Notes under the pieces: generated by a model
The model's database searches: none
The model's input: only the letters and a program-made list of their open reading frames with translations
What the model was told of the DNA's origin: nothing
Shown here: one piece after another, positions 1 to 64,000 of the stretch
Position numbering within the stretch: position 1 is the first letter of the stretch
How the letters are laid out: every line of letters begins with the position of its first letter
Assembly (NCBI GenBank): GCA_963662465.1
Contig: OY759599.1
Location: forward strand, 6,976,001 to 7,040,000
DNA: 64,000 bases
Origin: Desulfatiglandales bacterium
GTDB lineage: Bacteria > Desulfobacterota > DSM-4660 > Desulfatiglandales > Desulfatiglandaceae
Direction of reading: 5' to 3'
Made by a program: the position numbers and the translations under genes

Positions 1-1
1 A

Positions 2-328
2 TATCTGGAGTTTGTGAAGAACGCCCTTACAGGCGCGGTCAACGATCCCAGGGGCACCGGATCTCAAGCCCGTTTGGCGGATATTATGGTCGCCGGGAAG
101 ACCGGTACGGCCCAGGTGGTGAATCTCAAGAAGGAGAAAGACGCCAAAGTGGGGGGAGAAATTCCCTGGAAGTACCGGGATCATGCCTGGTTCGTTGCGG
201 TTGCGCCGGCAGAAGCCCCAAGGATTACCGTGGCCGTTCTCATTGAGCATGGCGGGCACGGCGGCAGTGCCGCTGCCCCCATTGCCAGGACGCTTATTGA
301 TGCGTATCTCAGGGTCCCGGTCGATTAA
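2..328 (+). CDS. mrdA: Penicillin-binding protein 2, C-terminal part (runs off window start)
   Basis: AGKTGTAQV and DHAWFV motifs; directly upstream of rodA. Confidence 0.93.
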   Translation, partial: YLEFVKNALTGAVNDPRGTGSQARLADIMVAGKTGTAQVVNLKKEKDAKVGGEIPWKYRDHAWFVAVAPAEAPRITVAVLIEHGGHGGSAAAPIARTLIDAYLRVPVD

Positions 329-383
329 TAAAATTATGCTTATCCTCTCGTTCCCACGCGCCGGCGCGGGAACCCGGTGAATC

Positions 384-1487
384 ATGCTTGATCGAAGACT
401 GATCCAGAATTTTGATTGGGTTTTGCTGTTGCTGCTTCTCATGTTGGCGGGAACCAGTATCCTCAATCTCTACAGTGCTACCTATGCCATTCGGGATGTG
501 GGGGGGGCGCGGATCTTTTTAAAACAGGTTTATTGGTTTTTAATCGGGTTCAGCGTTTTTTTGATGATGATCACTTTCAATTATTATTCCCTGGAGCGGC
601 TGGCTTACCCGTTTTATTTTTTTACGGTGACGCTTTTAATCATGGTCCTGGTGGCGGGCAAGGTGATATCCGGGTCCCAGCGCTGGTTGAGTTTGGGCCC
701 CGTTATTTTTCAACCTTCGGAACTGGCAAAGATTTCAATGGTGCTGGTTCTGGCAAAATTTTTTAATGATAGAGGCGAGATCGAAGAATACCGATTAAGA
801 GACCTGTGGCAGCCTTTTATCCTTATCCTGATACCGTGCGGTCTTATTTTAAAAGAACCTGATTTGGGTACGTCCCTGTTTTTGGGGGCCATATCCCTGT
901 CGATGATTTTGATTGTCAAGGTCAACTGGAAATCGTTATTGATCTTTATGGGCGGTTGTTTTCTGGTTGCGCCGGTGATCTGGTTTGGTTTGAAGGATTA
1001 CCAGCAGAAACGCATCTTTACCTTTCTGAGGCCTGATATTGACCCCCTGGGCGCCGGATATCATATCAATCAATCCAAAATTGCCATTGGTTCCGGTCAA
1101 TTCTGGGGCAAAGGATATTTGCGGGGAACACAAACACGGCTGCATTTTCTGCCTGAACAACATACCGACTTCGCTTTTTCCGTCCTGGCCGAAGAGTGGG
1201 GGCTGGCAGGCGTCACGGCGCTGTTGCTGCTGTACCTTTTTCTGATTTTGTGGGGATTGAATATTGCCAAAGGTTCCAAGGACAGGTTTGGGGCAATTCT
1301 TGCCGTGGGCATTGTTGCCATTGTGTTCTGGCAGGTCGTCATTAATGTGGGGATGGTCACGGGCCTTTTGCCGGTAGTGGGTATTCCGCTGCTGCTTTTC
1401 AGCTACGGCGGTTCATCCCTGATTTCAACCATGGCGGCCATGGGTCTTTTGATGAACATCAGTATGAGGCGTTTTATGTTCCAATAG
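384..1487 (+). CDS. rodA: Rod shape-determining protein RodA (SEDS family)
   Basis: QPSELAK, EPDLGT, LPEQHTDFAF and SYGGSS motifs; multiple TM segments. Confidence 0.96.
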   Translation: MLDRRLIQNFDWVLLLLLLMLAGTSILNLYSATYAIRDVGGARIFLKQVYWFLIGFSVFLMMITFNYYSLERLAYPFYFFTVTLLIMVLVAGKVISGSQRWLSLGPVIFQPSELAKISMVLVLAKFFNDRGEIEEYRLRDLWQPFILILIPCGLILKEPDLGTSLFLGAISLSMILIVKVNWKSLLIFMGGCFLVAPVIWFGLKDYQQKRIFTFLRPDIDPLGAGYHINQSKIAIGSGQFWGKGYLRGTQTRLHFLPEQHTDFAFSVLAEEWGLAGVTALLLLYLFLILWGLNIAKGSKDRFGAILAVGIVAIVFWQVVINVGMVTGLLPVVGIPLLLFSYGGSSLISTMAAMGLLMNISMRRFMFQ

Positions 1488-1634
1488 TTGTTACTGCAGG
1501 GTGCAGGGTGCAAAAAAATCAGCTTTATCCTGCCCCCTGACAACTGCTTCTGTTTTTGTTGCATGAAAACGGAATCTTATGCTATAGGTCCTTGCATTTT
1601 GCTTATTGAGCGATAGATTTGACCGAGGTTTACA

Positions 1635-2630
1635 TTGACGAAATCATCTTCCAAGAAAAAGAGTTCCTTGATCAGCAAAAAGATCAGTTTTCCGGATAAT
1701 GAATTGATGCGGGCTCTCTGTGGAGAGCAAAATGCTCATTTGCACCTGATTGAAAAGAAGATCGGCGTTTCCCTGAATTTGAGGGGGAATGTGTTGTTGC
1801 TTCAGGGCGGGGATTGGGAAGTGGAACTGGCTGAAAGGGTTTTGTCTCAGCTTTATCACTTGTTGGAGTCTCAGTATCCCTTATATATCAATGACGTGGA
1901 TCATGCTGTAAGGATTTTGAGCGGTGACCGTTCCGTGGATTTGAAGAAGATATTCAAAGATGAGGTTTACATTACCTCCCAGAAGAAAATTATTACCCCC
2001 AAAACCATCAACCAGAAAAAATACATCGACAGCATTAAAAAATATGATATCGTGTTTGGAATCGGGCCGGCGGGAACGGGAAAGACCTACCTTGCCATGG
2101 CCATGGCCGTGGCCTCATTGATCAAAAAAGAGTGCAGCCGGATTATTCTGGCTCGACCGGCGGTGGAGGCGGGGGAGCGCCTGGGCTTTCTGCCGGGAGA
2201 TCTGTATGAAAAAATAAACCCCTATCTTCGGCCTTTGTACGATGCGCTTCACGATATGATGCCCTTTGAAAACGCATCCGACCTGTTGGAGAAGGGGGTG
2301 ATCGAGGTGGCGCCCCTGGCGTTTATGAGGGGCCGGACGTTGAACGATTCCTTTGTGATCCTGGATGAGGCGCAAAATGCCACGCCTGAGCAGATGAAAA
2401 TGTTTCTGACTCGCCTGGGTTTTAGTTCCAAGGCGGTGATTACCGGTGATATCACTCAAACGGATTTGCCCAAAGGGCAGATATCGGGTTTGATTGAAGC
2501 GCAGCAGACCTTGACGGGAATTGAAGGCATTCAGATTGTTTTGTTTTCCAGGGAAGACGTGATCAGACACCCGTTGGTTCAGAAGATTATCGATGCTTAC
2601 GAAGAACTGGAAAACCGGAAAAAGGCTTGA
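1635..2630 (+). CDS. phoH: PhoH family ATPase
   Basis: GPAGTGKT, RPAVEAGERLGFLPG, APLAFMRGRTL, LDEAQN. Confidence 0.95.
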   Translation: MTKSSSKKKSSLISKKISFPDNELMRALCGEQNAHLHLIEKKIGVSLNLRGNVLLLQGGDWEVELAERVLSQLYHLLESQYPLYINDVDHAVRILSGDRSVDLKKIFKDEVYITSQKKIITPKTINQKKYIDSIKKYDIVFGIGPAGTGKTYLAMAMAVASLIKKECSRIILARPAVEAGERLGFLPGDLYEKINPYLRPLYDALHDMMPFENASDLLEKGVIEVAPLAFMRGRTLNDSFVILDEAQNATPEQMKMFLTRLGFSSKAVITGDITQTDLPKGQISGLIEAQQTLTGIEGIQIVLFSREDVIRHPLVQKIIDAYEELENRKKA

Positions 2631-5170
2631 GGCGGCACTGCGCTGTTATGTCAAGGCATACCTCATATGGCTCTAAATTGAAGATATTTCACCCAAAAAA
2701 AATATCCGGCCGAAGGGAAAAGGATGTGTCTTCCAGAGTTAAAACAGCTCGGTCGGTACGTGCGTTCTGGCTTCGGGATGATACCCGGAAATGGTGTATT
2801 CTGATGGGCCTCAGCCTGATCATTTCCGTTTTGCTTTTTCCCAGCATTTTGACGCCTCCCAAAACATACAATCTGGGCGATGTGGCCGACCGCGATATCA
2901 AGGCCTCCAGGGAATTCCTGGTTGAAAACAGCGAACTCACGGAAAAAAACAGACAGGAGGCGGTCCGGGCGGTTATGCCCGTTTATGATTTTGATCCCAC
3001 TGCAAGCGATGTGGTTCCCCGAATACGAGAGGCCTTTGCGATCGGTCGGAAGTATTCGGCCGATTCTCTGAAATCGGCATGGATGTCGACGTCCCCTGAA
3101 AATGCTCAAAACGAACATCTTTCGATCACAAATGCCTTTCGAAAGCGATTTTTTGAAATCCTGGACATCCCCGAAAACGATGCCTTGGTCCATATCCTGG
3201 TCATGAACGATTTTTCTCCGAAGGCGGAATCGGCTGTTGTCAAACTGGTCGGCGATGTTTTTAGAAAGGGTGTGGTGGGCAATCAGGTGATGCTGATGAC
3301 CTACCGCGGCAAGGGGATCATCCTTCAAAATATTCAGGACGGAAAGGAGGAGACTATTTCCGATCTTGAGCGTTTTTATGACCTTAAAACCGCGCAAGGG
3401 TTTGTTCGAAACCAGGGGAAGTCGCTTGCGCTGAACATATGGCCTGAAAAATTGGCGGAAGCCTCTTTAGAACTGGCCGTATCGCTTATTAAGCCCAATC
3501 TTACATTTAACAAGCGCGAAACCGCGCTATTGAAGGAAACCGCCGGAAGGTCCGTTAAACCCTTTTTCTTCAAGGTCAAAAAAGGAGAAATCTTTATTCG
3601 GGAAGGAGAGCGGGTTACACCGGAACAACTCCTCAAATTAAGCGCTCAGTATAAGAGTTTAAAACAAAAAAAGATGCTGGGAAGGGTTCCCGCTATGGTG
3701 GTTCTCATGACCTTTCTGCTGATTTCCATGTATCATATGGGCTTGGGAAAGAGCCGGGCGACCGGTTCCGAGATCAGAGATCTGGCGCTGAACGCCGTGA
3801 TGCTGCTGGTCATATTCTTTGTGGTGATTGCGTTTAATTTCGTAGCTTTTGAAACCGCCAGGGGGTTCCATTTTTTCTCTCCAAGAGCCCTGCTGTATGC
3901 CGTTCCGGTCGCCGGCGGCGCCATGCTCATTTGCATCTTTCATGGCATGGTAACGGCCGCCGGTTTTTCTCTTATTGCGTCTGTTCTGGCCTGTATGGTT
4001 GTGGACGGTCGCGTGGAGTTTTTTGTCTATTTTTTCGTCAGTTCTTTTTTGGCGGCGACCTGGGTGCGTCGGTACAGGGCAAGGGGCGTTTTCATTGAGG
4101 CCGGTCTTAAGGTCGGCTTGTGCAATATGATCCTTGCCCTTGCCATGGAAGGATTGTATGGGCCCTTTTTTAACGTGGAGACCCTTATCGCCTGTTGTTC
4201 GGCATTTATCGGCGGCGTGTTGGTGGGCGTAATCGCCACGGGACTGATGCCGCTCATTGAAATGACCTTCGGCTATACCACGGATATCAAGCTCATGGAA
4301 TTGGCCAATCTCGACCAGCCGCTTCTGCGGGAGTTGATGGTTCAGGCGCCGGGAACTTATCACCACAGTGTTATCGTCAGCAATATGGTGGAGGCGTCTG
4401 CCCGGGCTATCGGTGCAAATCCGTTGCTGGCCAAGGTGGCCGCCTATTATCATGATATCGGCAAGATCAAAAAGCCGCTTTATTTCATCGAGAATCAAGG
4501 GGGAAGGGCCAACCGGCATGAAAAACTGGCGCCCTCCATGAGTAGCCTCATCCTGATCGCCCATGTGAAGGACGGGGTGGAACTGGCTAAACAGGCCAAG
4601 CTGGGACGGGAGATCATCGCGATTATCAAGCAGCATCATGGGACGTCCCTGATTATGTTTTTCTATGGGAAGGCCAAGGAACGGGCCGAGAAAAAAGGGG
4701 ATAAATCAATTCAGGTCAAAGAGGAAGATTTTCGTTATCCGGGGCCTAAGCCTCAGACCAAGGAAGCGGGCCTCGTGATGCTGGCGGATGTTATCGAGGC
4801 GGCTTCCAAGACGCTGGTAGACCCGACGCCGGCGCGAATACAGGGAATGGTGCAGAAAATTATGAACAAGATTTTTTCAGACGGGCAGCTGGATGAGTGT
4901 GAGTTGACCCTGAAAGACCTGCATGCCATTGCTAAAAGCTTTAACCAGACGTTGAGCGGCATTTTTCATCATCGGATTGAATATCCGGACCCTGTGGCGA
5001 AGATTGCATCCGTGCGGAATCGAGACGGTGTGGGAAGCGGTAAAAACGGGATGAACAGGAAGGGAGAAAATGGAGATACAGATCAAAACGGAGCGTCCGG
5101 CCCCCGGGTTGGACGAGCAGAAAATAAAAGTGAAAGTGAAGAGAGTCTTAGAAGACTTGGACTGTCTTGA
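2627..5170 (+). CDS. 7TM-HD (HDIG) phosphohydrolase, PgpH-like; start uncertain (ATG at 2648 possible)
   Basis: APGTYHHS, YYHDIGK, QHHGT, FRYPGPKPQTKEA; phoH-HD-ybeY synteny. Confidence 0.9.
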   Translation: MRRHCAVMSRHTSYGSKLKIFHPKKISGRREKDVSSRVKTARSVRAFWLRDDTRKWCILMGLSLIISVLLFPSILTPPKTYNLGDVADRDIKASREFLVENSELTEKNRQEAVRAVMPVYDFDPTASDVVPRIREAFAIGRKYSADSLKSAWMSTSPENAQNEHLSITNAFRKRFFEILDIPENDALVHILVMNDFSPKAESAVVKLVGDVFRKGVVGNQVMLMTYRGKGIILQNIQDGKEETISDLERFYDLKTAQGFVRNQGKSLALNIWPEKLAEASLELAVSLIKPNLTFNKRETALLKETAGRSVKPFFFKVKKGEIFIREGERVTPEQLLKLSAQYKSLKQKKMLGRVPAMVVLMTFLLISMYHMGLGKSRATGSEIRDLALNAVMLLVIFFVVIAFNFVAFETARGFHFFSPRALLYAVPVAGGAMLICIFHGMVTAAGFSLIASVLACMVVDGRVEFFVYFFVSSFLAATWVRRYRARGVFIEAGLKVGLCNMILALAMEGLYGPFFNVETLIACCSAFIGGVLVGVIATGLMPLIEMTFGYTTDIKLMELANLDQPLLRELMVQAPGTYHHSVIVSNMVEASARAIGANPLLAKVAAYYHDIGKIKKPLYFIENQGGRANRHEKLAPSMSSLILIAHVKDGVELAKQAKLGREIIAIIKQHHGTSLIMFFYGKAKERAEKKGDKSIQVKEEDFRYPGPKPQTKEAGLVMLADVIEAASKTLVDPTPARIQGMVQKIMNKIFSDGQLDECELTLKDLHAIAKSFNQTLSGIFHHRIEYPDPVAKIASVRNRDGVGSGKNGMNRKGENGDTDQNGASGPRVGRAENKSESEESLRRLGLS

Positions 5171-5519
5171 AAAAGAGTTGAGCATTCTATTTACGGGCGA
5201 TGAATACATGGCGGAATTGAACCGTCAATATCGGGACAAGGAAGGCCCTACTGATGTGTTGTCCTTTCCCATGCAGGACCCCACGAGGGATGTCGGCAAT
5301 CGCTTTCCTGAAACAGGCATGCTGGGGGATGTGGCCATTTCCGTGGACACGGCGTTGCGGGATGCGGAGGAACTCGGCGAACCCCTGGAAAGGACCATCG
5401 ATCGACTCTTGATTCATGGTATTTTACATCTACTGGGGTATGATCATGAGAGATCTTCAGTGGATTCCATGTTGATGTCAAAAGAGGAAGAGCGTTTGAT
5501 GAATTTTTTCTGGATGTAA
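5070..5519 (+). CDS. ybeY: rRNA maturation RNase YbeY
   Basis: PTDVLSF and HGILHLLGYDH motifs. Confidence 0.96.
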   Translation: MEIQIKTERPAPGLDEQKIKVKVKRVLEDLDCLEKELSILFTGDEYMAELNRQYRDKEGPTDVLSFPMQDPTRDVGNRFPETGMLGDVAISVDTALRDAEELGEPLERTIDRLLIHGILHLLGYDHERSSVDSMLMSKEEERLMNFFWM

Positions 5520-5599
5520 AGTGACGAGTGAAGAGTCATCCGAGGGTTTGTTTTTCAACTCTTCACTTTTAACTTTTAACTCCTTTGGAGGTTGAATGA

Positions 5600-6346
5600 A
5601 TGGCAAAGTTGACCGTAAATGTGGATCATGTGGCAACGGTTCGTCAGGCCAGAGGCGTTGATGCTCCCGACCCGGTCCTGGCAGCAGGTCTTGCCGAGCT
5701 GGCGGGCGCCGATGGCATTATCTGTCACCTCAGGGAGGACAGGCGTCACATCAACGACAGAGATCTCCGATTGTTGCGGGAGACCGTCAAGACCAGGCTC
5801 AACATGGAAATGGCCCCCGTTGATGAAATGGTGAAAATCGCACTGGATGTCAAACCCCATATGGTCACTCTGGTGCCGGAAAAAAGAGAGGAACTGACAA
5901 CGGAAGGCGGCCTGGATGTTGTGGCGCGATCGGACCATTACCGCCATGTTGTTGAGCAATTCCATGAGGCGGGGATCAAGGTCAGTTTTTTTATAGACCC
6001 CGATCCGGAACAGGTGAAGGCCGCACATTTGTGTCGGGGCGATATTGTTGAACTCCATACGGGTCATTATTCCGAGGCAAGATCTGAAGATGAGGCCAAG
6101 AGGCGCTTTGCGCGGCTGGTCCTTGCGGCACAATCCGCTTCGGCGCTGGATCTGAGCATTAGTGCCGGTCACGGGCTTGACTATATGAATGTTAAAAGGT
6201 TCGAAGCGCTGCCGCTGGTGGAGGAGTACAGCATCGGGCACAGCATCGTTGCCATGGCGGTGATGGTGGGGTTTGAACAGGCGGTTCGGAAAATGATTGA
6301 ACTGGTGAAATTCTTTGGAAACCGCGGGGGCATGCCGTCATGTTAA
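5600..6346 (+). CDS. pdxJ: Pyridoxine 5'-phosphate synthase
   Basis: VNVDHVATVRQAR, HLREDRRHI, ELHTG, AGHGL. Confidence 0.97.
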   Translation: MAKLTVNVDHVATVRQARGVDAPDPVLAAGLAELAGADGIICHLREDRRHINDRDLRLLRETVKTRLNMEMAPVDEMVKIALDVKPHMVTLVPEKREELTTEGGLDVVARSDHYRHVVEQFHEAGIKVSFFIDPDPEQVKAAHLCRGDIVELHTGHYSEARSEDEAKRRFARLVLAAQSASALDLSISAGHGLDYMNVKRFEALPLVEEYSIGHSIVAMAVMVGFEQAVRKMIELVKFFGNRGGMPSC

Positions 6347-6789
6347 ATGCAAGCGATATTATGACTGCGGCGGTGATTACCGTTAAGAAGGAGACTTCCC
6401 TTACGGCGCTTGCCGGGATTCTCGCCAAAAACCATATCAACGGGGTTCCCGTGGTGGATGAGGAAGGATTGCTGATCGGCATTATTTGTGAAAGCGATCT
6501 GATTCGGAAGGACAAGAAACTGCATATTCCCACTGTGGTTGCGCTTTTCGATGCCGTGTTTTATCTTGAAAGTTCGAAAAAACTGGAAAAGGAAATTCAA
6601 CTGATCAACGCTACCACCGTTGAAGAGCTGTTTACCCGGAAGGTGATTACCGTGGATGCCAAAACGCCCGTCGATGAAATTGCCACCATCATGACCCGGA
6701 AAAAGATTTATACGATTCCCGTGATGGATGGCAACCGCATGGTAGGCATTGTCGGCAAGGCCGATGTGATAAGGTCTTTTGTCTCTTGA
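6340..6789 (+). CDS. CBS domain protein
   Basis: Tandem CBS motifs (GVPVVD..GII..SDL). Confidence 0.9.
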   Translation: MLNASDIMTAAVITVKKETSLTALAGILAKNHINGVPVVDEEGLLIGIICESDLIRKDKKLHIPTVVALFDAVFYLESSKKLEKEIQLINATTVEELFTRKVITVDAKTPVDEIATIMTRKKIYTIPVMDGNRMVGIVGKADVIRSFVS

Positions 6790-7268
6790 AAACAAAAAAC
6801 GTGTGTTATCGGACTCGCTCCCCTGAAGAAACCGTGGCGCTGGGCCAAAAACTGGGGAGGCTTCTTCAAAAGGGAGATCTGGTTGCTCTGGCGGGAGAAC
6901 TGGGTTGCGGGAAGACGTGGTTCACCAAAGGCATTGCGCTGGGTGTGGGGGTTTCCCCCCGTACGGTGGTGACCAGTCCCTCTTTTGCGCTGATGAATGA
7001 ATACCAGGGGGAAACCACGCTTTTCCATATGGATGTTTACCGTTTGGAAACGGATGAGGATTTCCTGGCGACGGGTCTCGATGAATGTTTTGACGGCGGC
7101 GGCGTCGTGGTGATGGAATGGGGCGATAAATGGCCGGATATTCTGCCGGATTGTCGGTTGAATGTGGCATTTTCAATTCTGGGTGAGCAATCGCGGGAAT
7201 TGCGGATGACGGGAAATCATTTTCGGGTGATTGAAATATTGGCAGGGCTTGAAAAATCAGGCGTTTGA
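6786..7268 (+). CDS. tsaE: t6A biosynthesis ATPase TsaE
   Basis: GELGCGKT, VTSPSF, HMDVYRL, EW. Confidence 0.95.
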   Translation: MKTKNVCYRTRSPEETVALGQKLGRLLQKGDLVALAGELGCGKTWFTKGIALGVGVSPRTVVTSPSFALMNEYQGETTLFHMDVYRLETDEDFLATGLDECFDGGGVVVMEWGDKWPDILPDCRLNVAFSILGEQSRELRMTGNHFRVIEILAGLEKSGV

Positions 7269-7281
7269 ATGAGGAAAGGGT

Positions 7282-8514
7282 ATGGCACGCATTGTACAAA
7301 AGTATGGCGGTACTTCGGTGGGCAGCATTGAAAAGATAAAGGCGGTGGCTGAGCGCGTTATTGAGGCCCATAAGCATGGCAACCAGATGGTCGTGGTGTT
7401 GTCCGCCATGGCCGGTCAAACCGATGGACTGATCAATATGGCAAAAGAGATCAATCCCGACCCGGATTCACGGGAACTGGATGTGCTGATGTCCACGGGG
7501 GAGCAGGTCAGCGTGGCCCTGTTTGCCATGGCGGTGAAATCCTTTGGGTATGACGCCCTGTCCCTGCTGGGGTTTCAGGCCGCCATCCATACGGACGATC
7601 TATACGGCAGGGCCAGGATTCAGGATATTGAAATCGATCGGATTGTTCAAAATCTGGATGCCGGTCGGATTGTTACGGTGGCCGGGTTTCAGGGTCTTAA
7701 CGCCTGCGGCGACATCACCACCCTGGGTCGCGGCGGGTCCGACACCACGGCGGTGGCCCTTGCGGCGGCGTTGGATGCTGATGTTTGCGAGATCTTGACG
7801 GATGTGGATGGGGTTTATACCACGGATCCCAATGTGTGTCGCAAAGCCAGGAAGATGGATTTCATTTCATACGATGAAATGCTGGAGATGGCCAGCATGG
7901 GCGCCAAAGTCCTTGAAATCCGCTCGGTGGAGTTTGCCAAGAAATTCAATGTGCCGATTCACGTAAGGTCCACTTTTACCAATGAAAGGGGTACGATGGT
8001 GGTTGCTGAAACAAAAGACATGGAAAAAGTCGCGGTATCGGGTGTGGCTTATAATAAAAATGAGGCCAGGATCACCATTCGAAAAATTCCGGATCAACCG
8101 GGTGTGGCGTCCAGGATATTCGATCCGGTCTTTAGAGCCGGCATTGTGGTGGACATGATTGTGCAGAATACCAGTCAGGATGGATTTACCGACCTGACGT
8201 TTACGGTGCCCAAGGCGGACTTTTATAAAACCATGAAGCTCGTTAGCGACGTGGGGGAGGATGTGGGCGCTGAAACGGTCCTGGGGGACGAGGATATTGC
8301 AAAAGTGTCCATCATCGGCGTCGGCATGCGGGTTCATGCGGGCATTGCCAAAAAAATGTTCGCGGCCCTGGCCAATAAAAACATCAATATCATGATGATC
8401 AGTACATCCGAAATTAAAATCTCCTGCATCATAGAGGAAACATATACCGAACTGGCGGTACGTGTTCTTCACGACGTTTTTGGCCTGGATCATGAAAAAG
8501 AGGAATTCCAATAG
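7282..8514 (+). CDS. lysC: Aspartate kinase
   Basis: QKYGGTSV, TLGRGGSDTTA, two ACT domains ending STSEIKIS. Confidence 0.97.
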   Translation: MARIVQKYGGTSVGSIEKIKAVAERVIEAHKHGNQMVVVLSAMAGQTDGLINMAKEINPDPDSRELDVLMSTGEQVSVALFAMAVKSFGYDALSLLGFQAAIHTDDLYGRARIQDIEIDRIVQNLDAGRIVTVAGFQGLNACGDITTLGRGGSDTTAVALAAALDADVCEILTDVDGVYTTDPNVCRKARKMDFISYDEMLEMASMGAKVLEIRSVEFAKKFNVPIHVRSTFTNERGTMVVAETKDMEKVAVSGVAYNKNEARITIRKIPDQPGVASRIFDPVFRAGIVVDMIVQNTSQDGFTDLTFTVPKADFYKTMKLVSDVGEDVGAETVLGDEDIAKVSIIGVGMRVHAGIAKKMFAALANKNINIMMISTSEIKISCIIEETYTELAVRVLHDVFGLDHEKEEFQ

Positions 8515-8863
8515 CGGCGCCGGCGCGTTTTGCCTGCTTTTTTTGCTGTTGCTCATTCATTCTTTGGGACAGCCTTTAAACCCGGGCAGCCGAGTGCTTG
8601 TAGCGCGTCCCGCGGAAAAGGTGGATATTCGGTCCGGTGAATTGTCGCCTTTTTACCGGTTGACCCTGGGGATGCCCATTTCCGTTAATGGAAGCACGGC
8701 CGTGGGGTTAACCGCCGTGCCTGGCATCGGACCCAAAACGGCCGCGGCTATTGTTCGCGCCCGTGAGCAGGCCGGTGGGTTTTCAGCGTTGAAGGATCTG
8801 ATGTCCATCCGGGGGATCGGCCCTTCCCTTTATCAAAAAATAAGCCCTTATCTGACATTATAG
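8492..8863 (+). CDS. ComEA-like helix-hairpin-helix DNA-binding protein
   Basis: VPGIGPKTA..I...R and IRGIGP HhH motifs; hydrophobic N-terminus. Confidence 0.8.
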   Translation: MKKRNSNSGAGAFCLLFLLLLIHSLGQPLNPGSRVLVARPAEKVDIRSGELSPFYRLTLGMPISVNGSTAVGLTAVPGIGPKTAAAIVRAREQAGGFSALKDLMSIRGIGPSLYQKISPYLTL

Positions 8864-8879
8864 GGGAATTGAGGATAGG

Positions 8880-9908
8880 ATGATTATCCTGGGAATAGAT
8901 ACCTCCTGCGACGATACCTCGGCCGGAATTGTGGTGGATGGAACAGAGATCCCGGCCAATGTGATTCACTCCCAGGTGGCCGTACACCATCCCCACGGCG
9001 GTGTCGTTCCCGAGCTGGCTTCCAGGGAGCATGTGCGAAATATCGTGCCTGTAGTGGAAGAGGCCCTGAAGCATGCGGGGCTTAAAATGGCGGAGTTGGA
9101 CGGCATTGCCGTCACCGTGGGCCCCGGATTGGTGGGGGCCCTTCTGGTGGGACTCTATTATGCCAAAGGGCTGGCCTATGTTCTGGATAAACCGTTAATG
9201 GCGGTGAACCACCTGGAAGGCCATATCCTTTCCATTTTTCTGGAAGGGGAACATCCGGCCTTTCCCTTTGTGGCCCTGACCGTCTCCGGTGGGCACACAA
9301 GCCTCTATCATGTGGAAGATTTCGGTCGCTATGCCCTTCTGGGGCAAACCCTTGATGATGCGGCCGGCGAGGCATTTGACAAAATCGCCAAGATTTCCGG
9401 AATGGGATACCCGGGAGGCGTTGCCATTGAAAAAGCAGCTGTAAAAGGACGGCATGACGCGGTGGCGTTTCCACGGGCCTATATGTCCAAATCGTCTTTA
9501 GACTTCAGTTTCAGCGGGCTTAAGACTGCGGTTTCCCTGTTCCTGAAAAAATGGCGCGAGGACCCCTCTTTAAGCGCCGAGATCAGTCTGTTCGATATCG
9601 TTGCGTCTTTTCAGGAGGCCGTCGTGGATGTCCTCGTGGACAAAGCCATGGTTGCCGGAAAACGGATGGGGGCGGCTTCGGTGGTGTTGGCAGGCGGTGT
9701 GGCGTGCAACAATCGCTTGAGAAGCCGCTTGGTGGAAGCTGCGGGCCTGGACGGCATGCGGGTTTATTTTCCGCGCCCCGCCTATTGCACGGACAATGGG
9801 GCCATGATCGCTTTGGCGGGCTACCACAGGCTTTTGAAAAACAAAATCGCCCATATGGCGGTGGACGCACGGGCCAAGTATCCGATTCAGGACCTCATGT
9901 CCGAGTGA
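8880..9908 (+). CDS. tsaD: tRNA N6-adenosine threonylcarbamoyltransferase TsaD
   Basis: GIDTSCDDT, GGVVPELASREH, NHLEGH, CTDNGAMIA. Confidence 0.97.
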   Translation: MIILGIDTSCDDTSAGIVVDGTEIPANVIHSQVAVHHPHGGVVPELASREHVRNIVPVVEEALKHAGLKMAELDGIAVTVGPGLVGALLVGLYYAKGLAYVLDKPLMAVNHLEGHILSIFLEGEHPAFPFVALTVSGGHTSLYHVEDFGRYALLGQTLDDAAGEAFDKIAKISGMGYPGGVAIEKAAVKGRHDAVAFPRAYMSKSSLDFSFSGLKTAVSLFLKKWREDPSLSAEISLFDIVASFQEAVVDVLVDKAMVAGKRMGAASVVLAGGVACNNRLRSRLVEAAGLDGMRVYFPRPAYCTDNGAMIALAGYHRLLKNKIAHMAVDARAKYPIQDLMSE

Positions 9909-10003
9909 TGGATGGTGTCCGTAAAACAATATTTTTCTAAATCTCTATTCGGCGGAAACATGGAGACGAAATCACTTCGGTAAATTTCCATGTCTGAGAA
10001 ATC

Positions 10004-10522
10004 TTGAAAGTACGCAGGCTGGTTCGATATTATTATCTCCGATTCATTCGATTGAGGGGCGATCCCCACGAGTTGGCGCTCGGCATGACGTTTGGGATTT
10101 TTACGGGTATGATGCCCGTGATGCCTTTTCAAATGGCCCTTTCCGTTGCGTTGGCACTCGCTTTCAAGGGAAGTAAAATTACGGCGGCTCTGGGAACCTG
10201 GGTTAGTAATCCGCTGAACTGGTATTTTCTTTACTACTTCAGTTATAAGCTGGGGGCCTGGAGCCTTGGCATGGAAGGCCACAACGCCATGTTTGGAACC
10301 ATTATGACCATGGTTCGCTCGGGTGAGGAATCAATGGTCATTGTGGAAAAAATTCTGGCTGCCGGCGGGCTCATGGGCGCCTGTTTTTTAGTGGGCGGTT
10401 TGATCATGGGGACGTGTGTGGCAATTCCCTCTTATTTTATTTTCCTCTATATTTTTAAACGGATACGGAACTGGCGCGAATCGCGAAAGGGGCGGGGGCA
10501 TTGGCATTTGTCGGATCACTGA
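10004..10522 (+). CDS. DUF2062 membrane protein
   Basis: PHELALG..FG and GTWVSNPL motifs. Confidence 0.8.
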   Translation: MKVRRLVRYYYLRFIRLRGDPHELALGMTFGIFTGMMPVMPFQMALSVALALAFKGSKITAALGTWVSNPLNWYFLYYFSYKLGAWSLGMEGHNAMFGTIMTMVRSGEESMVIVEKILAAGGLMGACFLVGGLIMGTCVAIPSYFIFLYIFKRIRNWRESRKGRGHWHLSDH

Positions 10523-11358
10523 AAGCAGGTGTGTCCCTTCGACCCAAAAAGCGGCTGGGCCAGAATTTTCTGGTGGATCCGGCCCTCAGCGACAAAATCG
10601 TGTCCCTTTCGGGATTTGCCGCTGAAGATACGGTTTTGGAAATCGGACCGGGAAAGGGCGCCTTGACCCTGCCTCTGGCAGGACGGGTGAGACATGTGGT
10701 GGCCGTTGAAAAAGATGTCGATATGGTGGACTGGCTCAAACACAGACTTTTTGAGGCCGGCGTCAGCAATGTGACATTGCTGCATGAGGACATTCTTAAA
10801 GTGGATTGGGGTGCTCTCAGAAGTCATTTTCCCGGAAAAATCCGAGCCATCGGCAATCTGCCCTACAATATTTCATCTCCTGTTCTGGAGAGGATGTGCC
10901 GGCGCCACCAATGGATGGGGCGGACGATTCTCATGTTTCAACTGGAAGTGGCGGAGCGTTTGGCCGCTGTTCCGGGAACGAAAGCCTACGGGGCACTGAC
11001 CCTCCTGGTGCAATACCATGCCCGGGTCGTGCGATTGCTTAAGGTCTTTAAGGGGTCTTTTTTTCCCGTGCCCAAGGTGGATTCCATGGTGGTTTCCCTC
11101 GATTTTGAAAAACCCTATCCCGAGCGGGCGGTTCATGAGGCATTTTTCAGGAAAGTGGTCAAGGGGGCCTTTGCTCACCGAAGAAAGACCCTCATCAATT
11201 CATTGAAGGGGGCGTTGCCGGATCAAACCCGTGAATCTTTGATAACGGCCATGGCGGCAAGCGGCATAGATCCGGGGAAACGGGGGGAAGTTCTTGAAAT
11301 GGCCGATTTTCTGAGGTTATCGTCCGCCCTCTCCATTGACAAGGAAATGACCAAATGA
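10501..11358 (+). CDS. rsmA: 16S rRNA m6,2A dimethyltransferase
   Basis: KKRLGQNFL, EIGPGKG, GNLPYNISS, F.PVPKVDS. Confidence 0.96.
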   Translation: MAFVGSLKAGVSLRPKKRLGQNFLVDPALSDKIVSLSGFAAEDTVLEIGPGKGALTLPLAGRVRHVVAVEKDVDMVDWLKHRLFEAGVSNVTLLHEDILKVDWGALRSHFPGKIRAIGNLPYNISSPVLERMCRRHQWMGRTILMFQLEVAERLAAVPGTKAYGALTLLVQYHARVVRLLKVFKGSFFPVPKVDSMVVSLDFEKPYPERAVHEAFFRKVVKGAFAHRRKTLINSLKGALPDQTRESLITAMAASGIDPGKRGEVLEMADFLRLSSALSIDKEMTK

Positions 11359-11421
11359 TATTAATTTATGTTACGCAAAAAACAACCTACATGAAAATGG
11401 GTTCGCTGGAAGGATTTCTCC

Positions 11422-12270
11422 ATGAAAGTCATTGAAACCGTTGAACACATGCAACAGGCCTCCGATGCCATGCGGTTGGCGGGAGAGAGCCTGGCGCTGG
11501 CGCCCACCATGGGCTTTCTTCACGAGGGTCATCTCGCCTTGATGCGAGCGGGAAAAGACCATTGCGACCGGCTGATTGTGAGCCTTTTTGTCAATCCCAC
11601 GCAGTTTGGTCCCAATGAAGATTTTGAGGCTTATCCCAGGGATACCGAGGGCGATCTCAAAAAAGCCGAGAGTGTTGGGGTCGACATCATGTTTATGCCG
11701 TCCGCCGGGGCAATGTATCCCCGGGGCGCACAAACCAGCGTGGTGGTGAAGGACCTGCCGCGTCATTTATGCGGTCTCTCCCGGGCCGGACATTTTGACG
11801 GCGTTACCACCGTTGTGGCCAAGCTCTTTCATATCGTGAAGCCCCATGTGGCGGTTTTTGGACAGAAGGATTACCAGCAGTTGGCCGTTATCAGCCGGAT
11901 GGTCATGGACCTCAATATGGATGTTCAGATCATGGGCGTTCCCACGGTACGGGAACCGGATGGATTGGCCATGAGTTCCCGGAACAGCTATCTGAACCCG
12001 GAAGAACGAAAATCGGCCCTTTCCCTTAAAAAATCCCTGGATCTGGCCGGAAAACTTTTTAGCGAAGGAGAAAGGGGCGCTGAAGCCGTGAAGGCGGCGG
12101 TTCGATCCCTTATCCTGGGGCATTTGTTTACCGAAATCGATTATGTCTCCCTGTGCGACCCCGTGACCCTGGAGGATGTGGATACCCTTTCAGAAGGCAC
12201 ATTGCTGGCGCTGGCGGTGCGGGTGGGAAAAACCCGGTTGATTGATAACGGCCGGTTGAAAAAAATATAG
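11422..12270 (+). CDS. panC: Pantoate-beta-alanine ligase
   Basis: PTMGFLHEGH, FGQKDYQQ, DGLAMSSRN, TRLIDN. Confidence 0.97.
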   Translation: MKVIETVEHMQQASDAMRLAGESLALAPTMGFLHEGHLALMRAGKDHCDRLIVSLFVNPTQFGPNEDFEAYPRDTEGDLKKAESVGVDIMFMPSAGAMYPRGAQTSVVVKDLPRHLCGLSRAGHFDGVTTVVAKLFHIVKPHVAVFGQKDYQQLAVISRMVMDLNMDVQIMGVPTVREPDGLAMSSRNSYLNPEERKSALSLKKSLDLAGKLFSEGERGAEAVKAAVRSLILGHLFTEIDYVSLCDPVTLEDVDTLSEGTLLALAVRVGKTRLIDNGRLKKI

Positions 12271-12316
12271 CGTTAACGGGCCATGACGCGCCCATTTTAC
12301 GTAAAGGAGAACTTTT

Positions 12317-13480
12317 ATGAAGAGCGCAAACTTTTTGTTTACTTCGGAGTCCGTGACCGAAGGGCACCCGGACAAGGTGGCTGACCAGATATCTGATCAT
12401 GTTTTGGACGAGATTTTCAAACAGGACCCCAAATCCCGGGTGGCCTGCGAGACTTTGGTGACCACCGGAATGGCCATGATTTCCGGAGAAATTACCACCA
12501 CCGCCTATGTGCATATGCCGGAAATTGTCAGGGAAACCATCAGGGATATCGGATACAAAAATTCCTCCATGGGGTTTGACTGGGAAACCTGCGCTGTGCT
12601 GTCCACCATTGACAAGCAATCTCCGGATATTGCCATGGGGGTTGACGGAACGGGCCTCTTTAAGGAGCAGGGGGCCGGGGATCAGGGGCTCATGTTCGGG
12701 TATGCCTGCAAGGATACCGATGTTCTGATGCCCATGCCTATTTATCTGGCCCACGGTCTCACCAAGCGTTTGGCCCATGTGAGAAAATCCGGCCAATTGC
12801 CATGGCTCAGGCCCGACGGGAAGAGCCAGGTGACCGTCGAGTATGAGGATGGAAAGCCCATCAGAATTCACACGGTGGTCATCGCGGCCCAGCATAGCCC
12901 GGACGTGGATTACGACACCCTCAGGGAAGCGATTATCGAAAAGGTCGTCAGGAAAGTGATTCCGGAGCATATGCTGGATGAATCCACCCAGTATTTTATC
13001 AACACCACCGGCCGTTTTGTGGTGGGGGGGCCCCAGGGGGACTGCGGTCTGACCGGTCGCAAAATCATCATGGATACCTACGGCGGGTTCGGCTACCACG
13101 GCGGCGGCGCCTTTTCCGGAAAAGATCCGTCAAAGGTGGATCGAAGCGCCTCTTATATGTGCCGCTATGTGGCCAAAAACATCGTGGCGGCGGGGCTGGC
13201 TGAAAAGTGTGAAATCCAGGTGGCCTATACCATCGGTCGTGCTGATCCGGTGTCCGTGATGGTGGGCGCTTATAGCACCGGAGTGCTGTCTAGTCCGGAA
13301 CTTACACAGATTGTCAAAAAGGTATTTGATTTCAGGCCGGCGGCTATTATTGAACGTCTGGATCTGCTTCGGCCCATTTACCGCAAGACGTCCAATTACG
13401 GCCATTTCGGGCGTGAGCTGCCCGAATTTTCCTGGGAAAAAACCGATATGGTGGATACCCTTAAAAGTGCCGTTAAATAG
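12317..13480 (+). CDS. metK: S-adenosylmethionine synthetase
   Basis: [28 protein letters not shown]. Confidence 0.98.
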
Positions 13481-13514
13481 GACAACGCGATGTTAATGCA
13501 TAAAAAAACCATAA

Positions 13515-14852
<1,338 letters not shown>

Positions 14853-14907
14853 TACGATTGCGGATTTCGGATTGCGGATTTTAACATGCGATAATTAGGA
14901 GTGCTCC

Positions 14908-16002
14908 ATGTCGGAAGATGTTTTTCGTCGTTTGCAGGAACAGTTGGATCAGTATTCCGTGGGGTTTCCCGCCACTGAATCCGGTGTGGAAATTGAAATT
15001 CTAAAAACGCTTTTCACCGAAGACGAAGCTGAATTGTACCTGAAAATGAGCCTGATGCTGGAAACGCCTGAAAGTGTGGCCGGTCGCTTGAAACAGGATG
15101 TTGCACCGGTGGCGTTACTGCTTGACGGTATGGCTGAAAAAGGGCTGTTGTTTCGGGTGCGAAAAGGCAGTGAACCCAAATATGGGGCCGCGCCTTTTGT
15201 GGTGGGCATCTACGAATTTCAGTTGAAGACCATGGATGTCCATCTGGCCCGGCTTTTCGAGGTGTACTTTGAGGAGGCTTTTTCCGAACAGGGTTCGCGG
15301 CAGACCGTACCCATGCGGACCATTCCCGTGAACAAGTCCATCGGCGTTTCATGGAATGTGGCCCCTTACGAGGATGCTCGGGAGATTATCAAATCCAAAG
15401 ACCGTCTCGCGGTGGCCAACTGCATTTGCCGGACGCAGCAGGGGCTTTTGGGCCAGGCCTGCGACAAACCGGTGGAGGTCTGTTTTCTGGCCGGGTCTCA
15501 TGGGGCCTACTATGTGGATCGCGGCATGGGCCGGTGGGTGACCCATGCGGAGGCCCTGGAAATTCTGGATCAGTGTGAGGCGGCAGGGCTGGTGCCCCAA
15601 CCCTTTAATGCCGTCAACCCGGGGGGATTATGCAACTGCTGCGGCGACTGCTGCGGTATGCTTCGGGCTTTGAAAAAGCACCCCCGGCCCGCGGAAATGG
15701 TGGTGGCCAACCATTTTGCCCGGGTGGATGAGGACCTGTGTGTGGGGTGTGAAATCTGTCTGGATCGTTGTCAGATGGATGCCATTGCCATGGGGGACGG
15801 GGGGACGGCACAGGTGAACCTGGATCGGTGCATCGGCTGTGGGTTATGTGTGACCACCTGCGAGGTTGAAGCGATGACGCTTGTCCCCAAATCTAAGGCA
15901 GATCGCCGTGAACCGCCCGCCAAGGCCCAGCTTACCCTCATGGAGTTGGCCCAAAAGCGGGGAAAATCGCTGGTGCCTCTTGCGGTCATGAGGGGGGCAT
16001 AA
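14908..16002 (+). CDS. 4Fe-4S binding protein
   Basis: CICR, CNCCGDCC and two CxxCxxCxxxC motifs. Confidence 0.88.
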   Translation: MSEDVFRRLQEQLDQYSVGFPATESGVEIEILKTLFTEDEAELYLKMSLMLETPESVAGRLKQDVAPVALLLDGMAEKGLLFRVRKGSEPKYGAAPFVVGIYEFQLKTMDVHLARLFEVYFEEAFSEQGSRQTVPMRTIPVNKSIGVSWNVAPYEDAREIIKSKDRLAVANCICRTQQGLLGQACDKPVEVCFLAGSHGAYYVDRGMGRWVTHAEALEILDQCEAAGLVPQPFNAVNPGGLCNCCGDCCGMLRALKKHPRPAEMVVANHFARVDEDLCVGCEICLDRCQMDAIAMGDGGTAQVNLDRCIGCGLCVTTCEVEAMTLVPKSKADRREPPAKAQLTLMELAQKRGKSLVPLAVMRGA

Positions 16003-16014
16003 GGAAAAAGACCC

Positions 16015-16980
16015 ATGTTTAAAACAAAAATCACCGAAATGCTCGGCATCCGGTATCCCCTCGTGGGTGGAACCATGATGCATCTTTCCACTGCTGAGTT
16101 CACCGCTGCCATCTCCAATGCCGGCGGTCTGGGGGTGCTGGCGTCTGCTATCTATCAGAACCGGGAGGCGTTCGCAGGGGCCCTGGACCGGCTCTTTGCA
16201 CTGACGGACCAGCCCTTTGCCGTGAACCTCAACCTGTTTCCCATGATGCGTCCCATCGACAACAACGACTATCTGGATGTGCTGCTGGAAAAAGGCGTTA
16301 AAATTGTGGAAACATCGGGGCATTCGGCGCCGGAGGCGCTTTGCGCCCGCTTTAAAGCGGCGGGTCTTACATGGATTCACAAATGCGTGGGGGTTCGCTA
16401 TGCCCTGAAGGTGCAGGACATGGGCGCCGATGCGGTAACGATGGTGGGGTATGAAAACGGCGGCGCAACGGGGAAATTGGACGTGGGAACCTTTGTGTTG
16501 GTTCCTCGTGCCGTGGAAAGTCTGCACGTTCCGGTCATCGGTGGGGGCGGTGTTTCAGATGGCAGGGGATTGACGGCGTTGCTGGCCCTGGGCGCGGAGG
16601 GAGTGATTCTGGGAACCCGGCTTCTGGCCACAACGGAGGCCCCCATTCACGACAACCTGAAACAGGCGTTGATCAATGCCGGTGAACTGGATACCATGCT
16701 GGTCATGCGCTCCATCGGCGCCACCCACCGGGTATGGAAAAACGCCGCGGCTCGCCGCTGCGTGGAACTGGAGGTGGACCAGGCGTCATTGCCGGAAATC
16801 CTGAATGTGACTACGGGAGAAAAAGCCAAACGCATGTACCGTGAAGGGGATATTAATCTGGGGATTATTTCCTGCGGCCAGGGGATCGGCATGGTTCATG
16901 ATATTCCTAACGTGAAGGACCTGTTTGACCGAATGATGCGGGAAGCCGGGCTTGTGGTCAGTCGGTTGGCCGCGGATTAA
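16015..16980 (+). CDS. Nitronate monooxygenase / FabK-like flavoprotein
   Basis: SNAGGLG, PVIGGGG..DGRG..A.LALGA.GV..GTR. Confidence 0.88.
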   Translation: MFKTKITEMLGIRYPLVGGTMMHLSTAEFTAAISNAGGLGVLASAIYQNREAFAGALDRLFALTDQPFAVNLNLFPMMRPIDNNDYLDVLLEKGVKIVETSGHSAPEALCARFKAAGLTWIHKCVGVRYALKVQDMGADAVTMVGYENGGATGKLDVGTFVLVPRAVESLHVPVIGGGGVSDGRGLTALLALGAEGVILGTRLLATTEAPIHDNLKQALINAGELDTMLVMRSIGATHRVWKNAAARRCVELEVDQASLPEILNVTTGEKAKRMYREGDINLGIISCGQGIGMVHDIPNVKDLFDRMMREAGLVVSRLAAD

Positions 16981-17051
16981 ATCCCATCATATTTACTCTC
17001 TTTCCCAATTCGTTCTGTCTGCTCGGCTAAAGAATAGCCACGGAGGCACGG

Positions 17052-17570
17052 ATGCCCATGAATGCTGTTCCCGAAATTCTCATAAAAACCGGATATATTC
17101 CCGGCGTAATCGGTCGGATTTCCGAACTTCATGGGACTTATTACCACCAACATTGGGGGTTTGGGCTATATTTTGAGGCAAAGGTCGCCACCGAACTTTC
17201 GGTGTTTTTGCGGCGATTCGATCCGAACTGTGATGGAATTTGGCTTGCAACTCAAGATGGTCAGGTCGAAGGTTCAATTATCATAGACGGTATTCATGCT
17301 GAAAATGAAGGCGCTCATCTACGGTGGTTCATCGTATCCGATGCTCTGAGGGGAAAAGAGGTGGGCAGGAAGCTCATCAACAGCGCAATGGATTTTTGTG
17401 GGCGTAAGGGCTACCAAAGGACATATCTTTGGACTTTCGAAGGACTTGCTGCGGCGAGGCGCCTGTATGAAGCGGCAGGCTTTGAACTCATCAAGCAACA
17501 AAGCGGCAATCAATGGGGCGTTCTTGTTAACGAGCAATATTTTGAATTCAATTTAAAAACCTGCGGTTAG
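17052..17570 (+). CDS. GNAT family N-acetyltransferase
   Basis: LRWF....RG..VG and LWTF.GL.AAR.LYE..GF. Confidence 0.88.
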   Translation: MPMNAVPEILIKTGYIPGVIGRISELHGTYYHQHWGFGLYFEAKVATELSVFLRRFDPNCDGIWLATQDGQVEGSIIIDGIHAENEGAHLRWFIVSDALRGKEVGRKLINSAMDFCGRKGYQRTYLWTFEGLAAARRLYEAAGFELIKQQSGNQWGVLVNEQYFEFNLKTCG

Positions 17571-17673
17571 CTGTTAGCTTTTAGCAATTAGCCGTTAGCC
17601 AAAAGATTACAATGAGTTGCATAAGAACATCTCATTTTTTAAGCTAACAGCTAACAGCTAACAGCTAACAGCT
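17565..17673. repeat. Inverted heptamer repeat hairpin, (GTTAGCT)n ... (GCTAACA)n
   Basis: ggttagctgttagcttttagc.. faces aagctaacagctaacagctaacagctaacagct. Confidence 0.85.
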
Positions 17674-17681
17674 TCATTTTC

Positions 17682-18272
17682 ATGGTAAAAATGAAAAAAA
17701 GATGCGAATGGTGCGGAGACGATCCCCTCTACGTGGCGTACCACGATGACGAATGGGGTGTTCCGGTTCATGATGATCGGCGGCTGTTTGAAATGCTGGC
17801 GCTGGAGGGCGCACAGGCCGGTTTGAGTTGGTTGACGATCTTGCGGAAACGAGAGGGGTACCGCAAGGCATTTCATGGCTTTGACGTCGAGAAAATCGTT
17901 GAATATTCACAACACGATATCAAACGCCTGCTTGCGGATTCCGGTATTGTACGCAATCGTCTCAAGATCGAATCCGTCATCCGGAACGCACGGGCTGTCT
18001 TGGCTGTTAAGAAGGAATTCGGGTCTCTGGACGCTTTTCTCTGGCGATATGTCGATGGCGTTCCCCGGCAAAATGCCTGGCGGTCAATGACGGAATTGCC
18101 CGCACATACGGTTCAATCCGATGCCATGAGCAAAGATCTTAAAGGCCGTGGATTCAACTTCGTAGGCCCGACAATCTGCTATGCCTTTATGCAGGCCGTG
18201 GGCATGGTCAATGACCATACGACGGATTGTTTCCGATATCGAGAAATTGAGGCTGCCCGGCAAGACCGTTGA
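17682..18272 (+). CDS. tag: DNA-3-methyladenine glycosylase I
   Basis: RC.W, YHD.EWG, LEGAQAGLSW, GPTICYAFMQAVGMVNDH..C. Confidence 0.96.
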   Translation: MVKMKKRCEWCGDDPLYVAYHDDEWGVPVHDDRRLFEMLALEGAQAGLSWLTILRKREGYRKAFHGFDVEKIVEYSQHDIKRLLADSGIVRNRLKIESVIRNARAVLAVKKEFGSLDAFLWRYVDGVPRQNAWRSMTELPAHTVQSDAMSKDLKGRGFNFVGPTICYAFMQAVGMVNDHTTDCFRYREIEAARQDR

Positions 18273-18354
18273 AGACGGCACGGCCATGATGTGCGGTTTT
18301 TGTTAACCCGTTGCAATGTAATGGATAGGCAGTTCTATCCAGGGAGAAAAAAAT

Positions 18355-18708
18355 ATGTCAACCGAAAACGTGCCTCAGGGGCCGGATACGATCGTAGGTT
18401 CCATCGAAAACCAGGCCGATCCTTCACAGCGCGTCGATATCAAATATTTGCAAGAGGATAATGCCTTCGTGACCTCGGGGATTCAAACCCATTTCGCGGA
18501 GAAAGAAATTTTTATTCCGGCTTATCTGGTGGTCACGGATTTTCAACTCATAGGCGCCATTGTATCTGAAATACTGGAAAAACTCTCCCTGGCCCGGGAG
18601 GGGGAAACCACCTTCGATTATGTTCCCCGGTTTCAGGTGTTGGACAAAGTCTACACCCTTGTGGATGCGGGAGAATACATGAAGCTGTCGGTGGCGGAAC
18701 CGGCGTAA
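18355..18708 (+). CDS. Hypothetical protein
   Basis: 117-aa ORF with RBS (GGAG); family not recognised. Confidence 0.7.
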   Translation: MSTENVPQGPDTIVGSIENQADPSQRVDIKYLQEDNAFVTSGIQTHFAEKEIFIPAYLVVTDFQLIGAIVSEILEKLSLAREGETTFDYVPRFQVLDKVYTLVDAGEYMKLSVAEPA

Positions 18709-18731
18709 ACCTTTTCATCGTAAAAAGAGGA

Positions 18732-19394
18732 ATGTTGGTGGCTGAAGAAAGCGTTGTTTTCGAATCCGGGGGTTTGAAACTGGAAGGGCTTATGGACCGG
18801 GTTCAGTATGGTGCGGGGGTGGTGGTAACGCATCCACACCCCCAATACGGCGGAAGCATGCACAACAATGTGGTGGAATCGTTGGTAAAGGCCTATGGAA
18901 AGGCAGGCTATGCGACCCTTCGCTTTAATTTCAGGGGGGTTGGGAGAAGTGAAGGCCGATATGATGAAGGCGTTGGGGAACAGGCGGATGTCCGTGCGGC
19001 GGTCAAATACCTGAGGGATCTGGGCATGTCTTCCATCGACCTGGCTGGGTACTCCTTTGGGGCATGGGTCAATGCGCGTGGCATAAAGGATGTAAATGAT
19101 GTTGCCCGAATGATCATGGTTTCTCCGCCCGTGAATTTCATGGATTTTTCGTTTTTGGAATACAGCGCCAAAATTAAGCTCATCATTGCCGGCGAAAAGG
19201 ACGACATTGCGTCACCGGATATGATCCGAAAAATGCTTCCAAAGTGGAACAAAGAGGCGGTTTTTCACATCATTCGTGGGGCGGATCATTTTTATGGGGA
19301 TAAAACCGATGAAATAGAGGCGATTATCGGGAGCTTTTTGAGGCAGGAAGCGCCGGTCGCTGTTTTGTCGACGGAAAACCCTGGATGGCTTTGA
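18732..19394 (+). CDS. Alpha/beta hydrolase
   Basis: HPHPQYGGSM.N, RFNFRGVG.S.G, GYSFG, GADHF. Confidence 0.92.
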   Translation: MLVAEESVVFESGGLKLEGLMDRVQYGAGVVVTHPHPQYGGSMHNNVVESLVKAYGKAGYATLRFNFRGVGRSEGRYDEGVGEQADVRAAVKYLRDLGMSSIDLAGYSFGAWVNARGIKDVNDVARMIMVSPPVNFMDFSFLEYSAKIKLIIAGEKDDIASPDMIRKMLPKWNKEAVFHIIRGADHFYGDKTDEIEAIIGSFLRQEAPVAVLSTENPGWL

Positions 19395-19413
19395 GTCTTT
19401 AGGCATTGTGAGG

Positions 19414-19571
19414 CAGTTATCAGTTGTCAGTTATCAGCGCTGGAGGTTGTTTTAAAATTTGAGGACTTGGGAGTATGGAAGAGCGCTTCACCACGCAATG
19501 CTCGTGGGACTCAGCAAATCCCTTCTGAAAATAAATCGATATCAATACGCCGTTACTGACAACTGATAACT
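19414..19571 (+). pseudogene. Internally deleted four-helix-bundle gene remnant between inverted heptamer repeats
   Basis: Perfect 17-bp IR agttatcagttgtcagt / actgacaactgataact; inside, GGAGG then FEDLGVWKSA, like the FEDLxVW N-terminus of four-helix-bundle proteins. Confidence 0.6.
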
Positions 19572-19609
19572 TTCTTGTTCTTTATGACAGAAAACCAGGA
19601 AATAATGCA

Positions 19610-20026
19610 CTAATACCAGGGACCCCACGGTCCCCATGGTCCCCACATGCCAAAATTCATTTGGGCATCCATATTGGACTGTGCGGCCCAGCGGTAGTCC
19701 TGGGCAATTTTTCTCTGGGCGGCCAGCTTTTGAAACTGCTGGTAAGATTTTTCGCTGCCCACATACATGCACTCGCATGAAGTGGCATCCGCATAATAGA
19801 AATAAAGTTTTCCATCGTGCTGTTGCGGTACCAGTTTGCGTTGGGGAAGTCCTTTCAATGCGGCTAGTTTTTCAGGCGTTTCGGCGAGCTTCATTTTGAA
19901 ACCCGAGGCGGCGAGCAGTCGTTCCATATCCATGGCATTTTGATTTTGAATGCCGGCGCATGACGCCAAAAGGGTTGATAAGGCAATTAGAACAGTGACG
20001 AAAAAGAGTCTTTTAATCTTGATCAT
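19610..20026 (-). CDS. Putative lipoprotein
   Basis: Signal peptide with lipobox LASC; C-terminal WGP repeats. Confidence 0.8.
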   Translation of the reverse strand: MIKIKRLFFVTVLIALSTLLASCAGIQNQNAMDMERLLAASGFKMKLAETPEKLAALKGLPQRKLVPQQHDGKLYFYYADATSCECMYVGSEKSYQQFQKLAAQRKIAQDYRWAAQSNMDAQMNFGMWGPWGPWGPWY

Positions 20027-20082
20027 TCTTCATTTCTCCTTATGCAGGCAGGTTTAAGAACAATGGCTCAGCGGTCTCAGGA

Positions 20083-20673
20083 TCAGGCGGTTGGCGGTTT
20101 CTGAAGCTTTGTTAAAACGATGTATTTATCCTTGAAGTCAACCCTGAACCTGTCGCCAACCGCAAACCCGGTTTCAATCAAGTGGCCTCTTGAAATATCA
20201 ATGCCTTCATCCGTGAATTTCACGGGGCTTGTTTCTCGATAGAGACCCTCTACTTCAATGTAGCGCTTGAGTTTATAGGCCAGATAGCCGATTTTTTGTT
20301 GAAGGGTTCGAAGCGAAATCCCCGCTTCCTGGCAGATTTTTTCCGCTTTTTTGTATTTTTGTATGAAAAAAAGCAACTGTTTGTCAGAGGTGAGGATTTC
20401 CTGTTTTCTGGGAAGCTCCGTGACTTTTTCTTCCCTGGCAACCGTTTCAGGCTTGGGCTCAGCATCCTTTACAGCGGCGATTGGTCCTGCTATCTCGGGT
20501 TGTATGGCTTTGACCGGTTTTTCCCCGTCAGGAAGAAGCTGCTTAAGGTCGTTATTCCATCGATCCCAATTTGGGAGGGCTTTTTCCAGATCTTCGTTCC
20601 AATGATCCCAAGTTTCCCAGTCAGTTTCTAAAGCGGCGTTCCCGGTACTCTCCTTTAGCTTTTCCTCTTCCAT
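20083..20673 (-). CDS. Hypothetical protein (possible HTH plus AbrB/SymE-like C-terminus)
   Basis: 196-aa ORF with AGGAG RBS; C-terminal GF.VGDRFRV. Confidence 0.65.
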   Translation of the reverse strand: MEEEKLKESTGNAALETDWETWDHWNEDLEKALPNWDRWNNDLKQLLPDGEKPVKAIQPEIAGPIAAVKDAEPKPETVAREEKVTELPRKQEILTSDKQLLFFIQKYKKAEKICQEAGISLRTLQQKIGYLAYKLKRYIEVEGLYRETSPVKFTDEGIDISRGHLIETGFAVGDRFRVDFKDKYIVLTKLQKPPTA

Positions 20674-20702
20674 TTTAAATCTCCTTTATCTTTGAAATGT
20701 TA

Positions 20703-20729
20703 TGGTGGAAGTGTATGGGGAATCAAACC
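20703..20729 (-). other. Degenerate tRNA 3'-end remnant (tRNA-Sec-like), possible att site
   Basis: Reverse complement GGTTTGATTCCCCATACACTTCCACCA resembles a T-arm + acceptor + CCA; lies at the core/accessory boundary. Confidence 0.55.
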
Positions 20730-21004
20730 TAGATCAATTAATATTAAAAATCCTTGCTGTGTAAAACTATGAATCAACAATATGCGCTAAATATGGACAT
20801 TAACATGCAATATGGTATAATATCAAGGTGTTTTTAGCCAAATGTTAGCTTTTTGTTAAAATGAAAACAAAAAACCGCTTGCTCTGTTAAATTCACGAGA
20901 GCGATGTGCGAAGCGTATTTATCTGGGGCGGAATCAGCGTAACCTGCCCGCAATCCTTAGCAATGTAAGGCAGGTGGGTTCGCCAAATTCGTGCCAAAAA
21001 AGCC

Positions 21005-21033
21005 TTGACAACCCCACTCCCTTTCCATAACAC
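21005..21033 (+). promoter_or_regulatory. Degenerate sigma70-like promoter of MarR leader module 1
   Basis: TTGACA-17-TAACAC; homologous to 36030-36058. Confidence 0.45.
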
Positions 21034-21052
21034 TCTTTTTATAAACAATCTC

Positions 21053-21190
21053 TATGAACAGGAAATACACTATCATCTCCTAATGTTCCTGACCTCGGAA
21101 ACGAACCTCTCCCAACGGAAAATGGCCAAACGGGTGGAGGTCAGTTTGGGTAAAATTGACTCTGTCAGTTCACGGAACTGACAGAGAAAT
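21053..21190 (+). pseudogene. Degenerate EPS-associated MarR regulator fragment
   Basis: YEQEIHY..L...SQRKMAKRVEVSLGK matches the copies at 36067 and 60704. Confidence 0.75.
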
Positions 21191-21231
21191 GCATCTTTTT
21201 AGGCCCCAAAATAGGCTGAAATAACGAGGTC

Positions 21232-21257
21232 TGTAATCCAAAGGGCGGAGCTGTATC
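21232..21257 (+). promoter_or_regulatory. ops/JUMPStart-like motif C (also ~22281, 27454, 35304, 36488; variants ~47003, 55468, 61144)
   Basis: TGTAAYCCAARGGRCGGAGCTGTATC recurs; resembles the CCAGGGGCGGTAGCGTG end of JUMPStart. Confidence 0.55.
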
Positions 21258-21355
21258 CCCCCAAAGCTAAAAAACCCATGAAATCCGTGCCAAAACAATA
21301 ACGCCAATAAGGAAATCCTGACCCCATGATTCTCATGGGTGTTCCTCCGGTTATC

Positions 21356-21628
21356 ATGATATTTGAGTGGGATGATGAAAAAAGCCGCAGCAACCAAATC
21401 AAACACGGCATTGATTTTGATACGGCGAGGGTATTATGGGATGACGGCAGTCGCGTTGAAATCCAAAGTCCGTATCCGCTTGAAAGTAGAAGTATTCTGA
21501 TAGGTAAAATAGACAGGAAACTATGGACTGCGATTTTCACGAGACGCGAAGGTGCCGTGCGAATTATATCAGTCAGACGGGCCAGAAAGCGGGAGGCAGA
21601 ACTCTATGACCAAAATAAAATTGGCTAA
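21356..21628 (+). CDS. BrnT family toxin
   Basis: FEWDDEK..SN..KHGIDF ... RIISVRRA. Confidence 0.9.
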   Translation: MIFEWDDEKSRSNQIKHGIDFDTARVLWDDGSRVEIQSPYPLESRSILIGKIDRKLWTAIFTRREGAVRIISVRRARKREAELYDQNKIG

Positions 21629-21872
21629 AACTATTGAGGAATTTGACCAGAGATTCGACGACGGTGAAGATATCCATGAATTGATCGATATGTCCGAGGC
21701 CAAGGTTCTTCGGCACGGTCGGAAGATTCGTATCACACTCGACGTGGCGGAAGACCTGGTTAGAGAAATCGATAGCATCAGAGATATGATAGGCGTGGAT
21801 CGAGGGGCCTTGATCAAGGTGTGGCTATACGAAAGGGTAAAACGAGAAAGAGACTTGAATGCCAAGGGTTGA
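21606..21872 (+). CDS. BrnA/CopG-type antitoxin
   Basis: EEFDQRFDDGEDI, GVDRGALIKVWL; overlaps the toxin. Confidence 0.85.
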   Translation: MTKIKLAKTIEEFDQRFDDGEDIHELIDMSEAKVLRHGRKIRITLDVAEDLVREIDSIRDMIGVDRGALIKVWLYERVKRERDLNAKG

Positions 21873-22368
21873 AGGCTGCTTTATAAAAATACTTTTTCAT
21901 AACATGCACTTTACTCAATTCAGCAGGCAACGCCAACAAAATCCAAATGTGGCACAAACCCCAAAAGGTCAAACATCCTCGGACACCAAGGCGTTGCCTT
22001 TTCCTGATCGGTTTTACCCCGATCCGGAAAAAACAAAAACCCTTTGCGCTCTTCGCGCCTTCGCGGTTCAATATTTTTTTGTCTTTCAATCGTCAATCAG
22101 CAATCATCAATCCCAATGCGTCCCCCATTACACGTTTGATGTAGTCATGGCGACAAGGCGCCAGCGTCCCCCATTACACGCGAGTTCTGAAAAAACCAGC
22201 TTGCTGGAAAAGCCGGCAAAAATTTAACCATCCGGATCTGAGAAAGCCCCCGGAACCGAACAACCAACCCTGAGTGATATTGTAACCCAAGGGGCGGAGC
22301 TATGCTGGTCCCCAACCCCGGGCGCCCAAAATCTGAAAGCTATTTGAACAATAAGCAAAGCCTGATTC

Positions 22369-23280
22369 ATGAAAATCAACCATCTCGGAGCAAAAAATTG
22401 CGTCACCGGCTCATGTCACCTGCTGCAGACCCGTCCGGCTTCAGCCGGTGGGCTGAGCAATGCCGGCCACATTCTGGGATCATGTTTTATCCGTTTTGAA
22501 ATCCCCACGGAAACCCCCTCTTCAGTGATTTTCTCAGGAGACCTCGGATGCACGGACACACCCATTTTACCCGACCCTGACACACCCGACGCCTGTGATC
22601 TTCTGATATTGGAATCCACCTATGGAGACAGAAACCATACCAACAGAAAAGACAGACTCAACGCTTTGGAACAATTACTCCATAAAGCCCATGCTGACAA
22701 AGGCATTGTTTATATCCCCGCATTTTCCCTTGGAAGAACCCAGGAGCTGATTTATGAACTGGACCGGATAGGAACAAAGGTTCCCGTGTTTGTGGATTCT
22801 CCCCTCGGCCTTAAAATTACAAAAATTTATTCAGACCTTGAAAAATTCTGGGATAAAGAGGCAAAGGCTCTCAAGGCAAAGGGCGACCACCCCATTGATT
22901 TTAAGAATCTCTACGCAGTGGAAAAATACCGGGATCATAAAAAACTCCTGAATATCTCCGGCCCTGCCATCATCATAGCCGGCAGCGGCATGTGTACAGG
23001 CGGCCGCATTGTGGATCACCTGGAACACGGACTTGAAGATCCGGCAAATGATATCTTTTTTGTGGGATACCAGGCAAAGGGAACACCCGGAAGGCGAATG
23101 ATTGAGAAACAAACTCCGGTTAAAGCAGGCATCCATACCCTTACAGGTTATTCAGCCCATGCCGATCAGAACATGCTTGTCAACTGGGTGAAATCCATGC
23201 CCACTCCGCCAGGGGAAATCCGGCTGGTTCATGGGGAAAGCCACGCCCGCCATGCCCTTGCCCGAGCATTGGAATTATAA
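22369..23280 (+). pseudogene. Beta-CASP MBL-fold metallo-hydrolase (RNA-processing type), internally deleted
   Basis: VTGSCHLL joined almost directly to AGHILGS, so HxHxDH is missing; FSGDLG, ESTYG, GYSAHAD, LVHGE present. Confidence 0.85.
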
Positions 23281-23304
23281 TCAATAACCACAATTCGGAT
23301 ACAT

Positions 23305-23529
23305 TTAGTAAAGCAGGAAAATCAGCTTGTCATACACCGTGGGCAATTTGCCTTTCTGACCTCCTCCTGCTTTACGCTGACGTTTACCCTGAGCAAGCTG
23401 TTCCTGATACACCCGCTCTTTCTCTTGTGTCAATGCTATACCAAAAGCATTTTCAAGAGTTCCCCGTTTTTCTGTTGGCACTCCTGTTAAAGTTCGGAGT
23501 TGACGATCATCTTTGATTTCTGGTCTCAT
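23305..23529 (-). mobile_element. IS5-like (DDE_Tnp_4 HTH) transposase N-terminal fragment
   Basis: RQLRTLTG...RQRKAGGGQKGKL...KLIFLLY, truncated. Confidence 0.7.
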
Positions 23530-23859
23530 TCTGGTATATCCTCCTCAATAAGATTTTGAAGAAGTATACCACCATTTTTTATTGAGGAAGGCCTCTAATC
23601 AATCGGCTATTAGAAATCCCAGACACGATATATAAAAACCTCCAGGATGGTTGGTGGCAGTTTCAACATGATTGATCAGAATTTTTTTCGGAGATATTCA
23701 AGAAATATTTTCTGAGCGTGCGAAATGTAAGGTATAGTTGTTCGGAACAGTCTTTTAAGAGGTGAAACAAACCTTGACATGTGTAATCAGATATGGGCTA
23801 AAATAGGATAAGTTACGTTTGTTTCCAACATTTCCAGCGCAGCACTGGAGAAAATAACT

Positions 23860-24051
23860 ATGGAATTCAACATGTTTTATAAAAAAAAGAATGACTGGTT
23901 TATCGGCCATATCCAAGAATACCCCGATTATGAAAGCCAGGGTAGAACCTTGGATGAATTGAGAGAAAATCTAATAGAGATCTATAGTGATATCAATGAA
24001 GGCCTGGTACCTGACGCTGAACCATTTCAGTTAATGGAAGTTGCAATTTGA
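23860..24051 (+). CDS. HicB family antitoxin
   Basis: G....YPDY.SQG.TLDEL.ENL motif. Confidence 0.85.
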   Translation: MEFNMFYKKKNDWFIGHIQEYPDYESQGRTLDELRENLIEIYSDINEGLVPDAEPFQLMEVAI

Positions 24052-24221
24052 AAAGAAAAGAATTGCTTAGGATTATCAAAGCAAACGGTTGTGTGTTTGT
24101 GCGTCATGGCGGCAATCACGATTGGTATAAGAATCCTACATCCGGCATAAGCCAACCTATAGCGAGACATACTGAAATAGAAGCCGGCCTTGCAAAGAGA
24201 ATCGTTAAAAGGCTTTCTTAG
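24048..24221 (+). CDS. HicA family toxin (57 aa, not in ORF track)
   Basis: TTG start; KRKELL...NGCVFVRHGGNHDWY.NP...PIARH.EI. Confidence 0.85.
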   Translation: MKRKELLRIIKANGCVFVRHGGNHDWYKNPTSGISQPIARHTEIEAGLAKRIVKRLS

Positions 24222-24371
24222 GCTTTTCAAAAAAGCCCTAAAGTGGGGTGAAAATAACCTTGAAATGGGGAAGTAGCGGTGGGACAGGTAAGTTACTTTT
24301 GTTACCAACGTTCCCCATTCATGTGCCCATTGCAACGCGTCCAATCCTTAATATCGGAGTTTTAGAATATT

Positions 24372-24683
24372 ATGATCTCAGCATTACACGCAAAAGCATA
24401 CCCCTATGTTGATTGTGATCCGGAAATCGCTGACGGAAAGCCAATAATTTCCGGAACGCGGATTACAGTCAGATGCATTGCCGGCTATTACCAAATGGGA
24501 ATGAGCGCTGACGAAATTTTGACGACATTGGCGCATCTAACGCCCTCACAGCTACATTCTGCTTTGGCATACTATTTTGACCATCAAGTTGAAGTTGATT
24601 CTGATTTGGCTGAATCTTCAGACGTAGAGTTCTGGAAATCGCAAGTTACACACCGCTCCAATCTGAAAAGCTTGAACTCATGA
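24372..24683 (+). CDS. DUF433 antitoxin
   Basis: GKPIISGTRITV, ALAYYFDH. Confidence 0.88.
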   Translation: MISALHAKAYPYVDCDPEIADGKPIISGTRITVRCIAGYYQMGMSADEILTTLAHLTPSQLHSALAYYFDHQVEVDSDLAESSDVEFWKSQVTHRSNLKSLNS

Positions 24684-25020
24684 AAATCGAATTATTTCTT
24701 GATGAAGATGTGCATTCGGGATTAGCACATGCCTTGCGAAAGAGAGGGTATGATGTCATTCACGCTCAGGAATTGGATAGGAAGGGACTGTCCGATTTAG
24801 ATCAACTGTTTTTTGCAATAGAGCAAGAACGCTGCCTTTTTACTTTCAATGTGAAAGATTTTGTGATTATCCACAACGAGCAGGCAAAAGCCCAACAAGA
24901 ACATTGGGGGGGATCATAGTCTCAAAACAACTCCCATTCAGAGAAACCATGTATAAATTTTTAAACCTGCTTCAACGATATCGTAAAGAAGAAATGAAAG
25001 ACCGATTAGAATTTCTATAG
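24680..25020 (+). pseudogene. DUF5615 PIN-like toxin, frameshifted in a G7 run (24906-24912)
   Basis: LFLDEDV..LRKRGYDV, TFNVKDF; GII.. continues in another frame to TAG at 25020. Confidence 0.8.
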
Positions 25021-25182
25021 ATCTTAACACTTTGCGGCTTTGTGCCTTTGCCGCTTTGGACCTTTTCTTCCACATATTGACAAGCGAAAAGACATATGGG
25101 ATTTTTCCAGAATAGTGGAATAGTGACAACGTTCCGCATTACATGCCAACGTCCCCCATTACTATTAACATAAGGTGAAAAT

Positions 25183-25428
25183 ATGATCCCGAAACCACTG
25201 TTTATTCGTGCCGAATGGGACGAAGAGGCCCGTGTCTGGGTTGCAACAAGTGACGATGTTGCTGGACTGGCCACTGAGGGACCGACTTTAGAGGAATTGA
25301 TCGAAAAGCTGAAAATAATTATTCCAGAACTTCTTGATGCTAATCAAAACGAGACTGTCGGTAGAGGTGAAGTGCCTTTCGAGCTTCTGATCCGTCGCTT
25401 TGAGATTGCCCAACGCCTGGGCCACTGA
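25183..25428 (+). CDS. DUF1902 HicB-like protein (orphan antitoxin)
   Basis: WDEEARVWVATSDDV.GLATE; site A on both sides. Confidence 0.85.
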   Translation: MIPKPLFIRAEWDEEARVWVATSDDVAGLATEGPTLEELIEKLKIIIPELLDANQNETVGRGEVPFELLIRRFEIAQRLGH

Positions 25429-25557
25429 TGGCCGATCCAAAAGATTAAAGCAACAAAAGTGCCAACGTCTCCCATTCCCGTCCCCCATTCCAGGAGCATT
25501 ATAGGATGTCCCCCATTACACATTTCAACAACCCATTGCGATATTTGGGAGGAGCCA

Positions 25558-25782
25558 ATGAAAAAATATGAGAGTATCGAGAGCAATCCCAATGTCATGT
25601 TCGGGAAACCGGTAATCAAGAATACCCGAATTACGGTTGAACAGGTCTTACGGAAACTATCCGGAGGGATGACAACTCAGGAGATCATTAGGGATCATCC
25701 ACACTTAAGACCTGAGGATATCTTTGCCGCTCAAGAATTCGCGGCTGATTACTTGGCTGCTGAAGAAATTGCTTTCGGATAA
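25558..25782 (+). CDS. DUF433 antitoxin
   Basis: NPNVMFGKPVIKNTRITVE; GGAG RBS. Confidence 0.88.
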   Translation: MKKYESIESNPNVMFGKPVIKNTRITVEQVLRKLSGGMTTQEIIRDHPHLRPEDIFAAQEFAADYLAAEEIAFG

Positions 25783-25793
25783 GAGCCGACAAA

Positions 25794-26271
25794 TTGAGAT
25801 TCCTGACCGATGGGTGTTGTGATGCTGGACTGGTGATGTCCTTAAGAGGTGATGGGCATGATGTCTCATGCGTATCGGAGAGGCACGCCGGCGGTTCTGA
25901 TGACGAAGTCTTGACTGAAGCCTACATCGAAAAACGATTCTCATAACAGAGGATAAAGATTTTGGAGATCTTGTATATCGACTTAAAAAGCCTGTAAGGG
26001 GAGTAATCCTGATTCGAATGGATGTAAACTCTCATGGCAAGGGGCTTTGCCACCCCCTCGCATGAAAATGACATTAAGCTAACAGGTAACAGTTAACAGG
26101 TAACAGCTAACGGCTAACAGCTAACAGCTGCATTTTCATGGTAAAGAAAGACACATGAAGTGGCGCCGATTGAAGAATCTGCTAATAAATCACGAGATAC
26201 GGTTGTCGGGTCATTTTGTTGTCGTTGATGTTAACAAATTTCGGTTTCGGCCCTTGCTTTTTTCAGTATAG
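25794..26271 (+). pseudogene. DUF5615 PIN-like toxin; frameshift plus ~117-bp insertion
   Basis: LRFLTD..CD, GHDV, EDKDFGDLV, GVILIR; interrupted at ~26029-26142. Confidence 0.8.
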
Positions 26272-26284
26272 CACCACAAAATTC

Positions 26285-26390
26285 CTTAAAAGCCCCTTTT
26301 TAGCCCCGAAAAAAACTGTTTAAGGACCAAAATCAGTCCAATTTGAAAGCTTTTCAATAATATATCAGTAGGTTGTTGCGGTCCGACCCC
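26285..26390 (+). repeat. Site B (hairpin + 66 nt + GGTCCGACCCC); copies end at 26390, 27150, 29955, 35079, 43104, 44300, 44576, 53489, 55409
   Basis: CTTAAAA..TTTTT..AAAAA..TTTTAAG stem with fixed spacing to the terminal motif. Confidence 0.85.
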
Positions 26391-26457
26391 AAGAGGCCCA
26401 CATATCAATCAAAAAGAGCAGTATGTAACTGACGTTCCTCTTTTCACCTTGCTCTTG

Positions 26458-27022
26458 ATGCCCCGCGCCAACCGACATTTTATCCCCGGCTATATTTGGC
26501 ATATCACCCATCGATGCCATAAGAAAGAGTTTCTTCTAAAATTTGACAAGGACAAAAGTCGCTGGTTATGGTGGCTATTTGAGGCGAAGAAGCGCTATGG
26601 AACGTGTATCTTGGATTACATGGTTACGCGATCTCAATAGGGTCCGAGCTGGAGTGGTGAGCCACCCATTGGAGTGGGGGCGTTTTAGCGGTTACAACGA
26701 AATTCAGAACCCTAAAGAGAGATACTCGCTCATTGATCACGCACAATTGGTGACTCTTCTCGGCAAGGAGGGCATAGATGACCTCATTGGTTCGCACGCC
26801 ACTTGGGTGGATGAAGCCGTGAATCAGGGAAACAAGCCACGTGAGGTCAAGTGGACGGAAAGCATCGCGGTTGGAAGCAAAGAGTTCGTGGAAAAGATCA
26901 AAGAAAAGCTAGGGGCCTTATTTCTGAGTCGTAAGGTGGAAGGGGAAGAGGCGTTATGAACTCCACGATCCACAACGCCCCTACAGGCTTACAGAGAATT
27001 CCTTTCCATGGCGGGATCTTTA
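26458..27022 (+). pseudogene. RAYT type B transposase, internally deleted
   Basis: Near-identical to 42215-42976 but lacks the segment with the HUH motif (NHIH). Confidence 0.9.
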
Positions 27023-27162
27023 GCGAAAACTTTCAGAGCTCTTTCTTAAAACCCGTTTTTTAGGGTCAAAAGGGGGGGGGTAAGGGTCTAAAACAGGCCT
27101 CTTTTTGTGGTTATCGTAGTTATTACAAGTTGTTGCTGAGGACCGACCCCAAGAGAAGGAAA

Positions 27163-27343
27163 AAGAATGGGATAAATCAAATTGTCACATTCAACATAAA
27201 GGATTTCCAGAAATATCCCTGGCTGACCGTTGTGGATCCGCGTGGCAGACGCAGTTCATTTCGAACTTCCGCGATATGCCCTCTGCCTTCAGACTCCCAC
27301 AGTCGTCGAGAATAGTGGAATAGTGGCAACGTCCCCCATTACA
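27163..27343 (+). pseudogene. Duplicated 3' end of the PIN gene at 38722, with its site A
   Basis: Matches ~39082-39261; begins just after a site B. Confidence 0.85.
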
Positions 27344-27637
27344 CAAAGAGCGCTGCTTGTGGAGCGCGGGAGAGGGCAGGCTGGTGAAATGGCGGGTGCC
27401 TCGGCTGGATGGTAAAACGGTTTAAAATAAATGGGTTACTTCAATTTGGAGCGTGTAACCCAAGGGACGGAGCTGTATCAGCGCATCGATATTTTCAAAG
27501 GAAGAAGGGGAGTCAGGGGAGTAACCTTACACATTAGACGCTCAAGCCCTTAATTATGTGACGAGAAACTAAATAATTAAAGAGCGTTCCCCTGCCCACG
27601 TCCCCCCATTCACCTTTAGAAAAATGGGAGGTAAGTA

Positions 27638-27859
27638 ATGGAATCGGTTTTAATTGAGAAAGAAGCCATGAAACTGCCGCTAGTTGAAAGAGCTTTGCTT
27701 GTTGATCGTCTTTTGCAGACGTTGGATGCTGAAAAGGATTTATCAATAAAGGCTTGGACAGAAGTGACAGAGAAACGATTGGAGAAATTCCGTGCAGGAG
27801 AAATGGAAGCGTATGATGGTCAAGCCGTTATCGAATCTCTTAGGAAAGAATTACGATGA
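27638..27859 (+). CDS. Addiction module antitoxin component
   Basis: LPLVERALLVDRLLQTL...AW..V...R pattern. Confidence 0.85.
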   Translation: MESVLIEKEAMKLPLVERALLVDRLLQTLDAEKDLSIKAWTEVTEKRLEKFRAGEMEAYDGQAVIESLRKELR

Positions 27860-28155
27860 CCAAATTTCGTATTCTTTCAATAGCTGCCCGTGATTTGGCA
27901 AATGCAATTGAGTATTATGAGACCAAGAGTGTGGGATTGGGCGGTGACTTTCTTGATGAATACGAAAGGACCATTTCAAGGATTTGCAGGTTTCCAGAGG
28001 CTTGGGCGCTTGTCAGCCCAAACCAGCGAAGATGTCTCATGCGTCGTTTTCCTTATGCTGTATTTTATTCCAGGATGGGTGAAGAAATCATTGTAACAGG
28101 TGTCGCCGATCTTCGTATGGATCCTGAAAAGATTCGAAAAGTGCTCCTGAGATAG
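27856..28155 (+). CDS. RelE/ParE family toxin
   Basis: DL..AIEYYE....GLG..F, RR....RFPY. Confidence 0.9.
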   Translation: MTKFRILSIAARDLANAIEYYETKSVGLGGDFLDEYERTISRICRFPEAWALVSPNQRRCLMRRFPYAVFYSRMGEEIIVTGVADLRMDPEKIRKVLLR

Positions 28156-28212
28156 GGGATTCGTTATGCCTCGTTTGTCAAGTTGGCGCTGAATGGCATT
28201 GTGGCCATTGAA

Positions 28213-28320
28213 CGCCTTATAGCACGCGCTGCCGATTTTGAGGGGAAGACCATCAGTCATTTTATAATGACCAGTGCCTTGGAGCGTGCGGAAGAAACCG
28301 TTCAGAGACATCAGATGAAA
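28213..28320 (+). pseudogene. DUF1778 antitoxin fragment
   Basis: LIARAADFEGKTISHFIMTSALERAEE. Confidence 0.65.
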
Positions 28321-28419
28321 ATTCTGCACGATATGCGTATATTATTTTCTTCCAGTTCCCTAACGACAACGCCAAAGGCTTTTATGAGCAATTCGGGTTT
28401 ATCCGCTTGTGAGGTAGAG

Positions 28420-28644
28420 ATGAAATTTAGAGCGGTCATAAAGAAATCAGAGGGCTGGTGGATTGGCTGGCTGGTCGATTTGCCAGGTGTAAATGCTCAG
28501 GAAAAGACACAAAAGGAACTGCTTGACTCTTTAAGAATCGGCGCTGAAGATATGCTTTCGATGGAAGTCCCTTTTGAGCCCGAAGCGCAAATGACGACCG
28601 TTATGGTCAAAGACCCGGCATGGGCGGAAAACCAGACTGCCTAA
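28420..28644 (+). CDS. HicB family antitoxin (orphan)
   Basis: WWIGWLVDLPGVNAQE.T..EL; GAGG RBS. Confidence 0.85.
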   Translation: MKFRAVIKKSEGWWIGWLVDLPGVNAQEKTQKELLDSLRIGAEDMLSMEVPFEPEAQMTTVMVKDPAWAENQTA

Positions 28645-28744
28645 AATTGCAACAGCTATCGTCCCAACCTGTAGCCCATGGCCCATCGCCTAATGCCTTT
28701 TCATTCTTCGTTTCCTTCGTTACCTTCTGTAAATAGCCCTTAAA

Positions 28745-28786
28745 AAAAATCCTGTAAAATCCTGTAAATCCTGTCTAAAAAAAAAT
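28745..28786 (+). repeat. Motif D (AAATCCTGT)n-CTAAAA; also ~35977, 37302, 39511, 45878, 46313, 46431, 54260, 58823, 60568, 62143, 62892
   Basis: Direct reading; two copies flank the GxxExxY gene; inverted partners at ~39405 and ~58777. Confidence 0.9.
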
Positions 28787-28802
28787 AACCGGAGACCCTT
28801 TA

Positions 28803-29140
28803 ATGCAACAACACCAACCCAATACAACCATTCAAAAAGCCCACCCTCCCGACACATCCACCTCTCCCAGGGGAGAGGCTTTCCCCTTGCCGCGGCCCGA
28901 GGACTATAACCAGGAATTCAAGAGACTCAAGAAACTGGTGAATGAACAGCGCCTCAAGGGTCGGGAAATCGTCGTTGTCATGGGTGTGGGGTTTGTAGGC
29001 GCTGTTATGGCGGATGGGTGGTAGTGGATGTTCAGTGCGATTACCACAAGGAGAGTCTGGGGAATGTTCGTCAGGGACATGCCGACATAGAGGCGCTGGA
29101 AGAGAGTCTCAAGATTATCGGGGAGAAGATTGAACCGCAT
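28803..29140 (+). pseudogene. UDP-glucose/GDP-mannose dehydrogenase family N-terminal fragments
   Basis: VVVMGVGFVGAVMA Rossmann motif, then VVVDVQCDY after a deletion; ends at site A. Confidence 0.8.
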
Positions 29141-29182
29141 CTACCAACGTCCCCCCCATTCCATATAAGTATTGGAGGAATT

Positions 29183-29416
29183 ATGGAAGCTTTTGAGTTT
29201 GAAACTGTTCATGAAAATGGAATGATCACAATACCCGATGAAATTAGACATAACTTAACGAAGAAACTTAAGATAATTATTCTGACCCAAGAGGAAAAAG
29301 AAACTGCTTTAAGTAAACTGTTGCTTGATGCTCCTACATGGAATGAATCTTATATAACGGAGTTTTATAAAGAAATTCGAGAAGGATATGCAGATTGGAA
29401 GATAGACGAATTCTAG
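29183..29416 (+). CDS. Putative antitoxin
   Basis: MEAFEFETVHENGMITIP; GGAGG RBS; overlaps a PIN gene. Confidence 0.75.
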   Translation: MEAFEFETVHENGMITIPDEIRHNLTKKLKIIILTQEEKETALSKLLLDAPTWNESYITEFYKEIREGYADWKIDEF

Positions 29417-29682
29417 TTGACACTTCTGTTGTTATTGATCACTTCAGAAAGAAAAATAACCAAAAGTCATTACTTTATGAACTGTCAAAAGATAACAAAT
29501 TGTTTTTGTCTGCGATAAGCAAATTTGAGTTTTTGGTAGGTACAAAACCTTCCCAAATTAGTCAAACAGAAAAACTAATTGAAGGGTTTTTTATTTTATC
29601 TTTCAATTCTAATGTTGCTGCTGTTGCAAGTGATATTGCCAAAAAATTAAAAACAAAAAATAAAATTATCGAATTTAGAGAT
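29395..29682 (+). pseudogene. VapC PIN toxin, 3'-truncated, fused to a HicA-like fragment and a RAYT-B 3' end
   Basis: ILVDTSVVIDHFR...IEFRD, then unrelated sequence. Confidence 0.8.
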
Positions 29683-29983
29683 ATGCTTAAGAATTTATCA
29701 AGCCGGGATGTCGCATGGGTGTTGAGTCAACTTGGCATTACCTTTAAGAGGCATGGGAAAGAAGACGTTTTTGATGGGTTGTACTGGCAGACTTACAGAG
29801 AATTCCTTTCCATGGCGGGATCTTTCGCGAAAACTTTCAGCCGCTCTTTCTTAAAACCCGCTTTTTAGGGTCAAAAAGGGGGTTTTAAGGATCTAAAACA
29901 GGCCTCTTTTTGTGGTTATCGTAGTTATTACAAGTTGTTGCTGAGGTCCGACCCCAAGAAAAAAACAAAGGCGAGGTGAACTT

Positions 29984-30202
29984 ATGATTGATATGTCTGT
30001 TGTAAAGACGCTCTCTATAGAAGAAAAGCTGCGGGTCATGGAAGCCATATGGCAGGATCTAACTGAAGAAGAACATAATGTTCAATCTCCTGCATGGCAT
30101 CTGGAGGCATTGAAAGAGACTGAGCAGAGACGCAAAGAAGGAAAAGAGGCGGTTCTTGATTGGGGAGATGCAAAGAGAGAACTGAGGAAACGCTTCGAAT
30201 GA
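29984..30202 (+). CDS. Addiction module antitoxin component
   Basis: EKLRVMEAIWQDL...SPAWH...L. Confidence 0.88.
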   Translation: MIDMSVVKTLSIEEKLRVMEAIWQDLTEEEHNVQSPAWHLEALKETEQRRKEGKEAVLDWGDAKRELRKRFE

Positions 30203-30495
30203 AGCTGAAGATCCTTTCTTCTGCAGTTGAAGATCTTTATGAAGCCCGGTTATTTTATGAAAGACAAGGTGAGGGGTTGGGCGATTACTTTTTTGACTCG
30301 CTATTTTCGGACATTGATTCTCTGACGCTCTATGGTGGCATACATGCGAAATTCCATGGCTATCACCGTATGCTATCTAAGCGGTTCCCTTACGCCGTGT
30401 ACTATACCGTACAAAGAAAAGAGCTTGTCCTTGTTCGGCGTGTTTTGGATTTACGTCAAAATCCAAAAAAGATTCGAAAAGCTTTACAGTCGTGA
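30199..30495 (+). CDS. RelE/ParE family toxin
   Basis: FYERQGEGLGDYF, KRFPYAVYY, VLDLRQNP. Confidence 0.9.
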   Translation: MKLKILSSAVEDLYEARLFYERQGEGLGDYFFDSLFSDIDSLTLYGGIHAKFHGYHRMLSKRFPYAVYYTVQRKELVLVRRVLDLRQNPKKIRKALQS

Positions 30496-30740
30496 AAAGG
30501 TTACGCGAAAAACTCCCTTCACGCCTTTCTGTTCGCATGGGTGTTCAAAAGGCAGTCATGAGAGGTTCGGAATTAAGAACGAATCACCCAGTGTTGGAAA
30601 AATTAAGTTGACAAAGTTGCCAACGTTTCCCCATGCGGGCATCGAATCCCTGGGGGGCAAGATCGCCATAAGAAACTATTAAGTTCATATCAAGCAAAAA
30701 GCCGTATGTAACTGACGTTCCTCTTTTCACCTTGCTCTTG

Positions 30741-31107
30741 ATGCCCCGCGCCAACCGACATTTTATCCCCGGCTATATTTGGCATATCACCCATCGATGC
30801 CATAAGAAAGAGTTTCTTCTAAAATTTGACAAGGACAAAAGTCGCTGGTTATGGTGGCTATTTGAGGCGAAGAAGCGCTATGGAACGTGTATCTTGGATT
30901 ACATGGTTACGCGATCTCAATAGGGTCCGAGCTGGGGGCCTTATTTCTGAGTCGTAAGGTGGAAGGAGGAGAAGGCCGATATGAACTCCACGATCCGCAA
31001 CGCCCCTACAGGCTTACAGAGAACACCTTTCTATGGCGGGATCTTTAGCGAAAACTTTCAGTAGCTCTTTCTTAAAGCCCTCTTTTTGGGGTCAAAAAGG
31101 GAGTTTT
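30741..31107 (+). pseudogene. RAYT type B, doubly deleted, with partial site B
   Basis: Same first deletion junction as the 26458 copy, plus a second deletion at AGCTGG. Confidence 0.9.
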
Positions 31108-31136
31108 AACTTACATTAGGATGAAGGAGGTTGCAG

Positions 31137-31415
31137 ATGGAAACACAAACATCAAAAACAAAAACCTCTTCTTTGAAAGCCATTGTTCGCGAAACCATAC
31201 AGAGCAATTTGTTGGAAGGGATTATCGAAATTCCTAACGAACTTAGGGATCGTTTGGTGGAGGTGATTCTTTTGCCTGTTGTTAGTGAAAAACACAACGG
31301 TCAAAGTAATATGAAGTCAGGTTCCTCTCTGAAGCGCTTCGCAGGTGCATGGTCCGGGGGACAACTCGTCAGGGAAGATCAGGGAAGCTATGAGGTCCGT
31401 GAGGAGCTGTTATGA
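31137..31415 (+). CDS. Putative antitoxin
   Basis: AGGAGG RBS; GAWSG..LVR..QG.YE.RE; precedes a PIN gene. Confidence 0.75.
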   Translation: METQTSKTKTSSLKAIVRETIQSNLLEGIIEIPNELRDRLVEVILLPVVSEKHNGQSNMKSGSSLKRFAGAWSGGQLVREDQGSYEVREELL

Positions 31416-31712
31416 TTGCCGGATACCAATGTCTGGATTCGCTTCTTAAATCCTGGAGAGAACCATGTCAAAAATCACTTTCTTTCAGCTGATCCAGCAA
31501 CAATTTGGCTTTGTTCGGTTGTAAAAGCCGAATTGTTCTTCGGTGCCCTGAAAAGTGCTCGAATCAAAGAAAATCTTCGGCTTTTGGATGAATTGTTTGC
31601 AAATTTCGATTCTGTTTTTTTTGACGACGATGCTGCTCGAAAATACGGCGAGATCCGTTCGGATCTTGCTCGGAAGGGTACTCCAATTGGTCCGAACGAT
31701 TTGATGATTGCG
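31416..31712 (+). pseudogene. VapC PIN toxin truncated by a transposase remnant
   Basis: DTNVWI, AELFFGA, GTPIGPNDLMIAA, then foreign sequence. Confidence 0.85.
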
Positions 31713-32436
31713 GCTATTGATGGTGGTTTCAGTGCGAATGTAATACCCGGTTTTGTTGTACTGCTTGATGGCGTTACCTCGAAACCAGTGTTTGATGCAC
31801 GCATTATTGTCATACAGCCGCCGGAATGTCTTGGATGTTGATCGGCGATGAGGCCGACGATTAAAAATCTGTGAAATCGTATCGGGCAATCCGAGACGGT
31901 GGAACTTATCCAAGAGTCGTTCAAAGAGGCTGGTACAAAAACGCGCTGATCGAAACACAATATTAGAAGAAACTTCGACCTGGCTTGAATACCAGTCGTG
32001 ATAAAGGAATTTGGATCGGGTTGACATTTCCTTTGTCGAATTTGAAGAAAATATTCATCCAGTAGTTGATCCTGTTAAGTACAGCTCTGCCAGTGAGAGA
32101 CGCAGCGGCTTTTTGAAAGGCCTCTGGATTTTCAACGTCAACAAATGCGTTTTCGCTGAGCCTGTATTTGATGCCTTGTTTGTCGAGCTGGAGTTGAATG
32201 GCATTGTGGCCGTTGAAATAGAATTCTGCACGAATTTGAATATGACCATTGAGTTGGTCGGTTAGAATCCTCATTACACCGTTTGACAACCCTTTGAATC
32301 CGAGAGCCCTGAGGAGCCTGACAATGCCTGCTGGAGAAAAGAGGGAGAGAATGTAGCCTCGAATAATAACCCGATCGAAGCAGAAATATTTGAACTTGAT
32401 ATTTTTTGAGAATTGATTCAAAAATGAGTTCTTCAT
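31713..32436 (-). mobile_element. Degraded putative transposase of a family I cannot name
   Basis: FDRVIIRGY, YFNGH, KQYNK..RTETTIN across frameshifted ORFs; short related pieces at ~28172-28212 and 21333-21351. Confidence 0.55.
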
Positions 32437-32742
32437 GGGTGTTCCTCCGGTAAGTGAGTGTTGGCTAAACAATCCATACCGGATCGCCCATGAAATTCCA
32501 AATCAAAGAAGGGGATTTTAGGCAGGGGGTAAGAGACTTCAGGATGGTCAGATGGGGTCAAGCGCTTCATCAACTTTAATATCCGGGATTTGCCCCGGCC
32601 GAAAATATTTAACCATCATGTCATTAGCCCCCTGCCTACAGCCCTTTTCGGAACTTTAGTTTGGTAAACTATCACGGTAATCGGAAAATCGAAAGAAACG
32701 CATGAATGCATGGGCGTCCCCCTGCCCCCGGAGCGAGCAAAA

Positions 32743-33069
32743 ATGGAAAGAGTTGCAGCTGACACTATTGAAAGCAGGTTTTCTTGTATGCCGAATGCAG
32801 AGAAAATGTCCGTAATTACCCACGGAGCGGCGTTACTTCTTTCGGAATGGAAAAAGCGCCTTTTCCTTGCGGAAAGCAAAATTCGGCATTTTGAGGACAA
32901 ATACCATTCCAGTTTGGCCGATATTGAAGAGAAAGGACTGCCTGACGATGCTGACTTCGAGATGCACGAAGAGTACATTATGTGGCGCCACTGGACGGAC
33001 GCGGCTTCGAAAGCCAGGAAAAGGGTTTCCGATTTAGAGTTCATCGCAGGACAGGGCCTGCACTGGTAA
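32743..33069 (+). CDS. Hypothetical antitoxin-like protein
   Basis: FEDKYH..L......GLPDDA.FEMHEEYI.W; follows a site A variant. Confidence 0.6.
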   Translation: MERVAADTIESRFSCMPNAEKMSVITHGAALLLSEWKKRLFLAESKIRHFEDKYHSSLADIEEKGLPDDADFEMHEEYIMWRHWTDAASKARKRVSDLEFIAGQGLHW

Positions 33070-33103
33070 ACCGAGCTATGTTGGCTACTGAACGACTGTT
33101 GGA

Positions 33104-33429
33104 GATTATCTTAGACGAAATTGAATGGTCACATATCAAGGAAACGCTTCGTCTTTTAGGCGACAAAAAATCATTGGCCGCTTTGGTAGAGTCTCATGCC
33201 ATTCGTGACAGAGGTGGAAGACCTGAAGGGATCGACCCGGAAGACGCCTTCAAAGATGTATAAGATAATCATTGCCAAAAATGCTCAGAAAGATTTATCC
33301 TGGTTTAGAAAGAACGATAGAAGCAGTTATATAAAATGCTTCTATTTGGTGAGAGAGGTCATGCAAAATCCAAGGGGTGGCACAGGAAAACCTGAACGTC
33401 TGAAGTACTTCGAAAAAGAAGTCTGCTGA
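33104..33429 (+). pseudogene. Truncated duplicate of the YefM/YoeB pair at 52614-53139
   Basis: Near-identical DNA; antitoxin start and toxin end are missing. Confidence 0.9.
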
Positions 33430-33509
33430 AAGCTGAAAAGATAGGGATGAGGAAAAGCTGTAGACTTGCGAGACAATGTCCCTCATTGGGCACAAGGAGA
33501 TGACGATAT

Positions 33510-33776
33510 ATGCCGAGAATAACTCTTAAAGAAACCATAATCAAAGAAATAGATATTCCAATGGAAGCGTTATATGACCTGATAGACAATCTGTCTCGGG
33601 AAGAACGGGAGAGCGTTTTGAATAGACTGCGAAAAGAACCTGTAAAGCTCAAAGTCTTCCAGAAGGATAAAATTGAATCAATTTTAGGCGATTTTACATC
33701 TACAAATATTTATGAGGATGATTTTCTAACAGATTTAGAAGAAGGTTTAAAAAAATCATCTGTTTATAGCAGATAA
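33510..33776 (+). CDS. Putative antitoxin
   Basis: Small acidic ORF with AGGAG RBS, upstream of a RelE-like gene. Confidence 0.7.
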   Translation: MPRITLKETIIKEIDIPMEALYDLIDNLSREERESVLNRLRKEPVKLKVFQKDKIESILGDFTSTNIYEDDFLTDLEEGLKKSSVYSR

Positions 33777-33780
33777 CCTC

Positions 33781-34035
33781 ATGCCTTTCATAACCGAACT
33801 TAGAGACGACATTGAGAAATTCATCCAGAAGCACGGCCTTTCAAAGAAATGGGAAAAAGCCAGGAGGCTTTTTGAAAATGATCCCTCGCATCCTTCTCTA
33901 AATATCGAGCTATTGGAACCAAAACATCGGCTGATCTATTCGTTTCGTGTAGACAAAAAATTCAGAGCAATCTTCATCTGTTTGCCCGGCGAGAAAGTGG
34001 AAATAGTCGCAGTAACGAAACATTACCATAAGTGA
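33781..34035 (+). CDS. RelE-like toxin
   Basis: F..DP.HPSL..E.L......YSFRV. Confidence 0.75.
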   Translation: MPFITELRDDIEKFIQKHGLSKKWEKARRLFENDPSHPSLNIELLEPKHRLIYSFRVDKKFRAIFICLPGEKVEIVAVTKHYHK

Positions 34036-34079
34036 AAAATGCCGTCGCCATGTCCAAAAACGTGAAGAAAAGGGTCGAA

Positions 34080-34315
34080 AAGATAGGGATGAGGGATGAC
34101 AGAAGGGCTGAGGGATGACAAAAGGGATGAGGGATGAAAGGTGAAAGCTGAAAAAAACAGGAGTGAAAGCTGAAATTAGAGAGGGAGGATGGGGTTTCCG
34201 CATAAGATCTGAAGAAGCGGGAGTTTAGGGATTGAACGAAAAGGGCCAAACGATGAAAGCCAACCCCTCAACCCTGTTATCACTCTCCCCCTTCAGCTTT
34301 CATCCCTCACCCCTG
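34080..34315. repeat. Heptamer-like AGGGATG/AAAGCTG repeats with an inverted partner
   Basis: agggatgagggatga...tgaaagctgaa versus ttcagctttcatccctca. Confidence 0.7.
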
Positions 34316-34368
34316 TCTTTTCAAAGGAAGAAGGGGAGTTAGGTGAATAACCTTGCAAACCTTTCAAC

Positions 34369-34598
34369 ATTATGGTGAGGCCCAAAGCGCTGAACCAAGA
34401 GCTGATTTTGTCCATAAAATGCGATTGGCGCTGAAAGAATTAAGAGAAACCAGGATATGGTTACTTATAATCGTGAGGTCTGACTTAATAAAACCTGCAT
34501 CAAAACTTGATGACTTGTTAGATGAAAGTAACCAATTGATCTCGATTTTTGTTAAAAGTATAGGCACTGCCAAAAAGAACAAGGAGAAGACTTCATAA
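34369..34598 (+). pseudogene. Four-helix-bundle protein, 5'-truncated
   Basis: YGEAQSAE.RADFVHKM..ALKELRET..WL; followed by ATTCGAC repeats. Confidence 0.85.
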
Positions 34599-34674
34599 TT
34601 CGACATTCCCTGTTCAACATTCGACATTAAATCAACCTGTTAGATTAAATACAGCCATTGTCTAAAAAATGTTG

Positions 34675-35079
34675 CTTTTTTGTATTGCACCCTAAGAGGA
34701 AGGGTCGAAAAGGCGCCTACTGGGAAGATCGCTATCATGCGACGGCGATAGAAACAAACAGACATTTGTCTCAGTGTCTTGTTTACATTGACCTCAATAT
34801 GGTTCGTGCAGGAGTCGTAGATCATCCGCCGGACCAAAACCAAGTATTGCAGTAGGCAGTGAATCCTTTGTCGCCGCTACGAAAGAAGCCTTTGGAAACA
34901 AAGGGGAGGGGCGGGAAATTATTGGGGGTGATGGGAGCTATGAACTCCGAGAGACAGCAGCGGCTTACAAGGGCGTTTTTGGGGATGAAAATGCTGCTCT
35001 AAGGGTTCAAAATGAGTATTTCTGGAAAGATTCTCATTGAAAATCAATAAGATGGTGCTTAAATTCTTGGTCCGACCCC
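34675..35079 (+). pseudogene. Divergent RAYT type B fragments with site B
   Basis: RKGAYWEDRYHATA, YIDLNMVRAGVV. Confidence 0.85.
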
Positions 35080-35423
35080 AAAGCCCGCCCAGCAGGGCGA
35101 GCATGCCGGATAAACGTAACGATAAGGTGTAGAGTTCATAAAAGGTGAGAAACTCACTGAAAACTGCAAAAAGTCCGCAACGGACTTGATGCTGAATTGC
35201 GCAAAAAATTTTGGACATAGGGTAACTACCTGTTATTACAGGGTTTGCAGTTTTTTGAAGTTTTTTCTTGACAGGAGCATTATAGGATGTCCCCCATTAC
35301 GCATGTAATCCAAGGGGCGGAGCTGTATCAAAAGAAGCTATGGCAATGTGAAACAAACCCCATTAGACACACTGAGGTTCGACCCCAAGAGCATTACATT
35401 CCCATGCATCGTAGGAGGTAAAA

Positions 35424-35663
35424 ATGTTACTGAATTATACTGCAAAATATTCCAAAATCGCTTCTGGCTATATGGGTCAGTTAGTTGAATGGCCTGAAGT
35501 TGTGACTGAAGGCAAGGACATAGAAGACTGCCGCATGATGTTGAGAGATGCCCTTAATGAAATGCTTCTAGCTTATAAGCAACAGAGAAAGGAAATACCC
35601 ATAGGTGGGGCTCTGATTGAGCAAGTTCCAATAGAGGTTCAGGATGTCTATCAAACGGCGTGA
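35424..35663 (+). CDS. HicB family antitoxin
   Basis: YMGQLVEWPEVVTEG..IE.CR.ML.DAL. Confidence 0.85.
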   Translation: MLLNYTAKYSKIASGYMGQLVEWPEVVTEGKDIEDCRMMLRDALNEMLLAYKQQRKEIPIGGALIEQVPIEVQDVYQTA

Positions 35664-35832
35664 TCTGGTACGATACTTTGAAAAAAATGGATTTTGGCTT
35701 TTGCGGGAGGGTTCAAATCATTCGATATACACAAATGATGTAAAAACCATTCCTGTCAAGAGGCATCGAGCCCTCGACAGAATTACGGCCAATGAACTTT
35801 GCAAACAAGCTGGACTTAAACCAAAATTCTAA
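35644..35832 (+). CDS. HicA family toxin
   Basis: KRRDLV...NGF.LLREGSNHSIY...PV.RH. Confidence 0.88.
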   Translation: MSIKRRDLVRYFEKNGFWLLREGSNHSIYTNDVKTIPVKRHRALDRITANELCKQAGLKPKF

Positions 35833-36029
35833 AACCGCTGTTATTTGGAAAAACAAGCAAAACGCATAAGAGCATAGGACGTCCCCCATGATAAAAGTGC
35901 ATCGCAAATACAGAAAACCTCTCATATTCGTGAAAAGTGACAAGTAACCCCCGAACGCCCCCCCTGGCGCACCCGTAAAAATCCTGTAAAATCATGTAAA
36001 TCCTGTCTAAAAAAAACCACTAATAAATC

Positions 36030-36058
36030 TTGACAACCCCATCGACTTAAATTATACG
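36030..36058 (+). promoter_or_regulatory. Sigma70-like promoter, probably leaderless MarR transcript
   Basis: TTGACA-17-TATACG, ATG 8 nt downstream, no SD. Confidence 0.6.
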
Positions 36059-36066
36059 TTCCCCAT

Positions 36067-36456
36067 ATGAACACGGCATACGAACAGGAAATTCGGTACA
36101 AACTCCTGAAACTCCTGTCCGCCGAGTCACATGTATCCCAGCGGGCCATGGCGAAGGAGATGGGCATCAGCCTGGGTAAAACCAACTACGTCCTCTCGGA
36201 ACTGGCGGAAAAAGGCATCATCAAGATGAAACGTCTCAAAAACGCTCCGCAGAAAATACCCTACGTCTACATCCTCACCCCCTGGGGCCTGGAACAGAAA
36301 GCCAGAATCACCGCCCGCTTCCTGAAGCACAAAATGGCCGAATACGAAGCCATCAAAGACCAGATCAAAGACATCACCAAAGAACTCAAAACATTGGAAA
36401 ACCTGCGTAATTCAGACATGCATTTACTGAAAGAAACAGCCAAAATTAACCCCTAA
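36067..36456 (+). CDS. EPS-associated MarR family transcriptional regulator
   Basis: SQR.MA..MGISLGKTNY.L..L..KG, Y.LTP.G...KA.IT..FL. Confidence 0.9.
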   Translation: MNTAYEQEIRYKLLKLLSAESHVSQRAMAKEMGISLGKTNYVLSELAEKGIIKMKRLKNAPQKIPYVYILTPWGLEQKARITARFLKHKMAEYEAIKDQIKDITKELKTLENLRNSDMHLLKETAKINP

Positions 36457-36574
36457 AACGTAAAACTTAAAACTTAAAACTGCTTTCTGTAACCCAAAGG
36501 GCGGAGCTGTATCCACCTCCCCGCAACAACGACAACAACAAAAGCTTGAGCCCCTTGCTTTATAAATATTTTTT

Positions 36575-37186
36575 GAGGGAAGACCAGGAACGGATTGCTT
36601 CAATCATGGAAAAGACTGTAAGCCTGTGTTAACAAATTAGACTGGTTTCTACCTTTTTATGCTGAATATTGCGCAACGAAAGACGCTGGTAACGATCTTA
36701 ATCGAAGTAGGCAAGTTTATTATTGTTGGTATGGTTATTGGCTATTTTGTTTCTCCTCGCCCAATTGCCGCAGGAGCGGCTATTGCCGGTGCACTTTTCG
36801 CACTTTGTTGTTTTGTAGTTGCTGTACTCATCAGCAAGGAGGTGTAGTATGGATATTATGACATGGATCTTTTTATTTGGCGCCGCCATAGTGCTTGGTG
36901 CCCCTTTACTGGACGCGATCGATATCGAAGGCAAAGTCATTTCAGCTGACGTTGGACTTTTGCTAAATATTTGGTTTCTGGATCATCCGGCAAGACCGGC
37001 GTAGGAATAATGCGGATAATACCAAATAGTACATTGCTTAACATCCAAAGACTTCCAAGGCAAGAAACCTATCCGCGTGTATCTGCGAAAATCTGCATCC
37101 CAATAGAGAAAATGACAGAGCAATGGAACACGATGTTCAGCGGTATTTAACAAAGAAAGTTTGTCACGCTAGTCAACAACGTCCCC
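36575..37186 (+). repeat. Duplicated cassette with two small membrane ORFs (36659-36847 and 36849-); second copy ~59775-60330
   Basis: Near-identical DNA ending at CAACAACGTCCCC; this copy has an ISAs1-like remnant at ~36899-36970. Confidence 0.88.
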
Positions 37187-37341
37187 TAAGTCCCCTAAAA
37201 ACACCTATTCTTGGAACATAAACACTTCATAATCAATAACTTGGGCGACCCCACGACAAGCTGATACAATCAAAGCTCCCGAAATCGAAACCCAAAAAAA
37301 ACAATCCTGAGCATCCTGAAAATCCTGTCTAAACAAACTAA

Positions 37342-38424
37342 ATGCCTCGCCAACCAAGACTTGACGCTCCCGGCCTTCTTCAACACGTAATGGCGCGGGG
37401 AATAGAACGGCGAAAGATTTTCTTCGACGACAAAGATCGGGAGGCTTTCCTGGAAAGGTTCGCCGGCATCCTCGAAGAAACACAAACCCAGTGCTACGCC
37501 TGGGCCTTGATTCCGAATCATTTTCATCTCCTCTTACGAACAGGTCCTACTCCGCTCAGCAAGGTGATGCGCCGTCTTATGACTGGGTACGCCGTCACCT
37601 TCAACAAAAGACATAAGCGCGCAGGCCATCTCTTTCAGAACCGATATAAATCCGTTGTGTGCGAAGAAGACGCCTATCTTCTGGAACTCATTCGTTACAT
37701 CCATTTGAATCCATTAAGAGCCGGTTTGGTAAAGGATCTTCAAGAACTGGACAAATACCCCTGGGCCGGCCACAGCGCCATCCTTGGCAACCGCAAAAAT
37801 CCGCTTGTTCCACCCGAGGAACCCAACGAACCCAATAAACTCAAAGAACCCAACGAGCCGATGAAGTCTCTTGCTGAGAAGACCATCGAAGACGTCCTCC
37901 TGCATTTCAGTGAAACCGCAAAAGTCGCTCGCCGAAAATACCACGAATTTGTCGAAAAAGGCATCGATCAAGGCAGACGCTCCGAATTCCAAGGGGGCGG
38001 GCTTGTTCGAAGCGCCGGCGGGAAGAAAGCAGGGCTCCTGGGTAGATCGAAAGAAGAAAGAGAGAAGGGGGATACGAGGGTATTGGGGAGCGGCGATTTT
38101 GTGACTGAGGCGTTGAGGCAAGCGGGTGAAGAATGGGAGAAGAGTTACAGGGAGAAAATGCCATTAGAAGAACTGATGAAAACGGTCGCGACCCACTTCG
38201 AAGTAGAGGAAAGTGATTTGAAGTCTTCCAGTAAGAAAAAGCAAGTGGTTGAGGCAAAATCCGCATTCGGGTATCTTGCAATTAAGAAACTGGGGTATTC
38301 AGGACGGGAAGTTGGGAGTTTTTTGAATATGAGAAGTTACAGTGCAATCAGAAGGGCTCAGGAAGGGCAAAAAGTGGTTGACAACCGAGGAGATATGTGT
38401 AAAGTATTGAAAATCATGGAATAG
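37342..38424 (+). CDS. RAYT type A: Y1 HUH transposase with a C-terminal DnaA-C-like HTH, intact
   Basis: HVMARG, PNHFHLL (HUH), GHLFQNRY, RYIHLNP (catalytic Tyr); stop codon runs into site A. Confidence 0.92.
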   Translation: MPRQPRLDAPGLLQHVMARGIERRKIFFDDKDREAFLERFAGILEETQTQCYAWALIPNHFHLLLRTGPTPLSKVMRRLMTGYAVTFNKRHKRAGHLFQNRYKSVVCEEDAYLLELIRYIHLNPLRAGLVKDLQELDKYPWAGHSAILGNRKNPLVPPEEPNEPNKLKEPNEPMKSLAEKTIEDVLLHFSETAKVARRKYHEFVEKGIDQGRRSEFQGGGLVRSAGGKKAGLLGRSKEEREKGDTRVLGSGDFVTEALRQAGEEWEKSYREKMPLEELMKTVATHFEVEESDLKSSSKKKQVVEAKSAFGYLAIKKLGYSGREVGSFLNMRSYSAIRRAQEGQKVVDNRGDMCKVLKIME

Positions 38425-38466
38425 TGGCAACGTCCCCCATACGCAGTGGCAACGTCCCCCATACGC
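38419..38466 (+). repeat. Site A (..AATAGTGGCAACGTCCCCCAT), here a 22-bp tandem duplication; ~30 copies between 22118 and 63491
   Basis: Copies at e.g. 22118, 22163, 25147, 27327, 29145, 39246, 39561, 45227, 47836, 53214, 54303, 54368, 60322, 63482; all those I found are on the + strand. Confidence 0.9.
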
Positions 38467-38492
38467 ATACGCCCATACGGAGGTTTTCACGC

Positions 38493-38744
38493 ATGGAAAT
38501 GGAATATGTTGGCGAAATCCTGCAGGATGGGCGCCTATCCCTACCGCCGGAGGTAGGAAAAGAGTTTTCAATTGGAGAAAAGGTCTCTGTTCGTTTGCGG
38601 AAAAGGTCTCGGAAAAAAACAAAGGGGCTGTCTCCTCAGGCCAGGGAGTTGATTGAACTGTTTGAACAAGCCCCTGGCAGAGGTGGCTACTGCGGAAAAG
38701 AGATAAACAGGGAATTTATCCATGAAAGAGACAATGTTTTTTGA
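38493..38744 (+). CDS. AbrB-like antitoxin
   Basis: GEILQDGRLSLP.E.......GEKV.V; GGAGG RBS. Confidence 0.75.
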   Translation: MEMEYVGEILQDGRLSLPPEVGKEFSIGEKVSVRLRKRSRKKTKGLSPQARELIELFEQAPGRGGYCGKEINREFIHERDNVF

Positions 38745-39234
38745 TTCCAACATCTTTATCTATGCTGCTGATAAAGAATCACGATTTTATGCCGAGTCCG
38801 TTGGAATCCTCAAAGATGGTCTTCAAACAGGCCTGGCTACATGCGATCTGTGCTTTCTTGAATTCTATCAGGTCATCACGGACGGGCGAAAAACACCCAA
38901 TCTTCTACCACCTCAAGACGCCCTGACATATATTAAAAAACTGTGGAATACCCCCGAAATAGACGTTTTTGAGGTCGATATCCCTACCACCTTCTTGGAG
39001 GAAAAAAACCAGGAAGAACTTGTACGATACAACGTAATAAAATACGACATCTACGATTATCTTATTGCTTTGTGCCTTAAAATGAATGGGATAAACCAAA
39101 TTGTCACATTCAACGTAAAGGATTTCCAGAAATATCCCTGGCTGACTGTAGTGGACCCGCGTCGCAGGCCCAGTTCATTTCAAACTTCCGTGATATGCCC
39201 TCTGCCCCCAGATCCCCAAAGCAGTGGAAAATAG
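38722..39234 (+). CDS. PIN domain toxin
   Basis: FFDSNIFIYA, EFY.V.T, IYD.LIA, TFNVKDF. Confidence 0.88.
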   Translation: MKETMFFDSNIFIYAADKESRFYAESVGILKDGLQTGLATCDLCFLEFYQVITDGRKTPNLLPPQDALTYIKKLWNTPEIDVFEVDIPTTFLEEKNQEELVRYNVIKYDIYDYLIALCLKMNGINQIVTFNVKDFQKYPWLTVVDPRRRPSSFQTSVICPLPPDPQSSGK

Positions 39235-39263
39235 TGGAATAGTGGCAACGTCCCCCATTACTT

Positions 39264-39371
39264 AGAAAATGGGATCAACCCGGAATTGATCGAAATGCTC
39301 TTGGACAGTCTGGTAAAAAGTCCTCACCAGGTGTTGGTTACGACTCACAGTCCCTTGATTCTGAACTACCT
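39264..39371 (+). pseudogene. Copy of an internal fragment of the AAA ATPase at ~57478-57585
   Basis: ENGINPEL...TTHSPLILNYL, apparently identical DNA; starts just after site A. Confidence 0.88.
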
Positions 39372-39751
39372 GAGTTGCCAACCAATACGGAGCCAAGAAT
39401 ATTGGACAGGATCAACAAGATTAACCGGATATACGCCCTTCGCGTAGCGAATGTAGTATTTTCAATTTCTTCTCTCCGAGGCGTGGGCAAGAAATTGGAA
39501 ATGTAAACAAAAAAATCCTGAAAATCCTGTGAATCCTGTCTAAAAAAGTAACAAAAGCACCAACGTCCCCCATTACATGCCCTTGACGGTTAGAGAGGTA
39601 ACAACCTTACAAACCTGCCAACGTCCCTTATTATTTTTTTCTGCTCTGTGCCGTAATGTTCGATGCGTATATTTCGGACTATCTTCTTGCATTTCTCGGG
39701 TTAACTGGTAGTATGTCTCGGGTTTATTAACGTTAACCGAGGTGAAAACTT

Positions 39752-41008
39752 ATGTATAAAAGGGATGCAGAACAGCTTCTTGTTGAATTGCTTGCCGACT
39801 TCCGTATTGTGTACCTTACCGGACCACGGCAATCCGGAAAGACCACACTTGCAAAAAGGCTTGCGGAGAAACTGGGGATGAAATATGTAACCCTGGATGA
39901 TCAGGCGGTTCTGGCAACAATAAATAATGACCCACATGGCTATATCCGCTCGCTGGCAGGACAGCAGATCGTTCTCGATGAATTTCAGTATGCGGAGGGA
40001 CTGATTCCGGCAATCAAGGAGGCTTCTGATGCATTGGTTGAGGGGGAGAGAGGTAAATTTCTGCTTACCGGATCAGCTGATATCTTTCGATCCGCAAAAA
40101 CACAGGAGGCATTACCGGGTCACCTGGCAAGAGTTGAACTGTATCCGCTCTCTTTGGCGGAAATCAAGGCGAATTCATTCAACCTGATTGACTATCTTGC
40201 TGAGGGGGGATTCAAGTCTATATCAAGACCATCACCGCCTCGTGATGAAATTGCCCAACTGTTGATTTGTGGAGGTTATCCGGAGGTACAAGATAAAAAA
40301 AACAGGCGGTCGCGTCAAACATGGTTCAAATCGTACATTGAAGGACGCCTTTTGAAGGATTTTGAAAGCTTGTACGCTGCTCGTGGGGATTATCGTTCCA
40401 AACTTTCGTCCCTGGTGACGCGTTTAGCCGGGTTAAGTGGTAATCTGTTGAAGAATGCGAGTATTGCAAATGACCTGGGACTCGATGATAAGCTGGTGAA
40501 ATCCTATGTGGAAATCCTGGAATTAATGTTTATCGTCAAACGTCTTCCCGCTTATGTCAAAAATGCGGCAAAACGAACTGTTATTGGTATGCCTAAAGTA
40601 CAGTTCGTCGATACCGGTCTCGCCTGTTACCTCCTGGGTCTGCGCCGGATCGAAGCGTTACGCCATTCACAATTTTATGGCGGGTTATTCGAAACTTATG
40701 TGTTTATGGAGTGTTGCAAACATAAGACCTGGGCCGAAGAAGATGTCAGGCTGTATCATTTTCGGGATAAACGGAAAAATGAAGTGGACCTGGTACTCGA
40801 GAAAAGTGATTCAAGGGTTATCGGAGTGGAGGTTAAAGCATCGGCAACAGTCAGAGAGAGTGATTTTAAGGGACTGATAAAACTATCTGATTATGCGGGG
40901 CAACATTTTCAGCATGGGGTTTTGTTGTATACCGGCAATGAAATCTTACCATTCAAGCAGAAGGACAGAGAGTTTCATGCCATTCCGTTTTCCATATTAG
41001 AGGGCTGA
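39752..41008 (+). CDS. AAA_14 ATPase with DUF4143 domain
   Basis: GPRQSGKTT, LDEFQ, LLTGS, GGYPE, DTGL, EVD.......EVK. Confidence 0.9.
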   Translation: MYKRDAEQLLVELLADFRIVYLTGPRQSGKTTLAKRLAEKLGMKYVTLDDQAVLATINNDPHGYIRSLAGQQIVLDEFQYAEGLIPAIKEASDALVEGERGKFLLTGSADIFRSAKTQEALPGHLARVELYPLSLAEIKANSFNLIDYLAEGGFKSISRPSPPRDEIAQLLICGGYPEVQDKKNRRSRQTWFKSYIEGRLLKDFESLYAARGDYRSKLSSLVTRLAGLSGNLLKNASIANDLGLDDKLVKSYVEILELMFIVKRLPAYVKNAAKRTVIGMPKVQFVDTGLACYLLGLRRIEALRHSQFYGGLFETYVFMECCKHKTWAEEDVRLYHFRDKRKNEVDLVLEKSDSRVIGVEVKASATVRESDFKGLIKLSDYAGQHFQHGVLLYTGNEILPFKQKDREFHAIPFSILEG

Positions 41009-41214
41009 GCAAAAAACCTCTGTGGCCTCAGCGCTCTTGGGGCTCACAAAATGTCTCATGTCAAGGGCTGACCCCGTTCCTAGGTGGTCTTGGTAGAATG
41101 TCCTCGTGTGTCGGCTTGGTGACAATGATTATACGACCATCGTTTGTGGTGCATGGCAGGCGGGTGTTCGATGTTCATCCCTATAGTTGCGTCCCCTAAA
41201 CACATAACCGAGAA

Positions 41215-41375
41215 TTGGAACTTTTTGAGAACTTCAAACCCTGCGATGGGGAACGCCATCGCCCCTACCTCATCGCCGAGGCCGGGGTCAATCATGAAGG
41301 GAGCATGGACATAGCCAGGCGCCTGATCGAGGAGGCCAAGGAAGGCGGGGCCGATGCCATCAAGTTTCAGATAAA
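41215..41375 (+). pseudogene. N-acetylneuraminate synthase (NeuB family) N-terminal fragment
   Basis: PYLIAEAGVNHEG....A..LI..A...GADAIKFQ; cut just before GGTCTGACCCC. Confidence 0.88.
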
Positions 41376-41619
41376 TCCTTGGTCTGACCCCAAAACCCTT
41401 TGAACATCGCTTGTTGTGATAATTAAGAGCTCAATCAATAATTCAGGCGCCCGTCTTCATTATCTGTCAAATGCATCGTTGGGGTTACCAGCAATCATCA
41501 AAAGCCTGCTCCTGATATTGCCGCATATATGCTTTCACGATATTTACGTCCCCCATTACAATATTTAGTTACAAAGTGCCAACGTTACCCCTTACACTTA
41601 ACATTACGTGAGGTATCCA

Positions 41620-41847
41620 ATGGAACCGAACAAAATCGCATCTGAAATAATGAAATTAAGTGTTCCTCAAAAGCTGATTCTGGCTCAGGACATCTGGGAT
41701 TCAATTGCCCTTGAAGGAGGTAATTTGCCTTTGCCGCAGTGGCAGAAACGCGAGCTTGAATGGAGATATGCCCAGTATAATCAAGGTGAAATGGGACTTC
41801 ATGACTGGCGTGAAGTGCATGAGGAACTTCGAAAAACAGATCTATGA
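41620..41847 (+). CDS. Addiction module antitoxin component
   Basis: LS..QKL.LAQDIWDSI...WQK.EL..R. Confidence 0.88.
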   Translation: MEPNKIASEIMKLSVPQKLILAQDIWDSIALEGGNLPLPQWQKRELEWRYAQYNQGEMGLHDWREVHEELRKTDL

Positions 41848-42125
41848 GACTCAGGTATTCTGATAGGGCCAAGGATGACTTGCGGATTGCCTTCAATTGG
41901 TACGAAGCCCAACGGCGCGGATTAGGACTTGACTTTTTGGACTGCGTTGAAGCGGCAATTGAGACAATCCAAGAGACGCCGAGGCTGTATGCGGAACACC
42001 ATCTTAACTTCAGGCGCGCGTTAGTGCGACGATTTCCTTTTTCGATTTTTTACACGATCGAAGAAACGGAGATAGTTTTACATGCTGTTTTTGACAATAG
42101 ACAAGATCCAGCTCGTTTGCCATAA
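41844..42125 (+). CDS. RelE/ParE family toxin
   Basis: WYEAQRRGLG..F, RRALVRRFPF, AVFD.RQDP. Confidence 0.9.
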   Translation: MRLRYSDRAKDDLRIAFNWYEAQRRGLGLDFLDCVEAAIETIQETPRLYAEHHLNFRRALVRRFPFSIFYTIEETEIVLHAVFDNRQDPARLP

Positions 42126-42214
42126 AGATAGCATTCCCAAAGAAACGCATAAGGGCATAGACGTTCCCATCATTCCACTATGTAACTGACGTTCCTCTTT
42201 ACACGTTGTTCTTG

Positions 42215-42976
42215 ATGCCCCGCGCCAACCGACATTTTATCCCCGGCTATATTTGGCATATCACCCATCGATGCCATAAGAAAGAGTTTCTTCTAAAATT
42301 TGACAAGGACAAAAGTCGCTGGTTATGGTGGCTATTTGAGGCGAAGAAGCGCTATGGAACGTGTATCTTGGATTACATGGTTACATCGAATCACATCCAT
42401 CTCTTGCTGTACGATATAGCTGATAGGGAATGCATTCCGAGAACAATTCAGCTGATTGCGGGCAGAACAGGGCAGGAATTCAACCAAAGAAAACGCCGTA
42501 AGGGCGCCTTTTGGGAAGACCGTTACCATGCGACTGCAGTTGAATCCCGTGAGCATTTAACCCAATGCATTTTATACATCGATCTCAATATGGTCCGAGC
42601 TGGAGTGGTGAGCCACCCATTGGAGTGGGGGCGTTTTAGCGGTTACAACGAAATTCAGAACCCTAAAGAGAGATACTCGCTCATTGATCACGCACAATTG
42701 GTGACTCTTCTCGGCAAGGAGGGCATAGATGAACTCATTGATTCGCACGCCACTTGGGTGGATGAAGCCGTGAATCAGGGAAACAAGCCACGTGAGGTCA
42801 AGTGGATGGAAAGCATCGCGGTTGGAAGCAAAGAGTTCGTGGAAAAGATCAAAGAAAAGCTGGGGGCCTTATTTCTGAGTCGTAAGGTGGAAGGGGAAGA
42901 AGGCCGGTATGAACTCCACGATCCACAACGCCCCTACAGGCTTACAGAGAATTCCTTTCCATGGCGGGATCTTTAG
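42215..42976 (+). CDS. RAYT type B Y1 HUH transposase, intact
   Basis: WHITHRCH, SNHIHLL (HUH), AFWEDRY, YIDLNMVRAG; followed by site B at 42999-43104. Confidence 0.92.
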   Translation: MPRANRHFIPGYIWHITHRCHKKEFLLKFDKDKSRWLWWLFEAKKRYGTCILDYMVTSNHIHLLLYDIADRECIPRTIQLIAGRTGQEFNQRKRRKGAFWEDRYHATAVESREHLTQCILYIDLNMVRAGVVSHPLEWGRFSGYNEIQNPKERYSLIDHAQLVTLLGKEGIDELIDSHATWVDEAVNQGNKPREVKWMESIAVGSKEFVEKIKEKLGALFLSRKVEGEEGRYELHDPQRPYRLTENSFPWRDL

Positions 42977-43361
42977 CGAAAACTTTCAGCAGCTCTTTCT
43001 TAAAACCCGCTTTTTAGGGGCAAAAAGGGGGTTTTAAGGCTCTAAAACAAGCTTCTTTTTGTGGTTATCGTAGTTATTACAAGTTGTTGCTGAGGTCCGA
43101 CCCCAAGAAAAATTTGCAAACCCCAAGAAAACAATAAAATTGAAATTCTCATCCGTCCCCCATTGCGCCAAAATTATTACAGAAAACATCCTAACCCCTG
43201 CGGCTTTCCGCTTCGGGTGCCTTTGTAATCCGGCTTGTCGAAGATGCCGAAATGCGGTGTCCCGTGAAATTGACGAAGTCAAGAGCGGAGCTCATTAGGA
43301 TAGCTTGCCCGATCCCAGCCCCCCAATGGATGCCCCCCTTATGATGTGTAAGCCCTAATGC

Positions 43362-43400
43362 TTGACAGCTTCCAAAACGATGTGTATACATGATGCATAT
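43362..43400 (+). promoter_or_regulatory. vapBC promoter with palindromic operator
   Basis: TTGACA-17-TATACA overlapping the palindrome TGTATACA. Confidence 0.6.
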
Positions 43401-43422
43401 CCATTGCGCTGCAGGAGGTGCT

Positions 43423-43653
43423 ATGAATACAGCCAAAATCTTTAGGAGCGGAAATTCTCAGGCAGTACGCTTGCCAAAAGATTTCCAGTTTAATGTATCT
43501 GAAGTCGAGATTTATCGCAGGGGGGATGAGGTGGTCCTGCGAAAGAAGCTTCAGAATCTATCCAGGGTTTTTGACCTGCTAACCGACATGTCCGATGATT
43601 TCATGGAAGACGGTCGTAATCAGCCTCCCATGCAGGAGAGAGAACCGTTTTGA
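43423..43653 (+). CDS. vapB: VapB (AbrB-type) antitoxin
   Basis: TAKIFRSGNSQAVRLPK.F. Confidence 0.92.
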   Translation: MNTAKIFRSGNSQAVRLPKDFQFNVSEVEIYRRGDEVVLRKKLQNLSRVFDLLTDMSDDFMEDGRNQPPMQEREPF

Positions 43654-44054
43654 TATATATGTTGGACACGGACATTTGCATTTACACGATCAAACGCAAA
43701 CCAAGCAGTGTTGTGAATCGACTTGAACAGCTTAAGCCTGGCGAACTTGCAATGTCTGCCATCACTTTTGCGGAGTTGGTGAATGGGGCAAAGAAAAGCA
43801 AGTATGTTGAAGCAAATATGGAGCGGCTCAATGCCTTGGGTGAATTGATCGACGTCCGACCGTTTGATAAACAGGCTGCCCTTTTTTACGGAAGTGTTCG
43901 CTCCAGCCTTGAGAAGAGAGGAGAAGTGATCGGCGGAAACGATCTCTTGATAGCGGCTCATGCACTAAGTCTCAACTGGACCCTGGTTACGAATAACGAA
44001 AAGGAATTCAGACGGGTTGAAGGATTGAGAGTTGAAAATTGGGTCGATGCATAA
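43650..44054 (+). CDS. vapC: VapC PIN toxin
   Basis: YMLDTDICIY, DLLIAAHA, LVTNNEKEF.RV.GL..ENW. Confidence 0.93.
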   Translation: MIYMLDTDICIYTIKRKPSSVVNRLEQLKPGELAMSAITFAELVNGAKKSKYVEANMERLNALGELIDVRPFDKQAALFYGSVRSSLEKRGEVIGGNDLLIAAHALSLNWTLVTNNEKEFRRVEGLRVENWVDA

Positions 44055-44580
44055 TCGTGTTGATTTACAAAAGAAAATCCAGTGAGTTAAGTCCAGAATC
44101 GTCTCTTGCTCCTTCGGTTTTGTGCGGTTTCTGTCATCTGTCAGCTGAACGCTGCGATCTGTTTTTCCGGCCCTTCGACCTCTGACTTCTGGTTCTTAAA
44201 GGCCTCTTTTTGACCCCCAAAAGGGGTGTTTAAGGTCCAGAAACCCCCTGTATTGTGGGGTAACATGCCGATATTAAGGGATTCAGCTTGGTCCGATCCC
44301 CAATCCAACCCCTGCCTTCCCCGTGAAACCTCTTTTGTATTTGTTTCACCGGAGCTTCATCGGGCTGCTAAAAAAGAGCAGTGGAATAGTAGCAGCGTTC
44401 CCCACGTCCCCCGTTGAACTAAATACCTGCCTATGGGAGGCAAACGCTCCGGATTCCTTTTCTCCGTTTTCTTAAAGGCGCCTTTTTGGGGTCAAAAAGC
44501 GTGTTTTAAGGTTGATTTTTGGGTTTTTTTTAGGCTTAACCTATTGAATAAATGGGAATGTTCCTGGTCCGACCCCGACC

Positions 44581-44783
44581 CTGCATCAGAGATTGCAAAA
44601 GCTCTTAAAAAGGCAGGCTTTCGGCTTGAGCGACAAAAGGGAAGCCACGCAAGATTTGAACATGAAGACGGACGAACAACAACTGTACCTATTCACGCGG
44701 GCCAAGATATCGGCAGAGGCCTTTTTAGAAAAATTCTTCGCGATATTGAAATGAGCTTCGACGAGTTTAGAGAATTTCTATAA
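44581..44783 (+). pseudogene. HicA toxin, 5'-truncated at site B
   Basis: AL.K.GF...RQKGSH..F.H.DGR.T.VP.H; native start is missing. Confidence 0.82.
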
Positions 44784-45256
44784 TATCCAAGTGTCTATGG
44801 GAACATCGGAATTGGAAGAGTATGTTCACAACGTTCTCCATTGGCTATCCCCTCCGAAGGACTGTGTGCAGTAAAAATTCAGTTGCCTGAATTCTTACTG
44901 CGACAACAAGAAAAAAACAGTGGAATCCGTGTCATCCGCCGTGCCCCGTTGAACCAGGTCCCCTTTCAGGGTGTTCAACTGGGGTGCCAAAAAAAGACTA
45001 ACGACCTCCCTTATTAAGAGTCAAGCAAAGACTTGACCCTTATGTTGCGTGCCAAAATCTTGAGTTACTGAATTACAAATGGACGTCCCCCAGATTCCCT
45101 CAAGTTCAAGTATGATGAGTGCTTGGAAAAACGATGATATCACGGCAGAGGAGATTTTTGATGCCTGATATCGGCGCCCTTGCTTTGGTGAAACATGAAT
45201 ACAGCGATAAAATAGTGGAATAGTGGCAACGTCCCCCATTACACGGATGAACTGAT

Positions 45257-45805
45257 ATGAGCGAAATGGTAAAATTTGAAGAACTGCAAAACCTTATCAT
45301 CGAAATCAGGGAACAAAAGGTTTTGCTCGACGCTGATGTTGCTCAAATTTACGGTGTAGAAACAAGAGACATTAATAAAGCGGTTGCCAACAACCCTGAA
45401 AAATTTCCATCGGGTTATGTTTTTGAAGTCTCTAAAGAGGAAAAAGATGAACTGGTGGAAAATTTCCACCGGTTCAACCGACTGAAGCATTCCACCGTGA
45501 AACCGAAAGCCTTCCCGGAAAAAGGTTTGTACATGCTCGCAACGATCCTCAAGAGTCCGCAAGCGGTACGGGCGACGCTGGCAATTATTGAAACTTTTTC
45601 GAAGATGAGAAAGCTGTCAAGTAATATCAAAGCGCTTTCAAAAATCAGTGAAAAGGATGAGCAGCAGAGCCTTATGAAAAAGAGTGGTGAAATTATCGCT
45701 GAGCTCCTGGACGAAGATCTTGAAACATCGGAAACGGAAACATCCATAGAATTGAATTTTGCAGTCTTGAAGTTCAAGCACCTGGTGAAAAAGAAGAACA
45801 AATGA
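45257..45805 (+). CDS. ORF6N (KilA-N-like) DNA-binding protein
   Basis: IREQKVLLD.DVA.IYGVET..IN.AV..N..KFP, EKGLYMLATILKS. Confidence 0.88.
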   Translation: MSEMVKFEELQNLIIEIREQKVLLDADVAQIYGVETRDINKAVANNPEKFPSGYVFEVSKEEKDELVENFHRFNRLKHSTVKPKAFPEKGLYMLATILKSPQAVRATLAIIETFSKMRKLSSNIKALSKISEKDEQQSLMKKSGEIIAELLDEDLETSETETSIELNFAVLKFKHLVKKKNK

Positions 45806-45918
45806 CAAAGGTCTGCCTAGATTCAATAGCCCTTTGTTTCGAAAATTTTGTCATTATGCTTTTGTAAAAAGCCCTTAAAAAAAATCCTGTAAAATCCTGT
45901 AAATCCTGTCTAAAAAAA

Positions 45919-46326
45919 ATGGAACAAGAAGACCTGACCCACAAAATTATCGGCTGTGCCTACAAAGTATACAACAGACTGGGCTTCGGCTTCCTGGAAA
46001 GCATCTACCACAAAGCCATGCTGATCGAACTCGCAAGGGCCGGACTAAAAGCAGAATCTGAAAAAGGCTTAACCGTTCATTATGATGAGATGGTTATTGG
46101 AGAGTTCTCAGCCGACATATTTGTGGAAAATGAAATCATCGTAGAACTCAAAGCGGTTGAGCGGCTGATGAAAGTGCATGAAGTGCAAGTGGTGAACTAC
46201 CTAACAGCATCGAAAAATGAAATTGGCCTCCTAATAAACTTCGGCCCAACAGGCGTCAAAGTCACCCGCAAATACCGAAAATCCCTCAAACAGGCACAAA
46301 GAATCAACCCAAAAAAAATCCTGTAA
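45919..46326 (+). CDS. GxxExxY protein
   Basis: LGFGFLESIY, IIVELKA, Q.VNYL, GLLINFG; motif D on both sides. Confidence 0.92.
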   Translation: MEQEDLTHKIIGCAYKVYNRLGFGFLESIYHKAMLIELARAGLKAESEKGLTVHYDEMVIGEFSADIFVENEIIVELKAVERLMKVHEVQVVNYLTASKNEIGLLINFGPTGVKVTRKYRKSLKQAQRINPKKIL

Positions 46327-46529
46327 AATCCTGTAAATCCTGTCTAAAAAAAAAGCCCAAAAGCAACCCGCAAATACCCAAAAAACCCTCAGACAGGATC
46401 AAAGAATCAACCAGAAAAAGAAACCCAAAAAAAATCCTGTAAAATCCTGTAAATCCTGTCTAAAAAAAATACAAAAAATTGTATCCAGTCAGAAACTGGG
46501 CACCTAAATTCTCACTGCAAAAAAAACCG

Positions 46530-46558
46530 TTGACATCTTCCCCGTCTTCGCCTAGTGT
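46530..46558 (+). promoter_or_regulatory. Sigma70-like promoter of MarR (second copy 60668-60696)
   Basis: TTGACA-17-TAGTGT, ATG 7 nt downstream. Confidence 0.6.
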
Positions 46559-46565
46559 TCGCCCC

Positions 46566-46951
46566 ATGAACCATCTTTACGAACAAGAAATACGCTACAA
46601 AGTCCTGAAACTCCTGGCATCCAAGGCCAATCTCTCCCAGCGGGAAATGGCCAAACGAATGGGTATCAGCCTGGGGAAAACCAACTATGTCCTCACGGAA
46701 CTGGCCAACAAAGGCATCATCAAAATAAAACGTTTCAAAAGCGCCCCCAGCAAAATCCTTACACCTACACGCTGACGCCCCAAGGCCTTGAAGAGAAGGC
46801 CAAAATAACCCTAAAATTCCTGAAACGGAAACTCTCTGAATACGAAGAGATCAAGCGACAGATAAAAGAGATTGCAAAAGAAGCCGAAAAAGACAAAGTT
46901 CTCGATTACACAGGCGCCGACACAAACGAAGTATTGGTTCAAATCATTTAA
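46566..46951 (+). pseudogene. EPS-associated MarR regulator, 1-bp frameshift
   Basis: Near-identical to 60704-61090; one base lost near 46755. Confidence 0.88.
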
Positions 46952-47168
46952 CGAAAGAAAACACTTATTCCAACCATATAAATGATTTTCCGTTATGGAA
47001 ATCAAGGAGCGGAGCCGTCTCCGAAGGCTGAGTCCCCCGAGAATTCGGGTGCCTGAATTTTAATGCAACACCCCTTTGCTCCAACAATCATCAATAGTCA
47101 ATATTCAATCTCAATGGGTGCCCCATTGCGCAACATTATTGCCACGACCCTAAGAGAGGAGGTTTAAA

Positions 47169-47411
47169 ATGTTAACGATAAATGGAGTATATGACAAGGG
47201 GAAGATTGAGTTGTTAAAGGGAGTTCCGATTAAAGGAAAAAGAAGCGTGATTGTCGTTTTCCTTGATGAACCTGTTCCGGACACTTATCGTGGATTGGAG
47301 ATAGACCCAATCAGAGCTTTAAGAGGTTGTGCAAAAGGTATAAACTTGACCCAGAAATTGTTGGAATCCCGGAGAGAGGATTTAAACCTTGAAGAATCAA
47401 AATGGGGATGA
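47169..47411 (+). CDS. Putative antitoxin
   Basis: GVYDKGKIEL.......V.V.FL, LRG.AKG..LT..LL..R; overlaps a PIN gene. Confidence 0.78.
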   Translation: MLTINGVYDKGKIELLKGVPIKGKRSVIVVFLDEPVPDTYRGLEIDPIRALRGCAKGINLTQKLLESRREDLNLEESKWG

Positions 47412-47817
47412 TAAGGGTTACGTTCTTGACAGTTCCGCCTTCTTAACCTTTTTTGAAGATGAAAAAGGAGCAGATACTGTCCAAGAACTACTTGAAATGG
47501 CAAAGAAAGATGAGCTTGTTATTTTTGTCTGTTTTGCCACTTTTACTGAAGTTTTCTATATCACATTTCGAGAGCAGGGACGAGAAGAAGCTCAGAAGCG
47601 AGTTGAATTGATGGCCAAACTTGCGATAACAAGAATTGAATCTTCAGAAGAGATTGGCTTAATAGCCGGAAGATTAAAGGCGACCCATAAACTCTCCTTT
47701 GCCGACGCATGGATAGCAGCAACAGCAATTTTGTATGCTTCAACCCTCGTGCATAAAGACCCTGAATTCGAGCAGTTGGAAGATGAGATAGAAATCTTAA
47801 AGTTGCCTTATAAATGA
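47389..47817 (+). CDS. VapC PIN toxin
   Basis: YVLDSSA, LSFADAWIAA, LVHKDPEF. Confidence 0.9.
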   Translation: MKNQNGDDKGYVLDSSAFLTFFEDEKGADTVQELLEMAKKDELVIFVCFATFTEVFYITFREQGREEAQKRVELMAKLAITRIESSEEIGLIAGRLKATHKLSFADAWIAATAILYASTLVHKDPEFEQLEDEIEILKLPYK

Positions 47818-48444
47818 ATAAAGCAGCAAAAGCACCAACGTCCCCCATTACATTACATAATCTGTATGCTTTTCTGTGAACTTCGTGCCTTTGTGGTTTG
47901 TTTTCAGTGGTAACGCAGTTAAGTAGCAACGTCCTTCATTCCCGACCTACGTTTTTTCTACATAGACTTTTTTCTTGACAGGGGTATTATAGGATCTTAT
48001 CGTTCGCGTTTTAAAAATAAGTTCTGCAAATTTTGCCGAGGAGGCAGGCAGCACTTACTTGGCGGAACAACATCTCCACGATAAAATACGATATCAGAGG
48101 CATTGGTAGTACATCCCCGGTAAGGATACAGGCCCATAAGGGGAACAGGAACGAGCGCCTTGATAGATTGATTCGAAATTGTCGTAATTCATAGCTATTA
48201 TTATTTTTTAATGGATTCAAAAACAATACGATAACATGCTGGAATAACGATGGACATTCACAGCTGTTTGTATTATGTTAGTTTCCCAACATTACAACCA
48301 CTTGAAATAACAGGGGAACTATATGAACCGACATGTGACGCATGTGTTCATTTTCGCATCAGTGTGTTTTTTGGTTTGGTTTTGCAGTTTTTCAAAGGTG
48401 CAGGCATCACCTGTTTCAGCAGGTACTGGAAATAATATAAATGC

Positions 48445-50242
48445 CAGCAATTCCCGCTTAGATTCTAAAGGCGCTAGGACAGTACCTTTTGGCATTTCCT
48501 TTTCGTAAAGCTTTACGTTGAATGAATAGCCTGAAAAGGCTTTTTTCTCCAATTTTTAAAATAAAACAGGAATTTTTTTGGCAATTCTCAGAAAAAGCTG
48601 GACTTTCAGATCAACTTGGCCGATGATTACTGCCTATGGGAATCAGAAGCCAAAAAGGAAGAAAAGAGAGAGGCAAGATTGGAGTTCGCAAGCATCTTAA
48701 TGCAGATGCAATTTTCAAGCGTCTGCATAAAGATTTTTCTGAAGTCTCTGACTGCCGTGAGGATCCCGATATTACTATTGCGGATGCCTTGATGTCCGGG
48801 TTTGCAATGTTTTCGCTCAAGGAGCCATCGTTGCTTGCCTTTGATGAAAGAAGAAAAACCGATAGTAATCTTGGGAACATATACCATATTGGAAAGATCC
48901 CATGTGACAGTACGATGCGCACCATTCTTGATGAAGTGCTCGCAGAAGAACTTCGGAAACCGTATAGGAATATCTTCTGGGAACTGCAAAGGGGAAAGGT
49001 GCTTGAACGTATGGTATTTTTCGAAGGTTGTTATCTTCTATCTTTGGATGGAACGGGTTTCTTCTCATCGAAGAAACTTTCCTCTGATAGTTGTTTGGTA
49101 AAAGTATCGAAAAAAACCGGCGAAAAAACCTATTATCAGCAGATGTTGGGGGCAGCAATTGTCCATCCGGATTTCAAAGAGGTCATTCCGCTTGCTCCGG
49201 AATTCATAGTCAAGCAGGATGGCCAAAGCAAGAACGACTGTGAGCGTAATGCCGCGAAACGTTTCTTGCAAAAGCTAAAAGAGGAGCATCCCCATCTGCC
49301 TATCATTATAACAGAGGACGCGTTAAGTTCGAATGCACCCCACATTGAAGAAATACAAAAGCAAAATTTTCATTATATTCTGGGAGTTAAAAAAGGAGAT
49401 CACCATTTCTTGTTTAATCACGTCGAACAAGCGCGGATAAATGGTGACGTCACTGAATTCGAATTGGTCGATAAAGAGGATCCGGAAAAAATACATCGTT
49501 TCCGATTTATTAACCAGGTACCTCTCAATGCCTCTAACAAGAATATGCTGGTTAACTTTCTGGAATATTGGGAAATTACACCGAAAAAAACAAAACATTT
49601 TAGTTGGGTGACAGATTTTTTAATAGGAAAGGACAATGCATACCAGCTAATGCGAGGCGGCCGTGCGAGATGGAAGATCGAAAATGAAACCTTCAATACT
49701 CTTAAGAACCAAGGATATCATTTTGAACACAACTACGGGCTCGGCAAGAAGAATCTGAGTGTTGTTTTTGCGATGCTCATGATGCTGGCATTCTTGGTGG
49801 ATCAAACTCAACAGCTTTGTTGCCCTCTATTTATAGCCGCATGGCATAAACTCGGCTCAAAAAGGGAATTGTGGGAACGGATGAGAGCTTTGTTTAGAGA
49901 TTTTGAATTCAAATCGATGAGGATGCTCTATGAAGCCCTCTATTATGGCGTAAAGTTTCAAGCGCCAGTTATTCTATATAACAGTGGTTAAATTTGTCAT
50001 GCCCAAGTTCGCATACAAAAATGCTCTCATTAATAAAAAACTGGAGATTCCGGAAATGGATATCTCTGCCCTAACTCGTGCTTTTATGCTCTTACTCTTG
50101 TCAAAGAAGCTCAACCTGCAAGAAATCGAGGGAGGTAATAGTGGATTTAATACAATTTTTCTGAAAAGGATCTGATCTCAGGGTTTGTTTTTGAAATATG
50201 TTTTTCAAACTCTGTGAGTAAATTCTTGACCGGGAATTGCTG
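48445..50242 (+). mobile_element. Complete 1798-bp IS (inner layer)
   Basis: 12-bp IR CAGCAATTCCCG / CGGGAATTGCTG; 9-bp TSD TATAAATGC. Confidence 0.92.
48636..49991 (+). CDS. DDE transposase (ISNCY/IS4-like; family uncertain)
   Basis: SLDGTG, KNDCERNAAKR, TEDAL, GRARWKIENETFNTLK. Confidence 0.88.
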   Translation: MGIRSQKGRKERGKIGVRKHLNADAIFKRLHKDFSEVSDCREDPDITIADALMSGFAMFSLKEPSLLAFDERRKTDSNLGNIYHIGKIPCDSTMRTILDEVLAEELRKPYRNIFWELQRGKVLERMVFFEGCYLLSLDGTGFFSSKKLSSDSCLVKVSKKTGEKTYYQQMLGAAIVHPDFKEVIPLAPEFIVKQDGQSKNDCERNAAKRFLQKLKEEHPHLPIIITEDALSSNAPHIEEIQKQNFHYILGVKKGDHHFLFNHVEQARINGDVTEFELVDKEDPEKIHRFRFINQVPLNASNKNMLVNFLEYWEITPKKTKHFSWVTDFLIGKDNAYQLMRGGRARWKIENETFNTLKNQGYHFEHNYGLGKKNLSVVFAMLMMLAFLVDQTQQLCCPLFIAAWHKLGSKRELWERMRALFRDFEFKSMRMLYEALYYGVKFQAPVILYNSG

Positions 50243-50251
50243 TATAAATGC

Positions 50252-52229
50252 CGGTGCATCATCAAATCAACAAACTGGTCAATCTGAAAATCAACCCAGA
50301 CCTTTCGGTCAGAAGAATGATCGGCAGAAAATCCCAAAGCTTGAACGAAACAGGCTGGAAGAAGGTAAAAAATCAGCACCTGTAAGGAAACGAAAAAAAA
50401 AGAAAAAATCAAATAAAACGAAAACTGCCAAGAAAAAGCGTGAGGGAACTCTATCATCGGATGATGATGCCTCTCACATTGCAAACAAAAGGAAAAAGGT
50501 CAAAAAGATTAACGTTACAGCAGAAAGAGTTGACGATATACCCCTATTGATAAAGGCCATGGTGAAAATGGGTATACAAGAAGCTATAGACCAACACATC
50601 CCAGTTCAAAAGAACCAAAGAGATTTGAGCTGGGGATGGACGGCTGTTATATGGTTGGCATATATGTTATCGGAGGGAGACCATCGCAAAGTAGTCGTCC
50701 GGGAATATGTATCTGGAATGCGGCATACCTTAATCGAATTAACAGGATTGATAATCTCCGAAAATGATTTCACAGACGATCGTTTAGCGAATCTTGCCAG
50801 GTATTTAAGCGATAACGATATTTGGAGCAAAGTTGAAGAGAGAATAAGTGGCAATACGATTGAAGCATATGAGTTGCCGGAAGAAACTGTCAGGGTTGAT
50901 GCTACGACTGTATCCGGCTACCACAAAACAGTTGAAGGTGGGATATTCCAATTTGGTGTTAGTAAAGACGACCCCAATAGACCGCAAATAAAAATCATGA
51001 CGGGTTCGCTGGATCCTCTTGGGATGCCGTTAGCCACGGATGTTGTTCCAGGGCAAATGGCCGATGACAAATTGTATGCACCTATCATAAGTCGCATTCA
51101 CTCTATGCTCCAGAAACAAGGTGTCCTTTATGTGGGCGATTGCAAACTGAGTTCTCTTGAAAATCGTTTACACATTAAGGAAAAAGCGGAAGGACATTAC
51201 TTATGTCCATTGCCTAATACTGGGAAAACCCCAGAATATATGGAGAAATGGATAGATGAAGGAAATTTGAAAGACAAAAAGAACGAGTTGATAAAGTACA
51301 TCGTCCAAGACGATAAAGGTCAAGAGGAACTGAAAGCAAAAGGGTATGAGATAGAGCGTAACCAATCTGGTGAAATAAATGGAAAAGTGCTGAAATGGAA
51401 GGAACGCGTATTGATTGTAAAATCACCAGCGTATGAAAAGCAAAAAGAACTGGGATTGGAACGACGGCTTAAAAGCGCCGAGGAAAAATTATATGCTCTG
51501 ACACCACCAAGAGGCCCGGGGAAAAGGCAGATCAAAGAAAGAGAAAAATTAATAGAATCAGCAAAATCGATTTTGAAAAAACATAGGGTGAAAGATTTCC
51601 TTAAATATGAATATGTGCGGGAAGTAGAAAGTAAAACGAAATATATTGGTAAAGGTAGAGGGAGTGTCAAAAGAGAGAAAAAGGTTGAAGAAAGAATACG
51701 TTATCAAATAACAAAAGTGACACGGATTAAGGAAGCAATAGATGCGGAGAAGAAGAAGTATGGGTGGAAGGCCTATGTTACAGATGTATCAAAGGAGCGA
51801 CTTGATTTTATTGATGTAGTTAGGTCTTATCGAAAACAATACCGGGTTGAACGAATATTTAACCGACTGAAAAGTAGGCTAAACATCGCTCCATTTTACG
51901 TAAAAAGGGAAGATCAAGTTAAAGGAATAACGCATCTTCTGATGATAGGAGTCAGGGTAATTACTCTGGTTGAATTTGTTGTTCGCCGCTCATTAGCAAG
52001 AAGCGACGAAAAGCTTGTTGGATTGCACCTGGGAAATCCCAAGAAAGCTACGAACAATCCAACGTGTGAGAAGCTATTAAATGCTTTCAGCAAAATTACA
52101 TTAACGATAATTGAAACAGGAGATAGTGTGATAAGACATCTAACCCCACTTTCTCAATTGCAACGTGAAATTCTAAAACACTTTGGACTTAGCACTTCTA
52201 TATACGATAATTTAGAAGTTATGCAATAG
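50252..52229 (+). CDS. IS1634 family transposase; 5' part at 48323-48444 separated by the inner IS
   Basis: ERVDDIPLL, RVDATT, FGVSKD..RPQ, YVGDCK, YR.QY.VER.F..LK. Confidence 0.88.
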
Positions 52230-52613
52230 TAAAATATTATCGTCATAGTCCTTACAGGTTGTCACAATTGAAATACAGATTTTACGACAATTTATATGAT
52301 TGTTGGAGATATGGAACGATGGTGTTTTACGCACGATCCATTCCATTTTCTGCCCTATTGTGTTGTTCCAATATTCGACGTGTGTTGTTTTTCAGGCTTT
52401 ACTAACCCATGGATGCATGTTGCTCAAAAAGACTCCTGGTAGGCTTTCCGGAAATAACTTTTCCCCCTGCCAAGAGAGGTACCCTCTACCAGATTTCGAA
52501 ATTAATCGAAGTGCAAATTTAAAACGCGAACGATAAGTAGGATGTCCCCTATTACGGGGTTTTCCATGGTCCGACCCCAATCCACCATTGTCTGAACCGG
52601 CAAGGAGTTTGAA

Positions 52614-52880
52614 ATGCAAACCATTACATATGATAAAGCGTCGCAAAATTTGAAGAGCGTTATCCTTAGAGCCGTGAGGGATAAAGAGGAAACGGTTATT
52701 GCAAGTGATGAAGGGTCCGTTATTATCTTAGACGAAATTGAATGGTCACATATCAAGGAAACGCTTCGTCTTTTAGGCGACAAAAAATCATTGGCCGCTT
52801 TGGTAGAGTCTCATGCCATTCGTGACAGAGGTGGAAGACCTGAAGGGGTCGACCCGGAAGACGCCTTCAAAGATGTATAA
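52614..52880 (+). CDS. YefM/Phd antitoxin
   Basis: ITY..ASQNL..V.....D.E..VI, W..IKETL.LL. Confidence 0.85.
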   Translation: MQTITYDKASQNLKSVILRAVRDKEETVIASDEGSVIILDEIEWSHIKETLRLLGDKKSLAALVESHAIRDRGGRPEGVDPEDAFKDV

Positions 52881-53139
52881 GATAATCATTTCCAAAAATG
52901 CTCAGAAAGATTTATCCTGGTTTAGAAAGAACGATAGAAGCAGTTATATAAAATGCTTCGATTTGGTGAGAGAGGTCATGCAAAATCCAAGGGGTGGCAC
53001 AGGAAAACCTGAACGTCTGAAGTACTTCGAAAAAGAAGTCTATAGTCGCCGTATCAATCATAAAGACCGTATGATTTATACCATTTATGAAGGTTTAAAT
53101 GAAATAGACATCACTTCTTTCCGCGGTCATTATGAATAG
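52873..53139 (+). CDS. Txe/YoeB toxin
   Basis: GTGKPERLK....YSRRI..KDR.IY, RGHY. Confidence 0.92.
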   Translation: MYKIIISKNAQKDLSWFRKNDRSSYIKCFDLVREVMQNPRGGTGKPERLKYFEKEVYSRRINHKDRMIYTIYEGLNEIDITSFRGHYE

Positions 53140-53572
53140 CCCCAGCGCAACTCTGCTTTTTTGTGAACTTCGTGCCTTTGTGGTTTGTTTTCAGCGGTAA
53201 CGCAGTTAAGTAGCAACGTCCCCCATTTCTCTATCTTATTTATCACTCAATAACATCATTTTCAATCAATTTTGCAAGCCTCATGTGTTATATACATAAC
53301 ACATGAATTTGACCTTGTCCGGGACAATCTTTTCCTCCTATTATTTGTGAAGTTGCCCCTCTGGCCGCTTCACACATTAAACCCTGAAAACTTGGTTTTT
53401 TAGTGCGAAATGTAAGGTTTAAGGGCAAAAATGAGGCTTCTTTTGGGAAGTTCAGTAAGTAATTCGACGAGTTGCTGAGGTTCGACCCCAATACCTTCCA
53501 AAAGTCCCCCATAACATTGTCCCTTTACAATTAAATTACCTCAGTATTCACATTAAAAGCGGGGTACGCGAA

Positions 53573-53806
53573 ATGATGAGAGCGAATTTTACAATAAGGC
53601 TGAACGAACTTGACGCTGACCTCATTAAGAAGCTTAAGGGCTTTTTTCGGGATGATAATATCGTTGAGATTAATGTCTTCGATGAAGTGGATGAAACTCA
53701 GTATCTGTTTTCTACAGCGGCTAACCGGGAGTCATTGTACCGGTCCCTTGAGGAATTCAAGAAGGGGGAGTTTGTCCATAAGCAACCCCACGAGCTTTCG
53801 GCGTGA
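53573..53806 (+). CDS. Putative antitoxin (YefM C-terminal-like)
   Basis: DETQYLFST.ANRE.L..SL.E. Confidence 0.75.
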   Translation: MMRANFTIRLNELDADLIKKLKGFFRDDNIVEINVFDEVDETQYLFSTAANRESLYRSLEEFKKGEFVHKQPHELSA

Positions 53807-53970
53807 TTCACTTCACCAAAGAGGCATGGGAACATTACCTGTATTGGCAGGCGACTGATAAATCCACCCTTAAAAAGATCAATATTCTGATCCGCGACAC
53901 AGTCAGGAGTCCCTTCAGGGGGCTGGGCAAACCTGAACCTTTGAAGCGAAATCTGGCCGCGGTTCAATAA
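53803..53970 (+). pseudogene. Txe/YoeB toxin, 3'-truncated
   Basis: AWEHYLYWQ..DK...KKIN.LI....RSPF.GLGKPEPLK, then stop; SRRI end missing. Confidence 0.88.
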
Positions 53971-54137
53971 AAAAAACTAACAAAACTACCAACATCCCCC
54001 ATTAACTCACAAAAAAACACGACCTGTTCTGAGTCCTTAATCTTTTAACCTAATCCGTGAAAATCCGTGTAAATCCGTGGCAAAAAACACAAATAAACCA
54101 GTGCAATAACGCAGTTAGATAGCAACGTCCCTCATTA

Positions 54138-54215
54138 TGCATGCCTGAACCTCCGGGAGAGATAAGGCTGGTGCATGGGGAAGATCGTGCCCGGCATGCC
54201 CTTTCGGAAGCGCTC
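54138..54215 (+). pseudogene. MBL hydrolase C-terminal fragment
   Basis: MPEPPGEIRLVHGE..ARHAL, homologous to ~23197-23270; follows site A. Confidence 0.75.
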
Positions 54216-54387
54216 TATCCCCTAAAAACAACAATAAACCAACCATGACCCCTATGAAAAAAATCCTAAAAATCCTGTCTAAAAATAAAGCAACAAAAGT
54301 GCCAACGTCCCCCATTACCCTCAATTGAGGAGATATGTGGGAGATATCGAGAATAGTGGAATAGTGGCAACGTCCCCCATTACACAG

Positions 54388-54530
54388 GTTTAAGGTGTAA
54401 GGTGTAAGGTGTAAGGTGTAGGGTGTAGAGGGGGTAGGAAAAAAGGTATAAGGCATAGGGTTTAAGGTATAAGGTATAAGGCGAACCCCGCACCTTGTTC
54501 CCTACACCTTAAACCTTAAACCTTAAGCTT
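54388..54530. repeat. Inverted heptamer repeats, (AAGGTGT)n ... (ACCTTAA)n
   Basis: Direct reading. Confidence 0.85.
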
Positions 54531-54668
54531 ACAGGCTATTCAGCCCATGCAGATCAAAGCATGCTGGTCAATTGGGTAAAAGCCATGCCTGAACCTCCGG
54601 GTGAAATCCGGCTTGTGCATGGGGAGAGCAGCGCCCGCCATGCCCTTGCCCGGGCATTGGGACTGTAA
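54530..54668 (+). pseudogene. MBL hydrolase C-terminal fragment (third allele)
   Basis: TGYSAHADQSMLVNWVKAMP..PGEIRLVHGE. Confidence 0.85.
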
Positions 54669-54708
54669 CCCTGCCACCAGACAACGACAATAAGCGAAGC
54701 CCCGTGCC

Positions 54709-55242
54709 TTGTTAATTGAGAATTTAAAGGACATGCTCGTTGAGCTGCGTGGCCAAAGTGTTTTGCTCGATAGCGATGTTGCCGAAATATACGGTATTGA
54801 GACAAAACGAGTCAATGAGGCAGCAAAAAATAATCCTGATAAATTTCCGCGTGATTACATGTTTGAGGTCAGCGAAGGGGAGTTTTCGGATTTGCGGTCG
54901 AAATTTTCGACCACAAAATTTGCAAAGACAAGAGCCTTACCGAAAGCCTTCACTGAAAAAGGTTTGTACATGATTGCTACGATATTGAAAAGTAAACAGG
55001 CTACAGAAGCGACGTTTGCAATCATTGAAACTTTTTCAAAAATCAGACAGCTATCAAGAAACATTCAGGAGCTATCGATTGTTCAAGATAAAGCGGATCA
55101 GAAAGCACTCATGCAGAAAAGTGGCGAGATTATCACTGAACTCCTGGATGACGACCTGCAAACAACCGACACAGAAACATCGATAGAACTGAACTTCGCC
55201 GTTTTGAAGTTCAAGCACGCGATAAAGAAGAAGAAAAAATGA
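54709..55242 (+). CDS. ORF6N DNA-binding protein (paralog of 45257)
   Basis: LRGQ.VLLDSDVAEIYG.ET, AFTEKGLYM.ATILKS. Confidence 0.85.
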   Translation: MLIENLKDMLVELRGQSVLLDSDVAEIYGIETKRVNEAAKNNPDKFPRDYMFEVSEGEFSDLRSKFSTTKFAKTRALPKAFTEKGLYMIATILKSKQATEATFAIIETFSKIRQLSRNIQELSIVQDKADQKALMQKSGEIITELLDDDLQTTDTETSIELNFAVLKFKHAIKKKKK

Positions 55243-55562
55243 GAAATATCGAATATGGGATTGCCTGTGCACGCTCTGCACGAACATCCCCAAGTCTATA
55301 TTTTCTTAAAAGCCCCTTTTTGCCCCAAAAAGGGAGTTTTAAGGCCTAAAATGGGGCCTTTTTTTCCATCTATTGTAGTTATTACAATGGGTTGCTGAGG
55401 TCCGACCCCAAGAGCTAGCGAAAAAAGTAATTAATCCAGTCATATAAATGATTTTCCTTTATGGAAGTCAAGGGGCTGAGCTGTATCAGCGCATCGGTAT
55501 TTTCAAAGGAAGAAGGGGAGTTAGGGGAATAACCTTACAAACCTTCCAACGTTAAGTATTTA

Positions 55563-55703
55563 TGGGATATTGGACGATCGGGCCGTCCAGCACTACTTTG
55601 AACTGGGCTGTGAGGTCGAAGGCCTGGGCCGCGGGCATGTTAAGCGAATCAAGGATCAGGTGCGAAACGCTTCTCAAAACCGGCAAGAAGAAACGGGGGT
55701 AAG
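55563..55703 (+). pseudogene. Possible C-terminal fragment of the nucleotide-sugar dehydrogenase family seen at 28803
   Basis: GILDD.....YFELGCEVEGLGRGHVKRIKDQVR; family link is from recollection only. Confidence 0.45.
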
Positions 55704-55708
55704 TCAAA

Positions 55709-55945
55709 ATGGAAACCATAATTGAGCTAAATGACAAAAAGATGCAGTTGAAGGAGTGTATTGCCCAAATAGAGAAAACGGGCAAAACTCTAATTATTTC
55801 CCGCGGCAAAAAGCCGGTGGCCAAGTTGATACCACACAAAAGCAAGGACCCGCTCAGTATGGACCCGACGTTGAGGGGTGCTTTTTTTGTCGATGACCCG
55901 ATGGCTCCCCTGTCGGAAGCTGATTGGCCCGAGGCGCTTCGATGA
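55709..55945 (+). CDS. Phd/YefM antitoxin
   Basis: G..LII.RG.KPVAKLIP. Confidence 0.85.
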   Translation: METIIELNDKKMQLKECIAQIEKTGKTLIISRGKKPVAKLIPHKSKDPLSMDPTLRGAFFVDDPMAPLSEADWPEALR

Positions 55946-56327
55946 TTCTACTCGATACGCACGCCATTGTTTGGCTTGCTTCAGACAGGATCGGTTTACG
56001 GAGAAGGGGCGAGCATTGATCAGGGATAATGCGGGCCAGTTGTATGTCTCTGTTGTGTCTGCGTGGGAGATATCCATGTTGCACAAACGAAATCGCCTGC
56101 AACTGCCCATGGAGCCGGAACAGTATGTTGATCGCCTCATCAAACAGCATGATTTGAACGAAGTGCCTTTGGAGCGAAAAGTTGTTCAGCTTTCTGTTCG
56201 TTTGCCTGATATCCACAATGATCCCTTCGATCGGGTGCTCATTGCTCTGTGCCGGGAAGAGGGATGGCTTCTTCTGTCAAAGGACAAAATTATTCGGAAG
56301 TACCCGAGCGTACAGATTGCATGGTGA
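55942..56327 (+). pseudogene. VapC PIN toxin, 1-bp frameshift near 55987
   Basis: MILLDTHAIVWL in one frame; VSVVSAWEI and H.DPFDR.LIA in another. Confidence 0.85.
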
Positions 56328-56630
56328 ACAATTAATCCCGAGGTAACAAATCTTGAACAAGGACCGGATAAACGGACACCTTCACCTTTAAGCTTTTATA
56401 AAAACAGCGTAATCTGTGAAATCCGCCTGCCCCGTTCAATTTTTACCCCGTTAAACCTTCTTTTTCCTTTGTTTAACTGGGGCACGCCAGTGACGAGTGG
56501 AACGTATTTAACCGGGGTGCCAAAAAAACTAAAGGTTCACCAGTAAAGTAACAAAAGCACCAACGTTATATAATAAAAAAACCAACAGGTTACACTCCCC
56601 ATTACACATCTGTGTCCTATTTTAAAAAAA

Positions 56631-57775
56631 ATGCAACTGACTCGAATCAAGATTGACAACTTCAAGTCCCTGGTAGACTTTGACTTGAACTTGCCTAAAT
56701 TTACCTGTCTCATTGGCCTCAATGGCGCGGGTAAATCCACAGTTCTGCAATGCTTTGATTTTTTAGCCCAGCAGTGCCAAGGGGATATTGAGGGGTGGCT
56801 TGATCGCAGGCATTGGTCCACGGCAGAGTTGAGTTCTCGGCTGACATACAAAAGCAACATTGATTTTACGGTCGAACTTGAAAAAGATGGTGGAGCGTTA
56901 TTGGAGTGGGATTGCAGTTTCAATCGAAAAGAACTGCGTTGTACGCGGGAAAGCATCACCGTCAATGGCCATCAGATTCTAAAGGTCGAGGATGGATATT
57001 TTTCCGTATCCGGGGGGACGTCTGCATCCAGTCAAAAACAGATCGATTTTTTCTACCAGGGTTCCATTCTGTCGCAGTTGAGGGAAACACATCTGCCTGA
57101 TGACCTTCTGGAATTCAAACATTTTTTTCACCATCTTCATGCCCTGGACATGCTTTCCCCGGAACTACTCCGTCAACGGACCAGGGAGTCTCAGGGCGGC
57201 CTGGGGATCGGCGGAGAAAGTCTTTCTGCCTTTCTGCATGAGGTCGGGGCGAAGCGACGCTCTGAAATCATCGACAAGCTGAAACAGGCCTATCCGCAAC
57301 TGCTGAGACTCGACGTGACCTCACTCCGTTCGGGTTGGAAGCAACTGGATATTACTGGAAATATGTTAAAAAGGTTATTTCCACTGAAGCCCGTCACGTC
57401 AGTGATGGCTTATTGCGCATGCTGGCGATATTTACCCAGTTGGGCAACGAACAAAGCTTCATCCTCCTTGATGAGATAGAAAATGGGATCAACCCGGAAT
57501 TGATCGAAATGCTCTTGGACAGTCTGGTAAAAAGTCCTCACCAGGTGTTGGTTACGACTCACAGTCCCTTGATTCTGAACTACCTGGAGGATGATATTGC
57601 GCAGGAGGGCGTCGTATACCTCTACAAAACCCCAGAGGGCCATACCCTGGCCATACGGTTCTTCAGCATTACCTCAATGGCCGAAAAGCTGTCTGTTATG
57701 GGACCCGGCGAGGCCTATGAAGACACCCTGCTGGTTGAATTGCAGGATGAGATCAACAACATCGTCATGGGAGAG
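56631..57775 (+). pseudogene. AAA_21/ABC-type ATPase, frameshifted or deleted
   Basis: IDNFKSL, GLNGAGKST, SDGLLR, LLDEIENG, TTHSP over two frames. Confidence 0.85.
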
Positions 57776-57789
57776 GCTTGGGGTGCTGG

Positions 57790-58220
57790 TTTTGACAAGA
57801 AAAGGTTGACGTTATGGCGGTCCTGTTCAAGGATTCGGACGATTCATCCAGCAGTGGCCGCGGCCTTTGGCAGGATAAACGAGAATCGATGCTCAAGGGA
57901 TTCACGAGAGAGAACTTTCATTACGGCGTGCCCATGGCGCCCAGGCCGATTTCCGAGGCATGGCTTCTCTGCGCATTACGGGAACGCTACCAGCACTGCG
58001 ACAGGCTGGAAGAGGAGTCTGGCCGGAGGCATTCGACTAACCCATTGAAGAAACAACTTGAAGAACACCTGTGCAAGCTGATGACACGGGAGCTTACTGG
58101 TGACAAAGATTCAACAGGGAGAATTGGACGTGTACCGCATCACCATGCCGAGTATGACGGCCTTTAAAGAACGATGCGATCAGGTTCTGGATTTGTTGAG
58201 TTTCCCTTCAGCCCCTAGGC
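57790..58220 (+). pseudogene. Fragment of the probable ATPase partner gene
   Basis: AVLFKDSD, GVPM.PRPISEAWLLCA, resembling DUF4276/RloB-like partner motifs. Confidence 0.5.
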
Positions 58221-58246
58221 AATAATATATTCGGTTACTCTGAATA

Positions 58247-58950
58247 GGACACGGATTTACACAGATGCACACAGATAAAAGCAAAAAATATCTACGTTTA
58301 TCTGTGTCCCATTTAAAAAGGAGGATAATTGGCTCGTACATTAACCCTTCATTCTCTTCATGTCCTTCATGGTAAAATACGCTGTAACCTCCCCATCTAT
58401 GACCCCGGCCCACAAGTCCTTTTGGAATCTACGTTTACGTTTCTTGGCGAAGGACGCAATTTACTGTTTTAGCAGCAATACCCGTGAATGAATAACGTTC
58501 ATCCTTATGGCTGATCTGTATTTCACCATGAAGGGCATGAAGACCATGAAGAAGTTCACTTTTGGAACTTAATAAGGGGAAGATAAAATCTGATTAAATG
58601 ATGTTAATTCAGACCTCGTTATTTCGCTCCGTTTTAAGACACGAAAAATGGACGTTTTGTGGCCCATCATGGCCTGTCATACGCTCATTATAAACATAAG
58701 TATTTGATGTTTCGAGAAGCTGAAAGCCAATGAACGTCCAATTTTAGTGTAAGGAACCATTTTTTTCAGGTTTTTTGACAGGATTTACATGATTTTATGG
58801 ATACTTACATCCATTTTCTTTTATCCTGTCAATCCTGTTAATCCTGTCAGAATATTGAGGTCTGTAATTTGAATATCTTTATGAGTTTTGAAAATCCGGT
58901 TCACTTTTTTCACACAGCCTCTTCATGCCCTTCATGTTCTTCATGGTAAA
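58247..58950. repeat. Non-coding cluster of nested REP-like palindromes
   Basis: GGACACGGAT..ATCTGTGTCC; ACCATGAAG.. / ..CTTCATGGT enclosing GACAGGAT.. / ..ATCCTGTC. Confidence 0.8.
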
Positions 58951-59062
58951 CCAAGCAATGTATGAATCAAATTCATTCACGGGTATTGGTTTTAGCAGCG
59001 TCCAGCTTCCCACAAGTGGAATTTATTGTTGCAATTTTGTGTAATATCTGTAAACCTAAACC

Positions 59063-59336
59063 ATGGAATTTGAGTGGGATGATAAAAAAAGCCGGAGTAA
59101 CCGGGCCAAACATGGCATTGATTTTCATACTGCCAAGGCTTTGTGGGACGATGACAACCGGGTTGAAATTCAGAGCCCTTACCCACTTGAAAGCAGGAAT
59201 ATTTTAATTTGGTGCGCTTGATAACAAACTATGGACGGCAATTTTCATAAGGCGCGGGAGTGCGCTGCGAATTATATCCGTCAGACGCGCCGGAAAGCGG
59301 GAGGCAAATCTCTATGGTCAAAAAGAAAACGGCTAA
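59063..59336 (+). pseudogene. BrnT toxin, +1 frameshift near 59210
   Basis: MEFEWDDKK..N..KHGIDF; paralog of 21356. Confidence 0.88.
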
Positions 59337-59580
59337 GAGCACAGAGGAATTTGATCGGAGATTCGATGATGGTGAAGACATCCATGAGTTGATTGACATT
59401 TCCAAAGCCAAAATTGTGCGGCATGGTCGAAAAGTACGTATCACACTTGATGTAGCAGAAGAGCTGGTTAAAGAAATTGACGGCATCAGGGATACGATCG
59501 GCGTGGACCGTGGGGCCTTGATCAAGGTTTGGCTGTATGAAAGGGTTAAACAAGAAAAGGCTTCGATTGCCAAGCGTTGA
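59314..59580 (+). CDS. BrnA/CopG-type antitoxin
   Basis: Paralog of 21606. Confidence 0.85.
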   Translation: MVKKKTAKSTEEFDRRFDDGEDIHELIDISKAKIVRHGRKVRITLDVAEELVKEIDGIRDTIGVDRGALIKVWLYERVKQEKASIAKR

Positions 59581-59862
59581 GTATGGATAACGACCCACCT
59601 GGGGTTTGGTTGATTGCTTTTCGTTTGTGGTTATGAAAGAAAAACGGATAAAACAAGCATTAACCTTTGATGATCACTTCCGACAAGCAGGCTTTCAAAC
59701 GCCGTTGCTTGGGTAAAGCACCGACTCCTCGCCCGGCTGCCCTTTTCAATACTGAAAGACGGGGTCGTGGGCTATTTTGAGGGAAGACCAGGAACGGATT
59801 GCTTCAATCATGGAAAAGACTGTAAGCCTGTGTTAACAAATTAGACTGGTTTCTACCTTTTT

Positions 59863-60051
59863 ATGCTGAATATTGCGCAACGAAAGACGCTGGTAACGAT
59901 CTTAATCGAAGTAGGCAAGTTTACTACTGTTGGTATGGTTATTGGCTATTTTGTTTCTCCTCGCCCAATTGCCGCAGGAGCGGCTATTGCCGGTGTACTT
60001 TTCGCACTTTGTTGTTTTGTAGTTGCTGTACTCATCAGCAAGGAGGTGTAG
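59863..60051 (+). CDS. Small 2-TM membrane protein in the duplicated cassette
   Basis: Near-identical to 36659-36847. Confidence 0.65.
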   Translation: MLNIAQRKTLVTILIEVGKFTTVGMVIGYFVSPRPIAAGAAIAGVLFALCCFVVAVLISKEV

Positions 60052-60052
60052 T

Positions 60053-60295
60053 ATGGATATTATGACATGGATCTTTTTATTTGGCGCCGCCATAGTGCTT
60101 GGTGTTGGTTTCTGGATCATTTCTGGATCATCCGGCAAGACCGGCGTAGGAATAATGCGGATAATACCAAATAGTACATTGCTTAACATCCAAAGACTTC
60201 CAAGGCAAGAAACCTATCCGCGTGTATCTGCGAAAATCTGCATCCCAATAGAGAAAATGACAGAGCAATGGAACACGATGTTCAGCGGTATTTAA
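60053..60295 (+). CDS. Small membrane-anchored ORF
   Basis: AGGAGG RBS; hydrophobic N-terminus; 3' extent uncertain. Confidence 0.5.
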   Translation: MDIMTWIFLFGAAIVLGVGFWIISGSSGKTGVGIMRIIPNSTLLNIQRLPRQETYPRVSAKICIPIEKMTEQWNTMFSGI

Positions 60296-60336
60296 CAAAG
60301 AAAGTTTGTCACGCTAGTCAACAACGTCCCCCTGCC

Positions 60337-60580
60337 TTATGAGATGGTTATTGGAGAGTTCTCAGCGGACATATTTGTGGAAAATGAAATCATCGTAGAA
60401 CTCAAAGCGGTTGAGCGGCTGATGAAAGTGCATGAAGTGCAAGTGGTGAACTACCTAACAGCATCGAAAAATGAAATTGGCCTCCTAATCAACTTCGGCC
60501 CAACAGGCGTGAAAGCAACCCGCAAATACCGAAAACCCCTCAACCAGGCACAAAGAATCAACCCAAAAAAAATCCTGTAA
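60337..60580 (+). pseudogene. GxxExxY 3' half
   Basis: Near-identical to ~46085-46326; begins just after site A. Confidence 0.88.
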
Positions 60581-60703
60581 AATCCTGTTAATCCTGTCTA
60601 AAAAAAATACAAAAAATTGTATCCAGTCAGAAAATGGATGCGCAAATTCTCACTGCAAAAAAAACCATTGACATCTTCACCGTCTTCGCCTAGTGTTCGC
60701 CCC

Positions 60704-61090
60704 ATGAACCATCTTTACGAACAAGAAATACGCTACAAAGTCCTGAAACTCCTGGCATCCAAGGCCAATCTCTCCCAGCGGGAAATGGCCAAACGAATGG
60801 GCATCAGCCTGGGTAAAACCAACTATGTCCTCACAGAACTGGCCAACAAAGGCATCATCAAAATAAAACGGTTCAAAAGCGCCCCCAGCAAAGTCCCTTA
60901 CACCTACACGCTGACACCCCAAGGCCTTGAAGAGAAGGCCAAAATAACCCTCAAATTCCTGAAACGGAAACTCTCTGAATACGAAGAGATCAAGCGACAG
61001 ATAAAAGAGATTGCAAAAGAAGCCGAAAAAGACAAAGTTCTCGATTACACAGGCGCCGACACAAACGAAGTATTGGCTCAAATCATTTGA
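60704..61090 (+). CDS. EPS-associated MarR family regulator
   Basis: SQREMAKRMGISLGKTNY, YTLTPQGLEEKA. Confidence 0.9.
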   Translation: MNHLYEQEIRYKVLKLLASKANLSQREMAKRMGISLGKTNYVLTELANKGIIKIKRFKSAPSKVPYTYTLTPQGLEEKAKITLKFLKRKLSEYEEIKRQIKEIAKEAEKDKVLDYTGADTNEVLAQII

Positions 61091-61199
61091 CGAAAGAAAA
61101 CAGCAATTATTCCAGTCATATAAATGATTTTCCGTTATGGAAATCAAAGAGCGGAGCCGTCTCCGAAGGCTGAGTGAGTGTTCCGAGAAGAGGTGAGAT

Positions 61200-61454
61200 A
61201 TGCTCAATCAAATCAATATTGAATATCCCCAAAATTTACCCGATATTCTTCAAACAACAAAGAAAGATTTTGAGAAAGAAGCCAGGATGGCAATGGCGGT
61301 AAAGTTGTTTGAAATGAAAAGATTGTCATCCGGGATCGCAGCAACATTGGCAGGACTTGACAGAGTCAACTTTTTGCTCAACCTTCATCGGTTCAATGTC
61401 CCAATGATAGACCTTGATGAAGATGAACTTCTATCGGATATCCAAAGTGCCTGA
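61200..61454 (+). CDS. UPF0175 family antitoxin
   Basis: MAVKLFEMKRLSSG.AA.LAG..RV.FL. Confidence 0.88.
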   Translation: MLNQINIEYPQNLPDILQTTKKDFEKEARMAMAVKLFEMKRLSSGIAATLAGLDRVNFLLNLHRFNVPMIDLDEDELLSDIQSA

Positions 61455-61944
61455 AACAAGAGAGCTTGTCATTAATACAGGACCTTTACTGGCCCTCATA
61501 GCCGGCATTGGCGACTTGTCATTGCTGGAGCCGCTCTACAAACATGTACTTGTTCCTTTTGAAGTCTGTCAAGAAATTGAAGCGGGAGGAACTTCCGGTT
61601 TTGGGGTAAGTGAATTTCGAAGAACCATGTTTATTGAAAAAAGAACGCATTTTTTGAATATTACTCCATTTCTTGGCAATGTACTCGATTTAGGCGAGGC
61701 TTCCGTTATTCAACTCGCTTTGGATGAAAATATTTGTACAGTTTGTATTGACGAGGCCATGGGCCGGAGAATTGCACGATTAAATGGGCTCCAAGTAACA
61801 GGTTCGATTGGGGTGTTAATCCGTGCAAAAAGAGCCGGATTTGATTTTTCGATGCGAGAAGCCACAAATCGAATGCGATCTAAAGGGATATATTTGAGTA
61901 AAAAAGTCATCGATTTTGCAATTAAGCAGAGCGGTGAAATCTGA
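61447..61944 (+). CDS. DUF3368 PIN-like protein
   Basis: VINTGPL.AL, LDLGEASVI.LA, IDE..GR..A...GL.VTGS.GVL..AK. Confidence 0.88.
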   Translation: MPETRELVINTGPLLALIAGIGDLSLLEPLYKHVLVPFEVCQEIEAGGTSGFGVSEFRRTMFIEKRTHFLNITPFLGNVLDLGEASVIQLALDENICTVCIDEAMGRRIARLNGLQVTGSIGVLIRAKRAGFDFSMREATNRMRSKGIYLSKKVIDFAIKQSGEI

Positions 61945-62219
61945 AAATGGTTATGAAGGTTACCAGGCCGAGAATATCTTCTTTATTGAAACAAAGTCAC
62001 AGGGCACCAACGTTCTGTTATCCCCTATCGTACCTTATTATAAAAGGGAAAGTGATGACATGTGAATGGAAACCTGGCAACTTAGCTGTTTCCCGAGCCT
62101 AAGCGGATACAGTGTTTATTCCGGATTCCGGCCGGGACAAACAATCCTTAAAATCCTGTGAATCCTGCCTGCCCCGTGAAACCCGTTTTGTTGTTTCACT
62201 GGGGTCTAAGAAAAACAAG

Positions 62220-63461
62220 ATGCCCCGCCAACCAAGACTTGACGCTCCAGGCCTCCTCCAACACGTCATGCCGGCTCCGTTCAATTCCGCAGGACAGCGT
62301 AGCGTATTTAACGGGGGCCCGGGGAATAGAACGACGAAAGATCTTCCTCGATGACAAGGATCGCGAGTCTTTCCTGGAAAGGTTCGCCAATATCCTTGAA
62401 GAAACCCAAACGCAATGCTACGCTTGGGCCTTGATTCCAAATCACTTCCATCTTCTTTTACGAACAGGCCCTACCCCACTCAGCAAGGTCATGCGCCGCT
62501 TAATGACCGGATACGCCGTGACCTTCAACAAAAGACATAAACGTTCCGGCCATCTCTTCCAAAACCGACCTGCCCGACATCGGCTTCGCCTTCAGGCGAG
62601 GCGGGCGGGTACAAATCCGTTGTGTGCGAGGAAGACACCTATCTCCTGGAACTGGTCCGCTACATTCACTTGAATCCGCTACGGGCGAGCCTGGTTCAGA
62701 ATCTCCAAGAGCTCGACAAATACCCCTGGACCGGCCACAGCGCCATCATAGGCCGACGAAAAAACCCCCTAATACCAGAGGTCAGCGATCAGAAGTCGGA
62801 AGTCAGCAGCCAAAAAACACCCAGAGCCCCCTCCGTCGCAGACGGATTGCCTTTTTCCCTTTCGTCCGGAAAGGGAAAAAAACAACAAAATAATCCTGAT
62901 AATCCTGTAAATCCTGTCAAAGAAAAAAAGCTGTTAGCCGAAAAGACCATCGAAGATACCCTCCTCCATTTCGCCGAAACCAAAAGAGCCGCTATAAAAA
63001 AGTATCGAGAATTCGTGGAAAAAGGGATCAAACAGGGTACCCGCGAAGATCTTCAAGGAGGCGGCCTTGTCAGGAGCGCCGGTGGAGATGCGGCAGGCCT
63101 TCTCGGGCGTAAAGCAGAAGAACGGGAGAAGGGAGACGCGAGGATTTTGGGGAGTGGTGATTTTGTTGAGACAACCCTTCACCAGTCTGAAAAATTGCTT
63201 GAAAGGAAATATGGACCCAAGAAAGCGATTGAAGATTTGATAAAGGATGTTTCAGAGGTTTTCGGAGTATCTCCTGAGCTGATTTGTTCAGGGAGCAGAA
63301 AGCCTAAAATCTCTGATGCCCGAGCTATTGTAGCACATATGGCGGTTGAGGAAACGGACCACAAGGCAACGGATGTAGCGAAACATCTTGGAATTAAGCA
63401 AACAAGCGTTCTACAATCGGTGAAGAAGGGGAAGGTTCTGTGTAATAGAGTAGGGCTATAA
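62220..63461 (+). pseudogene. RAYT type A transposase disrupted by two short palindromic insertions
   Basis: Homologous to 37342; extra 46 bp (62271-62316) and 41 bp (62569-62609); site A at 63482. Confidence 0.9.
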
Positions 63462-63503
63462 GCGTAAACTAGTGAAACAAGCAACGTCCCCCACCCCATT
63501 ACG

Positions 63504-64000
63504 TTCGGTGCCACCCATCATGGCCAAAAATCCTGCGGCCTTTCCACCATCGGCTGCACCTCCTTCTTCCCGTCCAAACCCCTGGGCTGCTACGGCGACG
63601 GCGGCGCCGTCTTCACACACGACGACACCCTGGCCGACAAAATGCGCCAGATCCGCGTTCACGGCCAAAAAGCCAAACACCAGCACCCCCTGGTGGGTAT
63701 TAACGGCCGCCTCGACACAATTCAGGCAGCCATCCTTCTCGAAAAAATCGACCTCTTCCCCGAAGAATGCCGTCTCCGCTGGGAAGCGGGTCAACGGTAT
63801 AATGAGCTCCTGACGGGTATCCCTGGAATTCAGGTTCCAGCGGTTGCTGAAGGAAATGATTCGGTTTATGCCCAATACACCATGCTGACAAAAGACCGTG
63901 AAATGCTATCGAATGCTCTGAAGGCCGAAAGCATCCCGTCTGTTGCCTACTATGCCGTGCCTCTTCATCTCCAAGGCGTATTTTCAGATTTGGGTCATAA
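63504..64000 (+). pseudogene. DegT/DnrJ/EryC1/StrS aminotransferase, 5'-truncated at site A; runs off window
   Basis: CTSFFPSKPLGCYGDGGA, N.RLDTIQAA; open frame with no start. Confidence 0.88.

Follow-up and report, generated by a model that had tools for sequence, protein, structure and literature searches.

At a surface-polysaccharide locus, an array of toxin-antitoxin (TA) genes separated by short oriented sites occupies positions 21000-64000 of the window (the whole stretch of 64,000 nucleotides analysed here), and we estimate a probability of about 0.5 that it is a pile-up built mainly by the one-ended activity of TIRYT (Y1/HUH) transposases. The sites are the terminal inverted repeats of TIRYT/TIRtron elements (TnpA-Y1 subclass 2.1) and form no new class. 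The clade of the resident type A enzyme lacks a left end, the ends all point one way, and shared segments preferentially stop at an end or start right behind one. Two-ended copies elsewhere in the genome behave as insertion sequences. The first-pass annotation had envisaged RAYT enzymes stacking gene-plus-site units at a shared CCCC junction; this model holds insofar as the sites are terminal repeats of Y1/HUH genes and breakpoints concentrate at them, but not for precise cassettes, the tail of each site being type-specific and the linkers behind it differing.

The array, its cargo and related arrays

Pfam matches, taken together with partners that did not score and remnants recognised in the sequence itself, give a total of 24-27 TA modules or remnants for the array range. 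The Pfam scan covered 108 ORFs (86 within 21000-64000), with several matches below Pfam's cut-off, and detected BrnT, HicA (three), HicB/UPF0150 (two), DUF433 (two), DUF5615, DUF1902, Unstab_antitox (three), ParE (two), PIN (six), YoeB (two), HigB, MazE, Phd (two), TacA1, UPF0175/DUF3368 and AbiEii. All Pfam-positive ORFs in this range lie on the forward strand, four minus-strand ORFs having been scanned there. The Y1_Tnp genes in this range are 37342, 42215 and the broken copy 62220. The main cargo features are:

21326..61944, forward strand: about 25 TA modules or remnants (BrnT/A, HicAB, DUF433/DUF5615, ParE, PIN/VapC, YefM/YoeB, HigB-like, UPF0175/DUF3368, AbiEii) and, within the same range, two ORF6N genes and an AAA_14/DUF4143 gene (Pfam)
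22369..23280, forward strand: beta-CASP metallo-hydrolase fragment (Pfam, self-comparison); a second fragment at 54528-54668
36067..36456, forward strand: MarR_EPS regulator (TIGR04176)
45919..46326, forward strand: GxxExxY nuclease gene (TIGR04256) with 9-bp tandem repeats, a repeat class of its own, on its flanks; a GxxExxY remnant at 60339-60580
47996..52538, forward strand: two nested DDE insertion sequences, multi-copy in the genome (Pfam, self-comparison)
63504..64000, forward strand: DegT-family aminotransferase fragment (polysaccharide pathway), 75% identical to a DegT gene at 8.107 Mb of the genome

The nested insertion sequences are later passengers; polysaccharide-gene fragments and DDE insertion sequences are also found inside the array. 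MarR_EPS is present in four copies or remnants (the others at about 21041, 46566 and 60704), and the motif GGGCGGAGC, which we take to be ops/JUMPstart-like, recurs at 21241, 22289, 27463, 35312, 36497, 47004 and 55470. The array extends some 80 kb beyond the window, to about 7.12 Mb in genome coordinates; tyrosine recombinase genes lie 4-13 kb beyond the window's end, and farther out there is a group II intron.

The sites had been recognised by their ending, (C/T)G(A/T)CCCC, which occurs 47 times on the forward and eight times on the reverse strand of 21000-64000 (200 shuffles: mean 6.5, maximum 14). A stricter pattern gave 29 forward sites and one reverse site (shuffles: mean 0.55, maximum 3), with a genome-wide background of about 0.35 per 10 kb per strand, in agreement with the co-oriented modules and oriented sites first described. 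Of the long A motif, 10 of 12 copies in the genome lie inside the window, as do five of six copies of the long B motif. The ends fall into more than the two types, A and B, first described: 16 clusters had at least seven copies each when ends were pooled across related arrays. Rfam gave no match. The array strand is the G-rich strand in this genome, weakly so in the related genome G139, an arrangement compatible with lagging-template targeting and confounded with gene orientation.

Mapping the sites genome-wide and in relatives, a check proposed at the outset, showed them to be one-directional and to occur again beside TA cargo in relatives that have no integron-integrase match. The related arrays reach about 120 kb, mostly at polysaccharide loci, and carry TA cargo where scanned; strict sites numbered 101 forward and one reverse in G139, 31/1 in G114, and 11/0, 12/0, 11/0 and 9/0 in further arrays. 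Four other genomes (G126, G083, G063 and G047) have the enzyme with 0-1 sites, which counts against the one-ended reading. An exact 16-mer search across the phylum matched 9 of 401 genomes and was too strict for mapping distribution.

The ends and their enzymes

Each end consists of a 20-25-bp arm and a C-rich tail of about 10 nt; each repeat type has its own sequence over the ~10 nt directly behind it, the tail following the end type to +10. The repeats read GGGGACG(T/C) or GGGGTCGG and match the GGGG-W-S part of the TIRtron consensus, given as GGGGWSAS in the published sections available to us, the last two positions differing. The enzymes and their ends are:

21300..63500, forward strand: some 40 TIRYT ends, co-oriented and of many types, lying between cargo genes, the types being common to related arrays
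26401..27160, forward strand: internally deleted type B copy with right end (self-comparison, 76-98% identity)
29788-29963, 30686-31109 and 55302-55413: more type B remnants (self-comparison, 76-98% identity)
About 34690-35080: type B remnant, read from the sequence
37342..38424, forward strand: type A TIRYT, Y1/HUH transposase of 360 aa (Pfam Y1_Tnp and Bac_DnaA_C)
38413..38465, forward strand: right end of 37342, with repeat arm ending CAACGT at 38433, C-rich tail and 22-bp stutter duplication
42215..42976, forward strand: type B TIRYT of 253 aa, HUH and Tyr present (Pfam Y1_Tnp)
42998..43110, forward strand: type B right end: a 40-nt hairpin followed by the repeat arm, whose last bases at 43100 are GGTCCGA, and by the tail
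62220..63500, forward strand: broken type A TIRYT, right end at 63487

Examples of end junctions are 22167, 25152, 27332, 29150, 32717, 35290, 35382, 35882, 37182, 39251 and 39566, and further 44572, 45086, 45232, 47841, 52574, 53219, 53485, 54308, 54373 and 60327. As first reported, site A follows both type A genes (junction 38433 after 37342 and 63487 after 62220), site B follows the type B gene 42215 (junction 43100) and its remnants, and both also follow cargo genes.

The catalytic residues are intact in 37342 and 42215 (alignment). Protein 37342 has HUH residues H60/H62 and Y119, motifs NHFH and YIHLNP, and a clade-specific loop at about 150-177 (alignment); its C-terminus carries a DnaA-IV-like HTH (Bac_DnaA_C, E 3e-10; fold-search match to 1j1v). 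The best fold match of its predicted model is 4ER8, TnpA-REP (E 7.7e-7); a PDB sequence search gave weak matches only (E 0.3-0.6), and NCBIfam at 1e-25 gave no name for 37342 or 42215. Two palindromic insertions (about 62270-62316 and 62569-62609) split the 62220 copy. The type A end folds without a stable hairpin (-2 to -6 kcal/mol). Protein 42215, with motifs NHIH and YIDLNM, has no DnaA_C match in Pfam; its hairpin lies about 60 nt before the arm, with no GTAG foot.

In a tree of proteins gathered by similarity to 37342, the closest 19 form one side of a branch (93/96; clade support not starred). Their loop is missing from the two-ended proteins among the alignment rows displayed (13 versus 8). 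No left repeat was found in any of the 15 scorable clade members, 37342 included (best left match 11-14/20; 11/20 for 37342), whereas 12 of 16 other enzymes, outside the clade, have one. The 37342 clade is a loop-bearing lineage without a left repeat, often located in co-oriented end arrays with TA cargo. Neither 42215 nor the two proteins closest to it have a left repeat; among 65 type B relatives, at least 31 have an inverted left copy 107-150 bp upstream. A two-ended relative, an element of 1.09 kb, has four full copies in this genome (94-97% identity) with unrelated flanks, for which an empty-site search yielded no usable empty allele. Many array ends look like the ends of two-ended elements, so that the enzyme at work could be one other than the resident one.

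Breakpoints, duplicated segments and rival explanations

Breakpoints of shared segments were enriched 4-8-fold at ends, and about 80% lie away from sites. Segments ended 3' at a site in 66 of 339 cases (expected 9, maximum 20 in 300 draws) and began 5' just after one in 60 of 318 (expected 13, maximum 28), in a comparison in which kin genomes are not independent. The test set aside G022a, G126, G083, G063, G047 and the second G000 locus, cut four regions back to the stretches occupied by the array, and excluded any segment of which more than half was multi-copy elsewhere in G000. The excess persisted without transposase-coding segments, without G139, and in this genome alone. It was strongest within one locus (58/191), the 3' excess between different loci being weak (10/158, expected 3.2, maximum 9); segments passed through a site 27 times and stopped there 45 times. 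Breaks were scattered over +3 to +13 relative to the end. Two control repeat classes in the same arrays had breakpoints within chance, including the 9-bp repeats (7/339, expected 2.9, maximum 10).

Individual segments illustrate the pattern:

35413..35853, forward strand: HicBA module, preceded by a type B end in this genome and by type A ends in L064 and G135 (90-94% identical)
36571..37186, forward strand: segment with a second copy at 59775-60331 (99-100%), reaching 4 nt beyond a type A junction
38492..39212, forward strand: antitoxin-PIN module, between two sites here and in G139 (91% identical)
43179..44582, forward strand: 1.4-kb segment that includes vapBC, with a second copy at genome 7087682-7089085 (99.8%)

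The two vapBC copies each run to 10 nt beyond a type B junction, and each begins right behind a type A end, a different one in each case. A filled/empty scan of 74 pairings gave nine ending at a site, which collapse to three places; most of these were rejected as multi-copy mosaic artefacts. The one clean case, in G114, is an 88-bp insert ending in an end plus tail, without target duplication. Against the one-ended reading, four contig sets showed neither a circle nor an excision junction (contigs drop rare forms), sequencing runs with small word shares having been left out; joints within contigs (e.g. 32727-43179, 37186-46085, 43108-39079) match other genomic copies where traced and give no evidence of excision.

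Under the one-ended reading, the HTH domain would bind the repeat arm and the HUH/Tyr core would nick inside the tail or just past it. A strand terminating in the right end, with variable upstream DNA (from a bare end to several kb), would be joined to a polysaccharide-operon leader, often just behind an earlier end, in a process resembling the one-ended transposition of IS91/ISCR elements. Were a short end to land behind a TA pair, that pair would become part of a movable piece. Pieces would be ragged on their 5' side, a site-to-site unit arising if one happened to begin at the previous end. Deletion may then erode other genes, addiction retaining the TA pairs, and other mobile elements may join the same hotspot. 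We suggest, tentatively, that a domesticated one-ended Y1/HUH clade may actively capture and stack DNA pieces at the heads of surface-polysaccharide operons, with the right end as portable joining site: an integrase-free functional counterpart of superintegrons, stabilised by TA pairs, that may also drive downstream polysaccharide gene replacement.

A passive recombination hotspot is a serious rival, possible if doubtful. Two-ended TIRtrons, TA pairs and small elements would insert into a tolerant, often-exchanged polysaccharide leader, left ends and transposase bodies would be deleted, and host recombination at 25-35-bp repeats would shuffle the rest, leaving the ends as scars. The majority of breakpoints away from sites fits this view, as do the many internal deletions and several unrelated element types of the array, and repeats draw breakpoints through homology alone; the excess is also greatest inside a single locus. 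TA-rich polysaccharide mosaics with few sites also exist: G010 shares pieces at 96-100% identity, yet has just 4/4 strict sites in 140 kb and no 37342-clade member at E<=1e-85, and G022 has TA and GxxExxY genes with 0/2 sites. Passive insertion leaves unexplained, however, the strand biases of 101:1 and 29:1, a clade with intact active site consistently without a left end, the same cargo behind A-type and B-type ends that have just a C-run in common, and the absence of breakpoint excess at the two other repeat classes.

Precise integron-like cassettes, in which the enzyme would recombine two direct-repeat sites at CCCC, excising and re-inserting gene-plus-site circles, are improbable. HUH chemistry permits such one-strand exchange (available text of PMC8266576), and site-to-site duplications occur in G139 (1531 bp and 1145 bp, >99%) and here (43179-44582, 38492-39212). 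Only 11 of 213 segments, however, start after a site in both copies, four of them also ending at one; the breakpoints away from sites and the truncation of much cargo likewise disfavour such units. HicBA has a different linker in each of its three contexts, and linkers between C-run and same cargo differ in 6/6 pairs behind different ends, the difference of ends being forced by construction, so that the pairs' existence and differing linkers are informative. Since the ~10-nt tail goes with the end and not with the cargo, the units are not precise cassettes crossing over at CCCC; a crossover exactly at T|CCCC was rejected in view of the differing linkers and end-type-specific tail. Nor is there a fixed position for an integrase or attI, and fragments are common among the units.

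It is very unlikely that another actor built the array with TIRYT ends as passengers. Candidates are the GxxExxY nuclease, with its genes and 9-bp repeats inside the array, the tyrosine recombinases and group II intron beyond the window, or IS110 proteins (G139 holds introns, IS110 and serine recombinases), but the 9-bp repeats show no breakpoint excess, and the tyrosine recombinases score 25-41 bits against an integron cut-off of 265 and form multi-copy clusters elsewhere. That an integron or CALIN (attC array) explains the region is barely credible: five TIGR02249 matches exceed the cut-off in the genome, and chromosomal integrons are typically TA-rich (PMC13108822, parts available), but the nearest match is about 200 kb away, three of the five adjoin IS91 transposases, none lies within about 150 kb of the array, and our own attC heuristic, which found its one control, gave a single, non-intergenic match in 43 kb (1 in 104 kb of G139; 0 in G114); the first-pass annotation, too, had seen no integrase or attC. 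TIGR02249 had no match in G139 or G114, the two largest related arrays (genomes 94% and 90% complete). Misassembly is equally implausible, since unitigs of two runs span gene-site-gene junctions, the vapBC duplicate is one unitig at about double depth, and related arrays exist in other assemblies.

Comparison with known systems

The enzymes belong to the TIRYT/TIRtron family (Di Nocera et al. 2013, PMC3733652), also defined as TnpA-Y1 subclass 2.1, reported from roughly 15% of strains (Quentin et al. 2018, PMC6006769), and as RAYT group 1 (Bertels et al. 2017, PMC5581495), as far as these sources were available. The supposed novelty is thereby reduced: family and repeats were published in 2013 and 2018, so the parts of the array are known, whereas our literature searches brought up neither the one-ended clade nor its arrays, and PMC10553843 contained nothing pertinent. 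In the accessible parts of that literature we found no TIRYT activity data, defined substrate or role; "toxin" has no occurrence in the main text of PMC3733652, and its occurrences in the available text of PMC6006769 and PMC5581495 are unrelated to such arrays. The locus gives subclass 2.1 a candidate substrate and role, a defined end (arm plus tail) with a break predicted at +3 to +13, and pairs IS-like two-ended copies with a one-ended sister clade tied to TA arrays and polysaccharide loci. If the enzyme acts on lone ends, this would be a second way, next to integrons, of assembling large arrays of shuffled genes, and might drive surface variation; should it be passive, the ends still account for a recurring, unannotated architecture, and TIRYT function becomes directly testable.

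As in TIRYT proteins, so far as described in the sections available, there is a Y1 HUH core (NHFH, YIHLNP), a C-terminal DnaA-like HTH, no REP hairpins and terminal repeats beginning GGGG-W-S, in a family prevalent in deltaproteobacteria. The 37342 clade differs in its right repeat only and extra loop, and in one-directional end arrays, of tens to >100, with TA cargo; a gene with both terminal inverted repeats, the TIRtron arrangement, is found in distant relatives but not in 37342 or 42215. IS91/ISCR elements, in the available text of PMC13181058, likewise have an HUH enzyme, no target duplication and a fixed end, mobilising adjacent DNA when the other end fails or is missing, but they have a Y2_Tnp (Pfam) transposase, oriIS/terIS palindromes and a tetranucleotide target, whereas 37342 and 42215 are RAYT-type Y1_Tnp enzymes with repeat arms. 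The breakpoint excess and the clean 88-bp insert fit a fixed end with a variable other end and no target duplication, but the majority of breakpoints are left unaccounted for. REPtron/TnpA-REP (4ER8) and IS200/IS605 TnpA are predicted to share their fold, and 5'-phosphotyrosine chemistry is expected by analogy (PMC8266576, parts available). Unlike in REPtrons, the array ends lack GTAG-tagged hairpins, type A ends are unstructured, and the sites are clustered at one locus in one orientation, not dispersed; unlike in IS200/IS605, no TnpB was seen.

Sedentary chromosomal integrons and CALINs are long co-oriented arrays of small genes with oriented sites, rich in TA pairs and shuffled in content between genomes. 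The array resembles them in its co-oriented small genes, oriented sites, TA pairs and content reshuffled from genome to genome (available text of PMC13108822 and PMC4889954), but differs in having no attC structure, linked IntI or uniform cassette boundaries, its sites being transposon ends of many types.

The array and its oriented sites

The source genome (G000) is 8.16 Mb in one contig, of which the window is C1:6976001-7040000. Window bases 1-19400 contain housekeeping genes (GC ~50%); from ~21000 onward, GC falls to 40-47%, and a Pfam scan identified a dense toxin-antitoxin (TA) cluster of ~25 modules or remnants at 21000-64000. This agrees with the ~24 modules or remnants, nearly all co-oriented, reported by the first-pass annotation, every Pfam-positive ORF in the array being on the + strand (just four minus-strand ORFs of this range were scanned). 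The same scan characterized the Y1/HUH transposase genes, designated by their window start:

37342, + strand: type A Y1 transposase gene, intact, with a DnaA-type HTH
42215, + strand: type B Y1 transposase gene, intact
62220, + strand: type A Y1 transposase gene, broken

The array extends past the window to ~7.12 Mb, and a comparable but smaller locus occupies 8.09-8.13 Mb. The extension contains clusters of tyrosine recombinase genes (7044-7053 kb; L009:4338-13384), similar to clusters elsewhere in the genome. The contig start (~20-60 kb) and end (8.09-8.11 Mb) share sequence, with identical site flanks and similar MarR_EPS and DegT regions; either the region is truly duplicated or an overlap was left untrimmed. 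Tandem repeats of 7 bp occur at window 26017-26147, 34080-34170, 34598-34630, 36455-36480 and 54389-54520; one set adjoins a four-helix-bundle (23S rRNA IVP family) remnant at 34353, and 26017-26147 belongs to an element of ~125 bp that is scattered through the genome in many copies. Tandem repeats of 9 bp, nearly all in the same orientation and linked to GxxExxY genes, occur at 28745, 35977, 37299, 39510, 45880, 46314, 46430, 60568, 62139 and 62888, the last within the variable loop of the broken transposase (62220).

Short oriented sites had been described after type A (site A) and type B (site B) genes, and their orientation is clear: in 21000-64000, the forward and reverse counts are 47 and 8 for (C/T)G(A/T)CCCC (shuffle mean 6.5) and 29 and 1 for a stricter pattern (hereafter, strict sites). 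The long site motifs are nearly restricted to the locus, which holds 10 of 12 and 5 of 6 of their copies in the genome. A compact array in a related genome (L045; G005:C3:1-5682), with MarR_EPS and TA pairs 75-97% identical to those of the window, carries a third type of end (GCCTGA then CCCC; seven forward, none in reverse).

Transposon ends and a one-ended clade

Elsewhere in G000, dispersed Y1-plus-HTH genes are bracketed by inverted repeats. One, of 334 aa, is framed by GGGGACGTTCGTCAG and its reverse complement, in a 1.09-kb element with four full copies (94-97% identity, unrelated flanks) that is also present in the related genome G010; another, of 326 aa, is framed by GGGGTCAAGTCCGCTCTTGA and its complement. 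An inverted copy of site B was found 107-150 bp upstream in at least 31 of the 65 relatives of 42215 examined, from 80 metagenomic ones. Sites A and B are thus right-hand terminal repeats, the two-ended relatives carrying matching inverted left copies. A long poly-C run and tandem stutters lie immediately outside ends of the two-ended element (G000:C1:1431400 and others), which hints that the junction undergoes slippage or is rejoined repeatedly.

The structure model of the 37342 protein (pLDDT 81) best matched TnpA-REP 4ER8, followed by IS200/IS605 transposases, and its tail matched DnaA domain IV. In a tree built from 35 full-length relatives, a branch (93/96, not starred) separates the 19 nearest to 37342 (≥54% identity) from the rest. 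The left repeat was absent from all 15 scorable members of this clade of 19 (best match 11-14 of 20; four unscorable) and present in 12 of 16 relatives outside it (one doubtful, three unscored); it is also missing from the two closest relatives of 42215. A variable loop is common to the 13 clade proteins displayed and absent from the eight two-ended proteins displayed. Short palindromic insertions occur at window 62170-62203, 62270-62316, 62569-62609 and 56430-56521, and insertions of the same kind lie, some in frame, inside clade transposase genes of relatives.

Clade members often lie in one-directional end arrays. Forward/reverse counts of strict sites were 101/1 in 120 kb in G139 (with 17 more upstream), 31/1 in G114, 11/0 and 9/0 in G007, 11/0 in G068 and 12/0 in G149, and TA cargo was present in those arrays that were scanned. 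Upstream of the G114 array lies a CRISPR-associated primase-polymerase-like gene, below the cut-off (L179:16470-19403). Of 20 clade-enzyme loci, 12 have polysaccharide genes; the remaining eight are short contigs, unscanned or flanked by different genes. The G139 array runs into an intact flippase-NeuB-epimerase operon, and the window contains four MarR_EPS copies or remnants, operon fragments and a repeated motif that we take to be ops-like. Two observations weigh against generality: in four genomes the clade enzyme has 0-1 sites around it, and sites are also few in the TA-rich polysaccharide mosaics of G010 and G022.

Breakpoints and competing explanations

A comparison of 20 array regions gave 219 shared segments (≥150 bp, ≥88%). 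Of their distinct 3' ends, 66 of 339 coincided with a site, against 9 expected, while 60 of 318 5' ends lay just behind one, against 13 expected. This excess was retained for long near-identical segments (23/116; 23/97), for segments involving G000 (13/149; 20/134) and after the removal of G139 or of transposase-coding segments, and the same test gave no excess for two control repeat classes of the arrays. The expectation that breakpoints lie at sites was borne out in part: ~80% of segment ends lie elsewhere, many plainly at unrelated deletions, as scored with a site pattern that overlooks degenerate sites. Between loci, the 3'-end excess was weak (10/158; chance maximum 9). The main rival to one-ended joining is a passive hotspot whose contents host recombination has shuffled; it is less likely but serious.

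Precise gene-plus-site cassettes joined at CCCC, as first proposed, are improbable. Segments with sites at both ends do exist, but number only four, two being exact 1.1- and 1.5-kb duplications in G139. Breaks concentrate at +3/+4 and +8 to +13 beyond the repeat arm; within-type identity exceeds between-type identity from +4 to +10 of the end, reaching background at +11. One cargo can sit behind a B-type end in one genome and an A-type end in another (e.g., HicBA at 35413); the linkers then differ, and homology often begins at the ribosome-binding site. In the one clean filled/empty pair, the insert measures 88 bp and terminates in arm plus tail, and its target is not duplicated. Given these break positions, tail identities, linkers and the 88-bp insert, the moving piece seems to consist of a variable stretch of upstream DNA together with the end and its tail, rather than being a cassette cut at CCCC. 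Short stutters of the tail were counted behind 92 of 423 junctions, against 35 for random positions. No circles or excision junctions were seen in the assembled contigs of the sequencing runs.

Construction by another enzyme is very unlikely. An integron or an artefact is the least credible explanation: G000 has five integron-integrase-like genes above the cut-off (three adjoining IS91 transposases) and G007, G010 and G068 have matches (E≤1e-30), but G139 and G114 have none at this threshold; the gene nearest the array is ~200 kb away, and a heuristic attC scan that recovered its single control site had just one hit in the window, which is not intergenic. On these results the array is not an integron; the first-pass annotation had likewise seen no integrase or attC. 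Beside one integrase-like gene (L020; G000:C1:4416001-4436000) are five tandem 399-aa frames with 1609-bp spacing, the scanned one being an IS91-family transposase. Short-read misassembly, raised earlier as a possible explanation, is unlikely because unitigs of two runs, which may derive from the source sample, cover 30 of 30 bins of window 31200-47900, bridge gene-site-gene junctions and give 43179-44582 a doubled depth. The array is a real structure. A 64-bp stretch (41476-41539) skipped by the contigs of all four of four runs matches the ends of other contigs and is possibly an assembly or polishing artefact.

Proposed one-ended joining and known systems

We favour one-ended joining at right ends, with a probability of about 0.5, by analogy with HUH chemistry and IS91-family mobilization. 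Cleavage by HUH enzymes yields a 5'-phosphotyrosine and a 3'-OH, the latter able to serve as a primer for synthesis or to attack a further end (PMC8266576). The enzyme would bind its right end and nick there, with strand choice; joining would be targeted to the polysaccharide leader, and TA pairs would be kept by TA-based retention. That these transposases have built an active gene-stacking system is a tentative proposal.

TIRYT transposases and their elements, TIRtrons (PMC3733652), match the terminal repeats and Y1 genes found here; they are equated with TnpA-Y1 subclass 2.1 (PMC6006769). The literature searched (main texts, few subscription papers) contained just two works that use the terms TIRYT or TIRtron and yielded no description of one-ended TIRYT clades or of TA arrays made of TIRYT ends. 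IS91-family elements, when a terminus fails, mobilize neighbouring DNA without target duplication (PMC13181058), providing an analogue for TIRYT right ends. Unlike the known TIRYT family, the 37342 clade lacks the left repeat and has its own variable loop.

Follow-up and report, generated by a model that had tools for sequence, protein, structure and literature searches.

A window of 64 kb was analysed, and it holds nine complete copies of a repeat, called here site B, together with the transposase gene RAYT-B, fragments of that gene and several toxin-antitoxin genes; all features given below are on the + strand. The first copy is a lone end (26285..26390) which has its palindrome at 26285-26324, an IHF-like box without mismatch at 26363-26375 and a tip at 26380-26390. 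It is followed by a RAYT-B copy with an internal deletion and without a left end (26458..27020), whose right end (27045..27150) runs into the 3′ fragment of a PIN gene that is also found at 39079-39261. A 5′-truncated RAYT-B tail with its end (29788..29955; palindrome 29850-29889, box 29928-29940, tip 29945-29955) comes before an addiction-module/ParE pair, and another deleted RAYT-B copy (30741..31109) terminates in the palindrome, at about 31109, without spacer or tip. Fragments of a second, broken RAYT-B relative and its coding-type right end occupy 34658..35079 (box 35042-35054, tip 35069-35079), the last codons overlapping the palindrome. The intact RAYT-B gene (42215..42976) encodes a Y1/HUH protein of 253 aa (H60, H62, Y121) with Asn at residue 5; it has no left end, and directly outside its right end (42999..43104; palindrome 42999-43038, box 43077-43089, tip 43094-43104) lies a duplication scar. 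The segment 43179..44582, consisting of vapBC and two ends, has a second copy of 99.8% identity about 70 kb away, the identity breaking off 6 nt past the tip at 44576. One of its lone ends follows vapBC (44195..44300); the other (44471..44576) has a decayed IHF-like box with 5 mismatches, stands before a 5′-truncated hicA and finds its nearest ends, at 78–81% identity, in an array of another genome. Two more lone ends are located at 53384..53489, with a degenerate palindrome, and at 55304..55409, following an ORF6N gene. Three further copies consist of the tip motif only, at 35376..35386 (hicBA pair next), 41381..41391 and 52568..52578 (yefM-yoeB next). All nine complete ends and the three motif-only copies have the same orientation, and site B often precedes a gene fragment instead of a clean cassette (27150, 44576). 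RAYT-A (37342..38424; Y1 plus Bac_DnaA_C), a distinct transposase that has an end motif of its own, site A, is mentioned as context only. Rfam gave no matches within 20000-64000 of the window.

The initial annotation had described site B as a hairpin placed at a constant 66 nt, counted from the last G of the TAAG stem to the last base of the motif. This spacing was recovered in eight copies (G at 26324, 27084, 29889, 43038, 44234, 44510, 53423 and 55343) and the spacing of 76 nt in the ninth (35003-35079), so that all nine coordinate pairs were correct, with one motif mismatch each at 27150, 44300 and 53489. The copies at 27150, 29955 and 43104 are mutually 91–96% identical and are therefore counted as one lineage. 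Hairpin quality varied: the copies ending at 29955, 43104 and 55409 fold well, with z about -3 to -4, whereas those at 26390, 27150 and 35079 fold weakly (z -0.9 to +0.3). The spacers do diverge, with 48–73% identity between lineages, but their sequence is not free as had been supposed, since they carry phased A/T tracts and, at a fixed place, an IHF-consensus box. The 76-nt exception amounts to one extra helical turn, its 10 extra nt sitting between the IHF-like box and the tip.

The RAYT-B protein has a Y1 core with the HUH, catalytic Tyr, NHxH, WE and YIxLN signatures and a Pfam Y1_Tnp match; H60, H62, W100, Y121 and N125 are invariant in 64 family proteins. The Tyr motif is YIDLNM, with Met replacing the Pro of Y-x-x-x-NP. 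The top match of the fold search was 4ER8, TnpA-REP bound to a hairpin (Z 14.8, rmsd 2.6, 158 aligned). A C-terminal extension or helix-turn-helix belongs to the description of subclass 2.1; here about 110 residues extend beyond the core and show no Pfam HTH match, and the fold search gave no match for the C-terminal region, where residues after 209 were barely sampled. The attribution of site B to RAYT-B is supported in two ways: the same geometry is found at the ends of RAYT-B relatives, and the tip tracks residue 5 of the transposase. Tip base -8 is C with Lys in 28/28 and T with Asn in 36/36 GTDB elements, and metagenome ends gave 54/55 and 63/63 respectively, the exceptions among them being one Lys-T, one His-C and one Gln-C; a further exception, in this genome, is a fragment that combines Lys with a T tip. 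Within an element the base agrees between the two ends in 36/36 cases (50% across elements), while these ends are otherwise only 54% alike. Changes of the residue-tip label number at least 8 on a quick tree from an unfinished search, of which well-supported branches force only 2.

Both inverted ends were present at 49 of 79 loci of RAYT-B relatives, so the family carries terminal inverted repeats while the lineage of the window has the right end only. Among loci with room for an end, the left one was found in 60/75 and the right one in 56/69; for metagenome loci the counts were 60/70 and 50/55. No target-site duplication of 3 nt or more was seen in the 49 elements, and for whole elements no pair of empty and filled insertion sites turned up, which counts against the explanation preferred below.

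The spacing is conserved far beyond the window. The offset from 66 nt was 0 in 270 of 319 distinct ends and ±1 in 39; among held-out metagenome ends, 115/132 were exact and 130/132 lay within 1 nt. In this genome 27 of 33 complete ends have exactly the 66-nt offset, and scores of at least 15 from a palindrome model that had been trained on other genomes occur at a fraction of 7.5e-6 of genome positions; given both figures, the spacing is not due to chance. Nine seemingly out-of-register ends were removed before the end model was trained, a step that biases the training loci towards offset 0; both this genome and the metagenome set were kept out of that training. Larger offsets are few (10), of which 5 are ±9–10 nt from about three independent events, a small number that counts against the explanation preferred below. 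One relative (L011) has an offset of +9 at both its ends, and an intact element in genome G007 has 76 nt at both ends, its right end being 79% identical to the window copy at 35079. In viral contigs 19 pattern matches were obtained, none passed the end model, and they were taken as chance.

The comparison identifies site B as a degenerate terminal repeat, about 106 bp long and inverted between the two ends, of a transposon of about 930–950 bp in the TIRYT/subclass 2.1 Y1 family. Each end combines a degenerate palindrome of 40 bp with phased A/T tracts; an IHF-consensus box stands at -27 to -15, and the sequence of the tip is GGYCCGACCC. The AA/TT periodicity of the ends is 10.5–10.75 nt, also within the non-coding spacer alone; the spacer of coding right ends gave 9.75, which speaks against helical phasing there. 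The predicted IHF site matches the consensus WATCAAnnnnTTR (PMC10380432) with an A/T-rich upstream flank. The box scan used a looser consensus, WATCARNNNNTTR, and with at most 2 mismatches it placed the box at -27 in 83/114 ends, the next best position having 31/114. The box was at its fixed position in 112/132 held-out metagenome ends and stayed at -27 in 38/40 ends with a ±1 offset, whereas 2 of the 9 window copies have a poor box, which again counts against an IHF-dependent reading. The IHF-like genes of the host, two alpha-like and two beta-like by best match, all score below the curated cut-offs, a further point against.

The class assignment was made by comparing features with published descriptions. 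TIRtrons/TIRYT (PMC3733652) correspond to TnpA-Y1 subclass 2.1 (PMC6006769) and RAYT Group 1 (PMC5581495), and according to the text of these reports the shared features are a Y1/HUH gene between inverted ends, absence of REPs, frequency in Deltaproteobacteria and the presence of the ends as repeats elsewhere, whether single, in pairs or in clusters. The published ends have a GGGG-led motif, the short GGGGWSAS (PMC3733652), which the reverse complement of the site B tip fits at 7/8 positions and the 41391 variant at 8/8. The fixed 106-bp architecture, IHF box, helical phasing, residue-base rule, junction scars and one-ended lineage go beyond the published TIRYT text, although its figures and supplements may show these terminal repeats; no paper describing these ends was found in the open-access literature. 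REPtrons (TnpA-REP with REP/BIME; PMC3479197) have the same fold and genome-wide repeats, and IHF binds one of the BIME classes (RIB) according to a title cited there. TnpA-REP, as described there, requires a GTAG-footed hairpin and cuts CT at a variable distance, whereas the site B consensus has no GTAG/GTGG foot, keeps a fixed distance and probably has its tip read by sequence; the NF047646 score was 60.6 against a cut-off of 80. With IS200/IS605 elements, as published, site B shares Y1 chemistry, a subterminal palindrome away from the cut and lack of target duplication; their ends are asymmetric and act on one strand, whereas site B repeats a single design in inverted orientation at the two ends and shows duplex features, and the Tyr motif is not Y-x-x-x-Q. 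The leader of the type I-F CRISPR array (bioRxiv 10.1101/2023.05.26.542337) is reported to fold 100–150 bp of duplex through inverted repeats and IHF sites and to steer its enzyme, mostly by shape, to one junction; this is an analogy only, the enzyme and sequence of site B being unrelated.

The initial annotation took site B for a recombination site, and its tip does behave as a rearrangement joint. Duplications of at least 7 nt were found outside the tip in 74/186 ends, against 5% in the control, and most of them began between -5 and 0; held-out metagenome ends gave 50/126, so that about 40% of tips are scarred overall. Genomes G090 and G091 differ by polymorphic tandem ends of 119–280 nt, which open with 4–9 flank bases and then copy inside sequence. 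Breakpoints of duplications mark 6 of the 9 site B copies in the window (0.35 expected).

We consider it rather probable that site B is an IHF-bent, helically phased TIRYT end which is nicked at its tip, and that the lone ends of the window come from one-ended events together with decay of whole elements. IHF or a relative would bend the duplex end, by which the palindrome-bound transposase reaches the tip; a bent end having to bring the two together would explain why the spacing keeps within 1 nt of 66 nt or differs by whole turns of the helix. The enzyme would nick near the last two bases of the tip, leaving the 3′-OH on the end and a 5′-phosphotyrosine on the flank. The 3′-OH may then be extended by a few bases, switch template by microhomology and be rejoined at an end. 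The DNA inserted in this way would start at varying points, always finish with an end and lie immediately outside an end already present. TnpA-REP is reported to retain a 5′-phosphotyrosine that any 3′-OH can resolve (PMC3479197).

Lone ends could otherwise be debris of whole TIRtrons in a tolerant locus, broken by ordinary deletions, with the ends importing no genes; we regard this as unlikely, while giving it some weight. Broken RAYT-B copies and two-ended miniatures of 300 bp do exist, most ends in G090 and G091 are static intergenic repeats in both orientations, and of the window's 81 duplication breakpoints 75 fall elsewhere than at site B, three of the other six coming from one RAYT-B tail. 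In assembled contigs of four runs, the listed joints at site B (28 more exist beyond these) were all explained by known copies and gave no movement. Random decay would leave both orientations, however, and the orientation is single throughout the window as well as in G109 (12/12 listed sites) and G007 (8/8). A replication-strand bias was considered for it and found no support, with 12 leading against 8 lagging ends outside the array. The breakpoints at six of the nine sites, well above the 0.35 expected, also speak against debris, and the window lineage lacks the left end in 5/5 independent contexts, yet is under purifying selection (dN/dS 0.11–0.16).

Characterised Y1 enzymes work on single strands, which counts against a duplex reading. 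It may be supposed that the transposase binds a subterminal hairpin in the IS200/IS605 manner, the fixed distance being its reach to the cleavage site, and we find this improbable. The proposed covariation check, made by script on ungapped ends, showed that the palindrome covaries (Z 6.9 over 8 pairs) as the only such register, with no tip-stem or second-stem register above Z 2.8; several window copies fold well, and the closest fold is the hairpin-bound one named above. Stem complementarity is 36–44% at variable positions, and mid-stem pairs exceed chance (196/450 against 127; 122/336 against 89), from which a hairpin or cruciform role may exist, contrary to a duplex-only reading. True left ends have weak hairpins, however, with a median of -4.1 kcal/mol, 8/39 weaker than -2 and only 51% better than their own mid-stem shuffles, and only 27 (top strand) or 23 (bottom strand) of 114 folds pair the tip with the distal half. 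A flexible single strand of 55 nt would neither hold the distance to ±1 nt nor account for an IHF box, a helical period and variants by whole turns. A/T phasing and the IHF-consensus box are features of duplex DNA; with the weak stem, the helical-turn variant, the tracking of the tip by residue 5 and the scars, they indicate that the enzyme probably recognises the end geometry in double-stranded DNA and nicks at the tip.

In integron attC sites the R″ and R′ boxes pair and close one hairpin. The attC-like, structure-read site of free sequence in the initial annotation, if taken to be recombined by an integron-type tyrosine recombinase, shares with site B the arrays of co-oriented, variable sites between small toxin-antitoxin genes and a GTT at -18 in 60/114 ends, but it is scarcely credible here, because GTTRRRY stands at the matching place in 0/114 ends and the complementary box in 1/114, the tip is unpaired with the stem and without covariation, the spacer has duplex features, the sites flank a Y1 gene in inverted orientation with a tip that follows a Y1 residue, cargo is often truncated, and none of the genome's 58 tyrosine-recombinase matches lies in the window (integrases elsewhere could act in trans).

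Returning to the IHF-bent TIRYT end, the co-oriented lone ends in toxin-antitoxin arrays and the conserved one-ended lineage hint that arrays may grow at ends. It is a tentative possibility that this lineage builds arrays, its IHF-folded ends serving both as recipient and donor while nick-primed copying adds gene-plus-end units outside existing ends. If so, this would be an integron-like accumulation of genes run by an HUH enzyme with a one-residue/one-base specificity switch. Subclass 2.1 is the second-largest Y1 group, present in 14.9% of strains, and the published account (PMC6006769) did not settle what it does or how it works. It now gains a testable substrate whose end length and spacing are given, along with the probable host factor, the probable place of the nick and a rule linking residue to base. 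Reading of an IHF-folded duplex, if true, would break with the rule that characterised Y1 enzymes recognise single-strand hairpins, and if ends drive array growth, this would account for some of the integrase-free toxin-antitoxin arrays in surface-polysaccharide loci.

All nine copies of site B, an end of about 106 bp in which a 40-bp palindrome closing with TAAG is followed by a spacer, an IHF-like box and the tip motif GGYCCGACCC, lie on the + strand, as do nearly all cargo genes, within a 42-kb patchwork (21-63.5 kb of the window) of toxin-antitoxin pairs, gene fragments and Y1 transposase remnants. Position and TAAG-to-tip spacing of each of the nine agree with the initial annotation. Three are tails of RAYT-B, the Y1 transposase tied to site B, and show 91-96% identity, and the remaining site B lineages in the window show 48-73%.

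Other repeats share this region. Site A, the tip motif 3′ of a different transposase, RAYT-A, is present at 21000-64000 in 20 copies on + and one on −, with 6 duplication breakpoints against 0.8 expected. Some of the about 13 copies of an ATCCTG-built repeat (28745-62935) bound GxxExxY genes (45919-46326; fragment 60344-60580), and the repeat may represent a third element system of this array. A multi-copy 1.8-kb DDE insertion sequence (48445-50242) is nested in another multi-copy DDE element (47996-52539), the uninterrupted form of which is carried by contigs of three runs. On the minus strand at 31708-32667, fragments of a multi-copy element interrupt a PIN gene and gave no match in a Pfam search. 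The 64 nt at 41476-41539 occur once in the assembly, but contigs of three runs, among them the best holder at full depth, pass over them; they are either a strain variant or an assembly error.

With RAYT-B (42215-42976) as query, 595 stretches matched, and the best 80 of them supplied 79 loci in other genomes. In these the site B design recurs 3′ of the gene and also, in inverted form, upstream of it, about 107-167 nt from the start. Among loci with room for the end concerned, 60 of 75 have the left end and 56 of 69 the right end; the 49 loci with both carry elements of 928-1082 bp, none of which shows a target duplication of at least 3 nt. The gene's last codons and the right end overlap in most relatives, and miniatures bearing both ends are of 236-385 bp. 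Of 105 genomes in the family, 41 contained a match to a strict end pattern, with 1 match in controls. The element fits the TIRtron/TIRYT description (PMC3733652), placed in TnpA-Y1 subclass 2.1 (PMC6006769), and the fold nearest to the predicted RAYT-B structure (pLDDT 87) is that of TnpA-REP (Z 14.8, rmsd 2.6, 158 aligned). The element class is already known; text searches of the open-access literature yielded no description of this end anatomy, the IHF box, the phasing, the residue-base rule or the scars. In genome G000 an inverted end pair surrounds what by eye resemble an NAD-dependent DNA ligase gene and a BrnT-type pair (C1:1057646-1060531), possibly a cargo-carrying two-ended element. 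That genome also has three coding-type ends that are almost identical and share one flank (C1:55098, 7086143 and 8112498), at locations sharing array fragments with the window.

Among RAYT-B relatives, 40 of 62 right ends and 33 of 60 left ends have an exact TAAG that closes 66 nt ahead of the tip. Palindrome and tip region were then modelled separately (109 training ends, nine dropped beforehand), and no deviation from 66 nt was found in 135 of 159 ends of loci supplying training ends and in 27 of 33 ends of the window's genome; of 132 held-out metagenome ends, taken from 80 of 596 matching stretches, 115 likewise showed none. Among 319 pooled distinct ends the offset is zero in 270, ±1 in 39 and larger in 10, five of these being ±9-10. 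The window's 76-nt copy has its 10 additional bases between IHF-like box and tip, an intact relative in genome G007 has 76 nt at both ends, and one RAYT-B-relative locus (L011) has +9 at both; these shifts of 9-10 nt amount to about three independent events.

The initial annotation had taken this geometry with free spacer sequence as what an attC-like site read by structure would show. That reading is now replaced; attC features were sought in site B ends and found absent. The palindrome, centred at -85.5 (counted back from the tip), is the sole covarying register. Complementarity at the six variable pairs of its mid-stem was seen in 196 of 450 cases against a null of 127 (held-out, 122 of 336 against 89), which exceeds chance yet is less than an obligatory hairpin would lead one to expect. 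The median folding energy of true left ends is -4.1 kcal/mol. AA/TT recurs with a period of 10.5-10.75 nt across the whole end and likewise in non-coding spacer alone, and the IHF consensus lies at -27 to -15 with at most 2 mismatches in 83 of 114 ends (held-out, 112 of 132) and in 7 of 9 window copies, the shifted one included. The host has, by best hits scoring under curated cut-offs, two alpha-like and two beta-like IHF genes. From these sequence patterns we infer that the substrate is bent duplex DNA, a logic that would resemble that of CRISPR I-F leaders (bioRxiv 10.1101/2023.05.26.542337). Residues near 153-154 (A1 alignment, residues 152-155) track the palindrome half-site type and may read the palindrome; the signal in the C-terminal columns of that alignment is coding overlap.

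The tip base at -8 matches between both ends in 36 of 36 elements, the ends being otherwise only 54% alike. It follows transposase residue 5: among 73 GTDB elements all 28 with Lys have C and all 36 with Asn have T, the counts for metagenome ends being 54 of 55 and 63 of 63, and all 6 GTDB ends that go with Arg show a third tip variant. There are four exceptions. On an unfinished tree the label shows at least eight changes, of which strong branches force two. In the window, residue 5 of RAYT-B is Asn, and T is found at 8 of the 9 sites. Since tip and codon 5 do not overlap, the association is no coding artefact, and it suggests that the transposase reads the tip through direct contact of residue 5.

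The tip is also a joint of rearrangement. Tandem duplications of at least 7 nt lie directly outside 74 of 186 ends (control 5%) and start mainly at -5 to 0, with the mode at -1; they were found just outside the tip at 50 of 126 held-out ends. Between genomes G090 and G091, additional end copies of 119-280 nt distinguish orthologous ends; in these copies a few flank bases come first and inside sequence is then copied. At one orthologous site the units are unlike, with 120 nt in one genome and 174 nt in the other. In the window, 6 of 9 sites coincide with a recent-duplication breakpoint (0.35 expected), only 6 of its 81 such breakpoints and three from one tail. A duplicated 1.4-kb segment of vapBC and two ends reaches 6 nt beyond a tip, its two copies being confirmed by a contig depth of 95 against about 55. 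Such patterns would be produced if a nick at the tip left the 3′-OH on the end and the 5′-phosphotyrosine on the flank, with 3′-OH extension, template switch and then rejoining; an open strand transfer of this kind has been proposed for TnpA-REP (PMC3479197). Two 40-nt duplications in genome G109 (1320001-1320041 and 1324855-1324895) hold IHF-like box and tip only, a possible origin of motif-only sites.

The ends of G090 and G091 lie in both orientations between ordinary genes. In a stretch of G109 and in one of G007, with cargo that by eye resembles toxin-antitoxin genes, all sites point in a single direction (12 of 12 listed sites and 8 of 8). Truncated cargo is frequent 3′ of the tip, and between close strains no clean gene-plus-end unit was seen to be gained, so gene capture is unproven. 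In 5 of 5 independent contexts no left end accompanies RAYT-B of the window or its nearest relatives, yet this one-ended lineage has a dN/dS of 0.11-0.16, and several lone window ends are nearer to array ends of other genomes than to others of the same genome. Together, the co-oriented arrays, the low dN/dS of the one-ended lineage and the cross-genome likeness of lone ends favour active one-ended growth of these arrays over pure decay.
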